A stretch of DNA of 64,000 nucleotides from a virus. The stretch lies in the IMG/VR virus record IMGVR_UViG_3300037587_000516, positions 1 to 64,000 of that record. The stretch is one strand, 5' to 3'. How positions within the stretch are numbered: the stretch's first letter is position 1; the number at the start of each line of letters is the position of its first letter. This document shows, one piece after another, positions 1 through 64,000 of this stretch. Made by a program: the position numbers and the translations under genes. A model generated the notes under the pieces. The model saw only the letters and a program-made list of their open reading frames with translations. It was not told where the DNA came from and did not search any database.

Positions 1-558
1 CTGGCTTGTTCTAGTATCGCTTGGTTGGGCATTTGTTTTGTCTGGGGCGGTGATGACATGAAATTACGGTGGTATGTAGAAGAAGAATGGAGAGTAACGG
101 GAGATATTAATTGGGATGGGGAGACTTTTATGTGCCCGCAGCTGGTTGAGAGTGAGCCGGTTCTTCAATACTGGGACGACCAACTACAACTGTGGGAGGA
201 GATTCCTGTTGAGAGGGTGCTGGTTAATACAAAAGAGGACCCTAGATACTAGGAAGTGTAAAGTATGAAAGACAATGATGGATCGGACGAGATTCTACAA
301 AAGATACATAACGGCCATACTATTGTAAGTACTGGGGAATTACGTGCGGGACTATATTGGTCCATGACATATTTCTTTTCAGACGGGACTTCGGTAACGA
401 TGAGAAGCTCAGTAGATCGTGACAAGTGCTGCATTATGCAAGACCCAGACTATATCTTCTAGTGTAATAAGCGAGTGTATTTTAAAAAAATATTTACAGG
501 TGCGCTCTTGCACTGTACCAGGGTCGAGTCGACTCGCAAAACAAAGGTACCCCCCCTC

Positions 559-672
559 CGGCACACTTCTTGCACTAGCAACATCCATACCACACACCTG
601 GCACACTTCTTGCACAAGCAAACCACAGGCCACCAGCCTGGCACACCAATTGCAATAGCAACATCCATACCA
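559..672. repeat. Array of 3 x 40-bp units, each with two convergent sigma54 (RpoN) -24/-12 consensus boxes
   Basis: + strand: CGGCAC-ACTTC-TTGCA 559-574, TGGCAC-ACTTC-TTGCA 599-614, TGGCAC-ACCAA-TTGCA 639-654. - strand: TGGTAT-GGATG-TTGCT 577-592 and 657-672, TGGCCT-GTGGT-TTGCT 617-632. All GG-N10-GC. Confidence 0.8.
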
Positions 673-833
673 CCACACCACCGTCTCATACTGATACGCA
701 GCCCTCACAGCCCCACCACGCAATTCTAACACCAAACCCACACCATTACATACCTCACCACCAACGTGCAGTGGAGAGCCTCTCAAGAGCTAACAGCATT
801 AGTATCAAGCCAGCATCTTTTTACAAATAAAGC

Positions 834-860
834 TAAAGTTCCTTGACCACCAGCCGATAA
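834..860 (+). promoter_or_regulatory. sigma28 (FliA)-type promoter
   Basis: TAAAGTT...GCCGATAA, 15-nt spacer after TAAA; upstream of ORF 902. Confidence 0.8.
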
Positions 861-901
861 GCTTAGTATCTAACAAGAACCACTAACCAAAGGACGTAAC
901 G

Positions 902-1129
902 ATGACTAAAAGAGACGCCAAAGCATTACTAAAGCAAAGCGGGAAGAGCCCAGCAGAGATCAAGTCAATCTATGATAAGCACACCAATCCACTAGGATTC
1001 AGCTTTTCTAACAGTCAATGGGCCAACGCAATAGGGACAGCATTAGCCGAAGCAGTAGGGATACCAGCAGCATTTTCACTAAAAGGACCTTCCGTTGACG
1101 CTATAGCTAATCTAATGGACCAGGACTAA
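902..1129 (+). CDS. hypothetical early protein
   Basis: ORF with AAAGGA RBS, directly downstream of a sigma28 promoter. Confidence 0.7.
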   Translation: MTKRDAKALLKQSGKSPAEIKSIYDKHTNPLGFSFSNSQWANAIGTALAEAVGIPAAFSLKGPSVDAIANLMDQD

Positions 1130-1137
1130 AATAGTCC

Positions 1138-1164
1138 TAAAGTTATCCAGCAGATAGCCGATAA
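1138..1164 (+). promoter_or_regulatory. sigma28 (FliA)-type promoter
   Basis: TAAA-N15-GCCGATAA. Confidence 0.8.
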
Positions 1165-1193
1165 GCTTACTAACACTAACAAAGGAAAGACTA

Positions 1194-1328
1194 ATGGAAA
1201 AACTAATCGCGATTGTAATGGGACTTGTACTAGTAGGAACTATGGTAATGGCGTCTAACGTCTTCGTAGGGCTAAGTGACGGGCGAGTCAATACGGTAGT
1301 GGGCCAATTAGTCAACCCGCATAACTAA
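1194..1328 (+). CDS. 44-aa membrane peptide, paralogue of 5825..5959 (not in ORF track)
   Basis: MEKLIAIVMGLVLVGTMVMASNVFVGLSDGRVNTVVGQLVNPHN; AAAGGA RBS; hydrophobic N-half. Confidence 0.7.
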   Translation: MEKLIAIVMGLVLVGTMVMASNVFVGLSDGRVNTVVGQLVNPHN

Positions 1329-1348
1329 TTTAACCAAAGGAGCGTAAC

Positions 1349-1681
1349 ATGAAAAATACAAAACCAAACCTAATAGGCACAGTTCGATGGTTCGATAAAC
1401 TCAGAGGAGAGGGCCTGATACGTATCAAGTCCACCGGTATAAGTGTACCTATCTACTCCTGTAACTTACCAGGAGCCAAAACTCTATTCCCAGAAACAGC
1501 TTGTGTATATCTCAAACGAGACGAAGAGATCTCAATAGACCACATACATGAATCATGCGGTGCAATCGTAACTTCCAGCGACAATATTCACTTCGATGCC
1601 GAAACATGGGACCGAATCAAGGATCAGAACCTAGCCTTTAAATGCAACGATGATGGAACCACCACCGGATTATTTGCCTAA
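1349..1681 (+). CDS. cold-shock (OB-fold) domain-like protein
   Basis: N-terminal GTVRWFDKLRGEGLI resembles CSD GxVKWFxxxKGFGFI. Confidence 0.6.
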   Translation: MKNTKPNLIGTVRWFDKLRGEGLIRIKSTGISVPIYSCNLPGAKTLFPETACVYLKRDEEISIDHIHESCGAIVTSSDNIHFDAETWDRIKDQNLAFKCNDDGTTTGLFA

Positions 1682-1830
1682 CTCAACCTAACAGGAGCAT
1701 AACATGAAAATGATTAAGGTAGGACGAATCAGCAAAAAAAAGCTTGACCGATTACTAGATTTAGGGTATATAGTTATAGTAAGCGGCTAACGATAAGTAT
1801 AGTATAAGTAACCCAGACTAAGGAGAGAAA

Positions 1831-2097
1831 ATGTTACCATTACTTGTAAGTCCCTTTAAACAGGGCGATATAGTTAACAAAAGTATATCCTGTATCTCTA
1901 AGGGTATTAGTGTTTCCATAGAGCAGGTTGCGGACCTAAATTATAAAGGCACCGTATTTCTATTACACGCTCCAAACCGTCAAGGGTGGGGTTATGGTCG
2001 AGGCGACACTCATTGTAAGGAAATACTATCAGGTATTAAGGACTTCCAAGAGCTAGCCGATAAGTATACCTCATGGCTTAACCTAGGGGGTAACTAA
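1831..2097 (+). CDS. hypothetical protein
   Basis: ORF with AAGGAG RBS. Confidence 0.55.
   Translation: MLPLLVSPFKQGDIVNKSISCISKGISVSIEQVADLNYKGTVFLLHAPNRQGWGYGRGDTHCKEILSGIKDFQELADKYTSWLNLGGN
2037..2063 (+). promoter_or_regulatory. sigma28-type promoter (inside 3' end of ORF 1831)
   Basis: TAAG-N15-GCCGATAA. Confidence 0.65.
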
Positions 2098-2196
2098 GTG
2101 AAAAGACTAATGAAGTGGTTTGAATCATTGAAAGAGCCGACTGTAATTAAGACTAGAGCCGAAATAATTCGGGATTTTGAAGCTTAGGGGGATAGT

Positions 2197-2391
2197 ATGA
2201 ACGACAAACTAAGGTTACAAGTATCAAGGACTCAGATACTAGATACTGTTACAGCCGTTGAAAATAAGACCGGCAAGATGTTTCACGACATACAACCAGA
2301 GACTGACACCGAGATTTATGGGGCAGCTTGGTATGATAGGAAGCGGCTAGATGCCATTAAATACTCATTGCAGAGCTATTATGAGCTATAA
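2197..2391 (+). CDS. hypothetical protein
   Basis: GGGGATAGT-ATG RBS motif shared with neighbouring early genes. Confidence 0.6.
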   Translation: MNDKLRLQVSRTQILDTVTAVENKTGKMFHDIQPETDTEIYGAAWYDRKRLDAIKYSLQSYYEL

Positions 2392-2400
2392 GGGGATAGT

Positions 2401-2562
2401 ATGAACAAGAAATCTAGTATTGAGGTCGAGTATTGTATTGAATGTCCTCACCTTATATCCAACGGCCTTGCTGGTGATACTTGTGCCAAATTAGATCGGG
2501 ACATGTTTCCTAGTGATATACCAGATGATTGTCCGCTGGAGGATTGGGACGATACCGAATAA
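2401..2562 (+). CDS. 53-aa Cys-rich protein, paralogue of 4929..5111 (not in ORF track)
   Basis: CxxC...C...IPDDCPLEDW; GGGGATAGT RBS. Confidence 0.7.
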   Translation: MNKKSSIEVEYCIECPHLISNGLAGDTCAKLDRDMFPSDIPDDCPLEDWDDTE

Positions 2563-2614
2563 GCCCTGACAGGCTCACCACTGGACTTTAGTGGGCAAGG
2601 CATATACTGATGTG

Positions 2615-2656
2615 GGTTTAGGATATAAATGCAGTGACAAGGCTCTGAGGAGCTAG
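2615..2656 (+). repeat. 42-bp intergenic element, second copy at 6366-6407
   Basis: GGTTTnGnATATAAATGCAGT-N5-GGCTCTGAGGAGCTAG, 35/42 identical between copies. Confidence 0.7.
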
Positions 2657-2840
2657 AAAGGGGATAGTATGAGTATGGGTGAGGTAATAGTGTTGTCGAT
2701 TATGTTTCCACTACTGGTGGCAAACACGGCTATACTGGTAAAGGGCGTTATAGAAGTGGAAGGCTCTTCGATAGTGTGGGGGCTTATTGGAAGTTTCGGG
2801 GCTCTTATAGCGATTATTCCATTGATAGTAGGGGGTTAGT

Positions 2841-3035
2841 GTGACTAAGGAAGAGAATGAAGGTATTTTGGCATTGGTAAATGCGGTTCAGAAGCTGACA
2901 AAGATAGTTAGTGAGATAAATGCTAAGGTGCGCACGTTAGAAGAGAGCCGGGATTGTTTAGATGCTAAGATTAAGTCCTTAGATACTAGAATAGAGAATC
3001 ACAAGGCTAGGGTTAGGGAATTCGTAGGGAGGTAG
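2841..3035 (+). CDS. coiled-coil hypothetical protein (MTKEE family)
   Basis: RBS; N-terminus similar to ORF 3037. Confidence 0.6.
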   Translation: MTKEENEGILALVNAVQKLTKIVSEINAKVRTLEESRDCLDAKIKSLDTRIENHKARVREFVGR

Positions 3036-3036
3036 T

Positions 3037-3390
3037 ATGACTAAGGAAGAGAAGTTAGAAGGAATATCGGAGTTGATTAGGGCAGATAGAGCCTTAAAGG
3101 ACACTAAGGAAACTATTGATAGCTTTTTTAGTATAATAAACAGGATGATAGATACTAATGCTAAGTTACTAGATATGATTGGGGACTTGTCCGATAGGAC
3201 ACTAGACTTAGAGACTGACAAAGGTAGCAGCGAAGGTGGTGTGAGCCTAAGGGTTAAAGAGTTTGCGGACTTCGTTGATACTCACATGCATGTAGTGGAC
3301 AAGGACCGTAACCTTGTGTCGCCTACATCTGGTTCTACATTGTGGATTGAATATTGGGATCTTAGGGAATTAGTATTGGAGAAGGAATAG
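3037..3390 (+). CDS. hypothetical protein, related to 2841 (N-half) and 3392 (C-half)
   Basis: LRVKEFADFVDTHM..TLWIEYW vs LRLRKFLAFVDTNM..ALWTKYW. Confidence 0.6.
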   Translation: MTKEEKLEGISELIRADRALKDTKETIDSFFSIINRMIDTNAKLLDMIGDLSDRTLDLETDKGSSEGGVSLRVKEFADFVDTHMHVVDKDRNLVSPTSGSTLWIEYWDLRELVLEKE

Positions 3391-3391
3391 T

Positions 3392-3592
3392 ATGTTTGGA
3401 TACAAGATAGTGAAAGAGAGTGACGAAGAGGCTAAGCGGCTAAGGTTGCGGAAGTTTCTGGCCTTTGTTGATACTAATATGACTATGATGGACGCTGTCG
3501 GGAAGTCTGAGGCGGGACAATATGACCCTAAAGAGGTTGCTGCTTTGTGGACTAAGTATTGGATAATGTTTCGTGAAATTACAGGAGGGTAG
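3392..3592 (+). CDS. hypothetical protein
   Basis: RBS; paralogy to ORF 3037; MFGYKIV start also seen as MFGFKIV at 30348. Confidence 0.6.
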   Translation: MFGYKIVKESDEEAKRLRLRKFLAFVDTNMTMMDAVGKSEAGQYDPKEVAALWTKYWIMFREITGG

Positions 3593-4102
3593 TGTGGATT
3601 TAGTTGTGGATAGTATTACGGATTTTGTTACGATTAGTTTAATATCTACTTGTCTGGTGGCATCGGCAGGATTGTGTTTTGTGGTGGTAAAATCGGGACT
3701 GTTGGAAGGATGGTACAGAGTTACTTGCTTTATGGCTGTAATTTCGTTGATACTAATAGCTTATTATGGGTTTAAGTTACTATGCTATTTGGGAATAGGT
3801 ATAAGTTTTTGGGGTATACACATAAGTTCTTGCATATTCTAACTGTAGTACTTATATAGACTCGCTAATCGCTCGGTTGTTTTAAAAGCTTAATGATTAC
3901 ACTTACTAAGCGTACATTTTACTTACTTACTTAATTTACATAATAGATAATAATTAACTTAAGAACTAAAGACCCGAATTTACTTAATAAACATATTGTT
4001 TTAAGAACATAAACAATAACTTAATAGACTATAAGACTTAAAGATGATATAATGGTTTTAGTGTCGCCTCGGCATTAGTTCAGCGACTAGTCTCGCATGC
4101 TA

Positions 4103-4116
4103 TATAGAGTTGTTAA
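4103..4116 (-). promoter_or_regulatory. candidate phage late-promoter motif TTAACAACTCTATA
   Basis: 13/14 identical to the - strand motif at 58959-58972 upstream of virion genes. Confidence 0.4.
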
Positions 4117-4168
4117 ACGGACATGTAAACAGTGCGAATTATTTTCAAATAGTTTCAGAAAGGTTAGT

Positions 4169-4432
4169 ATGCAGACATTAAAAGTAGATAACCATTGGAG
4201 CAAGCCAGGTAATTTTACAGGTAGTGTTGAACATCCTAGTGGAAATAAGCGGTGGTTTTTGAATGGTAAAAGACATAGAGTGGATGGACCTGCTGTTGAA
4301 CATGCTGGTGGATATAAGTTGTGGTATTTGAATGGTGAGAGTATGACAGAAGAAGAGCATACTAGACGTACAGCCTATCTTAGAACTACGCTAGGCAAGC
4401 TTATTTTTAACAAAAAGACTAAAGTTATCTAA
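4169..4432 (+). CDS. HRxDGPA-repeat family copy 1
   Basis: NFTG..E...G.K.WFLNG..HRVDGPA...RTAYLRTTLGKLIF; start moved to ATG 4169. Confidence 0.85.
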   Translation: MQTLKVDNHWSKPGNFTGSVEHPSGNKRWFLNGKRHRVDGPAVEHAGGYKLWYLNGESMTEEEHTRRTAYLRTTLGKLIFNKKTKVI

Positions 4433-4446
4433 CAGGTTGCCGATAA
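4420..4446 (+). promoter_or_regulatory. sigma28-type promoter overlapping 3' end of copy 1
   Basis: TAAAGTT, N15 spacer, GCCGATAA. Confidence 0.8.
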
Positions 4447-4467
4447 GTATAATAACAGGGGGATGAT

Positions 4468-4932
4468 ATGGAAGTATTTAAAGGTTGGGCTTATACTAAG
4501 CCATATAACTTTACAGGAATTGTTGAAGAGCCAGATGGTGATAAGTCTTGGTTTTTGAATGGTGGATTACATAGAGTAGATGGGCCTGCTGTTGAATATG
4601 CTGATGGTGGTAAGACATGGTGGTTGAATGGTAGGAATGTGACAGAGGAAGCGCATACTAAAGCCTGCCTTAAGCTAGGCGAGCTAACAACTAAAGAGCC
4701 GAAAGGCGAGGGTAACACTATGAAGGTTTCTATCAAAACAATAAAGCAAAGTATATTCATCTCCGCATCTGGAGTAGAGGCAGAAATCACTCTATCATCG
4801 GTAGATAAAGTATTTGCAGACAAAGCCAGTGCTTTAATTACTAAGGTCTTAATAGATGCAGGATTGATAAGCGGCTCTTCTACCGTTAAGTCCTTTAGGG
4901 AGTTGGAAATAAAAGATAAGGGGTTAGTATGA
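4468..4932 (+). CDS. HRxDGPA-repeat family copy 2 (family C-terminus replaced by unrelated sequence)
   Basis: MEVFKGW..NFTGIVE..HRVDGPA; lacks the RTTLGKL tail. Confidence 0.75.
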   Translation: MEVFKGWAYTKPYNFTGIVEEPDGDKSWFLNGGLHRVDGPAVEYADGGKTWWLNGRNVTEEAHTKACLKLGELTTKEPKGEGNTMKVSIKTIKQSIFISASGVEAEITLSSVDKVFADKASALITKVLIDAGLISGSSTVKSFRELEIKDKGLV

Positions 4933-5111
4933 GTAAAAATTGTGAGATCGCTCATTGTGGTCAATGTCCTAACTTCGATAACCTTGGGCCAACGTACTTT
5001 GAGTCATGCAGAAAAACAGGGGCAATTGTAGATAAGGATACAACTGCCATTTATGATTCTTATCCTATACCAGATGACTGTCCGCTAGAGGATTGGAACG
5101 ATGCCGAATAA
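4929..5111 (+). CDS. Cys-rich small protein, paralogue of 2401
   Basis: CGQC...C...IPDDCPLEDW. Confidence 0.7.
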   Translation: MSKNCEIAHCGQCPNFDNLGPTYFESCRKTGAIVDKDTTAIYDSYPIPDDCPLEDWNDAE

Positions 5112-5132
5112 TAATTAACAAAGGATAGAATT

Positions 5133-5399
5133 ATGATAGAAATATTAATAGCAGTAGTAGTGACGCTTATTATAGCGGTAGTTGTTTTGTTTAATAAAGT
5201 AAAGCAAGTTAAGGTTTGTTGTGAAAATAAGTATGTCGATTTAGCTTATATAAGGCGAGTAATTGATGGTAGTTGTAATCGTTATGCCGGGGATAGGAAC
5301 ACGGGGCTGTCTCGTAAGGTTGAACGCCTAGAAGAAGAAAACAGCAAGCTTAAGGGCGTGGTAGCAGAAGTGTGCGACTATGTATACAGAGATAAGTAG
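5133..5399 (+). CDS. membrane-anchored coiled-coil protein
   Basis: N-terminal hydrophobic helix; RBS. Confidence 0.6.
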   Translation: MIEILIAVVVTLIIAVVVLFNKVKQVKVCCENKYVDLAYIRRVIDGSCNRYAGDRNTGLSRKVERLEEENSKLKGVVAEVCDYVYRDK

Positions 5400-5745
5400 A
5401 GGTAGTGTTTTGAATTATACTAAGATAGACTATCATTGGAATATGTCGAGCGGTTTCACTGGATGCACAAAGGATTCAATGGGAATCATTGCTTACTCTG
5501 TTAAGGGCAGGTTTCACCGAGAAGGTGGACCCGCCGTGATATATCCAGATGGTATAAAGAGGTGGTACCAGCATGGCGAATTACACAGACTTGACGGACC
5601 TGCAATTGAACATGAAGGACGTGAATACCGAACCGCATACTACCTTAATGGCCAATTTGTTACGGTAGAAGAGCATACTTTAAGGACAGCCTGGACTAAA
5701 ACAACACTAGGCAAATTAATTTTAAAAAAGACTAAAGTAATTTGA
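5380..5745 (+). CDS. HRxDGPA-repeat family copy 3 (divergent, two repeats; start uncertain)
   Basis: FHREGGPA, LHRLDGPA, RTAWTKTTLGKLI. Confidence 0.75.
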   Translation: MYTEISRGSVLNYTKIDYHWNMSSGFTGCTKDSMGIIAYSVKGRFHREGGPAVIYPDGIKRWYQHGELHRLDGPAIEHEGREYRTAYYLNGQFVTVEEHTLRTAWTKTTLGKLILKKTKVI

Positions 5746-5759
5746 CAAGACACCGATAA
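5733..5759 (+). promoter_or_regulatory. sigma28-type promoter overlapping 3' end of copy 3
   Basis: TAAA-N15-ACCGATAA. Confidence 0.75.
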
Positions 5760-5824
5760 GCTTAGTATGTTAGACGAAACATCTAACGATAACAAAGACA
5801 ATCATTAACTAAAGGACGTAACGC

Positions 5825-5959
5825 ATGGAAAAATTAATAACGATTGTATTGGGACTTGTCTTAGCTGGCACTGTAATAATGGCCGCGAGTGTTTTCTCAG
5901 GACTAAATGATGGCAGAGTTGAAACCGCAGTAGGCCAATTAGTTAAGGGGGCGAAATGA
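5825..5959 (+). CDS. 44-aa membrane peptide, paralogue of 1194 (not in ORF track)
   Basis: MEKLITIVLGLVLAGTVIMAASVFSGLNDGRVETAVGQLVKGAK; stop overlaps next ATG. Confidence 0.7.
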   Translation: MEKLITIVLGLVLAGTVIMAASVFSGLNDGRVETAVGQLVKGAK

Positions 5960-6162
5960 AATTTACAGCAAATTATTTAGAGAATTCTTGCGAGTATGAG
6001 ATTTTTGTAAACGGCGATATTCTTTGTCACGTTCATACATCGGACTATGACATCTTTAAAGATGCGTTTAAGTATGAAATAACTCAGATCAACGTCGATG
6101 CGGAAATGTCTGAAACTGAGTCGGATAATCATATTGATAAATTGGTAAAGGGGGCGAAATGA
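5956..6162 (+). CDS. hypothetical acidic protein
   Basis: ATGA overlaps at both ends. Confidence 0.6.
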   Translation: MKFTANYLENSCEYEIFVNGDILCHVHTSDYDIFKDAFKYEITQINVDAEMSETESDNHIDKLVKGAK

Positions 6163-6359
6163 AACAGGACATTCGACAGCAATCAAGCAAAGAGCTAAGC
6201 TTAATCGTGTTTAATACTGAGCTGCTTTATAATTTTGTAGCCGCGCAGCAATTGGGACAGCTTAGGACTGTCATACATGATAAGTATGACGTTAATTCGG
6301 AACAGCTTAGAACGCTCGAAATTGACATTACAAACCACCTAGTTGAAAATGCTCACTAG
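6159..6359 (+). CDS. hypothetical protein
   Basis: translationally coupled ORF. Confidence 0.55.
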   Translation: MKQDIRQQSSKELSLIVFNTELLYNFVAAQQLGQLRTVIHDKYDVNSEQLRTLEIDITNHLVENAH

Positions 6360-6416
6360 GGTATAGGTTTGGTATATAAATGCAGTAGTGGGGCTCTGAG
6401 GAGCTAGGGAGATAGT

Positions 6417-6812
6417 ATGAAAACAATTAGCTTAGATTATCATTGGAATAGGCCAGATAATTTCACAGGAATAGTTGAGGACTTTGATGGGAATAAATTT
6501 TGGTTTTTGAATGGCGAAGTACATAGACTTGACGGACCTGCTATTGAGTATGCTGATGGTACTAAGTCATGGTATTTGAAGGGAGCGTGGCATAGATTAG
6601 ATGGACCTGCTAGTGAATATGCTGATGGTAGTAAGTTTTGGTTTTTGAATGGTGAGATTATGTCAGAGGAAGCGCATTTTAAAAGAACGGCGTCTTCTAA
6701 ACAAACGGACCATGTTGTGTACTATAAAGAAATGTTATGTGTATTGACAACACCAGACAATATACTAAAAATAAAAGAAAGTCCTTGCATGTTGTACTTA
6801 GGCAAGTTATAA
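6417..6812 (+). CDS. HRxDGPA-repeat family copy 4 (two repeats, altered C-terminus)
   Basis: HRLDGPA x2. Confidence 0.8.
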   Translation: MKTISLDYHWNRPDNFTGIVEDFDGNKFWFLNGEVHRLDGPAIEYADGTKSWYLKGAWHRLDGPASEYADGSKFWFLNGEIMSEEAHFKRTASSKQTDHVVYYKEMLCVLTTPDNILKIKESPCMLYLGKL

Positions 6813-6834
6813 TGTTTTAAACCGGGGGGATAGT

Positions 6835-7125
6835 ATGAATATAGTTATGATTATTTTAACAGCTATGTTGATAGTAGGATGTGGTAATAGTTCTATGTCA
6901 GTAGAGGATAGTGAGCATGTTGCATATGTGAGTATTGCCACGACGTGGCAGGAAATATGCGAGGATAGATTCAACAAATATGATTATCCTGATCTAGATG
7001 AGATGGACTATCAACAAGCAGAGTGCAGACGTAAATTTGCAAGTGGCGAGGAAGAGCTAGACATTCCAGAACTTCCAAATATGCCAGATATGTCAGACTT
7101 ACCAGACTTGCCAATACTAGAGTAG
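6835..7125 (+). CDS. putative lipoprotein
   Basis: signal peptide with lipobox IVGC; (L/M)P(D/E/N) repeat tail. Confidence 0.6.
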   Translation: MNIVMIILTAMLIVGCGNSSMSVEDSEHVAYVSIATTWQEICEDRFNKYDYPDLDEMDYQQAECRRKFASGEEELDIPELPNMPDMSDLPDLPILE

Positions 7126-7251
7126 TGGGCGGCATGTTATGGGAATATTAGCCGTTTTATTTTACATTACAATATCGGTGGTTATTGTTCTAGGCATGTT
7201 ATTTATGGCTGCCACAAGTGACCACAGTAATTTTTAACAAAGGGATATATA

Positions 7252-7554
7252 GTGAAATTATTATTTACAGTGTTTGTGTTATTTGGTTTAGTTGGATGCA
7301 GTTCTTCAAATTCTGATTTTTTAAAGGAAAACGCAGCAAGTAGATGGGAAAAGCAGGGATTTAGTGTTGTTGATTACGAGGGATATGTGTTTGGGTTAGG
7401 ACTTCCTTTTATTTCATACGGAGGGGCAGCGGTTTGGTATAGACTTAAAAAGATTCCAGACAATGGAATAACATACTCAGGATATTTGCGAAGGTGGGGG
7501 GATGAAATTCATGTGTATGGTCCCTTTGCTACTGAGGCAATTTCCCCTAAATAA
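7252..7554 (+). CDS. putative lipoprotein
   Basis: lipobox LVGC after hydrophobic stretch. Confidence 0.6.
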   Translation: MKLLFTVFVLFGLVGCSSSNSDFLKENAASRWEKQGFSVVDYEGYVFGLGLPFISYGGAAVWYRLKKIPDNGITYSGYLRRWGDEIHVYGPFATEAISPK

Positions 7555-7588
7555 AATTTAAGAAATTGAAAAATTAAGAAAATAAAGC

Positions 7589-7615
7589 TAAAGTTTTTTG
7601 GACAGATGCCGATTA
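7589..7615 (+). promoter_or_regulatory. sigma28-type promoter
   Basis: TAAAGTTT, N15 spacer, GCCGATTA. Confidence 0.7.
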
Positions 7616-7638
7616 GTATAGTAACAAAGGATGGTAGG

Positions 7639-8028
7639 ATGTTAGCAGATAGAAATATAGAAATAGCGCCGTTTGTGTTGGTTAATTTCCAGGCAGATTG
7701 CCCGGTCGTTGCAGCACAGACATTGAACGCATTGGGATTTGTTAGGTTCAAGAGAGTAAAGGGGTTTAATAAGAACAAAGAGACCGATTTATATTTTGTA
7801 GAGTTTAACGGACCGGAGCAGCTTCAAACTTTAATAGGGCTGGGCATGGATAACAAGCAGGGCAATTTTATTATCGGTGATTCAGAGCGAAAAGTTGAGC
7901 TATTTACAAATTATGATTCTAAAAATGAATTACTAGGAACATTAACAAACGTTCCTTTAAATATAGCCAAGGAAAATGAGTGGTATTTATTCGACGAGGT
8001 TAGTAATTCTTATTTTACAACATTATAA
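7639..8028 (+). CDS. hypothetical protein (start moved downstream of promoter)
   Basis: ATG 7639 in frame with track ORF 7606, preceded by AAGGA/AGGA. Confidence 0.55.
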   Translation: MLADRNIEIAPFVLVNFQADCPVVAAQTLNALGFVRFKRVKGFNKNKETDLYFVEFNGPEQLQTLIGLGMDNKQGNFIIGDSERKVELFTNYDSKNELLGTLTNVPLNIAKENEWYLFDEVSNSYFTTL

Positions 8029-8040
8029 AAGGGGCTTATT

Positions 8041-8511
8041 GTGACTAAAGTAATGACATTAATCTTATTTTCAGTATTGATGATTGGTTGCGGGACCAGT
8101 TCAGTGATTTACATTCCCGGCGAGCGTGGGGAAAATGGACTGAATGGAAACAGTGGGCACGATTCACTGATTAACTTTAGTGATATAGAGGGCGGCTTTG
8201 TGGTTGCAACGGGGATTGATTTGGATGATGATGGCATTTTGGCACAGACCGAAGTCATGTATCTAAATACTCTCTACAACGGTACTGCTGGCATTAATGG
8301 GACCAATGCAGAGCATGCTATTGATTTAATTATTGATCCGTGTGGCGACGGTAGGGGCATTGACGAGATTGTTTTGATAACCACTAATGGAGTACTAAGC
8401 TGGTATCATAACATCGGGCTAGTTTTATTAGGTGACGGCAATCATACTACTAACGACAGGCAACGTTGCAAGTTTAGTATTGTTAACGGTAGTTTCGTGG
8501 AGGTTGACTAA
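8041..8511 (+). CDS. putative lipoprotein with short collagen-like G-X-Y runs
   Basis: lipobox MIGC; GERGENGLNGNSG; GIDLDDDGIL; GTAGINGTN. Confidence 0.6.
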   Translation: MTKVMTLILFSVLMIGCGTSSVIYIPGERGENGLNGNSGHDSLINFSDIEGGFVVATGIDLDDDGILAQTEVMYLNTLYNGTAGINGTNAEHAIDLIIDPCGDGRGIDEIVLITTNGVLSWYHNIGLVLLGDGNHTTNDRQRCKFSIVNGSFVEVD

Positions 8512-8698
8512 TGTATGAATTAAATGGTTTAGCTAATATAGATATGATTTTAAAGATGACCGATGATTCGGACATAAGTCCAGAACTAAAAAAGAAAATA
8601 CAAGAGCAAGTTGATTTGTCAATTATATATTTTCGGACATTACAAACAGATAGTTCTATAAAATGGCATGAAATTATTGCTAAGTCAAGGGAATCTAA

Positions 8699-8968
8699 GT
8701 GAAAACAATAAAGATAAAGGACAGTGATCATATACCATATAACTTTACAGGAATTGTTGAGTTTGACGGCGGCACTGTAGTTTGGTATTTGAAGGGAGCG
8801 TGGCATAGATTAGATGGACCTGCTTTTGAATATCCTGAGGGCCGTAAGGCTTGGTATTTGAATGATGAGTATATGACAGAAGAAGAACATGCTAAAAAGA
8901 CAGCCTACCGTAGAACTACATTAGGCAAGCTTATTTTTAACAATAAATCAAATTCTATTGGGGGGTAA
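8699..8968 (+). CDS. HRxDGPA-repeat family copy 5
   Basis: family motifs; GTGA overlap with upstream stop. Confidence 0.85.
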   Translation: MKTIKIKDSDHIPYNFTGIVEFDGGTVVWYLKGAWHRLDGPAFEYPEGRKAWYLNDEYMTEEEHAKKTAYRRTTLGKLIFNNKSNSIGG

Positions 8969-8970
8969 CT

Positions 8971-9348
8971 ATGTTTAAAATTGGCGATATTATTACAGGT
9001 AACGGTAGCAGCAGATACGCTATAACTACCGATCAAGGCACATATAGAATTATTACAGAGCCCGACATTAGTGGAAGTTGTGAAATAAAGATAGTTACTC
9101 ATATGACAGATGGGACAGACAGGGAACACTATTCTGTTAACCTTAGTCACTTTATTTTGGTTAAAACAAAGCTTTCAACACTAATTAAGCGCATTGATCT
9201 AGGCAGAAAAGCAATGAGGGATTTAATAGAACATTATAATGATGATACTATAATTAAAGAGTCCGGTAGTTCTGTGGAATATAAACCGAAAGCATTCTTT
9301 CCAGATAACATAGAGGCAGATATTGAAATCATAACGGAAGGCGAATAA
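8971..9348 (+). CDS. SH3-like domain + TLIKR motif protein (paralogue A)
   Basis: MFKIGDII...KLSTLIKRIDLGRKAM. Confidence 0.6.
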   Translation: MFKIGDIITGNGSSRYAITTDQGTYRIITEPDISGSCEIKIVTHMTDGTDREHYSVNLSHFILVKTKLSTLIKRIDLGRKAMRDLIEHYNDDTIIKESGSSVEYKPKAFFPDNIEADIEIITEGE

Positions 9349-9519
9349 ATGTTTTATGTAGCAGAAACAAAATTGGAATGGTTAGCTTTAGTTATAGAAA
9401 ACAGCTACCACTATGGTAGTGATATGGACAAGCAAATAGCTAGACTGTGGTCTCAGTATTTTAATGAAATGGACCCGGCGCTAGGACTTGAAGAAACTTA
9501 TTTTTTAGACAAATAAAGC

Positions 9520-9546
9520 TAAAGTTTCCCCGCAATACTCCGATAA
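9520..9546 (+). promoter_or_regulatory. sigma28-type promoter
   Basis: TAAAGTTT, N15 spacer, TCCGATAA. Confidence 0.75.
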
Positions 9547-9926
9547 GTTTAATATAGGGGGAATAGAAATGATGGACGTAGAAGGAATATACAAAATATT
9601 TATGCCTAACAAATTTGATTGTTACATATACTTGAGATTTAGGAAGGCACCGGTAAAGTTGTATTGCGCCGATGGAAAAGTTGAGATTTTCCTTGACTGG
9701 TTCCTTAGATCATGCGATGGTATGACAAGAGATGATCACAAATTGGCATACTTAAGTGGAAGTGAAGATACGCAAATAATTAACTTAGAGGAAGTAGCAT
9801 GACAAAGAATGACTTTATATCTATTATCATAATAGGGTTTATATTTGCTTTAGTATTTAGTTCATTGCCCGATTCTAAAATCAGTTGGTTGAAACAAATT
9901 CATCCGAATTTAAAAGTGGGGGAAAA

Positions 9927-10289
9927 ATGACATTTAAAGTTGGAGATATTGTAGAGTGTGTTGAAAATGAAGATAGGTTTGTTCGTATAGGGGCGATTGG
10001 TAAAGTTACGTCGGTTGACTCGAGAGGAGTACACTGTCTGTGGACCAGTGGCGATTTTCTCGAAGCATCAAACAATGTGTGGCACATTGAATCGCATAGA
10101 GTCAAACTATTGGCACCAAAGCTTGAAACGTTAATTAAGCGGGCGAATATGGGCGCAAAGGCAGTAGATCAAATACTAAAATATTACCCAAATAGGGTAG
10201 AGACGTATGACGAAAGTCAGGACATGTGCCCTATTTCAATAGAATTTCAGTATTCTGAAGGCGAGGAGGTTTTTTCAATAAAAGAATAA
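9927..10289 (+). CDS. SH3-like domain + TLIKR motif protein (paralogue B)
   Basis: MTFKVGDIVECV...KLETLIKRANMGAKAV; start moved to ATG 9927. Confidence 0.6.
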   Translation: MTFKVGDIVECVENEDRFVRIGAIGKVTSVDSRGVHCLWTSGDFLEASNNVWHIESHRVKLLAPKLETLIKRANMGAKAVDQILKYYPNRVETYDESQDMCPISIEFQYSEGEEVFSIKE

Positions 10290-10294
10290 AAAGC

Positions 10295-10323
10295 TTGCAA
10301 TTTAAAATAAAGCATGAGATAAT
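10295..10323 (+). promoter_or_regulatory. sigma70-type promoter of the Ubl operon
   Basis: TTGCAA-N17-GATAAT with upstream TG. Confidence 0.55.
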
Positions 10324-10369
10324 ATAAACTAAGTAATAACAACCAAACCAATAACAAAAGGAATAAATA

Positions 10370-10567
10370 ATGGCAAAAGTAATTGTAAAAGTACTAGGAA
10401 GCGCACCAAGAGAAATTGATGCAGATTCAGTAGGTGAGTTGAAGTCTGAGTTGGGACTTGATTCTTATTCGGCAAGTGTTAACGGAGATCCTGCCGATAG
10501 CAGCACAGAGCTATCCGAAGGTCAGTTAGTGACATTCGCGCCTAGCGTAAAAGGCGGCGCTAACTAA
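10370..10567 (+). CDS. ubiquitin-like (beta-grasp, ThiS/MoaD-like) protein with GG + 2-aa tail
   Basis: 65 aa; SVGELK..LGL...ASVNG......ELSEGQLVTFAPSVKGG-AN. Confidence 0.85.
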   Translation: MAKVIVKVLGSAPREIDADSVGELKSELGLDSYSASVNGDPADSSTELSEGQLVTFAPSVKGGAN

Positions 10568-10589
10568 CAGAGCCGAAATTATTTTGTGG

Positions 10590-10607
10590 GGGGATAATTC
10601 TATCCCC
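10590..10607 (+). terminator. hairpin between Ubl and E2-like genes (attenuator/stabiliser)
   Basis: GGGGATA-ATTC-TATCCCC stem-loop. Confidence 0.5.
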
Positions 10608-10633
10608 TTAAATTTTAACATCGTGGGGATGAT

Positions 10634-11734
10634 ATGAATGAGTCAGATAATTCTGCAATCGCAGAAAATAGCGAGGTTTTCTTACCTCAGATAATCAAGA
10701 GCGGGTTTGATATGTTTAAGTCCCTTGATGCCAAAATTCGATTAGAGCAAATTAATAAAATTACATATATTGATACCATCTCTAGACAACTAGATCAAGA
10801 TGTTAGTAGTGTAAACTTATTTGAGCTATTTCCAAATAAAGATAGACTGTTTACTTGTAACGAAAGTGAAATAAACAAGATACTGGTTAACTTTACTCCA
10901 GAAACAAAAACAGTAGTGAGAGAGTTACAAAAACTATCATTAACACAAAAAGAAAATATAAAAAAGGCATCCAATTTTTGGAACAAAGACTTTAGAACAA
11001 GAACAGTTCACACAATGGACCGTTGTAATATGGACATTAGAGACCTTACTAGCAGAGTAAATGCTTTGGTAGTAGAACGAAATAAACAGCACCATATACT
11101 AGAGCAATTATCAGATAATGACGGCTCACTTCTAACTAAACAAATTGAAGAAATACTAGAGACAAAAAAATATAAGCTTGCTAGAATAGACGACAGCAAG
11201 ATAGTATTTGAACTACTAGATGACGTGATAAACACGTTTAAAAATACTCGTGCTGGGATTGATTTGCGAGTGAATCTAGGGACATTTACTATTACAGTTA
11301 AATGGGACGGTATGTATTCCGAATTGTCTGGTTTGTCCAATAATACGTGCGTCGGAAGTTTTGTCCATCCTCACTATGATAGACATCCTTGTTTGGGAAA
11401 TTTACAGGAAATTATGCAGGAGGCGCAGAAAGATAAGAACTTAGTGAAAATTATGGAAATTAATGAAACGCTATTGTTAAATTACAATGATGGGAATCCG
11501 TATAAGCCACTAGCAGCCTTCGCAGCACAAAGTAAACAGGTCCAGCCGAATGGTGAGGTTCTTAAGATTGAGGAAGCAGAGCGATGTAGTGAATATGGTC
11601 CAGGCGACTATTATAATTTCGAGTGTGGTGAATGTGGCTATGAGAATGAAATTCAATTTGACGGAGATGGCTATTACGAAGGTAGTTGTGGTGAATGTGA
11701 TGATTATTTTGATCTAGCAGCAAGTGATTTATAG
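10634..11734 (+). CDS. prokaryotic E2-like (UBC-fold) protein with N-terminal coiled coil and C-terminal Zn ribbon
   Basis: HPH-x5-CLG (Cys253) matches the E2 HPN/H...C pattern; CGEC-x16-CGEC tail; operon context. Confidence 0.65.
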   Translation: MNESDNSAIAENSEVFLPQIIKSGFDMFKSLDAKIRLEQINKITYIDTISRQLDQDVSSVNLFELFPNKDRLFTCNESEINKILVNFTPETKTVVRELQKLSLTQKENIKKASNFWNKDFRTRTVHTMDRCNMDIRDLTSRVNALVVERNKQHHILEQLSDNDGSLLTKQIEEILETKKYKLARIDDSKIVFELLDDVINTFKNTRAGIDLRVNLGTFTITVKWDGMYSELSGLSNNTCVGSFVHPHYDRHPCLGNLQEIMQEAQKDKNLVKIMEINETLLLNYNDGNPYKPLAAFAAQSKQVQPNGEVLKIEEAERCSEYGPGDYYNFECGECGYENEIQFDGDGYYEGSCGECDDYFDLAASDL

Positions 11735-11745
11735 GGGGTTATGTT

Positions 11746-12564
11746 ATGGATAAAATTATATTAGGTAGAGAAGTATATGATCAAATTATGTATTACGTTA
11801 ACAAAACTAATTTTGAGATTAGTGGGCTAGGCGCTGTTGAAATTATTGATGGCTTTCCCGTTGTAACAAAGGTTTACTTATTAGATCAAGAAAATAGCGC
11901 GGCAGAAACTGAAATGGACGGCGAGGCAATTACTAAGCTAATGTATGAGCACCATATATCAGGACATCCGGGGGAATTAAAGTTCTGGTGGCACAGTCAT
12001 GTGAATATGTCAGTATTCTGGTCTACTACGGACATGACGACAATTGGTGAGCTAACAGAAAATGGCTGGTTCATTCACGGGGTATTTAATAAAGATTATG
12101 ATTACAAGTTTGCATATACTACTAATGACCCATGTCCAATTATGGTCGACGATATTGAAATGGAAATTGACGAAAATTTGGTTAACTCGTCGATACTCAG
12201 TATATTAGGGGATCTTGCTGTTGAAAATAAAAAACTAGAGGGCGAGTATGATAGTGAATTTGCGGCTAAGGTTACTATAAAAACCTATGTGCCCACCGTT
12301 ACTGACTATTCAAACTTCTACCCTAAGCATAGCGGGGCTACTACTTACACTCCAGACTGGAATAAGGAGATTTTAACATCAGGACAGGATTTGTATGATC
12401 CAGACGAGGTTAAATCAACGGGAGCATTTACGGAAGCGGGGTTTAGGGAACTGTGTGCCGCAGGGTATAGCGATGAAGAGATTCGGTTTTATAATGCGCA
12501 AGATGCATTTTGTTTGGACGAAGTTAATGAACTAGAGATGGCAAGTTGGGTGAATAATACATGA
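11746..12564 (+). CDS. JAB/JAMM metallo-isopeptidase
   Basis: E24 and H83-S-H85-x7-S93-xx-D96 JAMM motif. Confidence 0.85.
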   Translation: MDKIILGREVYDQIMYYVNKTNFEISGLGAVEIIDGFPVVTKVYLLDQENSAAETEMDGEAITKLMYEHHISGHPGELKFWWHSHVNMSVFWSTTDMTTIGELTENGWFIHGVFNKDYDYKFAYTTNDPCPIMVDDIEMEIDENLVNSSILSILGDLAVENKKLEGEYDSEFAAKVTIKTYVPTVTDYSNFYPKHSGATTYTPDWNKEILTSGQDLYDPDEVKSTGAFTEAGFRELCAAGYSDEEIRFYNAQDAFCLDEVNELEMASWVNNT

Positions 12565-13226
12565 AAAATATATTTGGGGACCACGAGCATTTAGTGAGGC
12601 AATTAGACTTAATCCCATTGGATTGTCTAGATAAGAAGATTAACATAATTGGGGCTGGAGCAATTGGAAGTTTCACGGCGCTAAGCTTAGCCAAAATGGG
12701 GTTTAAGGATATTACAGTATTTGATGATGATACTATAGATGTTGTCAATCTTAACTGTCAATTCTTTAGGCATACTGACATTGGAAAGCCTAAAGTTGTA
12801 GCATTGCAAGAATTAATCCATGACTTTACTGGAATTACCATTGAAATAGTTAATGATAGGTGGACCGGAGCTAAGTTAAATGGCATAGTTATTGCCGCAG
12901 TAGATAGTATGGCTGTTAGAAAACAGATCTTTGAAACGCATTATAAAAACGGGTTTCAGACTGATTTAGTGATAGATCCTAGGATGGGAGCAGAAGTGGC
13001 TCTATTAGCCTCATACAAGCCTTTAAGTATAGAGGAAGGGCAAACGTATAGCAAGACTCTATATAGCGACGAGGATGCCGTACAAGAGCCCTGCACCGCC
13101 AAAAGCTCTATGTATTGCTGTCTAAGTCTATCGGGCATGGTTTGTTCAATGGTTAAGGCGTTTGTAACTGGCAATGAGTTTCCTAGGTGGAAAACCTATG
13201 ACATTGCTAAATTTGACATGGTATAG
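12561..13226 (+). CDS. ThiF/E1-like Ubl-activating enzyme
   Basis: RQ arginine finger, GAGAIGS nucleotide loop, DDD..NLNCQ, GKPKV, AVDS..VR; candidate catalytic Cys178 (EPCTA). Confidence 0.9.
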   Translation: MKNIFGDHEHLVRQLDLIPLDCLDKKINIIGAGAIGSFTALSLAKMGFKDITVFDDDTIDVVNLNCQFFRHTDIGKPKVVALQELIHDFTGITIEIVNDRWTGAKLNGIVIAAVDSMAVRKQIFETHYKNGFQTDLVIDPRMGAEVALLASYKPLSIEEGQTYSKTLYSDEDAVQEPCTAKSSMYCCLSLSGMVCSMVKAFVTGNEFPRWKTYDIAKFDMV

Positions 13227-13235
13227 GGGGTTAGT

Positions 13236-13808
13236 ATGTCTAGAGAAATTAGAGAGGGCGATAGGGTTAGGTTTACTGGCACAGCGTCTCATGAGGATAT
13301 AGCGAACGGTGGTATTTATACTGTCCAAAGCATTATTAACTCGGGAGGGCATGATTACGTATGTTATATGCAAGATAATAGCTATAACGAACGCTTATCA
13401 GATTTTGAGCTAGTAGAAGATAGACCAACCAGAGCATTTAGAGTTGGTGATAGGATAAAATGCGCTAGTGTTGCTCCAAATTATGGTAGTGATCCGGTTA
13501 TTGGTCAAGTATATGAAGTGTGTGGTATTGAGTTGGCGTTTGATTGGGTTAGGGTTATCTACGGGGAAAGGACTATGCGGTTTTTGTCTCGCGATTTTGA
13601 ACTAGTAGAGCGCGAATACTCAATAGAAACGCTTATAAAAAGAGCCAATTTAGGATTAAAGGCCATGCATGAGCTACAATCTAAATATCCTAGTGAGGCC
13701 GGTATTACATTTGAATCTGGTAAGGTCTCTTTTTCTAATGGAATTGCTTTTTGTTATGACGACAGTGACGCAGAAAACCCGCCGACGATAGTAAAATTAC
13801 TGTTTTAA
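13236..13808 (+). CDS. tandem SH3-like domains + TLIKR motif protein (paralogue C)
   Basis: IREGDRVRF..DFELVE / FRVGDRIKC..DFELVE; IETLIKRANLGLKAM. Confidence 0.65.
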   Translation: MSREIREGDRVRFTGTASHEDIANGGIYTVQSIINSGGHDYVCYMQDNSYNERLSDFELVEDRPTRAFRVGDRIKCASVAPNYGSDPVIGQVYEVCGIELAFDWVRVIYGERTMRFLSRDFELVEREYSIETLIKRANLGLKAMHELQSKYPSEAGITFESGKVSFSNGIAFCYDDSDAENPPTIVKLLF

Positions 13809-13818
13809 TATAATCGTA

Positions 13819-13862
13819 GCATGGTGGGGTAACCTCCCCACAATAACCCCGCCATGCGTTTT
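13819..13862 (+). terminator. stem-loop closing the Ubl transcription unit
   Basis: GCATGGTGGGGT / ACCCCGCCATGC 12-bp stem followed by GTTTT. Confidence 0.6.
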
Positions 13863-14075
13863 CTAGGAGGCTACTATGCAAAAATCGTGCCAGGGAATAT
13901 GTACACTCTTTTATATGTTATACAACAGTTTAGTATATTAACATATGGGGGATTTAATTAGGGTTTACTTTAAGCATAAGAAGAGCAATAAGAAGTTGAT
14001 AACCATTATCATCTTACTAGTATTTGTTCTCATACCGTATACAGTCATAGTACACAACTTTTTTTAAAATAAAGC

Positions 14076-14104
14076 TTGACAACATTTTGAAAGTCTAGTA
14101 TAAT
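14076..14104 (+). promoter_or_regulatory. sigma70 promoter
   Basis: perfect TTGACA-N17-TATAAT. Confidence 0.85.
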
Positions 14105-15347
14105 AGTAAATGGAGAGCCAATGATATATATAATAATATCTATTATAGCATTTGGATTAATAGTATTACTTGAGTATCTAGGAGTATTAGAGTTAATGAT
14201 ACTTATATTCATAGTAACTGTGATTAAAGTTTTCGGCTCTTAAGCATAGCTTTGTCCAATTCTGGAGGGAATGAAATGAAACGAGAAATGACAACACATG
14301 AAGACCTGGAGAGATACCTACTAGCTAACCCAATGATGGGCGATTACAGGACCAGAGTACAACAGTCACTAATGTTGTTTCATGATAGACCATTAATGAG
14401 GTTTGAGCTAATACTGGATATAACTATCGTCTTATTAGAGGAAATATCTGATCAGATAAATGAACTAAAGCCAAAATTTGGAGTGGAGGAAAAATGAAAG
14501 GTTTAAAAATAACAGTTGAACAGACGATAACGAGCCTAATAACAATAACAGCAACCGCTCCTGGGTTTAATGAAACCCACTATACTTCGGCGTTAACACT
14601 TATGTTCTTTAGTAAGTCCGAAAAACATTTGCGCAGAGATATAGAAAAGATAAAAGATGGCATAAAAGGCCGATATAAAGTATGCACAGAGTCTAGTGAG
14701 GAAAAATGATTGAAATACTAACAGTTATGTGTATAATTAGCGTTAACCTTACTAATACTGATACTAGTATGATAGTAACGCAAGGTAACGCAATCAATAC
14801 CGATGGCGACTACTGGACAGTAGACTTCTATGAGAGCCTGTCCGAAGGTGGTTATAACATGGATTTGAATACTGGAGCCCAAACTGTTAATTCTAACGAA
14901 TGTAATATTGTAAAGTTACGAAAGGCTAAGTAATGAAAATACAAAAAGGACAGCGGGTATTTTTAGAGGCGAACAATTCTCCATATGGGGGCAAATTCCT
15001 AACAGGAATGGTCACTGAGCTATATGTAAAAGATACTGATAAGATGGCCGAAGTGTTTCTGGACCAGTCCATAACCATTCACGTAAAGCAGGATAAACTA
15101 ACCGCGATTGAGAGCACCAAATGAGTGATAAATTAATACTAGACCCGCAGTTAATTATGAACGACCTACTAAGAGATAACGAGCGATTAATTATTGAAAA
15201 TAATGCTTTACAAGGTAGTATTAGTAGGTTAGAATTATTATTAGATAGAGTTAGGGAAATTGGAAGCGATGCCATAACAGGCCGCGAAGAATTTAGACTG
15301 GAAAATGAGAAGTTAAAAGCTGAATTAATGGGAGTTAATACTAAGCA

Positions 15348-15623
15348 ATGAGAGTGTTTAAAGGAGGTTTTGGTAATATACCAAATAAATTCACAGGAAT
15401 TGTCGAATCGCAAGGTGGGAATAAGTATTGGTTTTTGAAGGGTAAACACCATAGAGTAGGTGGGCCTGCTGTTGAGTGGTGGGACGGCACTTCGTCCTGG
15501 GGGTTGAATGGTGAATGGATAACAGAAGAAGAGCATTCTAGAAGAACTGCATGGACTAAAACAACACTGGGCAGATTGATATTAAAAGAGGATTATTTTA
15601 AACTAACGGGAGAGATTAAATGA
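15348..15623 (+). CDS. HRxDGPA-repeat family copy 6
   Basis: family motifs; ATGA overlaps at both ends. Confidence 0.85.
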   Translation: MRVFKGGFGNIPNKFTGIVESQGGNKYWFLKGKHHRVGGPAVEWWDGTSSWGLNGEWITEEEHSRRTAWTKTTLGRLILKEDYFKLTGEIK

Positions 15624-16669
15624 ATGTAGAAGAGATGAAAAAAGTCATGCCACTATTAATGAAGTCCAACATCGTTCCATTCATTTGGGGTAGATCCGGT
15701 GTTGGGAAAACAGAAGTAATTAGGCAAATAGCCAAATCGCTTGATATGGAGCTAATATACTTAACATTTGCCGCTGTAGAGGATGTTGGGGATATTATCG
15801 GATTGCCGTATGAGAAAATGGTCAACGGTGAAATGACCACTGGACACATGCCTCCGGATTGGTTTCCAACCGAAGGCAATAAGTTGATCTTTATTGATGA
15901 ATTTAACCGGGCTAAGCCACAGATACTTCAAGCCATGTTTCCATTTGTATTAGAGGGCAGACTTCATACTCACAAATTGCCTGAGAATTGCCATATTGTA
16001 GTTGCAGGTAATCCCCCAACAGAAGATTACGACGTAACTAGTATGGAGGACAATGCGCTGTTTTCTAGATTCTGCCATATGAACTTTACTCCTAGCGTTG
16101 AAGAGTGGGTTGTGTATATGAAGGAGCAAAATAGAAACCATGATGTTATCACATTCTTTAATACTAATCAGGACTTAATTTCCTCAGTAGCAAAGGACTT
16201 TGATATTAGAACGGTTTGTAAAAATGATCGGCGTAACGCTGAAATGCTGGCCAAATTTATTGATGATAATGACCCACATGATTCAGTAACTCAGTTAGTT
16301 GCATCCGGGTTGCTAGGTCCAGAGCTAGGCGTTAAATTCATGGCGCATGTGAAAAGTAATAGCGAGCGGATTAGCTCAGAAGAAATACTGAATAATTATA
16401 GTATTAGGACCAGAGATAAAGTCCGCAGAAACTTTACTAGAGTTGACATTTTAAACAAGGGTATTGAGGATGCGCTAACCACAATCAAGGCTTGTAAAGA
16501 GATACAGGAAAGTCAAGCAAGGAACATGGCAGCGTTTCTAACAGAACTGCCGAATGACCTAGCCTGGAAGGGAATTAAAGCATTCCTAGAGTTGGGCCAT
16601 GATAATTGTTTGAAGTTCATTGGTGAAAATGAGGACTTAGTTAAGAAATTTAAAGATAGAACAGCATGA
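15620..16669 (+). CDS. MoxR-like AAA+ ATPase
   Basis: Walker A GRSGVGKT, Walker B IFIDEFNRA, AGN sensor, ALFSRF. Confidence 0.85.
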   Translation: MNVEEMKKVMPLLMKSNIVPFIWGRSGVGKTEVIRQIAKSLDMELIYLTFAAVEDVGDIIGLPYEKMVNGEMTTGHMPPDWFPTEGNKLIFIDEFNRAKPQILQAMFPFVLEGRLHTHKLPENCHIVVAGNPPTEDYDVTSMEDNALFSRFCHMNFTPSVEEWVVYMKEQNRNHDVITFFNTNQDLISSVAKDFDIRTVCKNDRRNAEMLAKFIDDNDPHDSVTQLVASGLLGPELGVKFMAHVKSNSERISSEEILNNYSIRTRDKVRRNFTRVDILNKGIEDALTTIKACKEIQESQARNMAAFLTELPNDLAWKGIKAFLELGHDNCLKFIGENEDLVKKFKDRTA

Positions 16670-16929
16670 AGGTGTTTAAAGGGTGGTTTGGTGATAGACC
16701 GGATAATTTTACAGGGATTGTTGAAAATCCGGATGGTGCTAAGCGTTGGTGCTTGAATGGTGAATGGCATAGAGTTGATGGACCTGCTGTTGAACATGCT
16801 GATGGTGATAAGTATTGGTATTTGAATGGTGAGTTTTTGACAGAAATAGAGCACACTAAAAGAACTGCTTATTTAAGAACTACCTTGGGCAAGATTATTT
16901 TTAATGAGCATTTTAAATTGGAGGGGTAA
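16666..16929 (+). CDS. HRxDGPA-repeat family copy 7
   Basis: family motifs; ATGA / TAATG overlaps. Confidence 0.85.
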   Translation: MKVFKGWFGDRPDNFTGIVENPDGAKRWCLNGEWHRVDGPAVEHADGDKYWYLNGEFLTEIEHTKRTAYLRTTLGKIIFNEHFKLEG

Positions 16930-17414
16930 TGGAGCCAATTGTAGGATTTGAAAGTCTATACTCAATTACTGAATGCGGAAAAGTATTTAGCCATAGGCGA
17001 GATAGGTTTTTAAAACCACAAATCGTAGGACGGCGGTATTATGCAGTTACATTATATATAAACGGAACGTGGGTTTATAGGAAAGTTCATAGATTAGTTG
17101 CATTTGCCTATATACCAAACCCGAATAATTATAAACAGGTAAATCATAAAAACGGAATAAAAACTGATAATCGGGCGGAGAATTTAGAGTGGTGTACTTC
17201 GTCTCAAAATATACAACATGCTGTCGATACCGGATTGTTAAAGGTATCTGGAGAAGATTGTCACCTTAGTAGGTTAAAAAATAAGGAAGTATTAAAGATT
17301 CGTGAATTACACGAAACAGGAAAGTTTACACAAAAAGATCTAGGGAAAAAGTTTAATACGTGCAGAAGAAATATTTCTTTTATTATTAACAGAAAAAGTT
17401 GGAAACATTTATAA
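16929..17414 (+). CDS. NUMOD4-HNH homing endonuclease
   Basis: VHRLVA..IPNP....VNHKNGIKTDNRAENLEW; C-terminal HTH. Confidence 0.9.
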   Translation: MEPIVGFESLYSITECGKVFSHRRDRFLKPQIVGRRYYAVTLYINGTWVYRKVHRLVAFAYIPNPNNYKQVNHKNGIKTDNRAENLEWCTSSQNIQHAVDTGLLKVSGEDCHLSRLKNKEVLKIRELHETGKFTQKDLGKKFNTCRRNISFIINRKSWKHL

Positions 17415-17448
17415 AAAGGAGTTAGTCATCGAGCGGTCAAGAGGTTAT

Positions 17449-18540
17449 TTGATTGAGAATCATGAGTATTATGCGAACTTGTTATATCAAGCTAGGATTG
17501 AATATTCAAGTAGCATCGACAAAGCCGGGATTTGTTTTAAGAACAACCAAATTTACATGATCATTAATCCTGAGTTTTGGAAAAGTATTAGTATAAAGCA
17601 CAAAGTTGGCGTTCTAATGCATGAGTTGGATCATATTATAATGGGACACCTTCTTCGTGGACATGATATGGACATAGCTCATAAGCATATGAATATTGCG
17701 GCAGATTTGGCAATTAACCAACACAATAGGTATCTTCAAGATATGGCTAACATTTTGATACTTGACAAATTTAATGAGAAGTATAAGGTTGATATGGAGC
17801 CCAACAGAGAAATGGAGTATTACGCTAGAAAGTTGTTAGATGATGATGTAGTTAAGTATGTTTCATCTGAGGAACTAGCTGATATGATGTCTGGTGACCA
17901 CAGTATGTGGAATGACTCTGACATAGACGAAGATACTAAAAAGCAGATAATGGTAAACGCCTTAGAGGAGGCCGCAAATTCAACCCAGTCCGGAAATATT
18001 CCCGGCGAGGCATTGACCACCATTAATAAGCACAAAAAGCCATACTATAACTGGAAAAGAGTGTTGGCAAAGTTTATCGCTAGAACGCAGAACAATACTA
18101 CTAAAGTAACTCGGAATAGAAGAAACCGCAGATTTGCATTGACCCAGCCGGGTAAAAGACAGGAAGTTAAGATGCATATAGTATGTTGCATTGATACCAG
18201 TGGCTCAGTATCAGATGATATGCTAGGTAGAATTGGCACAGAGCTATGTGGTATGGTTGATAAAAGAATTCGGGTTACTATTATAGAGGCAGACCACGAT
18301 ATACAAAGAGTGTATGAGATGGATAGGAAGGGCATACAGAGCTTTAAAGGTAGAGGCGGGACCGCATATACCCCAGCCATTAAAAAGGCTGAGGAGCTAA
18401 AGCCAGACGCTATTTTGTACTTCACAGATGGCGACAGGGCAGATGTGCCAGATAAAGTTGGCGTTCCTTTTTTATGGGTGTTGACTACGGAGCAAGACAA
18501 GCCGGGTAATTTTGGTAAAGTATTACGGATTCCGGCGTGA
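17449..18540 (+). CDS. HEXXH metallopeptidase + VWA domain protein (DUF2201-like, MoxR partner); start uncertain
   Basis: HELDH, NIAADLAIN, DTSGS MIDAS, GRGGT, YFTDG. Confidence 0.85.
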   Translation: MIENHEYYANLLYQARIEYSSSIDKAGICFKNNQIYMIINPEFWKSISIKHKVGVLMHELDHIIMGHLLRGHDMDIAHKHMNIAADLAINQHNRYLQDMANILILDKFNEKYKVDMEPNREMEYYARKLLDDDVVKYVSSEELADMMSGDHSMWNDSDIDEDTKKQIMVNALEEAANSTQSGNIPGEALTTINKHKKPYYNWKRVLAKFIARTQNNTTKVTRNRRNRRFALTQPGKRQEVKMHIVCCIDTSGSVSDDMLGRIGTELCGMVDKRIRVTIIEADHDIQRVYEMDRKGIQSFKGRGGTAYTPAIKKAEELKPDAILYFTDGDRADVPDKVGVPFLWVLTTEQDKPGNFGKVLRIPA

Positions 18541-18872
18541 AGGTGTTTAAAGGGTGGTTTCATGATAGACCAGATAATTTTACGGGGATTGTCGAGTCTG
18601 AGAATGGTGATAAGGCTTGGTATTTGAATGGCAAAAGGCATAGAGTGGACGGACCTGCTGAGGAATGGTCAGATGGTACTAAGTTTTGGTTTTTGGATGG
18701 TGAGAGCCATAGAGTTGACGGACCTGCTGTTGAATTTGCTAGTGGTAATAAGCATTGGTGTTTGAATGGTGTGCGTATGTTAGAGGAAGAGCACACTAAA
18801 AAGACAGCCTACCTTAGAACTACATTAGGTAAACTAATATTTAGTGAGCATTTTAAATTGGATGAGTCATGA
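18537..18872 (+). CDS. HRxDGPA-repeat family copy 8 (two repeats)
   Basis: family motifs; first of a tandem triplet. Confidence 0.85.
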   Translation: MKVFKGWFHDRPDNFTGIVESENGDKAWYLNGKRHRVDGPAEEWSDGTKFWFLDGESHRVDGPAVEFASGNKHWCLNGVRMLEEEHTKKTAYLRTTLGKLIFSEHFKLDES

Positions 18873-19135
18873 AAGTATTTAAAGGGTGGTCTTATGGAAG
18901 GCCAAGTAATTTCACAGGAATTGTTGAAAATAATAATGGAGACAAGTATTGGTATTTGAAGGGCATGTTACATAGAGTTGACGGACCTGCTGAGGAATGG
19001 GCTGGTGGTAGTAAGCAGTGGTGGTTGAATGGTGAGTATATGACAGAAGAAAAGCACACTAAAAGAACTGCTTATTTAAGGACTACGCTAGGCAAACTAA
19101 TATTTAACGAGCATTTTAAATTGGAGGAAGTGTGA
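18869..19135 (+). CDS. HRxDGPA-repeat family copy 9
   Basis: family motifs. Confidence 0.85.
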   Translation: MKVFKGWSYGRPSNFTGIVENNNGDKYWYLKGMLHRVDGPAEEWAGGSKQWWLNGEYMTEEKHTKRTAYLRTTLGKLIFNEHFKLEEV

Positions 19136-19404
19136 CTATATTTAAAGGGTGGTTTGGTAGTCAACCATATAACTTTACGGGAATTGTAGAAGCCCCACGT
19201 GGTGATAAGTTTTGGCTTTTGAATGGCGAATCTCATAGAGTTGATGGACCTTCTAGTGAGTGGGCTGATGGTCATAAGACTTGGTATTTGAATGGTGAAT
19301 ATATGTCAGAAGAAGAGCATTATAAAAAGACAGCTTACCTTAGGACTACTTTGGGCAAACTAATATTTAATGAGCATTTTAAATTGGAGAGAGACAGTGG
19401 CTAA
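19132..19404 (+). CDS. HRxDGPA-repeat family copy 10
   Basis: family motifs. Confidence 0.85.
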   Translation: MTIFKGWFGSQPYNFTGIVEAPRGDKFWLLNGESHRVDGPSSEWADGHKTWYLNGEYMSEEEHYKKTAYLRTTLGKLIFNEHFKLERDSG

Positions 19405-20110
19405 GTTTTTTATTAGCGATTTGCATTTAAACCACGCTAAGGCTTTGTATTTTTGCAAAAACAGAATTAAAGATTTAGACTTAGATCCTGAATTAGTTGC
19501 TGCTGTGAGAAAAGCTAAAGCGGAGTGGGCTTATGATCATGGATCGGCGGACTCTGGTAAGAAGTTCCATGCCTTGAATAAAAAGCTGATAGATCAAATG
19601 AATGAAAGATTAATTGAGAAAATTAACCACAAAGTTAAAAAACGTGATATGCTATATATACTGGGAGATGTATTTTTCGGGCCAGTGGTTGACGCCAAAA
19701 AGTTATTGGCCAAGATTAACGGGACGAAGATACTAGTAAAAGGAAACCACGATAGGTCAACCAGAGTGATGTTAGATATGGGCTTTCATGAGGTACTAGA
19801 GAATGACATAGTTAAACTGCATAACGGAAAAGAAACTGTGAAGGTATTAGTTAGCCATTTTCCGTATTTGCCAACAGGCTGGGGCAAAATAAAAACGTGG
19901 GCACTAATTAAGTTGGGCATTTGGAAAAAGTTTGATGCCCGATACCCGCATAAAAGAATTGCGGATAATGGTATGTGGTTGTTGTGTGGCCACGTTCATT
20001 CAGAAAAGCTAATGTATGCTAAACGTACAATTCATGTTGGGGTAGAAAGTCTGGGCGGAAGCCCTATATCTGAGACAGAACTAATGGAGATAATTAATGG
20101 AAAACGATAG
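19397..20110 (+). CDS. calcineurin-like metallophosphoesterase
   Basis: SDLH, LGD, GNHD, SH, GHVH; start moved to GTG 19397. Confidence 0.85.
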   Translation: MAKFFISDLHLNHAKALYFCKNRIKDLDLDPELVAAVRKAKAEWAYDHGSADSGKKFHALNKKLIDQMNERLIEKINHKVKKRDMLYILGDVFFGPVVDAKKLLAKINGTKILVKGNHDRSTRVMLDMGFHEVLENDIVKLHNGKETVKVLVSHFPYLPTGWGKIKTWALIKLGIWKKFDARYPHKRIADNGMWLLCGHVHSEKLMYAKRTIHVGVESLGGSPISETELMEIINGKR

Positions 20111-20480
20111 AAAGAAGATATACTTTGTTACTGTTTTTTACGTCCCAAAAGAATTTCGGGAAGAAATGCCTAGGCCAAAAATAGATGAGTGGGAAACCGT
20201 TTTATACAAACGGATTAGATGTTGGGGCTGGTTTGAAAAAGAAGAAGACGCTGAAAAGTGCATAAAAGAAAATTGGACAGACATATATGAACTGGGGTAT
20301 TATAATTTAGCGATGATTGAGCCTAATACTGAGGGTCCAATTAGCTGCGGGACAGAAAGTCGGTGGTTTGATGTAAAATACCTTGACACTGAAGAAAATT
20401 CGTTTGATAATGAGTATATAGTAACGGAGATTGATAAGCCAGAAGCATTCAAAAGCATAATTGGCTTTAGCTACGCTTAA
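20097..20480 (+). CDS. hypothetical protein
   Basis: coupled ORF with RBS. Confidence 0.6.
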   Translation: MENDRKKIYFVTVFYVPKEFREEMPRPKIDEWETVLYKRIRCWGWFEKEEDAEKCIKENWTDIYELGYYNLAMIEPNTEGPISCGTESRWFDVKYLDTEENSFDNEYIVTEIDKPEAFKSIIGFSYA

Positions 20481-20675
20481 AGGAGATACTGATGAATAAA
20501 AAAATTGTAACTGAAATTATGAATAAGCTAAGGGACTCAAAGAAAAGTGAAAAACACAGAGATTACCAAACGTGGTGGGGACCCGCTACTGTAGTATATG
20601 CTAAGGAAGCAAAAAAGTATAACAAACGAATAGAGTTTCTTATTGATAAATTGGCAGAATTTAAAGGAGAGTAAA

Positions 20676-20903
20676 GTGTTTAATGAAGCAATAAAATTTC
20701 ACAAATATATGATACCAGTATTTTTAGTGGTATGTCTGATTTTCTTTTTAACAGGGTGCGCGGCTTTTGAACGAAGGCCAGCTATTGTTGAAAAGAGCAG
20801 GTCCGCAAGAGTTATTGAGTGTGTCGATAGGTTCTTAATGAAGGACCTAAAAGCTAGTATTTCTTATGAAATTTGCAAAGACATATATAAGAGGAGCGAA
20901 TGA
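20676..20903 (+). CDS. putative lipoprotein
   Basis: hydrophobic helix + LTGC lipobox; GTG start after AAGGAG. Confidence 0.5.
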   Translation: MFNEAIKFHKYMIPVFLVVCLIFFLTGCAAFERRPAIVEKSRSARVIECVDRFLMKDLKASISYEICKDIYKRSE

Positions 20904-21138
20904 ATGTCTAGACCAAACCACTATCCAAAAATACCATGCAAACCAAAAGGATGGTCAGTCTTACATAGGCCAGAAGATGTTAAAATATATGATATTTTTA
21001 CTCTCCAAGATAAATCCAGATGTTTAGTTAATGAGATTAGAAAGATAACTAAACATGCCATTTATGAAGATATTTGGGAATTTGTTGATAGAGATAGCGG
21101 AAGAATTTGTCATTTTAATGAGTTTGAAGGGAGATATT

Positions 21139-21621
21139 GTGAAGACTAAATTGGAAAGAATATACATAGACTTAGACGGAGTGTTGGCTAATATGAGCCA
21201 ACATTTCATTAGTTTATATAATGAAGTCCCCGGTGATTATATAAAAAAGCATGGGATAATTGATTTTTGGGCTAAAGCGTATGAAACGCCAGACTTTTTT
21301 CTGTCTATTCCGATATTTGATTATGCTCATGATTTGGTTAGTATTTGTCAAAGTATTGCCCCGGTTACGTTTTTAACGTCACCAACAGTAACTAACAGAG
21401 AACATTGTGTTAGGGATAAGAGAAAGTGGGTTGACGTTCATTTCGGCTCAACTTTTCCGGTGATCTTTGAAAGACATAAGGAAGTATTTTCTGGGCCAGG
21501 AAAGCTATTAATTGATGATACTAAAATTCAGATAGATAATTGGGGTGGGGAATTTGGATCGTGTATCCTATTTACTGGGTACGATGATTGTATAAAAAGA
21601 TTGGTAAGTTTCAATGGTTAA
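21139..21621 (+). CDS. HAD-family 5'(3')-deoxyribonucleotidase-like protein
   Basis: YIDLDGVLA motif I, FLTS, K, LLIDD; start moved to GTG 21139. Confidence 0.85.
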   Translation: MKTKLERIYIDLDGVLANMSQHFISLYNEVPGDYIKKHGIIDFWAKAYETPDFFLSIPIFDYAHDLVSICQSIAPVTFLTSPTVTNREHCVRDKRKWVDVHFGSTFPVIFERHKEVFSGPGKLLIDDTKIQIDNWGGEFGSCILFTGYDDCIKRLVSFNG

Positions 21622-22417
21622 ATTTATACTAATTTCGGACTCGCATTACGGGTTAGATGGCAAGACCCATGCCAAGCATTTGAAGTTCTGGAAGCGGGTA
21701 GAAAAAGCTATTAAGGACGAGAATGTTCAAGCGCTGCTTTGGGCTGGAGACATAGCGTCTTTTAGGCAGAGACACTTTTATAAGAGCTTGGAAATGGCTA
21801 GGCAGTATGTTAGTGTCCCAATTTTATTGGTAAAGGGAAATCATGATTTTTACTGTGGCAAAGACCCAAAAGATCGCGGGGTTGAGTTTTCTTCTCTAGA
21901 AGAAGTAAACGATAGGCATAAGAAATGGATGACTAAGTTTGACATTCATCATTTAGAAGATGCTCCTTATATAGTGGATGATGTGATAGTGTGCGGCTTT
22001 GACGGCTGGTATGCGGTTCCAAATCCGGGCACCAACTGTAAGTATTGGATTCCCAAAAACGTCCAAGGGCAGCCGTTTGTGAGCCAGTATCTGGTAACAA
22101 AAGCATGGAGAGACCTCCAGAATTGCCTAGACGTTGATACTGGTTCATTTAGAAAGTCAGTGTTAGTTACGCACCACAATCCTTATGGCTTTAGTCAGCT
22201 GGGCAAAGTTAAAACGGTTGACGAATTAATGGAGGAAGGTGTTGAATATACTGGGCATGGGGCTAATATAAAGTTCTTGCCGGAGATTAGAGAGAAGTTT
22301 GATGTGATGTGCTGCGGGCATACTCATGGGTATAAGAATGATTGTGATGAAGGCATTCAGATTTATAACTGCGGGTCTGATTACAATAAACCTAAGTTTT
22401 TAGTATTTGAGGTGTGA
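21614..22417 (+). CDS. calcineurin-like metallophosphoesterase
   Basis: SDSH, AGD, GNHD, THH, GHTH. Confidence 0.85.
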   Translation: MVKFILISDSHYGLDGKTHAKHLKFWKRVEKAIKDENVQALLWAGDIASFRQRHFYKSLEMARQYVSVPILLVKGNHDFYCGKDPKDRGVEFSSLEEVNDRHKKWMTKFDIHHLEDAPYIVDDVIVCGFDGWYAVPNPGTNCKYWIPKNVQGQPFVSQYLVTKAWRDLQNCLDVDTGSFRKSVLVTHHNPYGFSQLGKVKTVDELMEEGVEYTGHGANIKFLPEIREKFDVMCCGHTHGYKNDCDEGIQIYNCGSDYNKPKFLVFEV

Positions 22418-22418
22418 T

Positions 22419-22685
22419 GTGAAAGTGTTTAAAGGGTGGTTTGGTGACGAACCAGATAATTTCACAGGAATTGTTGAAAATCCAAATGGACATAAGTATT
22501 GGTTTTTGAATGGTAAAAGGCATAGAGTTGATGGACCTGCTATTGAGTGGTCAGATGGTAGAAGTTGGTCGTGGTGGTTGAATGGTGAGTATATGACAGA
22601 AGAAAAGCACACTAAAAGAACAGCGTGGTGTAGAACTACATTAGGTAAGTTGATATTGAATGAGCATTTTAAATTGGAAGATTAA
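22419..22685 (+). CDS. HRxDGPA-repeat family copy 11
   Basis: family motifs; GTG start 1 nt after upstream stop. Confidence 0.85.
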   Translation: MKVFKGWFGDEPDNFTGIVENPNGHKYWFLNGKRHRVDGPAIEWSDGRSWSWWLNGEYMTEEKHTKRTAWCRTTLGKLILNEHFKLED

Positions 22686-22687
22686 GG

Positions 22688-22716
22688 TTGACAAATGGAC
22701 ATAAGTTTGGTATAGT
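22688..22716 (+). promoter_or_regulatory. sigma70 promoter of RNR
   Basis: TTGACA-N17-TATAGT with TG extension. Confidence 0.75.
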
Positions 22717-22763
22717 AAGGTATTCAACATAGCAAAATCATAACAATTGGAGAGCATATATTA

Positions 22764-24629
22764 ATGAGTGTAGACAACTTAGATATACTTAGCAAAGTAG
22801 TAATTCACATGAAATACGCAAAACACCTTACAGAGAAACGTAGGAGGGAAACGTTTGATGAAATAGTAGAGCGCAATAAACAGATGCACTTGAAGAAATT
22901 TAAGCACCTTCCTGATCTGTGTAAGGAGATAGAGTGCTTATATGAGGAATATGTAAAAACAAAAAAAGTACTTCCTAGTATGAGATCAATGCAATTTGCT
23001 GGTAAACCTATTGAAGTAAATAATGCCAGATTATTTAATTGCAGTTATTTACCCGTAGACTGTGTAGATGCGTTTTCTGAGACAATGTTTTTATTATTGT
23101 GTGGATGTGGGGTTGGATTTAGTGTACAAAGTCACCACGTAAAAATGCTACCAGAGATAATCAAACCTAGGAAGTCTAGAAAGTTTTTAGTATCTGATGA
23201 TTTGATGGGATGGGCTGATGCAATTAAAGCATTACTTAGATCGTATATGTGTGGAAAATCTATGCCTAGGTTTGACTTCTCGGACATAAGGCCAAAGGGG
23301 ACACCACTAAAAACTGCCGGAGGGCTTGCGCCAGGTCCAGTCCCGTTGTCATTGTGTCTAAACAAGATACAAGCAATACTAGATGAAAAGGAAGAGTTCT
23401 CGAAACTAACAACACTAGAGTGTCATGATATTATGTGCCACATAGCAGATAGCGTTATGAGCGCCGGGATTCGCAGATCTGCCACTATAAGTTTCTTTGA
23501 CATGGACGATGATGATATGTTGACATGTAAGTATGGAAGTTGGTGGGAAACCAATCCCCAGAGAGGCAGAGCCAATAACAGTGTGGTTATTGTGAGACAT
23601 AGAGTTAATAAGTCTGACTTTATGGGACTGTGGGAGAAAATAAAAGCAAGTGGAAGTGGTGAGCCTGGGATATATTTAACTAACAATAAGGACATTATGG
23701 CCAACCCATGTAATGAGTTGAGCTTAAAAGCTAATCAAATGTGTAATCTAACCGAGATAAATCTTGGTAATATATCCGATCAACAAGATCTAAATAACAG
23801 AGCCAAGGCTGCGTCTTTCATAGGAACACTACAAGCATCTTACACTGATTTTCATTATTTGAGAGATGAGTGGAAAGAGGTGTCAGAAAAGGATTCTCTT
23901 ATCGGAGTAGGGTGTACTGGGATAGCATCTGGCTGTTTTAAAGAACTAAGCCTAGTAGAAGCGGCTAAGTGTGTTAACGAAGAAAATGAACGGGTAGCGG
24001 GTGTTATTGGAATAAATAAAGCATCTAGAACTAATTGCATTAAGCCCAGCGGGTCATCTAGTATTGTACTAGGGTGCTCTAGTGGAATACATGCATGGCA
24101 CTCTAAGTATTACATAAGAAGGGTCCGAGTGGGAAAAGATGAGCCTATTTATGGTTATTTGGTACAAAATCACCCAGAACTATTAGAAGATGATATATTA
24201 GACGCTAAAAAAACTGCAATTATAACTGTACCAGTGGAAGCCCCAGACGGATCAATAACCAGAGAAGAGTCTGCTATAGACTTATTGGAGAGGGTAAAGT
24301 TATTCCACAATGACTGGATTAGACCTGGACACAGAAAAGGAGATAACACTAATAACGTATCAGCAACTGTTAGTATTAAAGATGATGAATGGGATGATGT
24401 TGCAGAGTGGATGTGGAGTAACAGGAACAGTTATAATGGGTTAAGTATTCTTCCCCATTCTGACCACACTTACACTCAGGCACCGTTTGAGGAGATCACT
24501 AAAGAGGAGTTTGAAGAGCTATCAAAACACCTGACAGATATTGATTTATCTAATATAATAGAAGAAGAAGACGGCACAGATTTATCTGGGGAAATTGCGT
24601 GTAGTGGTGGCTCTTGTGAAATTAGATAA
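22764..24629 (+). CDS. nrdJ: class II (adenosylcobalamin) ribonucleotide reductase
   Basis: PSMR..QFAG, FNCS, RRSA, NPCNE, CNL, KPSG, C-terminal CSGGSC; no beta subunit in window. Confidence 0.9.
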   Translation: MSVDNLDILSKVVIHMKYAKHLTEKRRRETFDEIVERNKQMHLKKFKHLPDLCKEIECLYEEYVKTKKVLPSMRSMQFAGKPIEVNNARLFNCSYLPVDCVDAFSETMFLLLCGCGVGFSVQSHHVKMLPEIIKPRKSRKFLVSDDLMGWADAIKALLRSYMCGKSMPRFDFSDIRPKGTPLKTAGGLAPGPVPLSLCLNKIQAILDEKEEFSKLTTLECHDIMCHIADSVMSAGIRRSATISFFDMDDDDMLTCKYGSWWETNPQRGRANNSVVIVRHRVNKSDFMGLWEKIKASGSGEPGIYLTNNKDIMANPCNELSLKANQMCNLTEINLGNISDQQDLNNRAKAASFIGTLQASYTDFHYLRDEWKEVSEKDSLIGVGCTGIASGCFKELSLVEAAKCVNEENERVAGVIGINKASRTNCIKPSGSSSIVLGCSSGIHAWHSKYYIRRVRVGKDEPIYGYLVQNHPELLEDDILDAKKTAIITVPVEAPDGSITREESAIDLLERVKLFHNDWIRPGHRKGDNTNNVSATVSIKDDEWDDVAEWMWSNRNSYNGLSILPHSDHTYTQAPFEEITKEEFEELSKHLTDIDLSNIIEEEDGTDLSGEIACSGGSCEIR

Positions 24630-24633
24630 CTAT

Positions 24634-25116
24634 ATGGTAATACTTGGGACTAAAAAAGAGCGAATTCTAATAGACTGCGAAGATTTTGCTAAATATTCTG
24701 GTTATAACTGGAATTGTTATAGTGGATATGCAAGTAGATTCACAAGAGATACTGAAACAAAAAAACTAATCAGACACCTAATGCATAGAGGTATAATGAA
24801 CAACCCAAGCTCTAGTGTGGATCACATAAACGGAAATGGACTAGACAACAGAAGGATTAATCTGAGAGTGTGCACAACACAACAAAATAGCTGCAACAGA
24901 AAAAGTGCGAAAGGGTCTTACTCTAGGTACCTTGGAGTAGCTTACCACAAGAGAGACAAAAGGTGGCAGGCACAGATACGCACAAACAAAAAGCGGATAT
25001 ACTTAGGATATTTTAAAACAGAAAAAGAAGCAGCAGATGCTTATGACACAGCTGCTGAAAAATATCATGGAGAGTTTGCAAGATTAAATAGAAACATTAA
25101 GGACGGTAACGAATGA
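24634..25116 (+). CDS. HNH-AP2 domain endonuclease
   Basis: MHR..VDHINGNGLDNRRINLR; YLGV..WQAQI..YLGYF..EAA.AYD. Confidence 0.9.
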   Translation: MVILGTKKERILIDCEDFAKYSGYNWNCYSGYASRFTRDTETKKLIRHLMHRGIMNNPSSSVDHINGNGLDNRRINLRVCTTQQNSCNRKSAKGSYSRYLGVAYHKRDKRWQAQIRTNKKRIYLGYFKTEKEAADAYDTAAEKYHGEFARLNRNIKDGNE

Positions 25117-25136
25117 CTGAATATTACAGAAATAAC

Positions 25137-25165
25137 TTGACATATCCCAAAACATAGGAGATAAT
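25137..25165 (+). promoter_or_regulatory. sigma70 promoter
   Basis: TTGACA-N17-GATAAT. Confidence 0.6.
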
Positions 25166-25965
25166 ATTAACATGAATAAAACAGAAGAATTGCTAGACTT
25201 ATTACTAACCGCGCCAAAATCACAAATAGGCATAACCACATATACCAGACTCCAGCAAGTAAAAGAATCTGCCGAAGAAAAGAGAGCCGAAATGTTGGAA
25301 GAAGTGATCAAGGACAGCGAATTGTTTAATCAAGACTCTGAGTTTGCAGTGATGACAATGAAGATTTTATTGAAGTTAGCAAAGGACGATAAATAAGGAG
25401 ACTTAAATGATATACCAATTAACTAAAGTTAAAAAAACAGAGCCGCAGGAAGTTACCACTGAGTATGTAAAGGTGGGCCAGGTTATTAGAGGAACATTTC
25501 CAGAAAAGCCACAAGTAGGAAACGCTTTTCTTTTTATAGCAACGCGGTATAGCGAATCAGTGGCAACCAGTACTGTAATGGAAGTTGATTCCGATGTTGA
25601 GCCCGGCATAACTTACATAACTACTAGAAATAGTGTCTACAAGCTAGAAGAATCCAGTGACGCTTGAAACCTATAGAACATTAGAAGTTGGAGATGAAAT
25701 TCACCTAACGCAGAAACATAGAAATTGGTTAGTTGAAAGCATGTTTGAAATGCATTCCGTTCGGGGCAACATCCTAAAAAGTGACACTAGTATTATCCAA
25801 TGTGCAACAGAGGCAGCAGGTTTGTATGAAAAAATTATAGTGATAGACTTATTATGTGATGTTGGGGGCGGAGATCCTAGAATGCGAGTAAGGTTTGAAT
25901 ATTCAGATGGAAGCAGTAGACACACAGTATTAGGGTATGATTCTGTTTACCAAAGGAGGCAGTAG

Positions 25966-27279
25966 GTGTTAGGGCAGCTTAATGAGATATTTATACAATT
26001 TAACGAGTTTGCCAAATCCAGCCCGGTCGTAGCCGGTATTGCTGGACTTTGGGGTGCCAGCGTAGTTACGTTTTTCCTCAGAGGCATACCTAGCCGAATC
26101 TTTGAGTTCATAAAGCGCCAAACTACCACAACCCTAGTAGTAAACAATCACGATAACGTATACTATTCTTTTCTTAAGTGGTCAACGGAAAATAACCTGA
26201 ACACTCTAGTTAGAAATCTCCACTTTGGTAACAATAAAGATGGATATGGGAAAGGCAGGATAACCATAGGATATGGTCAATCCTTTTTCTTTTTTGGCAG
26301 ACACATATTTAGAATGTCCCGCAATAAAGAGGACGCGGCACAAACTAGAGAAGTCAAAGAGTCCATAACCGTCACGGTTTTGGGAAGAAACCATAAGATA
26401 TTTGATCAACTGTTTACTAAGATACTAGAAATGGAAAAAAAGGACCGCGAGAAGAAAAAAGAGACGTTAGAAATAAACGTATGGAGACATGACTATTGGA
26501 GAACTGGTTGTACCACATATCTTAGACCAATGTCAACTATAATACTAAACAAAGAAACCCGCAACAATATAACAGGTCACATTGATGAATTTCTGTCCGA
26601 TAAAGACTGGTATATGAAGAATGGGATTCCATATAGGACCGGCATTTTACTTTCGGGACCACCAGGGACCGGAAAAACGTCATTACTAAAAGGACTTTGT
26701 ACTCACTACGGAAAAGACCTGTATTTGCTTCAATTAGATGGATTAACTGACAAATCGTTTTTAGACGCCCTGTCAAGCGTACCACCGGGTTCTGTGATTG
26801 CCATTGAGGACATAGACACCTGCCATGCATCGAGCAGCAGAGTGACTCCTGTGGCCAAATCACCCGCTAGAGCAGAATTTGAAAGAGCAGTGGGAATAAA
26901 CGAAGTTGAGGCAACCAAAGATGATTCAACTTCCTCCATGGGATTAACCCTGTCCGGACTTTTAAACGGCATTGACGGAGTTGCCAGCGGAGATGATAGA
27001 ATACTAATTGCTACAACAAATCACCCCGAAAAGCTGGACCCGGCATTAATTAGAGACGGTAGATTTGATTTGAAAGTGGAAATTGGATATGTTTCAATGG
27101 AAATGCTCCACTCATTTTTTGAAAAGTTCTACCCAGATACTAAAATACCAAGTGATTACAAGATTAAAGCTGGTATAGCTCCTTGTGAAGTCCAAACGCT
27201 GATTTTCAAGAATCGGGATAACCCGGAAATAGTTTTGGAGAAACTGCTTGACAAGCCTGGCAAAACTGTGCAATACTAA
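25966..27279 (+). CDS. BCS1-like membrane-anchored AAA+ ATPase
   Basis: N-terminal TM; WY...GIPYRTGILLSGPPGTGKTS; IEDID; LTLSGLLNGIDG; TTNHPEKLDPALIR.GRFD. Confidence 0.85.
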   Translation: MLGQLNEIFIQFNEFAKSSPVVAGIAGLWGASVVTFFLRGIPSRIFEFIKRQTTTTLVVNNHDNVYYSFLKWSTENNLNTLVRNLHFGNNKDGYGKGRITIGYGQSFFFFGRHIFRMSRNKEDAAQTREVKESITVTVLGRNHKIFDQLFTKILEMEKKDREKKKETLEINVWRHDYWRTGCTTYLRPMSTIILNKETRNNITGHIDEFLSDKDWYMKNGIPYRTGILLSGPPGTGKTSLLKGLCTHYGKDLYLLQLDGLTDKSFLDALSSVPPGSVIAIEDIDTCHASSSRVTPVAKSPARAEFERAVGINEVEATKDDSTSSMGLTLSGLLNGIDGVASGDDRILIATTNHPEKLDPALIRDGRFDLKVEIGYVSMEMLHSFFEKFYPDTKIPSDYKIKAGIAPCEVQTLIFKNRDNPEIVLEKLLDKPGKTVQY

Positions 27280-27696
27280 ATAAAAGGAGAGAGATTATGA
27301 CACCAGAAATAGCACTAATACTAAAGATTGTAGGGATTGTGTGTTTTACACATAGCATGTATACGTTTGGTCTTTTTGATTATAGTATTAACAAGAAGGA
27401 AGAGTTATGAGTTCATTAATGGCCGGAACACTTATGATAGCATTTGGCATAGTAATTATAGCCGCCGTTATAATACTGGATATAACAGGAAAGATAAATA
27501 TAGGACCAAAATTAGCAGCGATTCCTCCGGAAGAAGTTCCGGAATGTTGGAGAGTTAAGAAGGTTGAGCATGTGTTTTATACTGACGACACAAATGAAAT
27601 TTACATAATGGACGGAAGTTGGAGAGCAACTCAGCATTCGAGGTTAATTAGTGGCGAAGTTGAACAAATCGAAGGCTTAATATTTTTGGGCGAGCT

Positions 27697-27966
27697 GTGA
27701 AAACAATAATAAGAGATAATGTTTGGACCAGACCAACTAAATTCACCGGAATAGTTGAATCTAAGAATGGAGATAAGGCTTGGTATTTGAATGGAGAATA
27801 CCATAGAGTTGACGGACCTGCTCTTGAATGTGCTAATGGCACTGGGTATTGGTGGCTAAATGGCTCACATATATTAGAAACAGAGCATTCTAAAAGAACA
27901 GCTTATTTAAGAACTACTTTGGGTAAGTTGATATTTAATGAGCATTTTAAGTTGGAAGAGTCATGA
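27697..27966 (+). CDS. HRxDGPA-repeat family copy 12
   Basis: family motifs; GTGA / ATGA overlaps. Confidence 0.85.
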   Translation: MKTIIRDNVWTRPTKFTGIVESKNGDKAWYLNGEYHRVDGPALECANGTGYWWLNGSHILETEHSKRTAYLRTTLGKLIFNEHFKLEES

Positions 27967-28106
27967 AAAAGTTAGTATTTGTATTCTTTGATAATTATAT
28001 CGGCGACTTTGTTGAAATGACCCCAACAGAGAAGAACTTGCATCAATTGTTTAGCACTAGAAACTCTAGTTTTTATTCGCATTTAACTTATTTGGGAGAG
28101 CTATGA
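27963..28106 (+). CDS. 47-aa hypothetical protein ending YLGEL (not in ORF track)
   Basis: ATGA-coupled at both ends between copies 12 and 13. Confidence 0.55.
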   Translation: MKKLVFVFFDNYIGDFVEMTPTEKNLHQLFSTRNSSFYSHLTYLGEL

Positions 28107-28372
28107 AAGTGTTTAAAGGGTGGTTTGGTGAAAAACCAGATAATTTCACAGGAATTGTCGAAGAGCCAGATGGAAGTAAGCGTTGGTGTTTAAATGGCCT
28201 ACTTCATAAGGTTGACGGACATGCTGTTGAGTGGTACAACGGAAATAAGTTTTGGTGTTTGAATGGTAATTATATGACAGAAATAGAACACACTAAAAGA
28301 ACAGCGTGGATAAAAACTACTTTGGGCAAATTGATATTTAATGAGCATTTTAAATTGGAGGACAAATGTTAG
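28103..28372 (+). CDS. HRxDGPA-repeat family copy 13 (HKVDGHA variant)
   Basis: family motifs. Confidence 0.85.
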   Translation: MKVFKGWFGEKPDNFTGIVEEPDGSKRWCLNGLLHKVDGHAVEWYNGNKFWCLNGNYMTEIEHTKRTAWIKTTLGKLIFNEHFKLEDKC

Positions 28373-28471
28373 GATTATTAATAGGCATTGTAATTGGGCT
28401 TGGCATAGCAGTTATTGTTGTCAAGTACAAAAAAGAATTATTACCTATAAAAATTAAAAAGGACGAATCAA

Positions 28472-29278
28472 ATGATAAAAGAAGGAATAGTTCTAAGTAA
28501 GGGCGGAAAGTTATTTAAAACAGATTGGTTGTATAATGAAAAAACAGAAGAGGGCGAATTAGTTACTTTTGACGCAACTGATATAGCTCCCAGACTGTTA
28601 TTTGAAACTGTCAGCTTTGACGATGACGTAACTTTGCGGGACATATTTCGACTGCTGAATAGGCACATTGATATACTGGAGCCCCTTTTAGGAAACTGGT
28701 GTAGAGAGTTAACTGCCGAAGCGTTGTCTGGAATTGGACCGGCGTATTCTAACAAGTATGATGCCGAAGGAATTGAGTATTTAGAACTTACTCATTCGTT
28801 TGGGGAAAATACTTGGGACGGACACACAGAAAGTTTTGGGAACATTTACCCTGATTTTGGCGGAAAGGGTTTCATGTTAAAAGAAGATGCTACTCATGGA
28901 GACCATACTGGACCAGAGGGCGTAACTATTGGACATGAGGCGGGTAGTAGAATAAGTTGGGGACTGGAATTATCTTCTCCAAATACATTAATCAACATAC
29001 CCATAAAACTAAACCCAAATACTGAAATATACCATACGGATTTATCAGAAGAACGTACCATAAAGTCGGACAAGGTTGCTACGTTGAACAACTTGGGGTT
29101 TTCGTTAGGGCAGATTTTGTATGGGATTGTGTGGGAGTTAACTTTTAATGGTCCGCCAGAAGTTAGAGACGACTTAAAAGCGGAGCTAACCGGCCAAGTA
29201 AAAGAAATTACTGGAGAGGTAGAAAAGCCAAAAGGGTCTCATTTATCAGTAGTTAGAAATGGTGAAGAAAAAACTTGA
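28472..29278 (+). CDS. hypothetical protein
   Basis: 268-aa ORF with RBS. Confidence 0.7.
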   Translation: MIKEGIVLSKGGKLFKTDWLYNEKTEEGELVTFDATDIAPRLLFETVSFDDDVTLRDIFRLLNRHIDILEPLLGNWCRELTAEALSGIGPAYSNKYDAEGIEYLELTHSFGENTWDGHTESFGNIYPDFGGKGFMLKEDATHGDHTGPEGVTIGHEAGSRISWGLELSSPNTLINIPIKLNPNTEIYHTDLSEERTIKSDKVATLNNLGFSLGQILYGIVWELTFNGPPEVRDDLKAELTGQVKEITGEVEKPKGSHLSVVRNGEEKT

Positions 29279-29309
29279 CATTGAACTTTGGTAGGAGTAG
29301 TATTAGGTT

Positions 29310-29645
29310 ATGAAGATATTTAAAGGGTGGTTTCGTGAAAGACCAAAAAACTTCACAGGAATAGTCGAAGATACAGGCGGCGATAAGTATTGGTATTTGA
29401 ATGGTAAGTGGCATAGAGTTGACGGACCTGCTTTTGAGTGTAAAGACGGCAGTAAGGTGTGGTATTTGAATGGGGAAAGGCATAGAGTTGACGGACCTGC
29501 TATTGAGTGGTCTGGTGGTGGTAAGTATTGGTGTTTGAATGGTGAATATATGTCAGAAGAAGAGCATTATAAAAAGACAGCTTACCTTAGGACTACTTTG
29601 GGTAAGCTAATATTTAATGAGCATTTTAAATTGGAGGAAGGGTGA
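29310..29645 (+). CDS. HRxDGPA-repeat family copy 14 (two repeats)
   Basis: family motifs; downstream of TTGACA 29275. Confidence 0.85.
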   Translation: MKIFKGWFRERPKNFTGIVEDTGGDKYWYLNGKWHRVDGPAFECKDGSKVWYLNGERHRVDGPAIEWSGGGKYWCLNGEYMSEEEHYKKTAYLRTTLGKLIFNEHFKLEEG

Positions 29646-29865
29646 AAGAAAGAACTCAATTAGTATTAGCCGGTTATATTTTAGATGGTAAGTTTGATTT
29701 TTCTGTAGACCTTCCTTTTGTTAAAGTTGAACTAACTAGTTCGGAAATGAGAAAGTTAATTAACATGGAATATGGAATTAGATCTAAAAGATCTAGAATT
29801 ATTAAAAAATACATGACTAGATTAATTAATGTTTTCTGTATAGAAATTGTAAAGGATCTGATAAA

Positions 29866-30348
29866 ATGAAAAATCACATTATTACACTAATTGGCATACC
29901 AAATAGTGGGAAGACTACATTTGCTGATAAACACTACCCGGACTATACTAGAATATCCTGGGATGATACGATGCTAGAGCTTTACCCAGCAGAAACGTAT
30001 GGGGAGTCGTTTAAATTGGCAAAACCTTATTCTATGGACATTTTGGACATAACTCGCAAGAGGCTCTCAGAGGCCCTAGAGCGCAAGGAAAACATAGTCC
30101 TTGACCTGACCCATCTTAAGCGTAAAATGCGCTCAGATCACCTGTCAGAGGTTCCTGAGAGCTATAAAAAGACCGCCGTGGTTTGTGTGGTTCCAGTTGG
30201 GGACATTTATGCTAGAAATGAGGCGCGGGTTAAGATTGGTAAGCACATAGATTTTAAGATACTAGAAGGTATGTTACGGCAGTATGAAGAGCCGACTAAA
30301 GAAGAGTTTGATGAGATAATCTTTAATTGTAATTCAGGAGTAAACTAA
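29866..30348 (+). CDS. P-loop kinase (AAA_33 / polynucleotide-kinase-like)
   Basis: GIPNSGKTT, ISWD, VLDLT, RNEAR lid. Confidence 0.8.
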   Translation: MKNHIITLIGIPNSGKTTFADKHYPDYTRISWDDTMLELYPAETYGESFKLAKPYSMDILDITRKRLSEALERKENIVLDLTHLKRKMRSDHLSEVPESYKKTAVVCVVPVGDIYARNEARVKIGKHIDFKILEGMLRQYEEPTKEEFDEIIFNCNSGVN

Positions 30349-30970
30349 TGTTTGGGTTTAAAATTGTTCGGGAAGATGAGTATAATGAACTAGAAAAAGC
30401 AGCTACTCTTCACCAAAGAGTTTATACGCTAGATAGGTGGTTTTCTGGATGGAAAGACCTAGATATTATATGGAACTACTTAACAGGAAAAGACAATACA
30501 AGCGACACATGGTCGTTGCGACAAAGTTATGCGGACAAAAGAAAAACAGGAATATATGGAACAACCCTTGAAGAGCAGAATTCGGAATTAATAAAAATAC
30601 TAGAAATGGGATCAAATTTAGATAACTATAATATTACTACGTTTGGTGAGCTTTGTGGCCCGGTTATGGAAATGAAAGAGGCACTACAAAAAGCAAAGGC
30701 AATGATATGAAAAAGCCTAGAGAATTTACTATTATATATGATGGTATGAACGACCGACCAGTTGGTGCCGAGAATGGACGAAAACGGTCAACCGCAAGTG
30801 GCGGAGGTAGCATGGTCTGTATTCCGGTTATTGAAAAGTCTGCCTACAATAAGGTGATTAAAGCACTAAAATACTATAAAGAAATGGGAACTGCTGATGA
30901 GTTCTATTTTGGATGGGATGGCCATGAGGTTGCGGAAAAGGCGTTAAAAGAGTTGGGGGAAAAATAAAGC

Positions 30971-30999
30971 TTGACAAATCAGATAAAATGAGTTATATT
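30971..30999 (+). promoter_or_regulatory. sigma70 promoter of recombination module
   Basis: TTGACA-N17-TATATT. Confidence 0.75.
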
Positions 31000-31018
31000 A
31001 AATAAAAGGAAACGTAAT

Positions 31019-32140
31019 ATGAGACTATCACACAGCGCCATTCAAAAGTACTTAACGTGCGCCGCTCAATATGATGCCCACTATAATCTTAAGATCCGCT
31101 CTGAGAAGTTAGGAAGTCCTTTGTTGTTTGGAACTGCTGTGGATGAAGCCCAAGGCATTATGCTGCTTAGTAAGATGGATGATGCCGATTTAACGGACGA
31201 AGAACGGGCAACTATGGACAGAGATCCGTTTGACGTATTTGATTACCACTTAACAATGAAGGTAATTAAGCAAGATATTGGACCAGAGGATATAAGAACC
31301 TCTCCATATATTGAGTATTTTGGAAGTGATTTTGAGCCCGGGGTTCTTTTAGAAGAAGACTGGGTTAAATTAGAGCAGTTCATAAAAAATGCCGGGTACG
31401 AGGCAGATGATCCGGAAGAGTTGTTTACAATACTAAAAGGTAAGATTAAAGAAGGAGACGCATCATTAACAGATCAGTGTTATTTTAACTATGCATCGTG
31501 GTTATCGTTGAGAAGAAAAGGGCACTTAATGCTTGAGTTGTACCGCGATAAGATCATGCCGTTGATTGACAGGGTTTATAGTATTCAAAGGAAGGTTGAT
31601 TTGCCAAACGAAAATGGCGATGAGATCATTGGGTATATTGATATTGAGGCATCTTTAGTTGGACATGAGGGTATTTTCACAATTGATAATAAAACTTCTG
31701 GGCCAAAGTATAAGCAGAGTGATATAAATGACAAGGGTCAATTAGTATTATACGATGAGTTTACCCAGAATGGTCAAGCTGCATATATAGTGCTACTGAA
31801 AAAGCCCAAGTTAATTAAACACAAAACCTGCTTGTCTTGTGAGGGTACTACTACTAGATCAGTTAAAAAGTGCGCGGCAGAGGTAGAAGGAGTTCGTTGT
31901 AATGGCGAATTCTCCAATGAAATCGAGATAGAGCCCGAAATGCAGTATCAGATTTTAACTGGTGACATAGATGAAGAAAAAAAAGATTTGCTATTTGAAC
32001 AGATTGATGATATACTAAGTAAAATTGAAGCGAAAGAGTTTCCTCAGAATAGAGATGCTTGTTTTCAGTTTGGAAAACCTTGCGCATATTTTAACTACTG
32101 TAGAAATGGTAGTATGGAAGGTTTGGGGAAAGTAAAATGA
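31019..32140 (+). CDS. PD-(D/E)XK exonuclease (RecB/Cas4-like)
   Basis: LSHSAI..Y..C, GYID, IDNKTS, QL.LY, C-terminal C..C...C cluster. Confidence 0.85.
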   Translation: MRLSHSAIQKYLTCAAQYDAHYNLKIRSEKLGSPLLFGTAVDEAQGIMLLSKMDDADLTDEERATMDRDPFDVFDYHLTMKVIKQDIGPEDIRTSPYIEYFGSDFEPGVLLEEDWVKLEQFIKNAGYEADDPEELFTILKGKIKEGDASLTDQCYFNYASWLSLRRKGHLMLELYRDKIMPLIDRVYSIQRKVDLPNENGDEIIGYIDIEASLVGHEGIFTIDNKTSGPKYKQSDINDKGQLVLYDEFTQNGQAAYIVLLKKPKLIKHKTCLSCEGTTTRSVKKCAAEVEGVRCNGEFSNEIEIEPEMQYQILTGDIDEEKKDLLFEQIDDILSKIEAKEFPQNRDACFQFGKPCAYFNYCRNGSMEGLGKVK

Positions 32141-32481
32141 AGGTGTTTAAAGGGTGGTGTAAGGATAGACCACATAAATTCACGGGAATTGTTGAAACTC
32201 CAGGTGGCACTAAGTATTGGTATTTGAATGGTGAATTTCATAGAGTTGACGGACCTGCTATTGAATATTCTAAGGGTGGTAAGTCTTGGTATTTGAATGG
32301 AGAAAGACATAGAGTTGACGGGCCTGCTATTGATTGGACAGATGGAAGTAAGTCTTGGTTTTTGAATGGTGAGTATATGACAGAGGAAGAGCATGCTAAA
32401 AGAACAGCTTATCTTAGGACTACTCTTGGTAAGTTGATATTTAATGAGCATTTTAAACTGGAGGAAAACAGTGTCAACTAA
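32137..32481 (+). CDS. HRxDGPA-repeat family copy 15 (two repeats)
   Basis: family motifs. Confidence 0.85.
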   Translation: MKVFKGWCKDRPHKFTGIVETPGGTKYWYLNGEFHRVDGPAIEYSKGGKSWYLNGERHRVDGPAIDWTDGSKSWFLNGEYMTEEEHAKRTAYLRTTLGKLIFNEHFKLEENSVN

Positions 32482-32769
32482 AGCAGAAGTAGAAAAAGAG
32501 AATAAAACATTGCGGGCTGAAATTCGTGAATTGCGTAAAGCCTCAAAAGAATCTAGCGCCTCATTAGAGGGGATGCCCTTTACTGGGATCGGAGTTGGAT
32601 TAGATAGTGATGGAAAATTTAACCTTGTTCATATCAAGTTTGATCTTGAAAGTAAGTCCGCAGCAGTTGCAGAAACTTTGCGGGTAATGGATTACGCTCC
32701 GGAAACGGCAGGGTATGCAAAAACCGCATTAGTTGATGAAATAATTAGACTCAGTAAGGAGAGAAAGTA

Positions 32770-33507
32770 ATGAGTAAAAAACAAACACCGGAAGAAATGA
32801 TGGGCGAATTAACGCATGAGCAATTAGTAGAGCAGTTGAGCAACTCTTTGCAGGTTAACGAAAACATGAAAGCAAACCAACAGGGCTTGATTGACGAAAG
32901 TAAACAGCTTCGTAACCAGATAGATTCACTAAGTGCAGGAAAGTCTATTTACGGAAAGTTGTTGGCTGTTAAAAGAGACTTGGGGTATGTTGCGAAAGAC
33001 CAAAAGAATTCGGGTCAGGGCTGGATGTTTCGTGGAATAGATCAGTTTCTAAATGCAATAAAGCCTCTGTTAGATACTCATGGAGTTGGTATTTCAACTA
33101 AAGTGGTACAGAATGCAGAAGAATATAAGCTAAACGAAAAGACTGGAAAGTATGCTAAGAATACTAGGCTTATTATGGAGTATATATTCTTTGCGGAAGA
33201 TGGCTCAACAGTTAGCTGCCAAATGCCAGCAGAAGGTGTGGACCCCGGAGATAAGGGCACTAATAAGGCGCTATCAGCAGCATTGAAATACTGCCTAATC
33301 CAAACGTTCGCTGTTCCAACTAAAGATACTGCGGAAGCTGATAGTGAGAATCCTACAAATGATAGCGGAAAGGTTTCGGGAAAAGCTACTGCCACAAAAA
33401 CAGTTACTCCAACAGGTGAAAAAGCAGCGGCTGCCCCAGCAAAGAAGTCATTTAGAAGAAAATCTGTAGCTAAAACTCCGGAGGCATCTAGTGACATCGA
33501 CCTCTAA
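32770..33507 (+). CDS. ERF-family single-strand annealing protein
   Basis: K..KN..QG..FRGID; GVDPGDKGTNKALSAALKY.L...F.VPT.D. Confidence 0.85.
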   Translation: MSKKQTPEEMMGELTHEQLVEQLSNSLQVNENMKANQQGLIDESKQLRNQIDSLSAGKSIYGKLLAVKRDLGYVAKDQKNSGQGWMFRGIDQFLNAIKPLLDTHGVGISTKVVQNAEEYKLNEKTGKYAKNTRLIMEYIFFAEDGSTVSCQMPAEGVDPGDKGTNKALSAALKYCLIQTFAVPTKDTAEADSENPTNDSGKVSGKATATKTVTPTGEKAAAAPAKKSFRRKSVAKTPEASSDIDL

Positions 33508-33870
33508 AGAAGTAGTGGACCAAGATTTGGCCAAAGAAGAAAAGGCAGAAGAAGCTCCGGAAATCTCAACGTTGGACCAATTAAGCGGAGCATTTAACGC
33601 TAATCTTAATGAGAGCCTTAATTTAATCGGCTCTATGTCCAAGAATGGATTGCAGAGAGTTATAAAAGTATTGCTGGCATACCCCTTGCTTCATGAAGAC
33701 TTGGGGGTCACCATTGATAAAGAGCAAGAAGTTAGATTAGCTCAGCTAGGTGTTGACATTCAGCATATTAAGTTTAGTATGACAATGGAAAGCATGGGCA
33801 TTGATACTAAAGAGTTAGCAAAAGAAGTAGATGAAAGTAAAGAAGTAACTAAACAGGAAAAGGAATAAAC

Positions 33871-34206
33871 ATGGCAAAGAAGTATTCAAAAGTTGGAGCA
33901 ATTAAGCTATCCAAAGGCGGCGAAGGAAAAGTATCCAAGCTCTATATTAACCTAAACGCAGACAAAGACAAAGAAGGAAAAGTTAATATAGCTAGTATCA
34001 AGGCTCTTCACGCTGCACTTGGTTCGTTGATTGACAACCCAAATGACGGAGACAATCAGTATGGGGTCAGTCTTATGATTGAAAAGCCTCAGGATTCACT
34101 GCGCCGCCTTAACGAGTTAGGGTATATTGATGATGATAAACTAGAAGCTCGTATAGAAGGTGTTCCAGATTGGTTAAAGTATGAAATTACATTAGTTCAC
34201 GAATAA
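33871..34206 (+). CDS. hypothetical protein, possible SSB
   Basis: position in recombination module before a terminator; no diagnostic motif. Confidence 0.35.
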   Translation: MAKKYSKVGAIKLSKGGEGKVSKLYINLNADKDKEGKVNIASIKALHAALGSLIDNPNDGDNQYGVSLMIEKPQDSLRRLNELGYIDDDKLEARIEGVPDWLKYEITLVHE

Positions 34207-34288
34207 AATTAAAGTGGTTGGATAATCCACTAGTATCAACAGCATGTACTCTCAGCTAAAAAATATCCGCAAAATTCCTCCCTTTTGG

Positions 34289-34316
34289 GGTCCGGCAGAA
34301 ATGTCGGGCCTTTTTT
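34289..34316 (+). terminator. rho-independent terminator
   Basis: GGTCCGGCA-GAAA-TGTCGGGCC followed by T6. Confidence 0.85.
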
Positions 34317-34329
34317 ATTGAGAAAAGGG

Positions 34330-34358
34330 TTGACTTAATGTCAGAAACCTAGTATGCT
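34330..34358 (+). promoter_or_regulatory. sigma70 promoter of replication module
   Basis: TTGACT-N17-TATGCT right after the terminator. Confidence 0.65.
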
Positions 34359-34793
34359 TAAGAAACGGAGGTATCGTGGAAGTAACACAAAAACAAATCA
34401 ACTTAATTAGAAGCGTAGCAATTGGTATAATCAAAGAAATGCCGAGCCGATTAATTTGGGAAGATACTGAAAGAGAAGTAGACCCAACAGATAGAGCAGC
34501 GATTGCTTATATAGACGCAATTGGAAAAGTATTACATCTGGACTTTGAAATCAATACAAAAAGGAAGAAATAATGTCAAATAGTATGTTGGAATCAAGCA
34601 AAGAGGCGAATCAGGAACGTAAACGGAAACGATTAGAAGAGATGGTTAAAGCTGTTGTTGCTGGAGCTGACAACACATCCGAAGCGGGTTGTTGGGAAAT
34701 ACTTAACACAGCTCAGTATTTAATAAGTATAATAGACGAAAAAATGGCAGCAGACATAAAAGCGGATGAAGAGAAATTTAAAGGTGGAGCAAA

Positions 34794-35246
34794 ATGAAAC
34801 TGACAATTGAATTAGTGCCAAAAACATGTTGGTTTAGTAATGTTAGATCCCAAGTAACAAAAGCCGACTGGGAAATCCTAAAGAAAGAAACTTCAAAAAA
34901 CGCAAAAAGAAAGTGCGAAATTTGTGCAGGGCGAGGACCAAAATGGCCAGTTGAGTGTCATGAAGTATGGAGTTATGACGACAAGAAAAAAATACAAAAG
35001 TTAGAAAGGTTGATTGCGTTATGCCCGTCGTGTCATGAAGTTAAACATATCGGGTTCGCAGGAACGCGAGGCAGGTCTTATATTGCAACCGAACATCTGG
35101 CTAATGTAAATGACATATCTGTAGATGATGCGACTGATTACGTTCACGGTGCATTTGTTTTATGGAGAGACAGATCACAATACAATTGGGAGCTTGATAT
35201 TTCATGGCTAGATAATCGCGGAATAGAGTATGGGGATAGATCATAA
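34794..35246 (+). CDS. HNH-like Zn-binding nuclease
   Basis: CEIC...VECHE.W...LCPSCHEVKH. Confidence 0.7.
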   Translation: MKLTIELVPKTCWFSNVRSQVTKADWEILKKETSKNAKRKCEICAGRGPKWPVECHEVWSYDDKKKIQKLERLIALCPSCHEVKHIGFAGTRGRSYIATEHLANVNDISVDDATDYVHGAFVLWRDRSQYNWELDISWLDNRGIEYGDRS

Positions 35247-37268
35247 ATGACAAATAAGGAGAAACGAGTGTACCGAAGATTATGTAAAACACTAGATAAC
35301 AAGGGGGAGTTAATCCCCGCCACTGACGATGTTTATTCGCATATTAAAAACAAGAACGTAGACCATTATTTAAGCGTGTACAGCTATAATGAGAGCCAAA
35401 AGAAAACGTTCTATTCAAAAGTGGAAAAGTTAGTAGACGGGAAGATAATTGAAACCATAAACGGAGCCGCCGGAATTAGTGATGTGTTCACAAATCAATT
35501 CATACTAGACTTTGATATTGATAAGCTAGCCGGGACTTCATTAGAAGATATAAAAGTTGATACTATAGAAGCAATTAGAAGGTTAAAAGAGAGTGGTATT
35601 TCTGAAGAAGCAATTCAGCTGACCTTTTCTGGAAATAAGGGGTTCGGTATTACAGTTGACATTAATCAGGACTTAACCCCGGATGCACATAAGAAAATGG
35701 CCAAGAATCTAATGGGAGACCTATCGTCGTTCGATACCCGGGTCTACAACGCATCTCGCATACTAAGAGTCTCGTATACTAAACACCAGAGTAGCGGCTT
35801 GTTTAAAATGCCTATGGGGATTTCTGAGCTAGAAGAGTCAATTGAGACAATCCAAGAATGGGCTAAAGACGTTGATGCATCTGATACTATGACATACTCT
35901 AGAATAACACTGCCGATTAGTATTATGAAGTTGGCGGAGATTAAGCCGGAGCGCAAGAAAGTTGAAGGGTTGACATTAGAAGCTGGGGTTTGTACCTTGG
36001 ACTTCAATAAAAAGCCCAAGTTCTTGTCAGACTGGAAGTTTGCAATCTCTGAGGGATACTTTCCTCCGGGAGCAAGAAACTACGCCTTGTTGATACTAGC
36101 GGCAACTTATGCTGGGTGCGGGTTTAATAAAGAAGCTACGTATAGACTACTAAAAGCAGCTGCGGAGCTTCAATCAGTTAAGTTTGGCGTAGATCGTTTC
36201 TCTGATGATGAAATTTGGAAGAACATGGTTAGCGTTGTGTATGATCCTAGCTGGCAGGGTGGAACATTTGCGGAAGATAATTTCCCGGATGAACTGTCTG
36301 ATTACCTTGAGTCAATTGGAGTAAACCGCGCAGCGTCTGAGGATACCGAAGATCGAATGATCGAGAAACTTGGAGATGGGTTTGACTCGTTTGCCGCATA
36401 TGCTAAAACGATAGAAGAGCATACGATTAAGACCGGCATTCCTGAGTTAGACGAGAGGCTAAAAATGAGAGCGGGTCAGTTGATCTTCTTATTGGCACCT
36501 CCCTCAGTTGGGAAAACCAGCGCTTTGATAACTGTTCTCAACAACACCAGTAAGGACGGGATAACCTCATACTTCTCTAGTATGGATATGTATGTTCACG
36601 AGATATACAAGAAACTGATACAAAGACATACTAAATTAACTGAGGATGAAGTATTTGATGTGTTTATTCGTGAGGACGAAGAGAAAATGGAGGAGTTTCG
36701 TAACATACTAAAAGAAGAGTATGGAAACGTTAACCTTTGCTATAAGTCCGGCGAATCTGTTGGTGAGATGCGCAGATCTATTGAGCGCATTGAGAATCAA
36801 ACCGGAAAGCGCATTGATCTAGTAGCAGTTGACTATTTGGAGCTAGTTTTGACAGAAGCTGGTGATCCAACGGCAGCTACAGCAGAGGCGGCTCAGAAAC
36901 TGCGTGAGCTTGCGAATGAGGGGCGTGTTGTGATTTGCCTACTCCAACCCAATAAAAACAACTCGCATCCCACAGAGCCTATCACGTCGTTTAACGCAGC
37001 TAAAGGAAGTTCTAGTATAAGTCAAGCATGTACAGCATTTTTAACGTGCAATAGGCCCGGAATGGACTCAACTAACGATAACATTGATGATCACTTCTTT
37101 AGTATGAACTGCGTTAAGAACAGAAACGGGAACCTATTTGCAATTAACATGGGTTGGGATGGTCCAACTCAGACATTTTATTCTCTGGATGATCAACAGA
37201 AAGAGAGATTAAAGAATTTGAGACAACGGCAGCAAGAGAAAAAGGCTGTTGATGCGGGGAGTTTATAA
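35247..37268 (+). CDS. primase (AEP-type)-helicase (DnaB-like SF4) fusion
   Basis: LDFD, FSGNKG, RILR in N-half; APPSVGKT, VDYLEL, LLQ, VKNRNG in C-half. Confidence 0.85.
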   Translation: MTNKEKRVYRRLCKTLDNKGELIPATDDVYSHIKNKNVDHYLSVYSYNESQKKTFYSKVEKLVDGKIIETINGAAGISDVFTNQFILDFDIDKLAGTSLEDIKVDTIEAIRRLKESGISEEAIQLTFSGNKGFGITVDINQDLTPDAHKKMAKNLMGDLSSFDTRVYNASRILRVSYTKHQSSGLFKMPMGISELEESIETIQEWAKDVDASDTMTYSRITLPISIMKLAEIKPERKKVEGLTLEAGVCTLDFNKKPKFLSDWKFAISEGYFPPGARNYALLILAATYAGCGFNKEATYRLLKAAAELQSVKFGVDRFSDDEIWKNMVSVVYDPSWQGGTFAEDNFPDELSDYLESIGVNRAASEDTEDRMIEKLGDGFDSFAAYAKTIEEHTIKTGIPELDERLKMRAGQLIFLLAPPSVGKTSALITVLNNTSKDGITSYFSSMDMYVHEIYKKLIQRHTKLTEDEVFDVFIREDEEKMEEFRNILKEEYGNVNLCYKSGESVGEMRRSIERIENQTGKRIDLVAVDYLELVLTEAGDPTAATAEAAQKLRELANEGRVVICLLQPNKNNSHPTEPITSFNAAKGSSSISQACTAFLTCNRPGMDSTNDNIDDHFFSMNCVKNRNGNLFAINMGWDGPTQTFYSLDDQQKERLKNLRQRQQEKKAVDAGSL

Positions 37269-38230
37269 TGAATATTTTAGTTAAAATGAAGTTCGGATCA
37301 CATATGTATGGGACTAACGTTGCTACTAGCGACACAGACTATAAAGCAATTTATATTCCGTCAGCAGATGACATACTTATGCAAAGAGCCCGAAAGGTTA
37401 TTCATGAGAATACCAATAAAACCAACACCAAAAACAGCAATAAAGATGTAGATACTGAATATATTAGCATACAACGGTATATGGAATTACTATTGGAGGG
37501 TCAAACTATGGCATTGGATATGTTATTTGCCCCGGACGATATGATTCTAGAAGGAGGGGATCGGAAACTTTGGGACTATATTCGCAATAATAAGAAGGAG
37601 TTTCTTCATTCTGGAGTGTTGTCTTTTGTGGGATACTGTAGAACCCAGGCAAATAAGTATGGGATTAAGGGCTCTAGAATGAGTGCAATTAAAGAAGCAT
37701 TGGGATTATTTAATCTCGTCGTAAACGGGACAAATAGGTTAGAAGATATTAATTATACAGACCTATTAGAAAATGATCATATTAAAATGGTTGATTGTAA
37801 AGGACCAAATAATAAAACAGAGCCACATCTTGAAATTTGTAATCGCAAATTTGGGATGAGAACAAAGGTTGAGAATATTATCTTTACGCTAGAAAAGATT
37901 TATGATGGGTATGGGCACAGAGCTAAGTTGGCAGAAAAGAATGAAGGAATTGACTGGAAGGCATTAATGCATGCGGTTAGAATTCAGTATCAAGCAAAAG
38001 AATTACTATCAACTGGACATATAACATTTCCTAGACCAGAAAAGGATTTACTTTTAGATATTAGAAACGGCAAATTGGACTATAAAGTTGTTGCTCGAAT
38101 TATTGAGGATGGTCTTGATGAATTAGAACAAATGGAGTCAAACCTACCTAAGAAACCTAATAAGGAGTTTGCTGATAAACTAGTTTGTGATGTCCATCAT
38201 TCAGAGATTCAGAAGAGGGGGAGCTTATGA
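37268..38230 (+). CDS. RlaP-like nucleotidyltransferase
   Basis: FGSHMYGT....SDTDY; GYCRTQANKY; DWKALMHAVR; LL.IR.G. Confidence 0.8.
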   Translation: MNILVKMKFGSHMYGTNVATSDTDYKAIYIPSADDILMQRARKVIHENTNKTNTKNSNKDVDTEYISIQRYMELLLEGQTMALDMLFAPDDMILEGGDRKLWDYIRNNKKEFLHSGVLSFVGYCRTQANKYGIKGSRMSAIKEALGLFNLVVNGTNRLEDINYTDLLENDHIKMVDCKGPNNKTEPHLEICNRKFGMRTKVENIIFTLEKIYDGYGHRAKLAEKNEGIDWKALMHAVRIQYQAKELLSTGHITFPRPEKDLLLDIRNGKLDYKVVARIIEDGLDELEQMESNLPKKPNKEFADKLVCDVHHSEIQKRGSL

Positions 38231-38503
38231 GACTAGAAGAAATTGCGGCACACTATCAGAAGACAGGGGAGTTTTTGCCAGAAGGATTTGAATTTATGGT
38301 TGACTATTTCATTGAGAACATCCAAGGAATGCACGAAGAGTACATTTCAGAGTTTAATGAAGATAGCGTACCGTTTCAAGTTCATGTGCTACAGAGACTA
38401 AATGACTGGCAGATCGAAAGCGGGTTTGCTAGAGAATATACTCCAGAAGAAGTCGAAGAAATGATAGGAGATGATGATCTGGATATTAGTATAGGAGAGG
38501 AAG

Positions 38504-38954
38504 ATGATAACGATCCGTGGATTAATTAGTGCGGCGGCTCTTGTTTCGGTGGGGATGATGCTGAACGAGGTAATAACGTACTCAACTACACCAACCATAA
38601 CAGAGCAGATACTGGTCCCATACAAACAGGCGTTTATGGACATGGTAAAGCACACTGGTATGCACCTTGATCTTAACACAATCAAGTTTGAATCACTACC
38701 CAACAATACTATAGGAATCTGTAACCCATTGATGTTGGAGATTAAAATAGACCCCGTATACTGGAGCACAGCGGACGAGAAAGAGAGAATTGCCGTAACT
38801 TTTCATGAGTTCAACCACTGTATTTGTTTGGATCTTGTTCATGCTGAAGGTGAGTTTGAGGACTAGTATTATGAACACTGTATTGCCAGATAGTGCATGT
38901 TTGGGTGAGCATTGGGCAGAGTATATGGCGGACTTGATAAAAAGGTGTGAATAA
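38504..38954 (+). pseudogene. metzincin-like Zn metalloprotease, frameshifted near 38864
   Basis: HEFNHCICLDLVH then TAG 38864-66; +1 frame continues TSIMNTVLPD...RCE to TAA 38952-54, which overlaps the next ATG. Confidence 0.6.
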
Positions 38955-39220
38955 TGAAAACTATTAAAGTGAACAACTATTTTAATGTCCCAATTAAATT
39001 TACTGGTATTGCTGATTTTGACAGCGGCACTTTAGTTTGGTTTTTGGATGGAAGGAGACATAGAGTTGATGGACCTGCTGTTGAATATGCTGATGGCATT
39101 AAGGTTTGGTGGTTGAATGGTGAGTTTGTGTCAGAAGAAGAACATGCTAAAAGAACTGCTTATCTTAGGACTACTCTTGGTAAGTTGATATTCAATGAGC
39201 ATTTTAAATTGGAGGAATAG
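38954..39220 (+). CDS. HRxDGPA-repeat family copy 16
   Basis: family motifs; its GGAGG serves as the polymerase RBS. Confidence 0.85.
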   Translation: MKTIKVNNYFNVPIKFTGIADFDSGTLVWFLDGRRHRVDGPAVEYADGIKVWWLNGEFVSEEEHAKRTAYLRTTLGKLIFNEHFKLEE

Positions 39221-41740
39221 ATGACCGATTATTATATAGATGACCAAGAAGCTGCTGATGATTTTCTGGCGTATATCAAAGAAGATGGTATTACGTTAAA
39301 GCCAGAGAAGTTCGCAAATAATAATATGTATGCTATAGCCTCTGATGGAAATCGCTATATAATTGAACACAAGTTTGGTAAATTAATTAGCCCTTATATT
39401 AAAACTAAGCCCAGTGTATTAAAAGTGGGGGGCGGAAAAAATTCTGTGCAGCATTCCGTAAAAAAGGATTATAAAATAGCATTAACGAATAAAGATAGGG
39501 CTAGTATGGAGGCTCACATTAATGAGTTTGATGTGCATGCATTTGATGTAGAGACTACTGGGCTTAATGTTAGGAAAGAGACCGTTATAGGCTTTTCCGT
39601 TTGCGGAAAGGAAGGAACTTCGTTCTATTACCCCCTATATCAGTGGCTAAACGACACTCTTGAGCCTATAGAAAGCAACCTAGAGAAGTGCAACCACTTT
39701 TTGATGTTACTAAAAGACAAAAAGCTAGTAACTTGGAACGGATCGTTTGATACTAGGATTACAAAGAATGATCTAGGAGTTGACTTAATTTCCTCCATAT
39801 ACGCCGACGGAATGCTGCTAAAACACACCCTACAAGAAGATGGGCCCTTCGGATTAAAAGCAACTGGGGTTGAAATACAAGAGCACATAGGACTTAACGT
39901 AGAAGAAGATGCAAATAAAGAGCAGATAGCTCTGAAGGCTAATATAGAAAAGAACGGCGGGTCAACTACAAAGAAAAACTATCAGATGTTTATGGCTGAT
40001 CTAGAAGTTCTTGGGATCTATGGGTGCGCAGATGCTGATTTGACTTTGAGAATATACCACTACTACTTAGAGAAGTTGCGGGAAGAGGGATTAGAGGAGT
40101 TCTTTTTTGAAGATGAAGTAATGCCGCTGTATAAAGAAGTCACTATTCCTATGGAAGAAAATGGGGTGGCTATAAACATGGAGTTGTTGCAGAATACTAA
40201 GGATGAGATAGAGGAGGATATATTAGCTTTGAGAGAGAACGTAATATCTTCTCTCATGGAGACGGAGTACTTTGCAGATTGGTTAACTGAGGTAGCAACC
40301 AAAAAGTTCCCAGCAAAACCTACTGGAAAATTTGTACAGGAAATAATACGCCAGCATGAATTAGACTTGCCGGAACTTGCTCCTCATGGACCCATTCCTA
40401 TTAGAAAATACAGTATTGCTAAAAAGGGCGTAGAAAGTTTGCCGGACAGCCTAGCAAAAAGCTTTATACAAAGAAAAGAACTAGACTACTCATCTCTTAA
40501 TTTGGTGGATATTTCCATAAAGTTGTGGAAGGAAAAAGAAGGGTCTCTTATAAACATATCGTCCAAGCCTCAACTGATGTCGTTAGTATTTGGTAAGATG
40601 GGAGTTAAGCCTCTTTCTAAGACTGAGAAAGGAACTCCTCAATTTAATGATACTATGGTTGAATACTTGGCGGATAACGGACATGAGTGGGCGTCTATTT
40701 TAAGAAACTACAATAGGCTAATTAAAATACGCGGGGCTTATGTGGACAGGTTTTTGGACGGGCATGAGGACGGTAAGTTTTACTTTTCTTATAAGCAACA
40801 TGGCACTATTAGTGGCAGGTATGGGTCTGATGCACAGCAGCTTCCTAGGCCTATGGAAGAAGGCCAGGATGCTGAGGTAGTATTAAAGTATGTGAATAGA
40901 ATCCGCAAGTTTTTCATAAGCGGAGAAGATAGAATATTCATTGACTCAGATTACGAAAGTCTTGAGCCCCATGTATTTGCCCATGTTTCTGGAGATAAAG
41001 GGCTTATAGACATATTCAACAAAGGACATGACTTCTATTCCACTATTGCAATTGCTACTGAGGAGTTAGAAGGAGTTAGTGCAGATAAAAGTGCGGACAA
41101 TTATCTAGGGAAGGTTGATAAACAAAAGAGACAGACGGCTAAAGCATATGCTCTCGGGGTTCCATATGGAATGACCGGATTCGCTTTAGGAAAGACTTTG
41201 GACATAGACACTGAGGAGGCAGAAGTCCTCATAGACAACTACATGGAGTCGTACCCTCAGCTTAAAAGCTGGATGGATAAGTCTAAGAAACACGCTCAAG
41301 ATTTTGGCTATATTTCCTCAGAGGCAGGTAGGATCAGGCATCTACCACAGGTAAAAGAGATATATGCAGTACACAAAGACAGGCTACTAAGCTTCAAGTA
41401 CAGAGCTAGAGTATCTAAAAGATTCGGCAGAGAAGAAATTAAATCAAAGTACAGAGATTATAAGAACGGAGTAAACAACAGTAGGAACTTTCAAATACAG
41501 TCTTTATCCGCCAGCATAGTAAATAGAGCGGCCATAGCCATAAATAGGGAGTTCAAAGAAAGGGGTATAAATGGATACTGCTGTGCCCAAGTACACGATC
41601 AACTTATACTAGATGTACCAGAAAGCTCAAAAGACGTATGTAAGGAGATTGTTAGGGATATGATGGAGAACACTACTAAATTATCACTAAGCATAAAAGC
41701 TCCGCCAGAATTTGGTAGAAACTGGCAAGAAGCGCATTAA
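39221..41740 (+). CDS. polA: family A DNA polymerase with 3'-5' exonuclease
   Basis: FDVETTG, NGSFD, YGCADA; GTISGR; DYESLEPHV; RQTAKA..LG.PYG; NFQIQS; QVHDQ. Confidence 0.92.
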   Translation: MTDYYIDDQEAADDFLAYIKEDGITLKPEKFANNNMYAIASDGNRYIIEHKFGKLISPYIKTKPSVLKVGGGKNSVQHSVKKDYKIALTNKDRASMEAHINEFDVHAFDVETTGLNVRKETVIGFSVCGKEGTSFYYPLYQWLNDTLEPIESNLEKCNHFLMLLKDKKLVTWNGSFDTRITKNDLGVDLISSIYADGMLLKHTLQEDGPFGLKATGVEIQEHIGLNVEEDANKEQIALKANIEKNGGSTTKKNYQMFMADLEVLGIYGCADADLTLRIYHYYLEKLREEGLEEFFFEDEVMPLYKEVTIPMEENGVAINMELLQNTKDEIEEDILALRENVISSLMETEYFADWLTEVATKKFPAKPTGKFVQEIIRQHELDLPELAPHGPIPIRKYSIAKKGVESLPDSLAKSFIQRKELDYSSLNLVDISIKLWKEKEGSLINISSKPQLMSLVFGKMGVKPLSKTEKGTPQFNDTMVEYLADNGHEWASILRNYNRLIKIRGAYVDRFLDGHEDGKFYFSYKQHGTISGRYGSDAQQLPRPMEEGQDAEVVLKYVNRIRKFFISGEDRIFIDSDYESLEPHVFAHVSGDKGLIDIFNKGHDFYSTIAIATEELEGVSADKSADNYLGKVDKQKRQTAKAYALGVPYGMTGFALGKTLDIDTEEAEVLIDNYMESYPQLKSWMDKSKKHAQDFGYISSEAGRIRHLPQVKEIYAVHKDRLLSFKYRARVSKRFGREEIKSKYRDYKNGVNNSRNFQIQSLSASIVNRAAIAINREFKERGINGYCCAQVHDQLILDVPESSKDVCKEIVRDMMENTTKLSLSIKAPPEFGRNWQEAH

Positions 41741-41801
41741 TTTACACAAAAAGCTTTACAAAGGCGAATAGCTGTAGTACATTAGTATATGGGAGTTGGA
41801 T

Positions 41802-42140
41802 ATGAAAACAATAAAAGTGGACGACAATTGGCATAAGCCAGATAAATTCACAGGAATTGCTGAATATCCTAATGGCGATGAGTATTGGTATTTGAATGGT
41901 AAATATCATAGAGTCGACGGACCTGCTATTGAATATGCTGGTGGTGGTAAGTATTGGTATTTGAATGGTAAAATGCATAGAGTTGGCGGACCTGCTGAGG
42001 AATGGTCAGATGGTAGTGAGTTTTGGTTTTTGAATGGTGAGATGCTAACAGAAGAAGAGCATGATAAAAGAACAGCCTATTTAAGAACTACATTAGGCAA
42101 ACTAATATTCAATGAGCATTTTAAGTTGGAGGACTCGTGA
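41802..42140 (+). CDS. HRxDGPA-repeat family copy 17 (two repeats)
   Basis: family motifs; downstream of TTTACA-N17-TACATT 41755-41783. Confidence 0.85.
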   Translation: MKTIKVDDNWHKPDKFTGIAEYPNGDEYWYLNGKYHRVDGPAIEYAGGGKYWYLNGKMHRVGGPAEEWSDGSEFWFLNGEMLTEEEHDKRTAYLRTTLGKLIFNEHFKLEDS

Positions 42141-42406
42141 GAGTATTTAAAGGGTGGTTTGGTGACGAACCAGATAATTTCACCGGAATTGTTGAGTCTG
42201 AGAATGGGGACAGGGCTTGGTGTTTGAATGGTGAATGTCATAGAGTTGACGGACCTGCTATTGAGTGGGGTGATAGTGGAAGTTGGTCGTGGTATTTGAA
42301 TGGTGTGATGATAACAGAGGAAGAGCACACTAAAAAGACAGCGGGGTATAGAACTACCTTGGGAAAATTGATTTTTAATGAGCATTTTAAATTGGAGGAG
42401 AAATGA
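42137..42406 (+). CDS. HRxDGPA-repeat family copy 18
   Basis: family motifs. Confidence 0.85.
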   Translation: MRVFKGWFGDEPDNFTGIVESENGDRAWCLNGECHRVDGPAIEWGDSGSWSWYLNGVMITEEEHTKKTAGYRTTLGKLIFNEHFKLEEK

Positions 42407-42756
42407 AGGTATTTAAAGGGTGGTTTGGAGATCAACCAGATAACTTTACTGGGATTGTTGAAACTCCGCGTGGTAATAAGTATTGGTATTTAAATGGTGA
42501 GAGACATAGAGTGGGTGGACCTGCTAGTGAATATCCTGGTGGCAGTAAGCGGTGGTATTTGAATGGACTAAGACATAGAGTTGACGGACCTGCTAGTGAA
42601 TGGGCTGATGGCACTGAGATTTGGTATTTGAATGATGTAGAAATGACAGAAGATGAGCACACTAAAAGGACCGCTTGCTATAGAACTACCTTGGGTAGAT
42701 TAATACTAAAAAAAGAAGGGCATTTTAAACTACAAACTGAGGAGGAATCAGTATGA
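42403..42756 (+). CDS. HRxDGPA-repeat family copy 19 (two repeats)
   Basis: family motifs. Confidence 0.85.
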   Translation: MKVFKGWFGDQPDNFTGIVETPRGNKYWYLNGERHRVGGPASEYPGGSKRWYLNGLRHRVDGPASEWADGTEIWYLNDVEMTEDEHTKRTACYRTTLGRLILKKEGHFKLQTEEESV

Positions 42757-42964
42757 CAGAAGCGGAAATGGAAGAGGTATTGTATGATGAAGAGACTAGT
42801 AGTGTGGAGGAGTTTGAGATATATGACTTGCGGGATAGGATAGCTGAGCTGGAGAATAAGATAGAATATGCCAAGTCTAATCTGCTGGAGCACATGGAAG
42901 AAGAAGCTATTGCGGAAATATTTGGCGAAAAAGATTGACAATAGTATGATAGTATGATAACATA

Positions 42965-43128
42965 GTATTAAGAATGGGCGTCACATACGTCACTACATTC
43001 TAGTTACGGAAAATCTTATACTAGCCTAATAGGGCTAGAATATTCTTTATGAGTTCAAACTAGAGCAACCTGATGGAATAGGGAAGCTCTGGAAACACGG
43101 GATTGGTTACCCTAAGTAACCATTTTTT
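42965..43128 (+). ncRNA. candidate small structured RNA or leader
   Basis: TTGACA-N17-TAACAT at 42935-42963; hairpins at 43021-38 and 43062-90; terminator TGGTTAC-cctaa-GTAACCA-T6; no ORF of substance. Confidence 0.4.
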
Positions 43129-43145
43129 AACCAAAGGAAAAACAA

Positions 43146-43574
43146 ATGTTAGTAACAATGAAAGTTGAAATTGTAGCTGGATCAAAAGAGAAGTGGGAAG
43201 TTGACAAAGGTACTGGTGAACTTAAATTAGATAGGGTAATCGAAATCCCTTACCCTTACAACTATGGGTATATAAAAGGAACCTTGGCTGAAGATAACGA
43301 CCAATTGGATGTGTTTTTAATAGGGACATCCGATAAATTAATCCCGGGGTCTACTATTGAAGTTGAGGTTAGGAATATTATTGAGATGATTGATAATGAC
43401 GAAGTTGATCATAAGATAATTGCAGCTTTGCCGAACACATTGATTAAGTTCCATGAAACTGATAAAGTTAAAAAGTTTCTTATGGATTATAAAACTGGGG
43501 TTGTTGTTGGTAGATGTTTGGGTCCAGCTGCGGCAGAAGAGTATGTTAAGTTTTGCAGAGAAAGGAATAAATAG
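43146..43574 (+). CDS. ppa: family I inorganic pyrophosphatase
   Basis: EI..GS..K.E, LDR, YPYNYGYI.GTLAEDNDQLDV, M.D..E.D.KI. Confidence 0.85.
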   Translation: MLVTMKVEIVAGSKEKWEVDKGTGELKLDRVIEIPYPYNYGYIKGTLAEDNDQLDVFLIGTSDKLIPGSTIEVEVRNIIEMIDNDEVDHKIIAALPNTLIKFHETDKVKKFLMDYKTGVVVGRCLGPAAAEEYVKFCRERNK

Positions 43575-44827
43575 TGTCTTATAATGATGATAGTATTAAG
43601 TATTTGAAAGTATTGCGGGAAGAGACTGGTCTCGATTGGGTCGAAATAACGGAGGCTTGGAATGAAAAGTTTGCGGACCAGTATGGAAGTAAAACACTTA
43701 ATGCTTTGCGGAAAACTTACCGTAGATACCAAGATGATGATATAACTGATGATGTGCTTATTAAGAATATGCAGACTGCGTTTACTGCTAAGAAAACTGC
43801 TAGTAAGCTGCGCAAAGAAAATAAGGCGTTAACTGAAGACTCAATTTCTTCAGAAGCGTTTTTGTCTGAGCTGTTAGATATCAACAAAAAAGCCCCAATC
43901 AAATACCACAAAAAGGTAAAACTAATTAAATCGAAAAAGGTCGCAAGAACTATTGTGGCTCATGTTAGTGATACTCATATTGGATGTAACATACATAAGG
44001 ATGAGCAGGGTGGAGCAAATGAATACAATCCAACAATTGCGGCTAGAAGATTTGCTCTTTATTTTAAGACATTGGCTGAGTACAAGGTAGATCACAGAGA
44101 CGAAACTGATTTAGTATTGGTGTTGAATGGTGATATTTTTGCTGGGATAATTCACAACCAGGAATCAGTTGATCCCATGTCTACTCAATTTTCTAGCGCA
44201 CTTAGGATATTTACCCAAGGCATTTCTTATTTAGCCCAGCACTTTAAAAACATCACTGTAGTATGTACTTCGGGTAACCATGATAGGTTTATAACGAAGA
44301 CTGATAAAGGTAGACAGATGGATCAAAAATGGGATTCATTTACAACAATGCTGTATTCGTCACTACAACAAGGGTTTAGGGATTATAAGAGTATTGAGTT
44401 TATTATACCCGAAAGTCCATACGCTAGATTGTTAGTACAAGGCCATTGGTTGTTTATCACTCACGGCGACACGGTAATCAACTTAGGAAATCCTAGTAAG
44501 TCGATAAACGTAGAAGCTATTACAAACCAAGTAAACAACTTTATAACAGGTAGCGGAGTTGATATTGATGTCCTTATGGTAGGGCATGTACACAAGGAAC
44601 TATTCTTTACCTTAAACAACGGAGTTAGCCTAGCAATTAACGGAACGTTGTCAGGAAACGATAGTTTTTCACAAAGCATAGGTTACCTAGTAAACAGATC
44701 ATGCCAGCAGTTTTTTGAAATGACCCCAGAGTTTAAGATGGGAGATATGAGATTTGTTGATTTAACAGCAGCTGACGACGATAAATCGTTAGAAAAGATT
44801 ATTGAGCCGCTTAAGGGCAAGTTTTAA
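43574..44827 (+). CDS. calcineurin-like phosphoesterase with N-terminal HTH-like region
   Basis: SDTHIG, NGD, GNHDR, THGD, GHVH. Confidence 0.8.
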   Translation: MSYNDDSIKYLKVLREETGLDWVEITEAWNEKFADQYGSKTLNALRKTYRRYQDDDITDDVLIKNMQTAFTAKKTASKLRKENKALTEDSISSEAFLSELLDINKKAPIKYHKKVKLIKSKKVARTIVAHVSDTHIGCNIHKDEQGGANEYNPTIAARRFALYFKTLAEYKVDHRDETDLVLVLNGDIFAGIIHNQESVDPMSTQFSSALRIFTQGISYLAQHFKNITVVCTSGNHDRFITKTDKGRQMDQKWDSFTTMLYSSLQQGFRDYKSIEFIIPESPYARLLVQGHWLFITHGDTVINLGNPSKSINVEAITNQVNNFITGSGVDIDVLMVGHVHKELFFTLNNGVSLAINGTLSGNDSFSQSIGYLVNRSCQQFFEMTPEFKMGDMRFVDLTAADDDKSLEKIIEPLKGKF

Positions 44828-45445
44828 ATGTTGGTTGACGGAGGTACTAAAACATGTAGCGAATGTAGAATGACGAAATGCATTTCTCTGTTTCACAGAA
44901 ATAGGTCTAAAAAGGATGGGCGTAGCAGACTCTGTGCGGAATGTAAAACACAAATAGCAAGAAAATGGGCAGCTGCCAATAAAGAAAAGAAGGCTAAACA
45001 CAACAAGAAGTACGCGGCTAAAAACAAAGAAAAGATCGCCGCATACAAAGTAAAATACTACGAAGAAAACAAAGACAAAATAAACGCATACAGAAAGAAC
45101 AGAAAGGAAACCAACACACAATTCCGACTAGAGTGCGCGCTGCGCATTAGAATCAACAAAGTAATAAACAGAGGATACAAAGTTGGATCAGCAGTGGACG
45201 ACCTAGGATGCACTTCAACAGAGTTGAAGGCATACCTTGAGTCCAAGTTTGAAGCCGGGATGAGTTGGGAGAACTGGTCCCAGTATGGATGGCACATTGA
45301 TCACATCAAGCCGCTGTCCAGCTTTAACCTAGAGGACCGCGAAGAGTTTTTAGAAGCATGTAACTATACTAACCTACAACCACTATGGGCGGAAGATAAT
45401 TTGAAAAAAGGAAGTAAGTTGGAGGCAAACAATGGGAATTCGTGA
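44828..45445 (+). CDS. HNH-type endonuclease
   Basis: CSEC..CAEC; GMSWENW...WHIDHIKP...NYTNLQPLW..DN..K. Confidence 0.8.
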   Translation: MLVDGGTKTCSECRMTKCISLFHRNRSKKDGRSRLCAECKTQIARKWAAANKEKKAKHNKKYAAKNKEKIAAYKVKYYEENKDKINAYRKNRKETNTQFRLECALRIRINKVINRGYKVGSAVDDLGCTSTELKAYLESKFEAGMSWENWSQYGWHIDHIKPLSSFNLEDREEFLEACNYTNLQPLWAEDNLKKGSKLEANNGNS

Positions 45446-45971
45446 TGACGAAATCAACAGACTAAAGAAATACGCCGAGGGACTCGGCATTAAAATCACC
45501 CTTGTCCCATTCTACAGAGGTTCCGGCGGCGGCGAATGGGACATGAGCAGCAGAGAGATAACCATATATACTAGAGACGACTGGTCCAAAACGGACTACA
45601 TACTAACTATACTACACGAATTAGGACACCACCTAGACTGGGTATACAACGACAAAAAGGACAGCGCCATATCATACAAAGCATACGCGATGCTAAACCA
45701 AGGACACATGTATGGTCCTAGGTTGGATATGTCACAGAAGTATAGGGATGTGTTGTTGGCCGAGGAAGAAGCCGGGGTTTACTACATGGACATACTGCAC
45801 AAAGAGCTTGATTTAAAAATACCGCTATGGAAAGTTAAAATGCAACAAGAGCTGGACTTGTATGATTATGTGTGTCTTAGTAAAGAGGGCCGATTTTCTA
45901 CTACAAAAGAATACCGAGCCCACAGGAAAACGATAAAAGCGCACTATAAAAAAACGTATGGAGATGTATGA
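45432..45971 (+). CDS. HEXXH metallopeptidase (ImmA/IrrE-like)
   Basis: ILHELGH followed by distal EEEA. Confidence 0.6.
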   Translation: MGIRDDEINRLKKYAEGLGIKITLVPFYRGSGGGEWDMSSREITIYTRDDWSKTDYILTILHELGHHLDWVYNDKKDSAISYKAYAMLNQGHMYGPRLDMSQKYRDVLLAEEEAGVYYMDILHKELDLKIPLWKVKMQQELDLYDYVCLSKEGRFSTTKEYRAHRKTIKAHYKKTYGDV

Positions 45972-46185
45972 AAAAATCTGATATGATTAAAGAGCTAGCA
46001 GGTTGGTTTGAAGTCGAATTTAACGAAAACCCACAGGATTCTATAGTATCAGCTAAGCGAATGTTAGAGTTTGTAGAGCATCTTGGAATGGTATCAGAAG
46101 AGTGGCTCGAAGAAAGCATTAAGAAAAATCTTGAGAACTTTGGTGTAGAAATTCATAACGAAATATATGGGGAGCCGGAGGAAAA

Positions 46186-46470
46186 ATGAAAACAATAAAG
46201 CTAGAGTCAGTTTGGAGTGGGCCAGATAATTACACCGGAATTGTTGAAAATCCATATGGTGATAAGGTTTGGTTTTTGAATGGTCTAAGACATAGAGTTG
46301 ATGGACCTGCTTGTGTGTGGGATGATGGAGATGAGTGGTGGTATTTGACTGATGAGTATATGACAGAGGAAGAGCACAGTAAAAGAACTGCTTACTTAAG
46401 AACCACACTAGGCAGACTTATACTAAAAGAACACTTTACATTAGGAGATGAAAATGCAAGTAAAGATTAA
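46186..46470 (+). CDS. HRxDGPA-repeat family copy 20
   Basis: family motifs. Confidence 0.85.
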   Translation: MKTIKLESVWSGPDNYTGIVENPYGDKVWFLNGLRHRVDGPACVWDDGDEWWYLTDEYMTEEEHSKRTAYLRTTLGRLILKEHFTLGDENASKD

Positions 46471-46876
46471 GCGTCTGCACCCAGACGCGAAAATACCCCA
46501 AAAAGCCCACCAAGGGGATGCTGGATTTGATCTAGTAGCTGTCACAAAAGAACTAACCCCACAAGGTTATATTGAAATGAAAACCGGCCTTGGCTTCGAG
46601 ATCCCTCCGGGCCACATGGGGTTGCTGTTTCCAAGGTCTAGTATATCAAATACTAAAATGACCTTGACCAATTCTGTCGGTGTACTTGATGAGAATTTTA
46701 GAGGAGATGTTAGCTTTAGATTTAAGCCCGCAACTTCTGGAAAAGGTGGGTATGAAATAGGAGACAAAATAGGCCAACTAGTAATCATGCCTTATCCTAG
46801 TATTGAGTTAGTTGAAGTTGATGAGCTAGATGAAACTGATCGTGGAACTGGTTCCTATGGGTCGTCTGGAAAATGA
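46448..46876 (+). CDS. dut: trimeric dUTPase
   Basis: AGFDL, PRSS, GVLDENFRG, IGQL, RGTGSYGSSG. Confidence 0.92.
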   Translation: MKMQVKIKRLHPDAKIPQKAHQGDAGFDLVAVTKELTPQGYIEMKTGLGFEIPPGHMGLLFPRSSISNTKMTLTNSVGVLDENFRGDVSFRFKPATSGKGGYEIGDKIGQLVIMPYPSIELVEVDELDETDRGTGSYGSSGK

Positions 46877-47142
46877 AAACAATTAAAGTAAAGTATTGGC
46901 TTGATAGACCTTGTAATTTCACGGGGATTGTTGAATGTTATAATGGAGATAATATTTGGCTTTTGAATGGTAAAAGGCACAGAGTAGACGGACCTGCTAG
47001 TGAATGTGCCGGTGGTGATAAGTATTGGTTTTTGAATGGTGTTCGTATGACAGAAGAAGAGCATTATAAAAGGACAGCGTGGACTAGGACTACATTAGGT
47101 AAATTGATATTCAATGAGCATTTCACATTAGACGGAGAGTAG
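46873..47142 (+). CDS. HRxDGPA-repeat family copy 21
   Basis: family motifs. Confidence 0.85.
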   Translation: MKTIKVKYWLDRPCNFTGIVECYNGDNIWLLNGKRHRVDGPASECAGGDKYWFLNGVRMTEEEHYKRTAWTRTTLGKLIFNEHFTLDGE

Positions 47143-47590
47143 ATGGACTGTGTAAACATAAAGCCAATATTAGCAGCAATAAAATACCTGTGCGACAAAA
47201 GTCCACATTTATATTACAGCTCCCAAAGAGACGGGATCGTTAATTTGTATCAGTGGTATGATCCTTATTGCCAAGGATTAAAACAGTGGAATAAATCTTT
47301 AACTATAAACATGTACACAAATCAAATGGACGGGAGATTAGATTGAAGGGAAAATCCAAAGTTCCAGAAAAAGCAACCACAGACAAGCTACGTTACTATA
47401 AAGGCGTTGTCAAAGAACTTACAAAAGAATTGCGGAATCTAAAGGATAGGGTCGGTGATTTGGAAACACAGATGTCTAAGATATACACAAACCCGAAAAA
47501 GTATACTAAAACTAAAGCTAGTATAGATGAAAGAGAGCGGGAATTGCTTTTGAAAAAATATAACCCGGATTATAAAAAGGATGGAGAGAA

Positions 47591-47857
47591 ATGAAGGTGT
47601 TTAAAGGGTGGACTTGGAATATGCCAAATAATTTCACTGGCATTGTTGAAAACAATAGTGGTAATAAGCATTGGTATTTGAATGGTGAGAAGCATAGAGT
47701 TGACGGACCTGCTATTGAATATGTTGGCGGAGTTAAGGCCTGGTTTTTGAATGGTGAGCGTGTGACAGAGGAAGAGCATTATAAAAAGACAGCTTATCTT
47801 AGGACTACTCTTGGTAAGTTGATATTTAATGAGCATTTTAAACTGGAGGAAGCGTGA
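47591..47857 (+). CDS. HRxDGPA-repeat family copy 22
   Basis: family motifs; ATGA / GTGA overlaps. Confidence 0.85.
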   Translation: MKVFKGWTWNMPNNFTGIVENNSGNKHWYLNGEKHRVDGPAIEYVGGVKAWFLNGERVTEEEHYKKTAYLRTTLGKLIFNEHFKLEEA

Positions 47858-48297
47858 AAGACGAAGAGCTTAATCCAAAATTAAAGTCGTTTGTGGTGAA
47901 TTTGCTTCGTGCCGGAACGTTTAAATGGAAGGCAAGAAATACGGCAAAGAAGAGATACAAAGCCCAGAATGGTTTCTTTAAGAACGGCAACCCTAAGTAT
48001 GGATATTACTGTGCTAAGTGCAAGGACGTATTTAAGTCCGGAGAAGTTCAAATGGACCACCTCCACGCTGTTGTTAGCCCACTTCATGGATTTGTTGGGC
48101 TAAATACCTACGCTAATCGTATGTATTGTGACGAATGGGGGTATATATGCTTGTGTCCAGGGTGCCACAGTACCAAGACAAAAATTGAATTAGAGTTTCG
48201 CACAGCATTTCGGGCACTTAGAGCAGCTGGAGCATCAGATCCAGAGCTAGAAGCAGAATATTACAGATTTTTAAAAGAATATGAAGAAAAGACTTGA
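47854..48297 (+). CDS. HNH endonuclease
   Basis: CAKC...QMDH...LCPGCHSTKT. Confidence 0.8.
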   Translation: MKDEELNPKLKSFVVNLLRAGTFKWKARNTAKKRYKAQNGFFKNGNPKYGYYCAKCKDVFKSGEVQMDHLHAVVSPLHGFVGLNTYANRMYCDEWGYICLCPGCHSTKTKIELEFRTAFRALRAAGASDPELEAEYYRFLKEYEEKT

Positions 48298-48322
48298 CAA
48301 TAACAACAAACTATAGTATGAT
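48294..48322 (+). promoter_or_regulatory. sigma70 promoter
   Basis: TTGACA-N17-TATGAT. Confidence 0.75.
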
Positions 48323-48349
48323 TAAATAATCAATGAAAGGAAAAAAGAT

Positions 48350-48712
48350 ATGTCAGGAGTAGGAAATTCGGGAGAAAGGAATGAAGCAATTGCTAGTGGA
48401 GTAATTGCCGCAGATGTTGCAACCGCAAGTGATGCAATTCAACTTCAACCCCAAGCCCACAATAAGTTTTTAGTAATGCAGGTTTCATCAAGAACCGACG
48501 GAACATTTATCCCTAAAGTTCAACATTCTGTTGATGGATCAGTATGGGAAGATTTAGTGGCTGGAACAGGACTAAGTGCAAACGGAATGGAAAGTATTCC
48601 GTTTCCGATTACTGGTAATTTGCCATATGTTCGTGCGGTAGTTACGTCATCAGTAACAACAACTGGAGCAACAATCGCGGCTTTCTTTGTTCACGCTAAC
48701 CCAATTAGATAA
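48350..48712 (+). CDS. hypothetical beta-rich protein
   Basis: RBS; VQHSVDG..W.D and YVRAVVT beta-sandwich-like pattern. Confidence 0.55.
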   Translation: MSGVGNSGERNEAIASGVIAADVATASDAIQLQPQAHNKFLVMQVSSRTDGTFIPKVQHSVDGSVWEDLVAGTGLSANGMESIPFPITGNLPYVRAVVTSSVTTTGATIAAFFVHANPIR

Positions 48713-48724
48713 TCAGGAGAATTA

Positions 48725-49546
48725 ATGAAAATACTATTATTTTTACTAGCGTTTATTCCGGGAATGGCGTTAGCCACCGGACCAGAACTAATTACACTAA
48801 CTGCTGAAAATACAATATCGCTTAGGGACTCAGTAAATTGGTCTAGTATATCACAACTACAATACCAACTATTACAAAAAGCGGCTAGGCTAGACGATGA
48901 CGAGCCAATTTATTTAGTATTAGACACACCAGGCGGATCTGTTTCTGCCGGTGAAATGTTTATTGAAACACTAAAAGGAGTAAAACAACCAGTCCACACT
49001 ATAGTTATATTTGCAGCATCAATGGGATTTCAGATTACCCAATCAACTGACTTCCGTCACATTCTATCAAGCGGCACATTAATGTCACATAGAGCAACCG
49101 TTGGTATTAACGGACAAATAGATGGTGAATTAGAATCTAGGTTGTCCTATTATAAAAAAGCAGTTGGTGAAATGGAAGTTAGATCGGCTAAGCGTGTTGG
49201 GATGAGCATTGTTGATTACAAAGCCAAGATTTTAAATGAATGGTGGGAAGTAGGAAAAAATGCTGTTACAAACAAGATGGCAGACAGCGTAGTTGCTGTT
49301 AAGTGCAGTGATGATTTGGTTAAGCGGGTGGTTTCTAGGAGAATTAAGTCTCTCTTTGGCAGTCGTCTTGTTATGTTTTCTGCTTGCCCATTAATCACAA
49401 CTCCAATTGCTAAAGCAAAACGAAGTCACAATAACAAACTCAATAATACCAACAATGCCCAAATGGACCTATACATGGATCGGCTGTTTTTTAATAAGCG
49501 CAGCTTTTTGAATAATTACATTAATACCGGAATGTTTAATCAGTAA
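48725..49546 (+). CDS. ClpP/SppA-like serine protease with signal peptide
   Basis: DTPGGSV, FAASMG (Ser nucleophile), LMSH; N-terminal MKILLFLLAFIPGMALA. Confidence 0.8.
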   Translation: MKILLFLLAFIPGMALATGPELITLTAENTISLRDSVNWSSISQLQYQLLQKAARLDDDEPIYLVLDTPGGSVSAGEMFIETLKGVKQPVHTIVIFAASMGFQITQSTDFRHILSSGTLMSHRATVGINGQIDGELESRLSYYKKAVGEMEVRSAKRVGMSIVDYKAKILNEWWEVGKNAVTNKMADSVVAVKCSDDLVKRVVSRRIKSLFGSRLVMFSACPLITTPIAKAKRSHNNKLNNTNNAQMDLYMDRLFFNKRSFLNNYINTGMFNQ

Positions 49547-49806
49547 TGGAAGTGTTTAAAGGGTGGCTTGTAGATAGACCAGATAAATTCACTGGGATTG
49601 TCGAAAGACCAGATGGTGATAAGTTTTGGTGTTTGAATGGTGGGTGGCATAGAGTGGATGGACCTGCTATTGAATGGTTCGATGGTGCTACGTATTGGTT
49701 TTTGAATGGTGTGTATATGACAGAAGAAGAGCATTATAAAAGAACAGCTTATCTTAGAACTACATTAGGTAAGCTAATATTTAAGGAACAATCGAAATTA
49801 ATATGA
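49546..49806 (+). CDS. HRxDGPA-repeat family copy 23
   Basis: family motifs; TAATG / ATGA overlaps. Confidence 0.85.
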   Translation: MEVFKGWLVDRPDKFTGIVERPDGDKFWCLNGGWHRVDGPAIEWFDGATYWFLNGVYMTEEEHYKRTAYLRTTLGKLIFKEQSKLI

Positions 49807-50213
49807 GCATCAAAGACTTAACAACAGAAGAATTATTAGAATCAGTAGGCAAAGCAAAGCCTACTGTTTTTAATTTTTCAAACGAGAATAAGAGTATTCG
49901 GGATTTTATCCAGGATCTTGGGATTGCTGACGGCAAGACTAGAGTTCCGGGACATCGTTTATATTACGAATACAGAAAGCTCTGGAGACCTACCGGAGTT
50001 AAGATCACTAAGATAGACTTCCTAAGAAGGTTCAATAGATATTTTAAAGTACAAAGAACAAAATCAACTAGATACTATATGCTTAAACGAGGTATATTCA
50101 GTTTAGATAAGGACATCATAGACAATGCCAAAAAGTTCGACGAAAGATACGAAAATAAAATCAGAAAAAAAAGAGAGCAGAAGATCAAAGGAAAAGTTCC
50201 CAGCACTGAATAA
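49803..50213 (+). CDS. basic, possibly winged-helix DNA-binding protein
   Basis: LY.EY..W....ITKIDF.R.F pattern resembles primase C-terminal wHTH. Confidence 0.4.
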   Translation: MSIKDLTTEELLESVGKAKPTVFNFSNENKSIRDFIQDLGIADGKTRVPGHRLYYEYRKLWRPTGVKITKIDFLRRFNRYFKVQRTKSTRYYMLKRGIFSLDKDIIDNAKKFDERYENKIRKKREQKIKGKVPSTE

Positions 50214-50736
50214 GCGATATAATTTACGAATGCGTTTAGACTACATAGAGCCCGATTATGTAAATGGAGTACAGGATGAAAAGGGCAATTTAGTTATCCC
50301 GCCTTTAGATGAGGAAGCTAAGAGGTTCTTAAATCGCTATTACGAAGAAGTAATCAATGCCAATTTTCTACATGATAAAGAACTAAAAGCAATCCATAAT
50401 AAAATGAAGCCGCTTAAAAAGAAGATGCAGCTAACTTTGGATGAAGAATCCGAACTTGATTATTTACAATTTCAGTATTTTGAAAGGGCGGATGAGGTAT
50501 TACTATACGCAGATGAGGAAGATCAGCGAAAGGTGTATGGAGAAAACAATGCTCGGAATCGTTGTATTTACAACCGCAGTAAGGCAGCAGGAATGCTTGA
50601 TGGCATAAACGTTTCAACATTCAATGAAGAAAGCGAGACTAATACTGTGTGTCCAGAAAGTGGAGAGAAGCTTGCAATAGACAAACAAGAACACCAGCGT
50701 AAGTATATACTAAGAAAGAAGTCCAAGAAACTTTAG
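50125..50736 (+). CDS. hypothetical protein (last + strand gene)
   Basis: 203-aa ORF converging on the - strand module. Confidence 0.65.
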   Translation: MPKSSTKDTKIKSEKKESRRSKEKFPALNKRYNLRMRLDYIEPDYVNGVQDEKGNLVIPPLDEEAKRFLNRYYEEVINANFLHDKELKAIHNKMKPLKKKMQLTLDEESELDYLQFQYFERADEVLLYADEEDQRKVYGENNARNRCIYNRSKAAGMLDGINVSTFNEESETNTVCPESGEKLAIDKQEHQRKYILRKKSKKL

Positions 50737-51048
50737 TATTGATACAATCTTGTCACTAAAAAAATACCCGCCGCCTCCAAGAGTACTGAGTGCTGTGGTC
50801 CATTTTGCTCCACCTATAACATAGGCCTTTAATCTGGCTTTGAATTCCTCTTCTTTTTCCAGGGCTTCTATTCGTGTTCTATTCTGAACAACACCTTCAA
50901 TGTGATTAGCTAAGTCTTCAGTGTTCTTCTTAACATCAGATCCCAAATCGTGTAGCATCGTAGAGTGTTCATACAAGACCTCTGTGGTCTTTTTCTGATC
51001 CTCACGAACTTCTTTGAGCAAATCAATTACTAGTTTATTATCTGACAT
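50710..51048 (-). CDS. coiled-coil + C-terminal hydrophobic protein (holin/spanin-like candidate)
   Basis: heptad pattern then hydrophobic tail; end of late operon. Confidence 0.45.
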   Translation of the reverse strand: MSDNKLVIDLLKEVREDQKKTTEVLYEHSTMLHDLGSDVKKNTEDLANHIEGVVQNRTRIEALEKEEEFKARLKAYVIGGAKWTTALSTLGGGGYFFSDKIVSILKFLGLLS

Positions 51049-51060
51049 TATGTTCTCCGT

Positions 51061-53331
51061 TTATTTCACTTCATCTTTAGTTAAACTGTCAACCATTTCC
51101 CGAAAGGCGGGTTGTTGATATAACCCAAATAAAATTGCTTGTCTTGATCGCTCCGATGCGTTTGCTGCTTTCTTAAGAGGCTCAAGGAATATTTTGTTAG
51201 CAGCTGATTCTCCACTTTGTATTTGGCTAACTACGCTATTAATTGTCTCAGGGGATGCCTCTATAATATCTAGAGACTTATCTGCCATACTAACCTTAGA
51301 AGGAGCTTTACTAACTGACTTTGCAACTGCCTTAGCGCCTCGTACAGGGGCACCAGCAACAACGCCAATTGCATTACTCACCTTGTTTACTAAACTCGAT
51401 GCAGTACCTACTAGGGCTCTAAACGAAGCACTCTCAGGAACGTGTTCCATCGGCTGGGATAGCTGATGTAATCGCCTAAGTTCCATAATTTCAGTATTTA
51501 TAGAGTTAGCAAGTTCGGGGTCAACCTTTCTCAACTGCTTCATAATAACACTCTTGTCGGACAGTGGGTTATTATCACTGGTCCCAGAGATGAACGTAGC
51601 CAACTTTTGTTGGTTACCTATCTTATCGGTTTCAAGTTTCGCCATTTTCCTAAGCTTCAAATGCTCACTAACATTTAGTAGTGAAGTAAGCTTCTTATTT
51701 ACAGCATCAAGTGGTTGTTTGATCTCTTTAGCCGCGCCAGATAATTTGTCTTTTATTGCTACTGATGCTTGAGTTGCTGCTTCTGTAACTTCAGCTGGTA
51801 GATTATCCTTTTTAGCTATTGATGAGTATCGCTTTAGTAATCCCTGTAGCCTAGCTGCTTGCTCGGTGGAGAGACTCTCTGCGTTTAATGACGAAGGAAC
51901 ATCTGTTACAATTGCCTTAATCTGACCACTAGTTAAATCTTGTGATGATAACACTTCACGACCAGATCCCGGATCAATAGTTCTTTGTATCTTACTTGGG
52001 TTTGGTCTAACGACAGGAGCCGCTGCTATTTTCTCGCCAGTCTTTCTAAATGCAGCACCAACACCCGGTGCTATTGTTGGGATGCCTTCTACAATCCCCT
52101 CAGCTACTTCTTCTGGCACTTCACTTGCTTTAACCGCGTTTACAATTGCTTGCTTTTGAAGCTTGTGTTGGGCTTCAGCTGCGGGATCTCTTAATCCTGA
52201 TTTAATCAAATCCTTCTCAAGACGATCCATTGCCTTTTTTGTTGCAACTCCATCGCCTAAGTAATCATCAAGTACATTTAGAAACTTAGCAGCATCAGCT
52301 TGTTCTGTCTTACTATCAATAGACGAAACCAATCTCCTTGCTTTTTCCAAATCATCCCTAGTGTTTATTTTAATACCAGCTTCATCTATCTTCTGAAGTA
52401 TTGCTTTTTTGCCAGAACCAAGTGACATTAGTTTTGTGTTTAGCTCTTTGGCAAATTTGCCAGCAGCCGTTGCAATTTTCTGATTAGTTACATCGTTGTC
52501 CAGAGTAATACCTTTAACTCCAAATGAGAAACTATCAAGTGCATTTTGAATTCCGGGTACTTTTAATATAACACCCTTAACTACCTGACCTACTCCTGTT
52601 ATACCGGCTCCCATTGCAGCACCTAAAGTTCCACCAACAACAGCTTCTTTAATAGTACCAGCAACATCACCTTCAAGTAAACTAGCATCGCCCATTGCTA
52701 CACTAGAAATAGCCCCAAATTTAAGACCTTCTCTTGATGCCAGCGCAACGGATTTAGCACGTTGTGCATCTCTAAGTATTTTGTATCTACGAAAGTCATC
52801 TAATTTCTTAGCTTTTTGTGCAAGCTTGCCTGTTTTAGTAATATCAGCGACACCCTTCATGCTAGGGAGCACTTTAGCAACAGTTGCCCCAACTTTGCCC
52901 ATCTTTGCTATTGCTGCGCCAGGGATTGGAGTGGCTACTCCACCAACCAACTCCGCTGCTATAAATGCACCGGGATGAGCTTCTTGTGCTACACCTTCGC
53001 GCTCTCTTTGTCCAGCACGACCTTCTTTGTATGCTTTAAGCAGCTCTTCGCCAGACAACGTTGGACCTTCACCTGACAAACTTATATCTGTTATTGGTCC
53101 ACCAACCCCAGTAAGCCCCACAAGTCGTCCACCAGCCTCAAAAGCTCCCGCCAATTGACCACTAGCACCCAATGTAATTCCCCGTGTCGCCCCTTGCAAG
53201 ACGCTCTCCGCCACCTCTACCGCTGGCTCTGGAGAAGCGGCTAGTTCTTCGGGCGTAAACTCAGTATCATCAAACAGAGCCTCGTCATATACTGTATCTT
53301 CAAATAATGAATCGTCTAATTTATCTGCCAT
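51061..53331 (-). CDS. internal virion / ejection protein
   Basis: Gly/Ala-rich helical N-half; synteny with transglycosylase. Confidence 0.6.
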   Translation of the reverse strand: MADKLDDSLFEDTVYDEALFDDTEFTPEELAASPEPAVEVAESVLQGATRGITLGASGQLAGAFEAGGRLVGLTGVGGPITDISLSGEGPTLSGEELLKAYKEGRAGQREREGVAQEAHPGAFIAAELVGGVATPIPGAAIAKMGKVGATVAKVLPSMKGVADITKTGKLAQKAKKLDDFRRYKILRDAQRAKSVALASREGLKFGAISSVAMGDASLLEGDVAGTIKEAVVGGTLGAAMGAGITGVGQVVKGVILKVPGIQNALDSFSFGVKGITLDNDVTNQKIATAAGKFAKELNTKLMSLGSGKKAILQKIDEAGIKINTRDDLEKARRLVSSIDSKTEQADAAKFLNVLDDYLGDGVATKKAMDRLEKDLIKSGLRDPAAEAQHKLQKQAIVNAVKASEVPEEVAEGIVEGIPTIAPGVGAAFRKTGEKIAAAPVVRPNPSKIQRTIDPGSGREVLSSQDLTSGQIKAIVTDVPSSLNAESLSTEQAARLQGLLKRYSSIAKKDNLPAEVTEAATQASVAIKDKLSGAAKEIKQPLDAVNKKLTSLLNVSEHLKLRKMAKLETDKIGNQQKLATFISGTSDNNPLSDKSVIMKQLRKVDPELANSINTEIMELRRLHQLSQPMEHVPESASFRALVGTASSLVNKVSNAIGVVAGAPVRGAKAVAKSVSKAPSKVSMADKSLDIIEASPETINSVVSQIQSGESAANKIFLEPLKKAANASERSRQAILFGLYQQPAFREMVDSLTKDEVK

Positions 53332-53338
53332 AATTATC

Positions 53339-55282
53339 CTATTTTACCAGTTGGTATTTACCTTTGGTTGCATTCCATTTATACTTTTTTCCATCTTTTT
53401 CAACTTCATCGCCATATGGGGCAGCTTTTTGTTGTGGTGCTTCTGGAGCATCCATTGTTGATTGAAAAAGGTCTCTCAAATCTTCATTAATGGCAACCCC
53501 TTCCTTGTCTTTACGGGTGAAGATTGGCTGTAATGTGGTATACATTTTACGTTGTGTACCAGTTAGGTTCTCTTTCCAGTAATCACGCTGGCCTATTAAC
53601 TGCTCTTCAAAGTGTTGTATAAATTCTTTGTTTAAGTATGTTTCTGGAGATCCCATTAAATACTGCTTTATTGAATTCGCATCTCCAGCAATGGTACTTG
53701 GAATTAATCCGTGAATAGCATCTCTGGTAGCTTGGTTTCCGCCTTGTAATGTAGACGCCATAACCGTAGCTAATTCTTCCGCAATCTGCTCAGAAGGTAC
53801 AAACTTACCTTTTCTAATACTTTCAATTACTCGTAGTCCATCTCTAGACAATGTTTCTCTTAGTAGAGACTTTGCGTACACTGATCTAGCACCTTTAAGT
53901 CCAGCAAGCTTTTCTGATATATCCCTAACTGCCTTTTCATCCTTCATTCGAACACCAGCTTGGTGTCTAGCATCCGTTTCTTTTCGCTTCGCTTTACTTT
54001 CTTCAATTCTAGTACGGGCTAATTCTTTTGCTGATGCTGCTTGCGCTAGTTTAAACTCAGTTGGGTTTCTATTAACTAGAAGATGCCCACGAGATTCAAC
54101 ATCATGCTCCGCCCAAGTATCAGGAACCTTTATACCAAACGCAGATTCTAAATTTGCCCTAGCTCGAACAGATGCTCCATCATCCGCATCCATTGAATAC
54201 TTACTTGCCTTCTTTTGTTTGCCTTGTAGTTGTTTCAGTAAACTAAGCTTACCTTTTAGTGCTTGTACATCTGGACCAGGAGCCATCTCATCAAGAGTCG
54301 GAGCTTTATATGTTTGAGCAGGTGCTCTAACTTCAGCACCTAGTGCAGCAGAGGCTCCACCAGCAGCGTATTGAGCGCCAAACTTAGATAACCCTTCTAC
54401 AACCTTTAGCAACACCTGTTTCTTTTTTGCTTCATTTCTGCTTTGTGATGCGTCTTTGTATTCATTTAGTATGTCTTGGTACTCTTTTTGGACATCAATG
54501 TTATCCATCTGTTTTATTGTTTTGTATGATTGAAGGTCTTGCTCATTGGCATTTACTTCAGTTAATATATCTTTATCTATATCGTCTAAGATACCATCAT
54601 CCTGCTCTTCAACTGGAGCAATTGGTTGCTCAATTGGCTGTGCTGCTGGGGCAACTGTCTGAGGCGGCTCCCTATCAAAAGGACCAAACTCATCATTGTC
54701 ATCGACGAATCCATCAACTAACCCGCCTTCTTGAAATGATGGTTGTGCAGTTGGTTGAAGAGATGATACTTCTACCGGTTGTGTAGGTTGAACAATTGGT
54801 TGCTCAACAGGAGCTTCAATAGGCTGTTCTAAAGGCTGTATTCTAGACTTTACGTTCTTCAAATAAGCATCCACAGTAGGCAAAGTCTCTTCCTTACCTA
54901 ATAGTTCTCTATTTATTGTTTTAGTAACGCCTTGATTGTGTGCTTTAATTGCCATGTCATTTAATTGATCAGGAGTTAATTGGATACCGTTCTTTTTGGC
55001 TACCCTTCTAATTCGTTGTTTGTTATCAACATACAACGCCGCCCCTGCTAGTTTATTAAAATCAGGATTCTCTAGTAGTTTAGGAAGGTCTTTCTTTTTA
55101 ACATTCTTTCCTTCCCATTTTTTAGGAAGTAATCCTTGTTTATACAATCCCCTTGCTGTTTCTTTTTGGATCTGCATAAGACCAATAGATTCCCCAGCAT
55201 CTCCTATAACAGTTGGTCTGCCACTGGATTCTTGTTGAACTATGGACTGCATTAATCTAGGATCAATATTATCATTTGCCAT
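53339..55282 (-). CDS. virion protein with N-terminal lytic transglycosylase (SLT) domain
   Basis: QESSG, IGLMQI...TA, AHNQG, Y..NV. Confidence 0.85.
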   Translation of the reverse strand: MANDNIDPRLMQSIVQQESSGRPTVIGDAGESIGLMQIQKETARGLYKQGLLPKKWEGKNVKKKDLPKLLENPDFNKLAGAALYVDNKQRIRRVAKKNGIQLTPDQLNDMAIKAHNQGVTKTINRELLGKEETLPTVDAYLKNVKSRIQPLEQPIEAPVEQPIVQPTQPVEVSSLQPTAQPSFQEGGLVDGFVDDNDEFGPFDREPPQTVAPAAQPIEQPIAPVEEQDDGILDDIDKDILTEVNANEQDLQSYKTIKQMDNIDVQKEYQDILNEYKDASQSRNEAKKKQVLLKVVEGLSKFGAQYAAGGASAALGAEVRAPAQTYKAPTLDEMAPGPDVQALKGKLSLLKQLQGKQKKASKYSMDADDGASVRARANLESAFGIKVPDTWAEHDVESRGHLLVNRNPTEFKLAQAASAKELARTRIEESKAKRKETDARHQAGVRMKDEKAVRDISEKLAGLKGARSVYAKSLLRETLSRDGLRVIESIRKGKFVPSEQIAEELATVMASTLQGGNQATRDAIHGLIPSTIAGDANSIKQYLMGSPETYLNKEFIQHFEEQLIGQRDYWKENLTGTQRKMYTTLQPIFTRKDKEGVAINEDLRDLFQSTMDAPEAPQQKAAPYGDEVEKDGKKYKWNATKGKYQLVK

Positions 55283-56886
55283 TATTTTTTCTCACCGGTT
55301 CCCATTAAAACTTCTAGCGCTTTTATTCTTGCGTTAGTGTCTTTCTGTGCTTGCTTCATTTGCTCGCCCTGCTCACTCATTTTTTTATGCTCGTCAACCA
55401 ATCCTCTAGCCAATGGCTCTTTTTTGTTAGGAACTCCGCCGTCTGCGAACGTTAAATTCTCCATAGACTGAGCTTGGTCAGCAATTCCAACTCTAACTTC
55501 TTCCGGGGCTCTTTCTCCAGGACCGCCGTAACCTTCTGCATCTAAATCAGGAAGCATAGCTGGCTCAACTATATCCTCATCCCCAAGTCCGGATAGATCT
55601 CTGTATCCCTTTAGTAACTCCATTAATCTCTGTTGTTGCTCAATGTTTAATACCATCTCACCAGAATTAACTTTTGCATCAACTCTGTCACCTTCAAAAT
55701 CATCACCAGGAACAACGTCACCTTCTAGATACCTATCTTCGTCAGGAACTGGAACTCCTCCGCCAGCGTATCCGTCTACAGCTCCGCCGTGCTCGTAACC
55801 CTCTACCGTTCCACCATCTTCATATCCAGCAACTCCACCATCTTCTGCATTAAACTCACCAATCTTGCTGTAGTCAGTAGGAGCGGGGGGCTTGTACGCC
55901 TCTGGTTGCTTAGTAGCTTTGCTACTGCCTCCACCAAATGCACCTATTAATGTACCAGCAGCGCCAGTCATTGCAGCACCCTGTTGGATTCTACCAGCAG
56001 CAGCAGCTTGTCCGGCTTCTAATGTTCTAGCAGCAGCAGTATCTTGTGCTTGTGCTGTACCAGTAATTGCAGACGCAATTGACTTTTCTTTTGCCATGCG
56101 GTTTTGTAGATCTTGCTGAATCAATGCTTGGTTATGAATTTCTTGTTGTTGTGAAGCAGCGGCTCTTTGTTGTTCAATTTGCTGCTGACTACTTAAATTA
56201 GCTCCTTCAATCTGAGCCCGCTGTGCGGCGTTAAATCTAGCAATTGCATCAGCAGATTGTGCGGTTTGAGCTTGTTCGCCAAATTCCTGACCTCTAATAC
56301 TACCGGCCATTCCAGCACCTTGTGTAATCGCCTGTAAAGCCCTCTGTTGGGCTTGTCCTGACAACTGAGCCTGTGCCATAGCTCTTCGCTCAGCTCCTGC
56401 CTGTGAGGAGCTTAGGCGCTGTGCTAGCTCCATACCACTACCACCAACACCACGTTCAGCCATACTCTGTAAGATAGACTTATCCCTAGCCTGCGCTTCT
56501 CCAGCAACACTACGTTGCATCATCATTTGTTGTGCTTTTTCTGCATCAGTTAACCCTGCCTCAGTAAACTGCTGCATGGATTCTAATGCTCCCATCTGAG
56601 CATCTTTTAGTCGGGGGTCTGCCGTAATACCTTCCATTGCCGAGGGTCCAAGGTCCCTAATCTCTTGAAGACCAACTAATTCGGGAGATTCTAGTACGAT
56701 CTTTTGTGCTTCAATCGTTGGTATCCCAACCGCCTCAAGTCTACGAATCGCCTCTTCTCTAGACGCCATTGCACTTGCGCTTTGTTGCTCTGAAAGAGCA
56801 GAAGCGTCAGCGGCATCACCACGAGCCCTACGCCCTTGTTCGACCTGATTTACTAATGCTGCACCTGCAACAACTGCCGTAGCCAT
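55282..56886 (-). CDS. ejection / DNA-pilot-like virion protein with [FY]xxGG repeats
   Basis: Q/A-rich helices; AEDGG-YEDGG-YEHGG-YAGGG; VNSGEMVL. Confidence 0.6.
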   Translation of the reverse strand: MATAVVAGAALVNQVEQGRRARGDAADASALSEQQSASAMASREEAIRRLEAVGIPTIEAQKIVLESPELVGLQEIRDLGPSAMEGITADPRLKDAQMGALESMQQFTEAGLTDAEKAQQMMMQRSVAGEAQARDKSILQSMAERGVGGSGMELAQRLSSSQAGAERRAMAQAQLSGQAQQRALQAITQGAGMAGSIRGQEFGEQAQTAQSADAIARFNAAQRAQIEGANLSSQQQIEQQRAAASQQQEIHNQALIQQDLQNRMAKEKSIASAITGTAQAQDTAAARTLEAGQAAAAGRIQQGAAMTGAAGTLIGAFGGGSSKATKQPEAYKPPAPTDYSKIGEFNAEDGGVAGYEDGGTVEGYEHGGAVDGYAGGGVPVPDEDRYLEGDVVPGDDFEGDRVDAKVNSGEMVLNIEQQQRLMELLKGYRDLSGLGDEDIVEPAMLPDLDAEGYGGPGERAPEEVRVGIADQAQSMENLTFADGGVPNKKEPLARGLVDEHKKMSEQGEQMKQAQKDTNARIKALEVLMGTGEKK

Positions 56887-56887
56887 A

Positions 56888-57223
56888 CTACTCTCCTATT
56901 TCTTTCTTTAAATAAATAATATCTTTATCACAATACAATAATGAAAATCCAAGTGATAATTGAAACTTCATTGAAGAGGTTGCTGTTGATAATGCGGGAA
57001 TAATCGATCCCTTAATATAAGTACATCCCTCAGCTTTTGCCATATCCGTAGCAATTTTGTCATAATCAGTAGCAACGTTTTGCCGACGAAATTCTTTTTT
57101 AACGAATACCTCTTGTACATAAAACTCAGCTCCTGTTATTTGGTATATAAAGAACCCCTTTTCATCTTCATGAATTTTGCGATTCGTTAATTCTTCTAAA
57201 TATAAACCATAACTAGATTTCAT
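56888..57223 (-). CDS. GNAT-like acetyltransferase
   Basis: YVQEVFVKKEFRRQNVAT; LGF; typical position in podovirus tail modules. Confidence 0.65.
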   Translation of the reverse strand: MKSSYGLYLEELTNRKIHEDEKGFFIYQITGAEFYVQEVFVKKEFRRQNVATDYDKIATDMAKAEGCTYIKGSIIPALSTATSSMKFQLSLGFSLLYCDKDIIYLKKEIGE

Positions 57224-57226
57224 ATA

Positions 57227-58927
57227 CTACCTTCCATAATTCCGTAAACTGGAAAGATATGCTTGTCTTTGTTGTTCCTTTTGTGCTGATTCTTCTGGAG
57301 TTAAACCTACTTGCTTAATGTGTTCTCCCGTTTGAAAATCAGTAGAACCTATGTTATATCTCTGCCTAATGTCTTGGTATTGTTGGGCTTCGTCAGTAAA
57401 CCCACCTCCCACTTTCTTGGATATCCAATCTTGTTTTATTTTAGCTATTTCCTGTGGAGTAAAAGTTTCACCAGCAGCTTGTCGTCTTTCTATGGACAGG
57501 TTAGCAGTTCTTTCTGCGTTCTCTACCATACTTCTAGTACTCATGGCTTGTTGTGGAGTTAATCCAGACATAAGGTTTTGAAGTTCAGTTTCATAATCCT
57601 GCCGCTTTTGTTCAACGCCTGCTTGAAAATCACCAGCTTGTGTAAACAATTGTTGACCGCCAGCTTGTAGATTTTGATCAACACCACCGCCCAATTGAGT
57701 TAATGCATTTAGCTGTGCGGCTTGCTCTGCGGTTCTAAAAGAACCTTCGCCCAACTGGTTAAATCTAATATAGTCAGCAATATTCTCTCCATATAATTCA
57801 CCAGTCATACCAGACATGCCTAACGTTTTGAACTGTTCTGGAGTTAATTGCTGACCACTTGCTACTGCGGATTGTAATGCAGCTTGTTGTTGTTGTGCAG
57901 TTGATAAACCAGCAGCAACGTCTTCCTGAACTCCAGCACGCCTTGCTGCAACAGCCTCCGTTGCCTGTGTTGCAATGTCTCCACGTTGCGCAGCTTGTTG
58001 TGCAAGCCTTGTTTGAACATCAGTTCCTAATGTACCAACCTGAGTACCAAGACCACTAGCCGCTTCCCTTGCTGATCTAACGCCACTGGCTCGCTGGGCA
58101 GCATCTCCACCAAGTAACAGTGTATCAAGTGCTTTTTGTCCACCAGTATATCTAGAACTCTGTTTTCCAACGGTTCTTTCTAGCTCCTCTTCACGACCAG
58201 CTGCCGTTCCAAATCCCTTTGCTCTACGTTCTAATTCACTTGCTTGTGCCCGTTGCCGTGATAGCTCCGGGGCAATTATTTGTTGACCACCAGTTCCAGT
58301 TCTTAATCTATTAAATCTCTCAATGTCAGATTCTCCAGCACCACCAGCACCAGCTTGAGCAACAGTTTGTTGAACAAATGGCTGTGCAGCTTCTAATCTA
58401 GCCTGTTCTTGAGTAATTTGTGAACCAGCTCCTAATGCTGTTTCTCGTTGACCCGCAACATCTTGTCTTAGCGCTTGTGTCTCTTTACCAAATCCACCGG
58501 TTATTTGCTGTGATAATTGCTCTGTTTTTGGCACATTTGCTTCGATATACTGCTTTGGGTTAACAAACGACCCACTACCAGCCGGAGCATCAGATGACTC
58601 TGGTTGTGCTCCCGGTACAGTTGCGCCCGCCGGAGCCTGTCCACCAATAGCCGCACTTTGGGTTGACGCTGAAACTTCATCCTCATCGTCCTCTTCACTC
58701 ACTACACCGCCAGTTACAAACTTCTGGGGTTCCCGTGAGTTAGTCCTACGCTCAGCTAACTGCTTGATACTACGTTGATAAGGGTACACAGGGGCCTGCT
58801 GTGGGGCAGGTTGTGCTGGTTGTTTTGACAGGTCGATGGACTCTCCAATAGGAGGCTGTTCCAACGGTTTCATTAGACTTTTCTTCTTTTTGTCTGTATC
58901 AGACTCAATTGCCATTAAATTCTCCAA
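57227..58927 (-). CDS. internal virion protein
   Basis: Q/A/G-rich 566-aa ORF in virion module. Confidence 0.55.
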   Translation of the reverse strand: MENLMAIESDTDKKKKSLMKPLEQPPIGESIDLSKQPAQPAPQQAPVYPYQRSIKQLAERRTNSREPQKFVTGGVVSEEDDEDEVSASTQSAAIGGQAPAGATVPGAQPESSDAPAGSGSFVNPKQYIEANVPKTEQLSQQITGGFGKETQALRQDVAGQRETALGAGSQITQEQARLEAAQPFVQQTVAQAGAGGAGESDIERFNRLRTGTGGQQIIAPELSRQRAQASELERRAKGFGTAAGREEELERTVGKQSSRYTGGQKALDTLLLGGDAAQRASGVRSAREAASGLGTQVGTLGTDVQTRLAQQAAQRGDIATQATEAVAARRAGVQEDVAAGLSTAQQQQAALQSAVASGQQLTPEQFKTLGMSGMTGELYGENIADYIRFNQLGEGSFRTAEQAAQLNALTQLGGGVDQNLQAGGQQLFTQAGDFQAGVEQKRQDYETELQNLMSGLTPQQAMSTRSMVENAERTANLSIERRQAAGETFTPQEIAKIKQDWISKKVGGGFTDEAQQYQDIRQRYNIGSTDFQTGEHIKQVGLTPEESAQKEQQRQAYLSSLRNYGR

Positions 58928-58958
58928 ATATGGGCGGCTTATTAAAAAACAAACCTCT

Positions 58959-58972
58959 TATATAGTTGTTAA
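58959..58972 (-). promoter_or_regulatory. candidate late promoter TTAACAACTATATA
   Basis: at the only sizeable intergenic gap of the virion module; near-copy at 4103-4116. Confidence 0.45.
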
Positions 58973-59379
58973 TTACCTATAATCATCACTGTAAAATCGT
59001 ACTTATTATCAGCCTGTAACCCGCTAATATTGTTTACCTTTACCACAAGTTTAGACCTTGTTGCTGAAATAAAGGGCGTAGACGTAGGAAACAGGCTCCC
59101 GTCGGTCCTATTTACTGCTGAAATGACAATAAACCCAGCAACATTGGTCTGTGTAACCTTAAACAGATTATTACCAACTGGGGTCCCGGAAGAATCAACA
59201 GTCATACTAAATGTCGTAACCTCTTGATTTAAGTTATCAAAATCAATATTTCCATTCATTGTACCAACAACTTGGTCCATAAATCTATTAAGGGTAAACG
59301 CCAGTTTGTCGATGACATCGTGGTATTTCTTAGGATAATCCTCTTTTAGTATACGCCTTATGTTATCTAACTGTGGCAT
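58969..59379 (-). CDS. hypothetical virion/tail protein
   Basis: coupled to tail gene; NGNIDFDN motif. Confidence 0.55.
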   Translation of the reverse strand: MPQLDNIRRILKEDYPKKYHDVIDKLAFTLNRFMDQVVGTMNGNIDFDNLNQEVTTFSMTVDSSGTPVGNNLFKVTQTNVAGFIVISAVNRTDGSLFPTSTPFISATRSKLVVKVNNISGLQADNKYDFTVMIIGN

Positions 59380-62300
59380 TAAATACCCCTGTATGCTCTA
59401 GTTGAGTACGCCCTTGGCTCAAGTGAAATCCCCAAAATACTGAAAATCTCTCTGGCATTTATATGCGTAAATTTAACGGAAATATATCGACATCGTTGCT
59501 TTTGTCTTGGAATTAGGGTCCTAAAAGGAACGTCAGTCCCTTCTCCACCCCAGGCAGATTCTCCCCAAGGAAAGCTTCCCCAAAAACCAACGCCTCTACC
59601 ATTAAACTTTAGATCGCCGAAATCCTTACTGAGGTCGGTTGAGAAGGACAGAGTTGCTGAGACGAAGTTATTTTGATCTAGGACCAAGGTTCCTTCAGCA
59701 ACTTGCTTAAGAGACTCTGGGCTACCAAAATGCTGTGGCGCATATTCTACAGTAGACTTAATACCAATAAAATCAGTAATAGGTCCAAATAGAAAGGGCA
59801 TTGCATATTCAAGAGTTAGAACAGCTGCTGTAGCATCTATACTATTTATCACTGCTTCAAATAATGTGCCCTCTGATATTGTTTGATAATCAAAAAACCC
59901 AGTACCGGCTGAAAGATTTAACTCACCAATAAAAGTATTGTAATCATCTCCAATTTGTGTAAACGTAACTCCTGTTGGAACAGAGTAACTTGTTGTAGCA
60001 TCGTCAGTGTTAACCTTCGTTACCAGCGCTAATAACTGCGCAGCAGAATCGGCACCAACCGTAAGTTCTAATGTTGATTCATAATCAATATCGTCCAATA
60101 AAACATCAGTATCTAGTTTTCTAAGTAGTCGATTAAACTTAGCCAACGTGACCTGCTGAAGTTGAGTAATAACATCACCAGGATTCATATTAAGGGAGGT
60201 TGCTACTCGTATCTCAACAGAGTCGGCAGGAACTGTTTGGACAATGATCGTTGCAACAAAATCATCATCAGCATGATCGGTTCTATCATTCAGTTTACGT
60301 TCTTTGCGAACAAACGATGTTCCGCCAGCGGATATATACAGCTTATCGTCAGCTGGATTAACAACCGCATTTGTTGCATCTAGGCCAGTCCACCTAACCC
60401 ACCCGCTATTAAACGTATTGTATCTATAGACTTGAGTTCCGAATGTGTCTGGTTCTGCTGATGGCATCCATAATAAGTATGATCTATCAGTTTCATACCC
60501 AACCCCAAATGCTGCGGTTCTAACATTAAATTGATTTCCGGATACCCCAAAGATCTTATCTTCAATCCGTCTTGAAATAACACCAACGCCAGTATCAGCA
60601 ACAGTGGCAACGCCCTGTGTTGACAGCATGTATATTTGGTTATTTAAGTTAGCAGCGCTATCTGGTGCTATAATACTAACTGAATCATCTAATAGTCTCA
60701 CCGAAAAATTGGGAGCTATAGTTCCTGTTAATATGAAAACCCCATCTGTTTTCAATATAAATAGATTATCACGAAGAGCAATGATTCTTTCGATTGGCTC
60801 ATCTTTTCCACCAACGTCAATAAAGTTAACTATAGGAACTGCTTCTGGTCGTCCGTTTTTTGAAAAGTATACTCTATTAGGACTAACTTCGTTATCAGCA
60901 GTTTGTCGTATTTCAAATACTCGCCCTGTTGATGTTGCATCAAATGTTTCGGCAATATCAAATTCCGTAACGGATTGAATGTTAGTAATTTCGTATTTAC
61001 CAAATGCTGCATTTGTTGTGTTATAAATAAAAACTTCATTACCAACCACATATCCATGACTCAACGTTGTTGTAACTCTAATGGTCCCAACTGCCGGTTC
61101 CGACATTGACGCAACAACAATAGCCTGATCCATAATTGGATTAAATTGATTTGTTATACTAGCAGTATCGTCCTGTAGCCCAATATAGAACTCTGTATCA
61201 GACAATGCCTTGCCCTCAAGTAGAATCAGCCCAGGAAGATCGTCTTCGCTTGATAAATAACTGGCGTTAACAATCCCGTTAGTATCTGCGTTTATTATTC
61301 TAACCAAAGATCGAGCAGACTCATCAATAGACTGTGCGATGGATACTAGACTAGATAGTAAAACGTCACCACCAGCAGCAGTATCCGCCGTTTCTCCAGT
61401 ACCTTGGGTAATAGAACCAATTGCCCATGCTCCACCAAGTGAGTTTACTGTAGCATCATCTGCTTTTCCGTTTTTACTGGCGACTATTGTTACTGAGCCA
61501 GTATTGTCTGTTACAGCAAAATCTAAAGAAAAGGTTGCATTTCCAGTAAGTATTGATTCAACTTGAGCCGATGTTCCAGCAGCAGTATCAGCCACTCCGG
61601 AAATATCAACTCGAATGCCAATTCGCCCAACAATTGCGGGATCTGTATCAGAACCAGTTGTGTCCATCCAGACATAGTATTTTCTTTCGTTAGTTGCTGA
61701 GTTCAATAGTATATGTCCAGCAGCAGTTGTATTTGTTCTGGAATCACATGTTATTGGCGTAGTCTCAATTGACCCAACAAAGGTATATTCTCGATCAACA
61801 GTTGCGTTTCCAATTACAAATTTAGAAACTCCACTAGTTAATGCCGAAACGCCAAGTAATGTAAATTGTTGTCTATAAATTGTTTGTGTGTTTGCATAGA
61901 ATGTTGAGCCACGAAAGTTAGCAATGTCGTTTGCCAATGGCGGCTTATCATTCGCCTGTAGAATACCATCACCACTAACGGGGTTTGTATATAAAAGAAC
62001 TCCGGACTCTCTAAAGCTATCTGGCAATTCATCTGTAATGGAAATAGTCCCGGCTGAAATCTCGGCGGAAGTAAGGTTCGACTCGAATACAAGATTCATT
62101 TCATCACCGGGCGCAATATTATCTAGATCGCCGATTACTGAAACAGTACTAAGCCCTGTTCTATATACTTGGTAGAAAAAGTCAGTAGTATTTGCACTGT
62201 CCGGGATGATATAAGTAAGATCAACGTTTGCTTCTAAAGTTTCGTCGGTGTTTACAACAACCAACCGTAAGCTTGGAGCACCAAGAAGTAAGTTATTATT

Positions 62301-62840
62301 TTCATCTCGCTTGCCCCAAACAATTCTATAAGCAACTCCGCTAAGTGCGGGCAAAAATGCACCGATAGAGTAACTAACGACTCCCGAAATATCTAATGCT
62401 TTCGGCATACCGGCATCAACAATAAACCCTGCTGTAGTTGTAAAGTTTGTAGCTCCTCCAGTTAATGTTCCGCCTATCTTTTTAATTCCGTCACTACTTG
62501 TAAAATACAAATTACTATTTGCTTCTACATACTTAATGCGAATGTCAGACTCAACCTCGGTAAAGCTGCCGGAAAATGCAGTAAACACTCCAGTTCGGGC
62601 ATCGTCTTCAAATTCTAATGTTGTTCCGTAGTGGCGAAGAATTCTGTCTTTGTATGTAAGCAGTGATTTTATTTGAACATCGCCAGATGTTGTGTTTCCA
62701 TACTCGGACATTCCTCGTCTTGGTTGCACAGTATCGCGTCTGTCAATAACTATATTGTCAGCAACTTTTAGTGCTCCTTCTGAGAGCCCCAATTCGTTAT
62801 GGTATGTTTCAAGGCCTCTAGCTTTGAGAAGGGAGCTCAC
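59379..62840 (-). CDS. tail nozzle / tail tubular protein B-like
   Basis: NIVID..VQPRRG N-terminus; beta-propeller-like RVYFS..PEA, LFILK.DG; C-terminal FWGSFPWG..WGG. Confidence 0.7.
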   Translation of the reverse strand: MSSLLKARGLETYHNELGLSEGALKVADNIVIDRRDTVQPRRGMSEYGNTTSGDVQIKSLLTYKDRILRHYGTTLEFEDDARTGVFTAFSGSFTEVESDIRIKYVEANSNLYFTSSDGIKKIGGTLTGGATNFTTTAGFIVDAGMPKALDISGVVSYSIGAFLPALSGVAYRIVWGKRDENNNLLLGAPSLRLVVVNTDETLEANVDLTYIIPDSANTTDFFYQVYRTGLSTVSVIGDLDNIAPGDEMNLVFESNLTSAEISAGTISITDELPDSFRESGVLLYTNPVSGDGILQANDKPPLANDIANFRGSTFYANTQTIYRQQFTLLGVSALTSGVSKFVIGNATVDREYTFVGSIETTPITCDSRTNTTAAGHILLNSATNERKYYVWMDTTGSDTDPAIVGRIGIRVDISGVADTAAGTSAQVESILTGNATFSLDFAVTDNTGSVTIVASKNGKADDATVNSLGGAWAIGSITQGTGETADTAAGGDVLLSSLVSIAQSIDESARSLVRIINADTNGIVNASYLSSEDDLPGLILLEGKALSDTEFYIGLQDDTASITNQFNPIMDQAIVVASMSEPAVGTIRVTTTLSHGYVVGNEVFIYNTTNAAFGKYEITNIQSVTEFDIAETFDATSTGRVFEIRQTADNEVSPNRVYFSKNGRPEAVPIVNFIDVGGKDEPIERIIALRDNLFILKTDGVFILTGTIAPNFSVRLLDDSVSIIAPDSAANLNNQIYMLSTQGVATVADTGVGVISRRIEDKIFGVSGNQFNVRTAAFGVGYETDRSYLLWMPSAEPDTFGTQVYRYNTFNSGWVRWTGLDATNAVVNPADDKLYISAGGTSFVRKERKLNDRTDHADDDFVATIIVQTVPADSVEIRVATSLNMNPGDVITQLQQVTLAKFNRLLRKLDTDVLLDDIDYESTLELTVGADSAAQLLALVTKVNTDDATTSYSVPTGVTFTQIGDDYNTFIGELNLSAGTGFFDYQTISEGTLFEAVINSIDATAAVLTLEYAMPFLFGPITDFIGIKSTVEYAPQHFGSPESLKQVAEGTLVLDQNNFVSATLSFSTDLSKDFGDLKFNGRGVGFWGSFPWGESAWGGEGTDVPFRTLIPRQKQRCRYISVKFTHINAREIFSILGISLEPRAYSTRAYRGI

Positions 62841-63541
62841 TATAAATCTCCTTTATAATACGAAAAAGTATAACCACCAGCAGTTTTGCGTTTTCCAAGC
62901 ACCACTTTGTTTATTGATCTAGAATCTATGTTTAATATCTCACCGGCATCTTTTTGTGAGGGAAATATTCTATTTAATTCATTACAAATAATGGGCTTTT
63001 TCATAGCATTTGCTCTTTTTATTTTTTCTTTCTTTGTTTGTATTCGACCGCGATTTGCATCACCAATCTTCTTTTTTCTTTCTTCAGAACACGGAACTCC
63101 TTGAAAATGATGCCCGTTTTCCTTCATGCGCAACTTTGTGCGAATACTAATCTGTAGTCTTGCTTCTGGGTTTTCTTTATAATATTCTTTTAGTTTATCA
63201 GAAATCCTTTTTCTACTTTCATCCGATACTGAAGCTAGCGTGGTTCCGTCACCGCCATCTAAGTGGTTGTTTAGCTTACAGTTCTTTTTGCGAAAATACC
63301 TAATCCAATAAGCCTCTTGCTTAACTCCCTGTTCTACAGTTCCACACGTTTCTATAATTTTCATAATAGGCCTCATGTCATTATTTCTTAGATGTAGAAC
63401 CCAGTTTGTGTTTCTAGTCCTAGATCTTTTTAAATGATACATATTTATGTGCTCTTTGTACCGACGCTTGGGATTACAAGAAAAACCAACATATCGCAAC
63501 TTACCGTCCCTAGGATCAAATAGTCCATAAACAAAATACAT
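62840..63541 (-). CDS. GIY-YIG homing endonuclease with NUMOD repeats
   Basis: FVYGL.DPR...RYVG....RRYKEH; E.YWI; N...GGDG; SEERKKKIG; KTAGGY. Confidence 0.85.
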   Translation of the reverse strand: MYFVYGLFDPRDGKLRYVGFSCNPKRRYKEHINMYHLKRSRTRNTNWVLHLRNNDMRPIMKIIETCGTVEQGVKQEAYWIRYFRKKNCKLNNHLDGGDGTTLASVSDESRKRISDKLKEYYKENPEARLQISIRTKLRMKENGHHFQGVPCSEERKKKIGDANRGRIQTKKEKIKRANAMKKPIICNELNRIFPSQKDAGEILNIDSRSINKVVLGKRKTAGGYTFSYYKGDL

Positions 63542-64000
63542 TTAGAGCCCTCTTCTTCTATAGAGTTTGTTACTAAGCGATGACTTAAGTATACTATGAC
63601 GGTTGGAAATCTTGACCGCGGCTCCTTCGACACGGTTATCTATAAGTGACCCTGCATTATATTCCATTTTCTCTAGCTCTTTTGAAGCATTCTGCATTCC
63701 CTCAGTATCACCAAGCGCTTCTAACATCTTGACCGCAACTCTTTGTGCAAGTATCGGATGCAATTCAGCTGGCAATTGGGGAACGATAGTCTCTTCTTCT
63801 TTTAGTATCATGTCCCCAACAGCAAATGTTAATGCCTTCGGAGTTATACTAAATAGATCTATTGTAAGTAGCTGGTCGTTGTCAAAAGTAACAGTCTTTG
63901 CTACGGAATCAGTGCCGGTTGCTGTTCGATCAAAGCCCAATATTTTATTTGGAGATCTTCCTTGTATGAAGTCAAAGACCGTTGTAACATTAAAATGCTG
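63542..64000 (-). CDS. head-tail adaptor / tail tubular protein A-like (5' part outside window)
   Basis: PQLPAELHPILAQRVAVKMLEALGD pattern upstream of the nozzle gene. Confidence 0.55.
   Translation of the reverse strand, partial: QHFNVTTVFDFIQGRSPNKILGFDRTATGTDSVAKTVTFDNDQLLTIDLFSITPKALTFAVGDMILKEEETIVPQLPAELHPILAQRVAVKMLEALGDTEGMQNASKELEKMEYNAGSLIDNRVEGAAVKISNRHSILKSSLSNKLYRRRGL

Follow-up and report, generated by a model that had tools for sequence, protein, structure and literature searches.

Why would a virus set bacterial promoter-type boxes face to face, in a regular array, ahead of its early genes? The question is raised by positions 559-672 of an 87,126-bp IMG/VR virus record (39.7% GC), whose first 64 kb form the window analysed here. 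An earlier note on this DNA had described six convergent boxes of the sigma-54 (RpoN) -24/-12 type at an exact 40-bp period beside the probable genome end, and had suggested that they act as a decoy, a cap or an anchor rather than as promoters. Sigma-54 promoters are the only bacterial promoter class to stay silent until an ATPase opens them.

Direct reading of the sequence gives three 40-bp units with six sigma-54-type boxes. Within each unit a + strand box, YGGCAC-N5-TTGCA, is followed after 2 nt by a weaker - strand box, TGGTAT or TGGCCT-N5-TTGCT (Table 1). The period was recovered both by Tandem Repeats Finder (period 40, 3.0 copies, 560-679) and by a repeat search, in which unit starts lie 40 and 40 nt apart. 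The 33-nt double-box pattern has three matches with 0 mismatches in the 64-kb window and 0 matches in each of 100 dinucleotide-preserving shuffles of that window; the six boxes and their period are real, and the array is non-random. For the half-box TGGCAC-N5-TTGC there are four 0-mismatch matches in the 87-kb genome, two of them within the array, and none in any of 30 shuffles. Measured against this half-box, the three + boxes carry 0-1 mismatches and the three - boxes carry 2. All six retain GG-N10-GC, the spacing of sigma-54 -24/-12 elements, as had been claimed. The companion claim, that the N5 spacers vary, holds in part: the left spacers read ACTTC, ACTTC and ACCAA, with only the last one different, and units 1 and 3 have the same right half.

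Table 1. Coordinates of the array and of neighbouring or related features in the window.
Feature	Position	Strand	Sequence or basis
Probable direct terminal repeat, ~2.47 kb	244-2714		Logan contigs, one run
GGTACC then C-tract (7 C at 550-556), directly upstream of the first box	546-558	+	sequence; conserved array partner in relatives
Unit 1 rightward box, CGGCAC-N5-TTGCA	559-574	+	CGGCACacttcTTGCA
Unit 1 leftward box, TGGTAT-N5-TTGCT, weaker, 2 mismatches	577-592	-	top strand AGCAAcatccATACCA, - strand TGGTATggatgTTGCT
Unit 2 rightward consensus box, TGGCAC-N5-TTGCA	599-614	+	TGGCACacttcTTGCA
Unit 2 leftward box, TGGCCT-N5-TTGCT, weaker	617-632	-	- strand TGGCCTgtggtTTGCT
Unit 3 rightward consensus box, TGGCAC-N5-TTGCA	639-654	+	TGGCACaccaaTTGCA
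Unit 3 leftward box, TGGTAT-N5-TTGCT, weaker	657-672	-	- strand TGGTATggatgTTGCT
C/A-rich, G-poor untranslated stretch, array to first early promoter	673-833	+	GC skew, GC content
Sigma-28 (FliA)-type promoter	834-860	+	TAAAGTTC-N11-GCCGATAA; 42 nt before the first early ORF (902-1129)
Lone perfect sigma-54-type box	13877-13892	-	TGGCACGATTTTTGCA; intergenic, points against + strand genes

The array lies in a 438-bp non-coding gap, inside a 300-bp C-rich, G-poor island (GC skew -0.36 to -0.69 and GC 51-57% over 501-800). Its + boxes stand 248-343 nt before the first early ORF (902), and its - boxes face only ~315 bp of DNA, a + strand ORF (265-462) and the DNA end. Comparison with two relatives (L053 and L068) locates, within 673-833, a decayed remnant of the single box carried by those phages, with GTGCA kept and GG lost. 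The single pre-ORF box of the window has decayed, and the sigma-28-type promoter stands there instead. The sigma-28 consensus is TAAAGTTT-n11-GCCGATAA (PMC2859248). Six to seven further sites of this type with at most one mismatch are present, all on the + strand of the first 15 kb; by our own arithmetic, chance alone would give ~0.4 such sites genome-wide. No strong sigma-70-type site was found in 1-3000, and the best matches lie at 14076-14104 and 14710-14737.

PHROGs and Pfam assignments show a genome predicted to be that of a virulent podovirus-like phage. The structural genes encode an SU10/P22-type portal, an SU10-type capsid, TerL and internal virion proteins, among them an SLT-domain protein (53339-55282); they occupy the - strand from 51 to 79 kb, and all else is on the + strand. 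A family A DNA polymerase, a primase-helicase and a ribonucleotide reductase make up the replication and nucleotide genes, and HNH endonucleases are numerous. Neither a sigma factor nor an RNA polymerase was detected among the translations searched from this genome (125 ORFs with Pfam, 45 with PHROGs), and no tRNA genes were found in it. A nucleotide search of 1-3000 against 50,697 phage records gave no match. The best protein matches are to the DNA polymerase of a Flavobacterium phage (47.7%) and to the TerL and capsid of a Silvanigrella phage (~30%). The sigma-70 and sigma-28 motifs would presumably argue against a Bacteroidota host.

The contig itself carries the label 'direct terminal repeat', which rests on an exact 127-nt overlap between its ends. 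This contig start is an assembly artefact, a k-mer-sized overlap left when assemblers close a circle. One public run contains the stretch, a marine sediment metagenome that is possibly the source sample and for which no RNA run is listed. The Logan contigs of that run break at 244 and 2714, with a depth of 159 over 244-2714 versus 57 for 1-273 and 95.5 for 2685-3000. Adapter-like loose ends are one-sided, being found only before 244 and only behind 2714. These data make it quite probable that the genome is linear, with a 2.47-kb direct terminal repeat from ~244, its left end at ~244-246 and its right end at ~2714; the basis is contigs, weaker than raw reads, of one run in which the uneven flank depths mark noisy coverage. 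Given such a repeat, each virion DNA would carry the array twice, and the array at 559-672 would lie ~315 bp in from the left end. Measured from this probable end, as placed on the contigs of one run, the array extends over ~315-410 bp, with its + boxes pointing inward. The placement beside a genome end in the earlier note stands for the end at ~244 but not for the contig start.

Beyond this genome, the double form is near-confined to viral contigs. The double-box pattern with a 2-nt gap was found in 84 IMG/VR stretches versus 0 for a reversed control pattern, and 51 of those 84 loci also match a stricter pattern, which has 0 matches in 596 Gb of prokaryotic genomes. When gaps of 1-5 nt were allowed, the same 596 Gb gave 8 places, mostly in metagenome-bin contigs of 2-15 kb. 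Some of these metagenome-bin contigs carry arrays.

The consensus was checked on 59 distinct viral copies of the palindrome, with only the positions left free in the search being scored. T precedes GG in 53/59 copies, G or A follows GGCAC in 56/59 and T follows TTGCA in 38/59, and the mirror half reads TGGCA(T/C)G. The free positions follow the RpoN -24/-12 consensus, in agreement with the original assignment, and homologous arrays conserve GG-N10-GC, the spacing on which the earlier note had staked its reading. A variable-gap scan of IMG/VR returned at least 124 stretches. Among the matches listed (71 distinct units), the gap between halves runs from 1 to 8 nt or more and peaks at 2 and 5 nt, with 5 distinct units having a gap of 1 nt, 19 of 2, 11 of 3, 6 of 4, 20 of 5, 2 of 6, 1 of 7 and 4 of 8. 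Array periods are 26, 40-42 and 54 bp across phages, with no common helical phase. The motif itself is constant across phages of 31-63% GC.

Copies of the palindrome are mostly intergenic. By crude ORF calls and with near-duplicate loci included, 47 loci comprise 21 divergent, 22 co-directional and 4 convergent gene pairs. In each of nine near-complete carrier genomes (31-63% GC) the boxes are clustered at one locus, usually a divergent junction or a long non-coding gap; other carriers have just 1-5 perfect boxes each, also clustered. Nine palindrome-bearing phages have proteins in common, namely DNA polymerase (7/9), TerL (7/9) and an internal virion protein (6/9; 59379-62840 in this genome), and they therefore belong to one broad assemblage and are not unrelated phages. 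Across phage groups, the 1.5-kb flanks have no protein family in common, and none of the flank proteins matches this genome.

Within 500 bp of a contig end, 17 of 80 palindrome copies were found versus 5.1 expected; this enrichment was discounted as a sign of genome ends because the C-tract and the repeats can break assemblies. Two records, G042 and G044, break within an array. For G026 and G027, the 'DTR' labels reflect overlaps of 109 and 127 nt and are uninformative on true ends. Among the isolates checked, the Silvanigrella phage CP017838.1 has no array, and HTVC115P and HTVC103P (Pelagibacter), CRP-9 and CRP-1 (Roseobacter) and HMO-2011 (Puniceispirillum) show only isolated near-matches to single boxes, never a pair; the motif is thus tied to no cultured phage or named host in this set.

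Four carriers are true relatives of the phage, with portals 71, 52, 44 and 51% identical, TerL 69-41% and DNA polymerase 61%. An alignment-based search (5-sequence alignment) extended the family to 80 TerL relatives; a search with the single TerL protein returned no relative. On the array side of TerL the box density is 0.228 per kb versus 0.036 per kb elsewhere, and a box cluster is present in 16 of the 33 loci having at least 5 kb of flank on that side. A C-run of at least 6 lies within 60 nt upstream (window orientation) of 18/25 family box clusters. The three control placements, a G-run upstream and a C-run or G-run downstream, gave 0/25.

The orientation of the boxes is also uneven in the family, 53 pointing toward the early genes and 24 away. 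Three loci (L127, L130 and L144) have same-direction boxes only, at a 26-bp period. In L053, L068 and G038 the first early ORF has a good ribosome-binding site and is preceded, at a distance of 37-60 nt, by a further single box, and in G038 and G044 a total of 9-11 boxes in both orientations are spread over an early region of 2-3 kb. Both box orientations face genes in the relative G003, where a leftward gene, equipped with a strong ribosome-binding site, has its start 178 nt to the left of the array. Antisense intergenic boxes recur beside terminators, at 13877-13892 here and in L131 and L132. The box at 13877-13892 has a terminator-like hairpin on one side and a perfect sigma-70 promoter (14076-14104) on the other.

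At the sequence level, the link between the boxes and sigma-54 is secure in our view, since both halves carry the 16-bp bipartite consensus, the motif is invariant irrespective of GC content, boxes also occur alone, the gap is variable and the spacers are unpaired. The variable gap and the lone boxes fit two independent monomeric recognitions and do not fit one rigid dimeric protein. A rigid dimer operator or iteron was rejected, as it fails on fixed half-site spacing (gap 1-8 nt) and on helical phasing (periods 26, 40-42 and 54 bp). The boxes resemble ChIP-supported Salmonella sigma-54 sites (available text of PMC3844500), and we consider it likely that the sigma-54 polymerase of the host, whichever bacterium that may be, would bind them. 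According to the available text of PMC3844500, sigma-54 holoenzyme forms stable closed complexes whose opening needs a bEBP and ATP; most bEBPs bind 80-150 bp upstream; in a few bacteria bEBPs without a DNA-binding domain activate any sigma-54 promoter; and it has been proposed that promoter search is accelerated by additional binding sites nearby. That closed complexes are stable without an activator, a premise of the earlier note, is established and also finds support in the available text of PMC4591121.

Searches for a PF00158 sigma-54 activator covered 40 different records in all, one of them common to both sets. At E <= 0.1, none was above threshold in this genome (G000) and four other records, the score in this genome (E 0.04, 9.4 bits) belonging to a MoxR-like ATPase and not exceeding the cut-off. 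None was found at E <= 0.001 in 36 records, 13 of which are at least 90% complete. Sigma54_DBD was absent in 5/5 records searched, this genome included, and no enhancer site was recognised.

These observations lead us to a tentative model, held at slightly less than an even chance, in which the array provides docking sites for host sigma-54 polymerase that most likely act as enhancer-dependent early promoters. Three high-affinity sites would be located in the terminal repeat, after the C-tract and ahead of the first early genes. In each unit a near-consensus -24/-12 box would face the early genes, and the weaker mirror box would cover its transcript start. Each unit would hold one polymerase at a time, in either direction; going by published footprints, the halves would overlap each other's melting and start region. 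The rightward boxes would fire into the early region, and the leftward boxes would fire where a leftward gene exists, as in the relative G003. The activator might be an enhancer-binding ATPase of the host, working from solution, or a not-yet-recognised phage factor. Sigma-54 binding, firing and the source of activation are all steps that we infer.

The early-promoter reading is favoured because of the family polarity (53 versus 24 toward early genes) and the C-tract upstream, the lone boxes 37-60 nt before early ORFs in L053, L068 and G038, the 9-11 boxes across the early region in G038 and G044, and the terminator-then-box order (L131, L132) together with the divergent-junction contexts. It is further supported by the conservation of the array in true relatives and by its density on the array side of TerL, and the constancy of the motif at 31-63% GC is in keeping with a host factor that is itself highly conserved. 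The case made in the earlier note, that facing boxes are poorly suited to be promoters, is weaker than it looks: at the 21 of 47 loci that are divergent each half faces a gene, the family boxes are polarised, and lone boxes stand at 37-60 nt from early ORFs. Taken as a whole, the earlier interpretation is supported in its sigma-54 identity and near-end position, and its case against promoters is weakened. Its decoy, cap and anchor proposals may still be right, given that no phage sigma-54 activator was found in the 40 records searched.

Several observations count against early promoters. No sigma-54 activator was found in 40 records and no enhancer was recognised. The first early gene has its own sigma-28-type promoter, and thus the array is not needed for its expression, and the leftward boxes face no leftward gene here. 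Rightward transcription would have to traverse ~230 nt that are C-rich, G-poor and untranslated, and RNA of this kind is presumably well suited to Rho. Boxes spaced 26-40 bp apart are more closely packed than known tandem promoters and look more like a binding array, and the boxes are few per genome and clustered at one locus. Finally, the TerL, DNA polymerase and virion protein common among carriers allow for a phage protein. A bolder form of the early-promoter model, which we regard as distinctly improbable, is that this podophage assemblage runs part of its early programme on host sigma-54 polymerase without an AAA+ enhancer-binding protein of its own, the pairs being two-way early promoters at the entering end that would be opened by a new type of factor, either an injected virion protein or an immediate-early protein.

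The lack of an activator gene in the 40 records searched would also be expected of a non-firing trap, in which the closed complexes of sigma-54 polymerase would be stable and not destined to open. With the mirror half lying over DNA that must melt, each unit would lock itself. Such a trap might serve as a sink that, after genome replication, titrates sigma-54 and weakens the host responses that depend on it, as a roadblock or insulator acting both ways at the late/early boundary, or as a ratchet or anchor on the first-entering DNA. We consider this somewhat unlikely, although much of the evidence is compatible with it. Activator-free stable closed complexes are established (available text of PMC3844500 and PMC4591121), and double sites are near-absent from 596 Gb of cellular genomes (0 for the strict pattern, 8 for gaps of 1-5 nt). 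Packing is the tightest possible (40 bp here, 26-54 bp elsewhere) at a single locus per genome, ~315 bp from the probable entering end in this phage, where the array has been retained though early genes use sigma-28-type promoters. The antisense intergenic boxes beside terminators (13877-13892, L131, L132) would also suit a trap. However, a symmetric trap has no need of the 53 versus 24 polarity or of the one-orientation arrays in L127, L130 and L144, nor does it account for lone boxes at promoter distance before early ORFs in relatives. Moreover, a single entering genome, with its three to six sites, is unable to titrate anything, adjacent holoenzymes could not bind together at a 26-bp period, and a roadblock is without obvious use at divergent junctions, where many copies sit.

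It is quite unlikely, in our estimate, that the boxes are instead recognised or mimicked by some other protein, whether an early or injected phage protein of the podophage assemblage or a host factor, with the array being an operator, a set of origin iterons or a packaging signal. The repeats are packed at a single non-coding locus near the end and early region, beside GGTACC and the C-tract, and TerL, DNA polymerase and an internal virion protein are common to palindrome-bearing phages. The right half is conserved beyond what sigma-54 needs, with ATCCATACCA occurring twice in the window, twice in L053 and in L121, and in one phage group a sigma-70-type -35 element follows the palindrome at 35-40 nt, which places the palindrome where regulators typically bind. 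Like iteron, operator and packaging arrays, the locus consists of several ~34-bp repeats at short regular spacing in non-coding DNA near a genome end. Unlike them, its gap and period vary across phages without phasing, its repeat is a host sigma consensus, and no cognate phage protein was found. The 16-bp sigma-54 match on both halves is too close for such a reading, a fixed dimer would tolerate neither gaps of 1-8 nt nor lone boxes, there is no common helical phasing, and no protein family is common to the 1.5-kb flanks of the phage groups. Phage proteins and their sites usually co-diverge, but this motif is invariant at 31-63% GC.

A structural nucleic-acid element, be it a DNA cruciform or hairpin (as in N4-type hairpin promoters) or a structured RNA, is extremely improbable and the hairpin reading was rejected: each unit is an imperfect palindrome, and a 223-kb phage has a few near-perfect ones, but complementarity between the mirrored spacers is below that of column shuffles (83 versus 105.5 +/- 7.4, with 1999/2000 shuffles at or above the observed value), so that pairing is if anything avoided, the 540-700 fold contains 4-bp stems only (-15.3 kcal/mol over 161 nt), and the array has no Rfam match (1-3000, E <= 1). 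The sole Rfam match in 1-3000, SECIS_4 at 1220-1252, is far below the gathering score and unrelated to the array.

Returning to host sigma-54 polymerase as the most plausible ligand, the boxes can be compared with sites of known function. The RpoN promoters of glnK, pspA and rpoH in Salmonella (available text of PMC3844500) have the same TGGCA(C/T)(G/A)-N4-TTGC(A/T) sequence with GG-N10-GC and are likewise intergenic, and the lone boxes of relatives, 37-60 nt before ORFs, add to the likeness. In contrast to these promoters, the phage boxes lie face to face 1-8 nt apart, with each start inside the other box; the units form tandem arrays, no activator or enhancer was found in the phage's own genome, and the double form is almost only viral. 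Non-canonical intragenic and antisense sigma-54 sites in E. coli and Salmonella are bound by holoenzyme, transcriptionally inactive and without an obvious gene served, and interference, antisense RNA and faster promoter search have been proposed as their roles (available text of PMC4591121 and PMC3844500). As those texts describe them, the non-canonical cellular sites are single, mostly sub-consensus and scattered, whereas the phage sites are consensus-grade, paired and arrayed at one regulatory locus.

Two other arrangements share part of the geometry. The T7 early promoters A1, A2 and A3 are sigma-70 promoters ~125 bp apart that need no activator and pull the DNA in. Similar to these, the array offers three tandem, inward-pointing candidate sites for host polymerase in the first few hundred bp of the probable early-gene end, in a phage with T7-like internal virion proteins; unlike them, its boxes are of sigma-54 type (putative promoters), 40 bp apart and mirror-paired, with no strong sigma-70 site in 1-3000. 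Warman and colleagues reportedly described, in 2021, bidirectional sigma-70 promoters arising from symmetry of the -10 element. There too, one symmetric DNA stretch serves both directions, often between divergent genes. The transcripts of bidirectional sigma-70 promoters diverge from overlapping -10 hexamers, whereas the phage pairs are facing, would give a transcript overlap of ~20 nt and are of sigma-54 type.

We know of no phage with an early or terminal control region built from sigma-54 promoters. The sites described here are of the sigma-54 promoter type, and their virus-associated arrangement and their position are new. They may work as early promoters in both directions, driven by a host activator or a new one, or they may trap sigma-54 polymerase in units that lock themselves; either reading would point to an unstudied phage route to use or disable a host sigma factor. 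A new opening factor, if true, would overturn the rule by which every sigma-54 promoter depends on a bEBP-type ATPase. The double box provides a simple sequence signature for the control regions of such phages in metagenomes, and the presence of sigma-54-type together with sigma-28-type motifs hints that early expression may be tied to the host flagellar programme. Full-text literature (subscription journals and supplements being outside its scope) gave no description of mirror-image sigma-54 boxes or sigma-54 arrays in phages. A Pectobacterium phage protein has weak HHpred similarity to sigma-54, as given in the available text of PMC7693777.

Eight predicted promoter motifs of the sigma-28 (FliA) type (pattern TAAA-N15-GCCGATAA, allowing at most one mismatch) were identified, all on the + strand and all located in the early region that lies to the right of the box array. 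These motifs are mostly intergenic, with three of the eight beginning inside an ORF according to a crude ORF call. No strong sigma-70 site was detected in the window upstream of 14076. Taken with the sigma-54 boxes, these results suggest that early expression of the phage is linked to the flagellar sigma cascade of the host. The same sigma-28-type motif was observed ~100 nt past the array in the relative L121. The interval 13826-14104, within which three of the tabulated elements follow one another, divides the sigma-28-type early block from the replication genes.

Predicted regulatory elements and small ORFs in the window
Feature	Positions	Strand	Basis or placement
Sigma-28-type promoter motifs	834-860, 1138-1164, 2037-2063, 4420-4446, 5733-5759, 7589-7615, 9520-9546, 14504-14530	+	pattern scan
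Terminator-like hairpin GTGGGGTAACCTCCCCAC			first element within 13826-14104
Lone perfect sigma-54 box	13877-13892	-	after the hairpin
Perfect TTGACA-N17-TATAAT promoter motif	14076-14104		after the lone sigma-54 box
Small ORFs with weak BiPBP_C match	16666-16929, 22407-22685, 29310-29645, 32137-32481, 41796-42140, 46873-47142		Pfam

A C-tract of 7-16 nt preceded by (G)GTA is conserved at 546-558 of the window and in related phages (loci L053, L056, L068, L120, L121, L127, L130-L132, L165, L168 and L339), and in every case it lies upstream of the boxes. The length of the C-tract differs among these relatives, and the tract may also account for several assemblies breaking at this place. A perfect 12-bp palindrome, CGAGTCGACTCG (525-536), and an inverted repeat, GTGC-N6-GCAC (502-514), precede the first box by 25-55 nt and are possible regulator sites.

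In the one public run that contains this DNA, contigs break at 244 and 2714, with a step in depth and with adapter-like ends on one side only; this pattern suggests a direct terminal repeat of 2.47 kb between these positions. About eight small early ORFs fall inside this candidate repeat, and its right boundary would be contained in ORF 2669-2839. The 'DTR' label of the IMG/VR record reflects only a 127-nt overlap.

Boxes were also found on other contigs. One 36,563-bp viral record (G042) carries 15 boxes that depart from the pattern at no more than one position, and 14 of these are close to a contig end, within ~200 bp at the start or within 560 bp at the other end. Since all boxes but one (at 1986) cluster at the two ends, this contig was probably split inside a single array of about 750 bp. 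Further arrays occur on small contigs (G349-type: L349, L344) binned into Gemmatimonadota and Alphaproteobacteria MAGs; these contigs are probably phage DNA. In one phage group, which includes a 223-kb record (L009, L012, L022, L028, L036, L041 and L043), the palindromic double box is preceded by a conserved motif, AAAATCTTTTT, and followed after 35-40 nt by a TTGACA-type -35 element; thus the same double box can occupy a position just upstream of a sigma-70-type promoter.

Two further groups of genes were noted in the window. A ThiF/E1-like protein is encoded at 12561-13226 (PF00899, E 1.8e-20), and upstream of it lie a small, weakly ThiS-like ORF (10370-10567) and genes for two unassigned proteins of 366 and 272 aa; the region 10370-13226 could represent a phage-borne module for ubiquitin-like conjugation. 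Interspersed among the replication genes, six small ORFs share the same weak Pfam match to BiPBP_C (E 5e-4 to 1e-2) and seem to be scattered paralogues belonging to one family of small proteins.

What the first reader, a model, noticed from the sequence alone, without database searches (positions are those of the whole stretch)
4169..49806. 23 dispersed copies of one small HRxDGPA-repeat gene behaving like translationally neutral insertion cassettes
Seen: 23 paralogues (~7 kb by my tally), all on the + strand and none in the virion module. They have a fixed architecture: N-cap (14 MKVFKGW-type, 9 MKTIK-type), NFTGIVE, one or two 23-aa HRxDGPA units, and usually an RTTLGKLIFNEHFKLE tail. Most starts overlap or abut the upstream stop (ATGA/GTGA/TAATG at 8699, 15348, 16666, 18537, 27697, 28103, 32137, 38954, 46186, 46873, 47591, 49546). 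The conserved 3' end (TTTTAAATTGGAGG) supplies the Shine-Dalgarno of the next gene, e.g. polA. Copies split normally adjacent partners (MoxR/VWA, exonuclease/ERF) and form tandem triplets at 18537 and 41802. No transposase, terminal inverted repeat or target duplication was visible. Inference: either a selfish minimal element spreading by recombination into gene junctions, or a selected, diversified repertoire of binding proteins (MORN/YwqK-like beta-hairpin repeats) such as anti-defence decoys expressed across all early/middle operons.
Basis: partly seen in the sequence, partly recalled or inferred. Interest (0 to 1): 0.88.

Follow-up and report, generated by a model that had tools for sequence, protein, structure and literature searches.

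The report
Phage's 26-copy hairpin-repeat gene family
An uncultured 87-kb marine-sediment phage spends about 9% of its DNA on 26 diverged copies of one small hairpin-repeat protein, slotted between its early and replication genes at places where its nearest known relative has nothing; they are most likely a panel of binding proteins with unknown targets.

Summary
A profile built from the copies finds exactly 23 genes in the window (E 3e-35 to 1.5e-64; next hit 0.43). It finds 26 in the complete 87,126-bp phage genome. All 26 are intact and on the + strand, and none lies in the virion block.

The "insertion cassette" reading is partly supported:
- 0 of 15 related phage records carry the family.
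- The nearest relative keeps the same replication-gene order with empty junctions where this phage has 9 copies.
- The copies are old. Median identity is 59% at the protein level and the closest pair is 84% identical in DNA. Median dN/dS is 0.34.
- There are no end repeats and no enzyme domain.
- Tight start/stop overlaps are the genome's general habit (33/46 junctions with a copy against 39/70 without, p=0.12).
- The tail does carry the next gene's ribosome-binding site in 15 of 26 copies.
- Three pairs show gene-conversion tracts.
- Variable residues alternate with a fixed Trp/Leu/Gly/His scaffold.

Best reading: a lineage-specific, selected expansion of HRxDGPA hairpin-repeat binders. All 10 unrelated IMG/VR phage records that I checked for copy number also hold several copies. 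This scan has reported the same kind on at least five other genomes. New here are the dispersal into core operon junctions, the private C-terminal tail and the empty-site evidence. Function is inferred, not shown.

The parts
4169..4432 (+). family copy, MKTIK-type cap (MQTLKV), 1 unit, tail NKKTKVI
   Evidence: HMM E 3.9e-47 on the ORF from 4097. Sequence. 35 nt before the next copy.
4468..4932 (+). family copy, MEVFKGW cap, 1 unit, followed by an unrelated C-terminal extension of about 85 aa
   Evidence: HMM E 3e-35. Profile match 4465-4698 only. ATGA overlap with the next gene.
5380..5745 (+). most diverged copy, 2 degenerate units, tail KKTKVI; start uncertain
   Evidence: HMM E 8e-39. Longest branch in the tree, 1.48.
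6417..6812 (+). family copy, MKTIS cap, 2 units, tail interrupted after KRTA and ending LYLGKL
   Evidence: HMM E 2.8e-56. Sequence.
8699..8968 (+). family copy, MKTIK type, 1 unit
   Evidence: HMM E 4.3e-43. GTGA overlap upstream, 2-nt gap downstream.
15348..15623 (+). family copy, MRVFKGG cap, 1 unit, directly before the MoxR-like AAA gene
   Evidence: HMM E 8.3e-38. ATGA overlap on both sides. Neighbour identified.
16666..16929 (+). family copy between the MoxR-like AAA gene and an HNH endonuclease gene
   Evidence: HMM E 6.5e-49. ATGA upstream, TAATG downstream, GGAGG before the next start.
18537..18872 (+). first copy of tandem triplet 1, 2 units, directly after the VWA (DUF2201) gene
   Evidence: HMM E 2.2e-61. 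GTGA and ATGA overlaps. Same sequence as database cluster P0003.
18869..19135 (+). second copy of tandem triplet 1, 1 unit
   Evidence: HMM E 2e-48. 51-nt identical tract with copy 22419, global p=0.002.
19132..19404 (+). third copy of tandem triplet 1, 1 unit
   Evidence: HMM E 9.5e-47. 69-nt identical tract with copy 29310; no permutation reached it (0 of 1000).
22419..22685 (+). family copy, last gene before a strong promoter-like site at 22688 and the RNR gene
   Evidence: HMM E 5.2e-49 on the ORF from 22407. Promoter-like site.
27697..27966 (+). family copy, MKTII cap, 1 unit
   Evidence: HMM E 1.8e-46. GTGA and ATGA overlaps.
28103..28372 (+). family copy, MKVFKGW type; unit reads HKVDGHA
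   Evidence: HMM E 1.3e-44. Sister of 16666 in the tree, support 95/85.
29310..29645 (+). family copy, 2 units, first gene after a promoter-like site at 29275
   Evidence: HMM E 1.5e-64. GTGA overlap downstream with GGAGG. Promoter-like site.
32137..32481 (+). family copy, 2 units, between the PD-(D/E)XK exonuclease gene and the 99-aa gene before ERF; this site is empty in relative G001
   Evidence: HMM E 4.8e-64. In G001 the exonuclease gene ends at 3288 and the next gene starts at 3290.
38954..39220 (+). family copy abutting polA; its GGAGG lies before the polA start
   Evidence: HMM E 3.8e-45. Letters. In G001 the upstream gene overlaps polA directly.
41802..42140 (+). first copy of tandem triplet 2, MKTIK type, 2 units, after polA; this site is empty in G001
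   Evidence: HMM E 4e-62 on the ORF from 41796. In G001 polA ends at 12581 and the next homologous gene starts at 12613.
42137..42406 (+). second copy of tandem triplet 2, MRVFKGW cap
   Evidence: HMM E 1.3e-45. GTGA and ATGA overlaps.
42403..42756 (+). third copy of tandem triplet 2, 2 units
   Evidence: HMM E 3.5e-58. Sister of 15348 in the tree, support 96/85.
46186..46470 (+). family copy directly before the dUTPase gene
   Evidence: HMM E 9.6e-47. ATGA upstream, 17-nt overlap with dut. In G001 dut is flanked by non-family ORFs.
46873..47142 (+). family copy directly after the dUTPase gene
   Evidence: HMM E 1.6e-46. ATGA upstream, abuts the next gene.
47591..47857 (+). family copy used for the structure model
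   Evidence: HMM E 1e-48. AF2 pLDDT 89.5. 63-nt identical tract with copy 32137.
49546..49806 (+). family copy between the ClpP-like gene and the next gene; this site is empty in G001
   Evidence: HMM E 7.1e-47. In G001 ClpP (18443-19312) overlaps the next gene (19309-19734).

Best explanation
What it is. These genes are a lineage-specific expansion of one small protein. The protein has an N-terminal cap, then one or two 23-residue HRxDGPA beta-hairpin units plus a half unit, then a helical tail that I found complete only in this phage. The repeat belongs to a very large, uncharacterised class that Pfam covers only in part, as DUF6745.

How it arose (inferred). An ancestor of this phage gained the gene. 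It then multiplied by duplication and recombination into 21 separate places, all at gene boundaries of the early, nucleotide-metabolism and replication operons. Copies that survived are those that left their neighbours' translation intact. The copy's start overlaps the upstream stop (RTGA). Its last codons (K-L-E-E, read TTGGAGGA) provide the Shine-Dalgarno and coupled start for the next gene.

What has happened since. The copies have diverged for a long time under purifying selection on a fixed Trp/Leu/Gly/His scaffold and on the tail. A set of strand and loop positions has become hypervariable. Occasional gene conversion moves tracts between distant copies.

Likely function (inferred, not shown). 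The proteins form a panel of binding proteins made together with the early and middle genes. Each has its own recognition face, and all share a common tail. Host take-over or counter-defence is the likeliest use; the targets are unknown.
For: Shown:
- 26 intact paralogues and no relics.
- The family is absent from 15 of 15 related phage records, 10 of them at least 90% complete. The positive control gave 33 matches in the phage's own genome. My own HMM on six frames of G001, G002 and G004 gave no hit better than E 0.39.
- Gene order is the same in G000 31.0-50.7 kb and G001 2.2-20.3 kb, at 31-60% protein identity. The junctions after the exonuclease gene, before and after polA, on both sides of dut and after ClpP are empty there.
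- Pairwise protein identity has a median of 0.59. DNA identity has a median of 0.69 and a maximum of 0.84. Median dS is 0.90 and median dN/dS is 0.34, over 325 pairs of which 13 are saturated.
- TTLGKL in the tail is invariant in protein, yet its codons are as diverse as genome usage predicts. That indicates old, protein-level selection.
- Hypervariable positions are 8-11, 13, 21-23, 27, 34, 45, 48, 50 and 57. They alternate with the invariant W28, L30, W51 and L53 in the modelled strands. piN exceeds piS at least threefold at positions 8, 27, 42, 48, 49, 57 and 64.
- The tree is star-like: 2 of 23 inner branches are well supported, and sister copies lie far apart in the genome.
- Three gene-conversion tracts are significant genome-wide.
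- The tail codons are TTG in 13 of 16 copies (genome use 17%) and GAG in 12 of 14 (genome use 39%). The Shine-Dalgarno for the next gene lies inside the copy in 15 of 26.
- The AF2 model is confident (pLDDT 89.5) and shows hairpins followed by two helices.
- The same design recurs in another phage: a constant cap, a variable number of units and a constant lineage-specific tail in a tandem array. Multi-copy families were found in 10 of 10 other IMG/VR records that I checked for copy number.
Against: - No binding, expression or phenotype data exist. Function is inferred from the variation pattern and from the fold class.
- The nearest relative is distant (core proteins 31-72% identical). Loss in the relatives cannot be formally excluded, and the timing of gain is unresolved.
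- Per-site piN/piS rests on single codons and ignores recombination, so positive selection is not demonstrated.
- Synonymous sites in the repeat core are far more uniform than codon usage predicts. This could reflect DNA-level constraint or concerted evolution rather than protein selection alone.
- 11 of 26 copies do not supply the next gene's Shine-Dalgarno.
- Tight junctions are not enriched at copies (p=0.12).
- My gene calls are home-made.
Confidence: 0.6

Rival explanations
1. Selfish ORF-only cassette. The unit from RTGA to RTGA spreads by microhomology-mediated or illegitimate recombination into start/stop overlaps. It persists because it is non-polar, and it gives the phage no benefit.
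For: - Junctions are filled here and empty in the relative.
- The family is absent from 15 of 15 relatives.
- The copies are ORF-precise, with no conserved flanks.
- RTGA stands at the upstream edge of 14 of 26 copies and at the downstream edge of 13 of 26.
- An HNH endonuclease gene lies next to copy 16666.
Against: - No near-identical copies; the highest DNA identity is 84%.
- 26 of 26 copies are intact and there are no fragments.
- Median dN/dS is 0.34, with strict protein conservation over saturated synonymous sites in the tail.
- No nuclease, recombinase or transposase domain in Pfam, PHROGs or NCBIfam.
- No terminal inverted repeats or target duplications above control.
- RTGA overlaps are the genome's general junction style.
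Confidence: 0.15
2. Portable homology for module exchange. The repeated genes mainly act as dispersed recombination linkers that let co-infecting relatives swap the gene blocks between them, as proposed for repeated regulatory cassettes in T4-type phages (comparison recalled, from no call).
For: - Copies flank functional blocks such as MoxR, HNH+VWA, polA and dut.
- All copies point the same way.
- Exact tracts of 69, 63 and 51 nt are shared by distant copies, and the conversion signal is significant.
Against: - Median DNA identity is only 69%, which is poor substrate for homologous recombination.
- Protein-level constraint is evident.
- No relative with the family exists to exchange with.
Confidence: 0.1
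3. Adaptor repertoire. The constant tail docks every copy onto one common machine while the variable face picks substrates. The machine could be the phage's own ClpP-like protease, one of its AAA+ proteins, or a host complex.
For: - A constant tail under strong protein-level selection beside a variable hairpin face.
- The phage encodes ClpP-like, MoxR-like and BCS1-like AAA proteins.
- Another phage's array also has its own constant tail.
Against: No interaction evidence of any kind. The tail may simply be the C-terminal cap of the fold, inherited by all copies.
Confidence: 0.08
4. Assembly artefact: repeats wrongly multiplied or misplaced by the assembler.
For: The genome is a metagenome assembly. 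Logan contigs of the one run that holds it break inside copies.
Against: - Copies differ by at least 16% in DNA, so they cannot be collapsed or duplicated reads.
- A 5,665-bp Logan contig matches 42154-47818 with 0 differences. It spans most of copy 42137, three whole copies and most of a fifth. The run is probably the source sample, so this is a different assembler and not independent DNA.
Confidence: 0.02

Closest known systems
HRxDGPA 23-residue hairpin-repeat proteins, partly covered by Pfam DUF6745 (PF20530); expanded families in other uncultured phages
   Same: - The repeat unit is the same (W-x-L-N-G-x-x-H-R-x-D-G-P-A).
- The profile of this family hits 24,689 cluster representatives at E<=0.001.
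- Outside proteins share the M-x-T-I-K...P-x-x-F-T-G-I-V-E cap.
- 10 of 10 other IMG/VR records that I checked for copy number carry 6 to 121 matches.
- One of them has a tandem array with a constant cap, a variable number of units and a constant tail.
- Atlas look-alikes are small viral hypothetical proteins.
   Different: - The copies here have only one or two units, and the 6 copies scanned stay below DUF6745's cut-off (best 17.7 of 27 bits).
- The full tail ...YLRTTLGKLIFNEHFKLEE was found in no other record (IMG/VR: 1 partial locus; JGI metagenomes: 4 partial loci; protein search: the only full-length matches are this genome's own proteins).
- The copies are dispersed over 21 places inside core operons rather than mostly clustered.
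- The genome is mid-sized (87 kb).
MORN repeat proteins (MORN1, junctophilin, SET7/9 N-terminal domain)
   Same: Repeated beta-hairpins of about 23 residues with a conserved Gly and aromatic pattern. MORN1 (6t69, 6t4d, 6t68), SET7/9 (1h3i) and junctophilin-2 (7rxe) are among the top Foldseek rows.
   Different: - All those rows are weak (E 0.9-2.8; TM 0.18-0.34). The best VIA-align Z is 3.4.
- No Pfam MORN or MORN_2 match at E<=1 in 6 copies.
- The HRxDGPA signature and the helical tail are not MORN features.
Mycobacteriophage mobile elements (MPME1/2)
   Same: Very small single-ORF units found at different sites in phage genomes, recognised by filled-versus-empty comparison with relatives. 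[quoted passage not shown]
   Different: MPMEs have inverted-repeat ends, add 6 bp at insertion, are identical between phages and can land inside genes (same passages). The copies here have no end repeats, are at most 84% alike, and sit only at gene boundaries.
Expanded repeat-protein gene families of large viruses (ankyrin, MORN, F-box or BTB families of giant viruses; poxvirus gene 'accordions')
   Same: Lineage-specific multiplication and diversification of a repeat-scaffold binding protein. The parallel is recalled, from no call. A Pandoravirus paper (10.1101/500207) that mentions MORN repeats appeared in a search listing only; I did not read it.
   Different: Those families sit mostly in tandem arrays or at genome ends as independent genes. 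Here the copies are threaded into translationally coupled operons of a tailed phage.
Morons and free-standing homing endonuclease genes of phages
   Same: Extra genes lying between conserved neighbours that are adjacent in relatives (recalled, from no call).
   Different: Morons carry their own promoter and terminator. Homing genes encode a nuclease. Most copies here have neither: 18 of 26 start within 1 nt of the upstream stop, and no nuclease domain was found.

Membership tests
HRxDGPA hairpin-repeat proteins (Pfam DUF6745 in part) | Tandem 23-residue units with W-x-L-N-G-x-x-H-R-x-D-G-P-A | tested here: met
   24 exact H[RK]x[DN]GPA motifs in the window, all in + strand frames. Alignment. 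The profile hits 24,689 representatives, mostly through profile positions 19-70.
HRxDGPA hairpin-repeat proteins (Pfam DUF6745 in part) | Score at or above Pfam's gathering cut-off for PF20530 (27 bits) | tested here: not met
   5 of 6 copies scanned give 12.9-17.7 bits and one gives no DUF6745 row. 4 of 9 long multi-unit relatives pass (27.7-47.4 bits), through the repeat part of the model only.
MORN repeat (PF02493) / MORN_2 (PF07661) | Sequence match to the Pfam repeat models | tested here: not met
   No MORN row at E<=1 for 6 copies. MORN_2 scores 17 bits (cut-off 29.6) in 1 of 9 long relatives.
MORN repeat (PF02493) / MORN_2 (PF07661) | Fold match to solved MORN structures | tested here: inconclusive
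   The top Foldseek row is 6t69 MORN1 at E 0.92, TM 0.24. The best VIA-align Z is 3.4, rmsd 3.8 over 50 residues.
Transposable element / MPME-like mobile element | Terminal inverted repeats | tested here: not met
   The longest exact inverted repeat at the copy ends averages 6.3 nt (max 9), against a control mean of 5.6 (max 11).
Transposable element / MPME-like mobile element | Target-site duplication or added bases at the insertion | tested here: not met
   Flanking direct repeats average 4.35 nt against 4.03 in controls. The only recurrent shared letters are the RTGA start/stop overlaps that the whole genome uses.
Transposable element / MPME-like mobile element | Near-identical copies (recent movement) | tested here: not met
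   Highest pairwise DNA identity 0.84, median 0.69, over 325 pairs.
Transposable element / MPME-like mobile element | Encoded transposase, recombinase or nuclease | tested here: not met
   No such domain in Pfam, PHROGs or NCBIfam. The model shows hairpins plus two helices.
Transposable element / MPME-like mobile element | Filled versus empty sites among relatives | tested here: met
   Sites are empty in G001 after the exonuclease gene, before and after polA, around dut and after ClpP. This holds only at deep divergence; no close relative was available.
Virus multigene 'accordion' family | Lineage-specific rise in copy number | tested here: met
   26 genes here against 0 in 15 related records.
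Virus multigene 'accordion' family | Copies in tandem arrays | tested here: inconclusive
   Two triplets and one adjacent pair; the other 18 copies stand alone, giving 21 places in all.
Virus multigene 'accordion' family | Diversifying selection on a subset of sites | tested here: inconclusive
   15 positions have entropy of 2.5 bits or more. piN exceeds piS at least threefold at 7 positions. No recombination-aware codon model was run.

The most novel reading that the evidence does not exclude
The family is a phage-encoded substrate-receptor repertoire. The 26 variable hairpin faces would each seize a different host (or defence) protein. The strictly conserved private tail would dock all of them onto one common machine, for instance the phage's own ClpP-like protease or one of its AAA+ proteins. 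The genes would be kept in step with every early and middle operon by translational coupling through a ribosome-binding site written into their own last codons. This would be a bacterial-virus counterpart of the expanded F-box/BTB/ankyrin adaptor families of large eukaryotic viruses.
Probability: 0.07. Interest if true: 0.85.

Novelty: new variant of a known kind. Interest (0 to 1): 0.6.

Why it matters
A tailed phage of ordinary size gives a tenth of its genome to one diversified small-protein family, threaded through its essential operons. That implies strong, sustained selection for many related but distinct binders. It points to a large class of phage-host interactions about which nothing is known.

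My searches found no paper naming the motif or DUF6745. The repeat is nevertheless found in 24,689 protein clusters and is multi-copy in every other phage record that I checked for copy number.

This genome is a compact and tractable case:
- The proteins are short (86-154 aa) and the model is confident.
- Scaffold and variable positions are clearly separated.
- A relative with empty sites defines exactly what was added.
- The tail-encoded ribosome-binding site shows how genes can be added inside coupled operons without polarity.

Tried and rejected
- Database names. PHROGs gave 0 families for 4 copies. NCBIfam gave nothing above noise for 2 copies and 3 relatives. PADLOC gave 0 for 5 copies. 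Megablast of the helicase-polA stretch against 50,697 phage records gave no match.
- tblastn of a copy against phage records found only repeat-level matches, in Celeribacter phage P12053L, Agrobacterium phage Atu_ph07 and one uncultured phage. P12053L gp09 is annotated as hypothetical.
- Relatives through the replication genes. polA gave only two loci at 48% identity, and the VWA gene gave none. No relative holds MoxR or VWA homologues, so the claim that the copy "splits MoxR/VWA" could not be tested against kin.
- Relatives through the tail motif. IMG/VR gave 1 partial locus and JGI metagenomes gave 4 partial loci. No closer kin was found, so recent mobility is untested.
- Homodimer test (complex prediction): no verdict (score 0.00, mark 0.42). 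This is no evidence either way.
- Fold searches. Foldseek against the PDB gave no row at E<=0.001. VIA-align wide gave no row at Z>=5.
- Reads. Only one run holds the DNA, a marine sediment metagenome that is probably the source, and it is kept as contigs. Laying it showed no contig that joins across a copy. The one listed joint and the loose ends fall at tracts shared between copies. Stretches without cover prove nothing.
- Literature. There were 0 papers for HREDGPA, HRVDGPA, HRxDGPA, 'DGPA repeat' or DUF6745. Searches for MORN repeat + bacteriophage + paralogous, for phage multigene family terms and for phage gene-family expansion terms gave nothing on this. Supplementary files were not consulted.
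- The idea that TTTAAA near both ends of the MKVFKGW-type copies is an end repeat was rejected. The MKTIK-type copies lack it at the 5' end, and inverted-repeat lengths do not exceed controls.
- Promoter and terminator scans did not exceed shuffles overall: 72 promoter-like sites against 59.7±6.9, and 40 against 46.9±6.2. They were used only to place copies 22419 and 29310 relative to strong sites.

Full report
**1. What is there**

I built an HMM from the 20 window ORFs that contain H[RK]x[DN]GPA and ran it on all 346 ORFs of 40 aa or more. It returns 23 genes with E between 3e-35 and 1.5e-64, and the next hit has E 0.43. The window is the first 64 kb of a complete 87,126-bp virus record with direct terminal repeats. 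The whole genome holds 26 such genes. The extra three lie at 79704-79988, 80852-81121 and 81725-81997.

All 26 are on the + strand and have open frames. A six-frame scan at domain E<=1 finds no broken relic on either strand, and none lies in the minus-strand virion block. The copies total 6,978 nt in the window and 7,806 nt, or 9.0%, of the genome.

- 14 window copies have the MKVFKGW-type cap and 9 the MKTIK-type.
- The cap ends in P-x-x-F-T-G-I-V-E.
- 16 window copies have one HRxDGPA unit and 7 have two.
- The tail is T-E-E-E-H-x-K-R-T-A-Y-L-R-T-T-L-G-K-L-I-F-N-E-H-F-K-L-E.

Odd members are 4468 (an unrelated extension of about 85 aa), 6417 (an interrupted tail), and 5380 and 4169 (tail ...KKTKVI).

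**2. Junctions**

I made rough gene calls myself, using codon log-odds plus a Shine-Dalgarno score. With them, 18 of 26 copies start within 1 nt of the upstream stop, mostly as ATGA or GTGA. 19 of 26 end within 1 nt of, or overlapping, the next start.

This is not a special property of the copies. 33 of 46 junctions that involve a copy are tight, against 39 of 70 junctions between other + strand genes (Fisher p=0.12).

The phage uses Shine-Dalgarno sites generally. GGAG, GAGG or AGGA stands 4-17 nt upstream of 62 of 95 other + strand genes and 27 of 36 minus-strand genes, against 10% of random windows.

The tail claim holds. In 15 of 26 copies (13 of 23 in the window) a GGAG or GAGG inside the copy's last codons lies 5-18 nt before a next-gene start that overlaps or abuts the copy. 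The tail's Leu codon is TTG in 13 of 16 copies (genome use 17%), and the following Glu codon is GAG in 12 of 14 (genome use 39%).

**3. Relatives and empty sites**

A 694-aa virion-module protein finds 80 related IMG/VR loci at 47-71% identity. I searched the 15 longest records, 10 of them at least 90% complete, with the family profile. 0 of 15 have a match at E<=0.001. The same search on the phage's own genome gives 33 matches.

I fetched three records whole. My HMM on their six frames gives nothing better than E 0.39.

The nearest relative, G001, is a 61.8-kb fragment judged 71% complete. Its gene order matches this phage from the exonuclease gene to the genes after ClpP, at 31-60% protein identity. 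The junctions compare as follows:

| Site | G001 (relative) | This phage |
|---|---|---|
| After exonuclease | exo ends 3288, next gene starts 3290 | copy 32137-32481 lies between them |
| Before polA | upstream gene (9227-9703) overlaps polA (9690-) | copy 38954-39220 abuts polA |
| After polA | polA ends 12581, homologue of 42753-42938 starts 12613 | three copies, 41802-42756 |
| Around dut | dut overlapped on both sides by non-family ORFs | flanked by copies 46186 and 46873 |
| After ClpP | ClpP (to 19312) overlaps next gene (19309-) | copy 49546-49806 lies between them |

At the exonuclease site the relative writes the downstream gene's AAAGGAGA into the exonuclease's last codons. Here the same job is done by the copy's CTGGAGGAA.

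So 9 copies at 7 places in this syntenic stretch are additions, unless they were precisely lost in the relative. With 0 of 15 relatives carrying the family, gain in this lineage is the economical reading. The divergence is deep and no closer relative was found. Nothing can therefore be said about recent movement.

**4. Age, selection and exchange**

Over 325 pairs, DNA identity has a median of 0.69 (range 0.52-0.84). Protein identity has a median of 0.59. Median dS is 0.90, with 13 pairs saturated, and median dN/dS is 0.34.

The tree is star-like. 2 of 23 inner branches are well supported and the median tip length is 0.36. The two cap types fall on either side of one branch (84/89). The supported sister pairs are far apart in the genome (15348 with 42403; 16666 with 28103). 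Tandem neighbours are not sisters.

A GENECONV-style permutation of the 211 polymorphic columns finds three pairs with runs longer than almost any permutation over all pairs:
- 19132/29310: 57 sites, reached in 0 of 1000 permutations (69 nt identical).
- 32137/47591: 50 sites, reached in 0 of 1000 (63 nt identical).
- 18869/22419: 42 sites, p=0.002 (51 nt identical).

Codon-level conservation is uneven. The HRVDGPA and WxLNG codons are far more uniform than genome usage predicts. TTLGKL in the tail is invariant in protein, yet its codon diversity matches expectation. The second observation shows long-standing selection on the protein. The first is unexplained; concerted evolution or DNA-level constraint could account for it.

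**5. Structure and variable sites**

AF2 with a 43-row alignment gives pLDDT 89.5. The model shows strands 3-5, 17-20, 26-30, 49-53 and 56-58, then helices 60-71 and 73-83. Confidence falls in the last 18 residues.

The invariant positions are T16, G17, W28, G32, H35, G39, G47, H63 and A68. Positions with entropy of 2.5 bits or more are 8-11, 13, 21-23, 27, 34, 45, 48, 50 and 57. In the strands they alternate with the fixed W/L positions, which suggests one variable face. This is inferred from the alternation; I had no coordinates. piN exceeds piS at least threefold at positions 8, 27, 42, 48, 49, 57 and 64. These are single-codon estimates that ignore recombination.

**6. What family**

No copy reaches any Pfam cut-off. 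DUF6745 scores 12.9-17.7 bits against a cut-off of 27. PHROGs, NCBIfam and PADLOC give nothing.

The family profile hits 24,689 cluster representatives at E<=0.001, mostly long multi-unit proteins matched through profile positions 19-70. 4 of 9 of these pass DUF6745 through its repeat part. Some outside proteins are chains of whole modules (cap, units, short helix) in one ORF: P0084, P0140, P0179 and P0203. Others are small proteins with the same MxTIK...FTGIVE cap but different tails. The MKTIK cap is therefore the older form, and the MKVFKGW cap is a derived clade of this phage.

The first tail helix (TEEEHKRRTA) also occurs outside. The extension YLRTTLGKLIFNEHFKLEE was found nowhere else.

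Fold searches put MORN1, SET7/9 and junctophilin at the top, but weakly (E 0.9-2.8; best Z 3.4). "MORN-like" is a resemblance, not a membership.

**7. How unusual**

All 10 other records that I checked for copy number hold several matches: 121, 56, 36, 26, 26, 23, 19, 13, 7 and 6. Matches are not gene counts.

One 211-kb record has seven genes in tandem at 4-5-nt spacing. Each has the same cap (MSKPICKT) and the same tail (...EKLLFNSEVMV), with 117-255 aa between them. The design of constant cap, variable units and lineage-specific constant tail therefore recurs.

Earlier notes of this scan describe the same kind of family on at least five other genomes, all large phages. I did not examine those genomes. 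My literature searches found no paper on the motif or on DUF6745.

What is particular here:
- The genome is mid-sized.
- The proteins have only one or two units.
- The copies are dispersed to 21 places inside translationally coupled core operons.
- The tail is private to this phage.
- Empty sites are directly demonstrated in a syntenic relative.

**8. Verdict**

The "translationally neutral cassette" description is a fair account of the outcome: additions at junctions that keep coupling. The evidence favours an old, selected, diversifying family over a currently active selfish element.

Function as binders is inferred, and the targets are unknown. An assembly artefact is very unlikely. The copies differ by at least 16% in DNA. 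A 5,665-bp contig from a second assembler matches the stretch 42154-47818, which holds three whole copies and parts of two more, with no difference, though probably from the same sample.

Noticed in passing
window 16929-17414 and 24595-25116: Two free-standing HNH endonuclease genes. One (NUMOD4 + HNH_3) lies between the MoxR-like AAA gene and the VWA (DUF2201) gene, right after copy 16666. The other (HNH_3 + AP2) overlaps the end of the ribonucleotide reductase gene. The first has a 39% homologue elsewhere in relative G001.
   Followed up: partly
window 4400-4460 and 5715-5775: The two copies with the odd tail ...KKTKVI (4169 and 5380) are each followed within a few bases by GCCGATAA or ACCGATAA. 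If so, the -35 part would lie in the copy's last codons. I did not test this.
   Followed up: no
window 2190-6840: Many early genes share an almost fixed ribosome-binding stretch, G-rich followed by ATAGT or TTAGT and then ATG. Examples stand before 2197, 2401, 2841, 3037, 3392, 4169, 6417 and 6835.
   Followed up: no
window 6417-6812: Copy 6417 has its tail interrupted after KRTA by about 34 unrelated residues, and the frame ends ...LYLGKL, which resembles the usual TTLGKL. This may be an insertion into, or a rearrangement of, the tail.
   Followed up: no
window 15620-18540, 25966-27279, 48725-49546: The phage encodes a MoxR-like AAA protein with a DUF2201 VWA-like/metallopeptidase partner, a BCS1-like AAA protein and a ClpP-like protease. 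That is an unusual load of protein-remodelling genes for an 87-kb phage.
   Followed up: no
G001 (IMG/VR record behind L012) 9690-10130: The relative's polA reading frame is 963 aa against 839 aa here. It has about 147 extra N-terminal residues with no counterpart in this phage.
   Followed up: no
G016 (IMG/VR record behind L120), 128,541 bases: This record has 121 profile matches to the repeat family, in dense runs of 105-170-aa frames, several with single in-frame stops. CheckV rates it only 28% complete. It may be the most extreme expansion among the records I looked at.
   Followed up: no
window 12550-12650 equivalent in G001 (12581-12625): In the relative, the empty site after polA holds a TTGACA...TATAAT-like promoter, followed by AATTGGAGGAA before the next start. 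This resembles the AAATTGGAGGAA of the copies' tails, so the tail imitates a ribosome-binding context that these phages use anyway.
   Followed up: partly

Follow-up and report, generated by a model that had tools for sequence, protein, structure and literature searches.

An uncultured marine-sediment phage carries what reads as a complete ubiquitin-like (Ubl) conjugation set, with a predicted tag, activating enzyme (E1), carrier enzyme (E2) and trimming protease (JAB) encoded by four adjacent genes, and the resulting kit looks able to put a ubiquitin-like tag on proteins. We give a probability of about 0.6 to the reading that these genes form a self-contained, horizontally mobile Ubl protein-conjugation cassette, which the phage would express during infection. 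The genes lie in a window of 64,000 nucleotides (positions 1 to 64,000 of record IMGVR_UViG_3300037587_000516), and the 87-kb genome that it comes from is complete, with terminal repeats, replication genes and virion genes. The initial annotation had called the Ubl-E2-JAB-E1 set complete, and all four parts were identified. They are tightly packed on the + strand in that order, each in a single copy, with spacings of 66, 11, -4 and 9 bases from the Ubl through E2, JAB and E1 to a fifth gene, within a group of small + strand genes that precede the replication genes. Each of the four has relatives in other loci (E 1e-12 to 1e-130), and the catalytic residues of the enzymes are invariant across all aligned relatives; these relatives and the invariant residues together indicate that the four open reading frames are real genes and not chance.

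The Ubl gene (10,370-10,567, + strand) encodes 65 amino acids, and re-reading of the sequence bore out the reported VKGG-AN end (SVKGGAN). The product is a predicted ThiS/SAMP2-type beta-grasp protein. Pfam ThiS matched it at E 0.0044, below the cut-off, and a profile of 16 relatives matched the solved SAMP2 structure 5lda_B over its full length (7.9e-06), with the alignment ending at the GG, followed by another SAMP2 protein, 1rws_A (1.7e-05). Among the 16 sequences K61 is invariant and G62 and G63 are nearly so. Between 1 and 22 residues follow the G-G in 13 of the relatives and none in the remaining 3, so trimming is not universal.

The next gene (10,634-11,734, + strand) encodes the 366-aa candidate E2, in which the motifs first noticed were all found: H245-P246-H247, five residues and then C253-L254-G255, together with the cysteine pairs C331/C334 and C352/C355. 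The initial annotation had singled out the presence of a UBC fold in this protein for checking. An AF2 model of residues 160-366 reached a pLDDT of 92.1, and structure comparison returned E2/RWD/UEV folds only. The 14 best rows of VIA-align were all E2 enzymes (118-131 residues aligned, Z 6.3-7.4, the top value of 7.4 being middling by the tool's own note), and the Cap2 chain 7to3_A aligned with Z 5.4; Foldseek gave E2 probabilities of up to 0.90 and no matches at E <= 0.001. When the family profile was compared with the PDB, the 45 best rows were again all E2s, at marginal E values of 0.0019-0.037, and HPH...C253 fell over the HPN...Cys active site of Ubc4/UbcH5, although the spacer to the cysteine is 5 residues in the phage protein and 7 after HPN. 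H245, P246, C253 and G255 are invariant in all 50 relatives, of which just 4 match Pfam UQ_con; the phage's own E2 matched no Pfam family at E <= 1. The model thus supports a UBC fold for the C-terminal part, with a predicted catalytic core at residues about 160-325 (11,111-11,608) and C253 as the candidate catalytic residue. On either side of this core the protein has additional parts. Residues 1-165 (10,634-11,128) are modelled as a helical domain with a long hairpin at 103-158 (block pLDDT about 64-87); this domain found no informative match in the fold or ESM Atlas comparison, and in 50 diverse relatives its Y45 is invariant and I80/N81 nearly invariant. At the C-terminus, C331, C334, C352 and C355 sit in a predicted four-strand CxxC...CxxC zinc ribbon (11,609-11,719); all four are invariant in 4/4 close relatives, and single E2 relatives match Pfam zinc-ribbon families.

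The third gene (11,746-12,564, + strand) encodes a 272-aa JAB/JAMM metalloprotease with a variable C-terminal half, and the residues attributed to its active site (E24, H83-S-H85, S93 and D96) are present and invariant in 7/7 sequences. The top solved match of the JAB profile was the Rpn11-like 6fjv_A (7.6e-05), which we take to be from Candidatus Caldiarchaeum subterraneum, with Rpn11/PSMD14 next, and the phage's own JAB had no match in Pfam (E <= 1), PADLOC or NCBIfam. In the closest clusters of the ESM Atlas, viruses account for 91-100% of labelled members, and Prok-JAB is on 13-23% of members. The E1 gene (12,561-13,226, + strand) starts 4 bases inside the JAB stop and encodes a minimal protein of 221 aa with a single ThiF-type adenylation domain (Pfam ThiF, 73.6 bits against a cut-off of 28.1). 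As had been reported, it has C178 and no zinc site or CxxC pair, and we found no rhodanese, CYS or UFD domain in its 221 residues. R13, G31, G33, G36, D55, D57, N63, Q67, K78, D115, R141 and C178 are invariant in 17/17 E1s. Solved E1s in the PDB aligned at about 1e-10; because this alignment is limited to residues 24-125, C178 is placed in the crossover loop by position alone. Every NCBIfam match to the E1 was far below its cut-off. The PADLOC Cap2 'E1-E2' models matched it at 1.6e-12 in the Rossmann part only (residues 20-104), and the Ubl, E2 and JAB matched no PADLOC defence model.

A survey of synteny had been suggested, and the cassette does recur in many other uncultured phages. Of the 9 metagenome loci, 5 have the full Ubl-E2-JAB-E1 order and the remaining four are contigs of 1.5-4 kb; E2-JAB-E1 is present in 13 of the 17 IMG/VR loci found through E1, with an upstream Ubl in 10 of those 13. 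Every complete locus keeps an E2 with the HP...C site. The cassette lies between unrelated flanks on contigs that differ widely in size (37-182 kb), and the only gene families that recur across loci are the four of the cassette, which points to a self-contained mobile unit. The E2 family comprises 1360 representative clusters in metagenomes, with no match among catalogued phages and a match in 1 of 401 sampled cellular genomes; one cellular genome carries the cassette. No description of a complete phage-encoded Ubl cascade and no characterised phage-side version was found in the searched literature, in line with the initial annotation.

A plausible course of the reaction can be proposed. The JAMM protease would cut the two residues beyond Gly63 of the Ubl, Gly63 would be adenylated by the minimal E1, probably acting as a ThiF/MoeB-like homodimer, and the Ubl would then form a thioester on Cys178 before being handed to Cys253 of the UBC-fold E2. 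Because the gene families shared across loci include no E3, the E2 may transfer the Ubl directly to target lysines, and its family-specific N-terminal helical domain, its zinc ribbon or both may choose the targets; the JAMM protease may also be able to take the mark off again. We consider it likely that this is a real E1-to-E2 thioester relay with protein conjugates as its end product. The targets would be encoded outside the cassette, and our best guess is that they are host proteins modified for takeover or counter-defence, the latter purpose being only one option among several. That host proteins are the main targets is a tentative view, held at somewhat less than even odds, and that they would be modified in the early or middle phase of infection is a best guess from gene position only. 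The purposes put forward in the initial annotation, inactivation of host defence proteins or a counter to host Ubl defences, found no direct support in the PADLOC comparison.

Other uses of the same genes deserve consideration. The phage may carry the cassette as a defence that tags structural proteins of competing phages, spoils their assembly and so protects the host cell in which it resides. BilABCD is made up of these four kinds of component and, according to parts of two sources (10.1101/2023.09.04.556158; PMC11601596), attaches its tag to a tail protein of a phage; a mobile cassette with unconserved flanks is usual among accessory conflict genes, and its presence in a cellular genome fits as well. 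We nevertheless regard superinfection exclusion as unlikely, since the PADLOC models miss the Ubl, E2 and JAB and reach no further into the E1 than its Rossmann part, the E1 does not have the IAD-AAD-CYS architecture given for BilD in a portion of PMC10557695, the cassette lies among early and replication genes of a phage in which no integrase was noticed, the family has a single match in the cellular sample, and the JAB neighbours are largely viral. Somewhat less probable still is that the phage marks, cross-links, times or stabilises its own virion or replication proteins, with the JAB stripping the tag later. Pairs of Ubl and JAB are known from phage tail-assembly clusters of the lambda TAPI/TAPK type (PMC1779556, in part), and the lack of a conserved target gene beside the cassette fits targets elsewhere in each phage genome; however, such diverse contigs make no shared phage-encoded target evident, and the cassette is outside the virion module (- strand, 51-64 kb).

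Most improbable in our view is that the Ubl serves as a sulfur carrier (a ThiS/MoaD/CysO-like thiocarboxylate) or as an acyl carrier that is passed, ATG3-like, to a lipid or small molecule, with the JAB only maturing or recycling it. The ThiS/ThiF type of Ubl and E1, the SAMP2-type proteins as closest solved relatives of the Ubl, and the sulfur-assimilation operons with JAB, ThiS/MoaD-like proteins and an E1 listed in Table 1 of PMC1779556, as far as that table goes, would agree with it. Yet an E2 with an invariant HP...C is useless to a thiocarboxylate pathway, and the E1 has no rhodanese domain. The absence of thiamine, molybdopterin and sulfur-relay genes noted at the outset holds for the whole 87-kb genome, with 0 matches each to Rhodanese, Aminotran_5, PP-loop ATP_bind_3, MoaE and ThiG, so that rhodanese, desulfurase, PP-loop, MoaE and ThiG genes are all missing, although host enzymes could still supply sulfur.

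Identity of the cassette with Bil, Cap2/Cap3, Bub, SAMP or PRTRC was rejected on the defining features of those systems. Archaeal SAMP/UbaA/JAMM1 shares the minimal non-canonical E1, the JAMM protease and the SAMP2-like tag, but sampylation, to our knowledge, works without any E2, whereas the cassette has one in every complete locus, and the UbaA model, with a cut-off of 450, gives the phage E1 no more than 35.6 bits. Type II CBASS Cap2/Cap3 likewise brings the activities of an E1, an E2 and a JAB together in a single operon linked to conflict; Cap2, however, is an E2-E1 fusion that acts on the CD-NTase C-terminus, while the phage has separate E1 and E2 genes and a free Ubl as substrate, and its PADLOC matches are confined as described above. 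The E1 and E2 of Bub reportedly have serine in place of cysteine, in contrast to the invariant cysteines of both phage enzymes. Bub ('6E'/DUF6527) operons otherwise resemble the cassette in having an E1, E2, Ubl and peptidase and belong to a diverged bacterial ubiquitination-like family, and a Cap2-type E2-E1 protein conjugates its pathway's own signalling enzyme with no separate tag, according to passages of PMC11601596.

There is a close likeness in composition to BilABCD types I and II, which also have the Ubl, E2, JAB/JAMM peptidase and E1 as four separate genes and no E3, with a Ubl whose conserved Gly is followed by a few non-conserved residues, as set out in portions of the preprints by Chambers et al. 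(PMC10557695) and Hor et al. (10.1101/2023.09.04.556158). In the same portions, Bil is bacterial and anti-phage, BilD resembles the E1s of eukaryotes and carries IAD-AAD-CYS domains and a zinc site, and the active-site Cys of BilB has its His adjacent downstream; the cassette, by contrast, is phage-encoded, its single-domain E1 has neither feature, and its E2 has an upstream HPH aligned with the eukaryotic HPN and, unlike BilB as described there, carries the large helical domain at its N-terminus as well as the zinc ribbon. Candidatus Caldiarchaeum subterraneum has a similarly compact, eukaryote-like operon (Ub/E1/E2/RING/Rpn11) with an E1/UBC-type E2 cascade and a JAMM (Rpn11) that cleaves the pro-Ubl and deconjugates (Hennell James et al. 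2017, PMC5654768, in part), but this operon includes a RING E3 and its tag is of the ubiquitin type, where the phage has no E3, a SAMP2/ThiS-like tag and an E2 with extra domains. Bacterial mobile-element operons (rows 6b-6d, including the PRTRC system), in the part of Iyer, Burroughs and Aravind (2006, PMC1779556) that covers them, are also mobile and sporadic and combine a Ubl and a JAB with proteins that resemble E1 and E2. Those resembling E2 in rows 6c and 6d are described there without the His that is conserved in classical E2s, whereas the phage family has HP before the Cys, and the phage examples given have the Ubl and JAB only, without E1 or E2; against PRTRC_ThiF the phage E1 scores 37.8 bits (cut-off 144.75).

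The borders of the transcription unit differ from those first drawn. The sigma70-like promoter proposed upstream (10,295-10,323, + strand, TTGCAA-17-GATAAT with TG) is weak, with 9/12 consensus matches, and is at chance level, as 24 such sites occur in 9,500-14,500 against 18.8 +/- 5.0 in shuffles. The stem-loop said to close four genes (13,819-13,857, + strand) is real and terminator-like, with a 12-bp stem and a 15-nt loop followed by GUUUUCU (-24.5 kcal/mol, z -2.21, 4/200 shuffles as good), and the terminator scan did not call it because the loop exceeds 8 nt. It lies 3' of a fifth gene (13,236-13,808, + strand; 190 aa, an SH3-like paralogue with a TLIKRANxGxKA module), so the unit between both signals holds five genes and not four. 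The fifth gene is outside the conserved cassette: it is absent from the families conserved across loci, and its relatives occur at locus L003 only, away from E1. A hairpin in the 66-nt Ubl-E2 spacer (10,587-10,610, + strand; a 10-bp G+C-rich stem and a 4-nt loop, followed by UUAAAUUUU) is a possible partial terminator between the two genes, the fold of the entire spacer (-17 kcal/mol, z -1.14) not being significant.

On the boldest reading of these data, to which we give a probability of roughly 0.3, tailed phages of prokaryotes would run their own ubiquitin-like conjugation and rewrite the proteome of the infected cell, using an E2 family that has the classical HP(N/H)...Cys site and that does without an E3 by means of a built-in N-terminal targeting domain, and classical-type E2 enzymes would have a large, so far overlooked reservoir in phages. 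To our knowledge, the prokaryotic ubiquitin-like conjugation characterised so far either serves the cell against phages, as in CBASS Cap2/Cap3 and Bil, or belongs to archaeal housekeeping. If phages ran a complete cascade of their own, protein tagging would join the means by which they are known to take over hosts and counter defences, and prokaryotic viruses would have a parallel to the use of ubiquitin by eukaryotic viruses. The architecture of the cassette is distinct in that a minimal E1 is accompanied by a UBC-type E2 with an HP...C site and a putative helical targeting domain. Because the cassette is small, self-contained and E3-free, it is directly testable by heterologous expression.

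The carrier is a tailed phage by gene content. Its record is complete (87,126 bp, direct terminal repeats, the window being the first 64 kb); the + strand carries ribonucleotide reductase, primase-helicase, DNA polymerase and exonuclease genes, and the - strand encodes the virion proteins. A search of sequencing runs found the stretch in one DNA run only, from a marine sediment metagenome that is probably the source sample, and listed no RNA run among those containing it. The cassette occupies about 2.9 kb of the + strand (10370-13226), has no E3 gene, and consists of the Ubl (10370-10567, 65 aa, C-terminus SVKGGAN), the E2 candidate (10634-11734, 366 aa), the JAB protease (11746-12564, 272 aa) and the E1 (12561-13226, 221 aa), with gaps of 66 and then 11 bases followed by a 4-base overlap. 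The four-gene Ubl-E2-JAB-E1 composition proposed in the initial annotation is upheld by sequence features, profiles, a structure model and conservation, and the conservation rules out chance ORFs.

The same annotation had set the four genes between a sigma70-like promoter and a stem-loop, and these limits need correction. The promoter-like site at 10295 matches only 9 of 12 positions, and such sites are not above chance (24 against 18.8 +/- 5.0 expected), so the site lends no support to a promoter. The stem-loop itself stands (13819-13857, + strand, 12-bp stem, -24.5 kcal/mol, z -2.2, then GUUUUCU), but it sits 3' of a fifth gene (13236-13808, + strand, 190 aa, starting 9 bases after the E1) and not directly after the E1. 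The Ubl-E2 spacer contains a G+C-rich hairpin with a U-rich segment on its 3' side (10587-10610; z -1.14 against shuffles, not significant), which might attenuate read-through and so give more tag than enzyme. Just 3' of the transcription unit, at 14076-14104, there is a perfect sigma-70 consensus (TTGACA-17-TATAAT, 12/12), which argues for a bacterial host. Three paralogous genes surround the cassette (8971-9348, 9885-10289 and 13236-13808), whose products combine an SH3-like/DUF4314-like N-terminus (Pfam DUF4314 match of 9885-10289, E 0.0023) with a common TLIKRANxGxKA module; in L003, the locus most closely related, four copies occur nearby, none adjoining its E1. Two members of an HRxDGPA-repeat gene family also flank the region, one at 8699-8968 and one at 15348-15623.

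The assignment of the E2 candidate carries most of the argument. The window protein matched nothing in Pfam (UQ_con not even at E <= 1), PHROGs, PADLOC, NCBIfam or the PDB, phmmer of the single protein against the PDB returned chance-level rows only, and a word-indexed protein search yielded 4 proteins in the first search and 3 in the profile search. The family turned out to be large when searched exhaustively with a profile: 1360 representatives (clusters at 50% identity) passed E <= 0.001, of which 725 also passed 1e-10 and 97 passed 1e-30. Among 50 spread-out members, Pfam UQ_con was matched by four at E <= 0.01 (best 2.1e-05), and when the family profile was run against all PDB sequences the 45 best rows were all ubiquitin-conjugating enzymes (E 0.0019-0.037). 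The initial annotation had pointed to an HPH and Cys motif in this protein. Only Y45, G216, H245, P246, C253 and G255 are invariant in the 50-member alignment (50/50), and HPHV..G..C falls on YHPNINSNGSIC of Ubc4/UbcH5, so that HPH is aligned with HPN, and C253 with the catalytic Cys. The third residue of the motif is thus His, as against Asn in HPN. The helix after the active site overlies the E2 helix that ends in a conserved Pro.

Comparison with UBC folds, the check suggested at the outset for this gene, agrees with the alignment. A first full-length model from 4 sequences (pLDDT 69.8) had a poorly modelled active-site loop; with it Foldseek found nothing at E <= 0.001 and the VIA-align list was filled by helical-hairpin matches. 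This model was superseded by one of residues 160-366 built from 54 sequences (pLDDT 92.1). In VIA-align against 48,161 representative chains, its 14 best rows were all E2 enzymes, with Z 6.3-7.4 (middling by the tool's own note, as is any Z below 8), rmsd 3.3-4.6 and 118-131 aligned residues spanning model residues 1 to about 159; the rows beyond were almost all E2, RWD or UEV domains, with Cap2 at Z 5.4. The weight of this result comes from the uniformity of the list, the coverage of the whole domain and the agreement with the sequence alignment. E2s also dominate the Foldseek list (probabilities up to 0.90, target-normalised TM 0.40-0.48), with 0 matches at E <= 0.001; no SAMP- or Bil-type E2 was seen high in the fold lists, the Bil E2 8tz0_D appearing only at Foldseek rank 50. 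The modelled region (residues 160-366) is thus assigned a UBC fold, an alpha/beta fold defined by an N-terminal helix, antiparallel sheet, active-site loop and C-terminal helices, and the protein belongs to a distant, separate family of that fold. Its C-terminal 40 residues form a four-strand CxxC/CxxC ribbon in the model. The N-terminal 165 residues are helical and conserved across the family, and gave no informative match, an ESM Atlas search with this domain included. In complex predictions of two E1 copies with Ubl and E2, the E2 scored 0.34, 0.12 and 0.00 in runs without controls, against a mark of 0.32, which favours neither binding nor its absence. Because the family is large and apparently virus-borne, phages could be a major reservoir of classical-type E2 enzymes, and such a reservoir, if real, would bear on the origin of the eukaryotic E2 repertoire.

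The E1 is a single ThiF-type adenylation domain (Pfam ThiF, 73.6 bits, cut-off 28.1) that matches solved E1s at about 1e-10, and its 221 aa leave no room for a CYS or UFD domain; Pfam found no Rhodanese domain in it. R13, the GxGxxG glycines G31, G33 and G36, D55, D57, N63, Q67, K78, D115, R141 and C178 are invariant in all 17 sequences compared, the Arg, Asp and Lys of the active site among them. ThiF and MoeB have a structural zinc site of four Cys, in two CxxC pairs, and this site is absent from the phage protein: it has six Cys and no CxxC pair, and C178 is its sole invariant Cys; the missing CxxC pairs and Cys178 had been noted in the initial annotation. Judging by its position, C178 would occupy the crossover loop, where non-canonical E1s have their catalytic Cys, the solved-E1 alignments ending at residue 125. 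The protein stays far below all relevant NCBIfam cut-offs (ThiF, MoeB, UbaA, MoeZ, PRTRC ThiF and cap2_3; best 68 bits against 159).

The protease and the tag are likewise recognisable mainly through their relatives. The window JAB had no match to Pfam JAB or Prok-JAB at E <= 1, and phmmer of the single protein against the PDB gave nothing. In a search with the profile of 7 relatives, the Rpn11-like 6fjv_A came first (7.6e-05) and proteasomal Rpn11/PSMD14 next, with the motif in register; the JAMM residues listed in the initial annotation (E24, H83, H85, S93 and D96 of the E...HxH...S..D zinc site) are invariant in 7/7. The nearest ESM Atlas clusters are unnamed; their labelled members are 91-100% viral, and 13-23% of the members have a Prok-JAB match. 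The Ubl has only a sub-threshold ThiS match in Pfam (E 0.0044). A profile of 16 relatives, of which three match Pfam ThiS and one SAMP2, gives a full-length match in the PDB to the archaeal modifier SAMP2 that ends at its Gly-Gly, the best solved matches being 5lda_B (7.9e-06) and 1rws_A (1.7e-05). K61 is invariant and G62 and G63 nearly so in the 16-sequence alignment. Between 1 and 22 residues follow the Gly-Gly in 13 of these relatives and none in the other three; tail trimming would thus be usual, not universal, which suggests that the constant job of the protease includes deconjugation in addition to maturation. Because an invariant Lys directly precedes the Gly-Gly, trypsin should leave the same di-Gly remnant on targets as ubiquitin does, as predicted from the sequence, and standard remnant proteomics could then identify the substrates.

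From established knowledge of E1-E2 cascades and the catalytic residues conserved in all four proteins, we propose that the JAB would trim the Ubl tail, the E1 would adenylate Gly63 and form a Ubl thioester at C178, the Ubl would pass to C253 of the E2, the E2 would move it onto target lysines without an E3, and the JAB would reverse the mark. Since the minimal E1 offers no UFD-type domain for E2 docking, and the E2 carries an additional conserved domain, the N-terminal domain of the E2 may dock the E1, select substrates, or both. Alternatively, the Ubl could be a sulfur carrier, for which host enzymes could supply the relay partners. We consider this unlikely, because an E2 is always present beside the Ubl and the phage genome has no sulfur-relay partner gene. 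The initial annotation had noted the absence of thiamine, molybdopterin and sulfur-relay genes, and searches of the whole phage genome for rhodanese, Aminotran_5, PP-loop ATP_bind_3, MoaE and ThiG found none of them; together with the presence of the E2, this leads us to reject a thiamine or molybdopterin pathway. If the cassette does conjugate its Ubl to proteins, host proteins (for takeover or counter-defence) might rank as targets before competing phages, and these before the phage's own proteins; this ranking draws on three weak points, namely that the cassette lies with small + strand genes that precede the replication genes, that it is mobile between unrelated phages and that it has no conserved neighbour.

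The cassette shares features with several known systems and fits none of them. As in BilABCD, Ubl, E2, JAB and E1 are separate genes, and the Ubl has a conserved Gly and a short tail; separate Ubl, E1, E2 and JAMM genes, with pro-Ubl trimming and deconjugation (putative in the cassette), are common to Bil and the Caldiarchaeum Ub operon. The latter has a RING E3, whereas the phage cassette has no E3. According to the relevant section of PMC10557695, the IAD-AAD-CYS architecture of the BilD E1 is a defining feature of Bil, and the phage E1, with 221 aa and one adenylation domain, does not have it. Cap2 is an E2-E1 fusion acting on the CD-NTase, while the phage E2 and E1 are separate genes with the JAB between them. 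The phage Ubl resembles SAMP2 of the archaeal SAMP system, in which conjugation is E2-independent through a UbaA-type E1; in contrast, the phage cassette keeps its E2 in all complete loci, and its E1 scores 35.6 bits against the UbaA model (cut-off 450). The E1 likewise fails to reach the PRTRC ThiF cut-off. On these grounds we reject an assignment of the cassette to Bil, Cap2/3, SAMP or PRTRC. The cassette would instead be a ubiquitin-like conjugation system on the phage side, made of a minimal E1 and a classical-motif E2 with extra domains of its own. In their relevant sections, Iyer et al. 2006 (PMC1779556) describe Ubl+JAB pairs within the tail clusters of phages, as well as Ubl/E1/E2/JAB operons on mobile elements of bacteria, and no phage cascade; the nearest literature report is an Asgard-virus preprint (10.1101/2021.07.29.454249), whose corresponding part has viral E1-like genes only. 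Full-text searches of the main text of largely open-access papers found no description of a complete phage-encoded Ubl-E1-E2-JAB cascade.

The gene set recurs in other viral and metagenomic loci. Scanning metagenomes with the E2 turned up 9 loci, five of them with the complete order Ubl-E2-JAB-E1 (L003, L005, L007, L008 and L009, of which L007-L009 are near-identical), and the other four on contigs of 1.5-4.0 kb with E2-JAB, E2-JAB-E1 or, in L010, E2-Ubl-JAB; this different order (93-1817) is that of a single short contig from a metagenome. In IMG/VR, 17 loci were found through the E1, with E2-JAB-E1 in 13, a detectable Ubl upstream in 10 of these 13, and partial ThiF-like matches without E2 or JAB in the remaining four; L006 and L016 are apparently the same phage from two collections. 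When all ORFs in the loci were clustered, only the four cassette families recurred and no fifth conserved gene family was found, the next families being antisense ORF artefacts or confined to the L007-L009 lineage, which indicates a self-contained cassette in unrelated surroundings. A second, shorter E2 paralogue lies before the main E2 in L005 (5138-5995) and after the E1 in L007 (5512-6462), L008 (5443-6393) and L009 (8691-9641), which hints at several E2s with different targets. The 182-kb IMG/VR phage of L016 has a second, weak Ubl-like ORF (8135-8410, 2.6e-07) about 2.5 kb downstream of its cassette.

Cellular genomes yielded very little. When each prokaryotic species was represented by one genome, the E1 patterns yielded only three partial ThiF-like matches. 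The E2 profile was run on a sample of 401 genomes from the phylum to which G001, carrier of the Chryseobacterium-labelled locus L029, belongs, and matched one. This sole cellular match (L034: G076, contig 3, 1109888-1113151) has Ubl, E2, JAB and E1 in cassette order, and its 97-aa E2 ORF, which holds the catalytic core only, may represent either a minimal E2 or a copy left in a decaying prophage. Among 20 family representatives and cluster members looked up, there were one organism label (a Lokiarchaeota MAG), one 'hypothetical protein' and otherwise unnamed metagenome proteins. The second-best E2-family member (P0005, NVM46730.1, 3.3e-114) is a hypothetical protein on a 9.9-kb contig of a Candidatus Lokiarchaeota MAG, which is either a mis-binned viral contig or a hint of carriers infecting Asgard archaea.

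Against catalogued phages, blastn of the region gave nothing, tblastn of the E2 gave nothing at 1e-3, and tblastn of the E1 found only matches of 25-31%, in 29 records of Flavobacterium phages (FpV4 group) and in Dulem virus 41. Searches of viral_contigs with the single E2 protein or an alignment of it (A1) gave no relative. Profiles detected no E2 or Ubl in the neighbourhood of FpV4, where a motif scan gave only one unrelated Gly-rich tail, and thus no cultured phage with the full cassette was found. FpV4 itself (L011, NC_041872.1, 3656-5588) has a ThiF-like gene annotated as 'thiamine biosynthesis protein' that is 31% identical to the window E1. Directly upstream lies the gene for a protein of 423 aa whose match to Prok-JAB is weak (E 0.0076). 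The phages of this group are cultured and of 88-92 kb, so the ThiF/JAB pair may be an E2-less cousin of the cassette in a culturable system.
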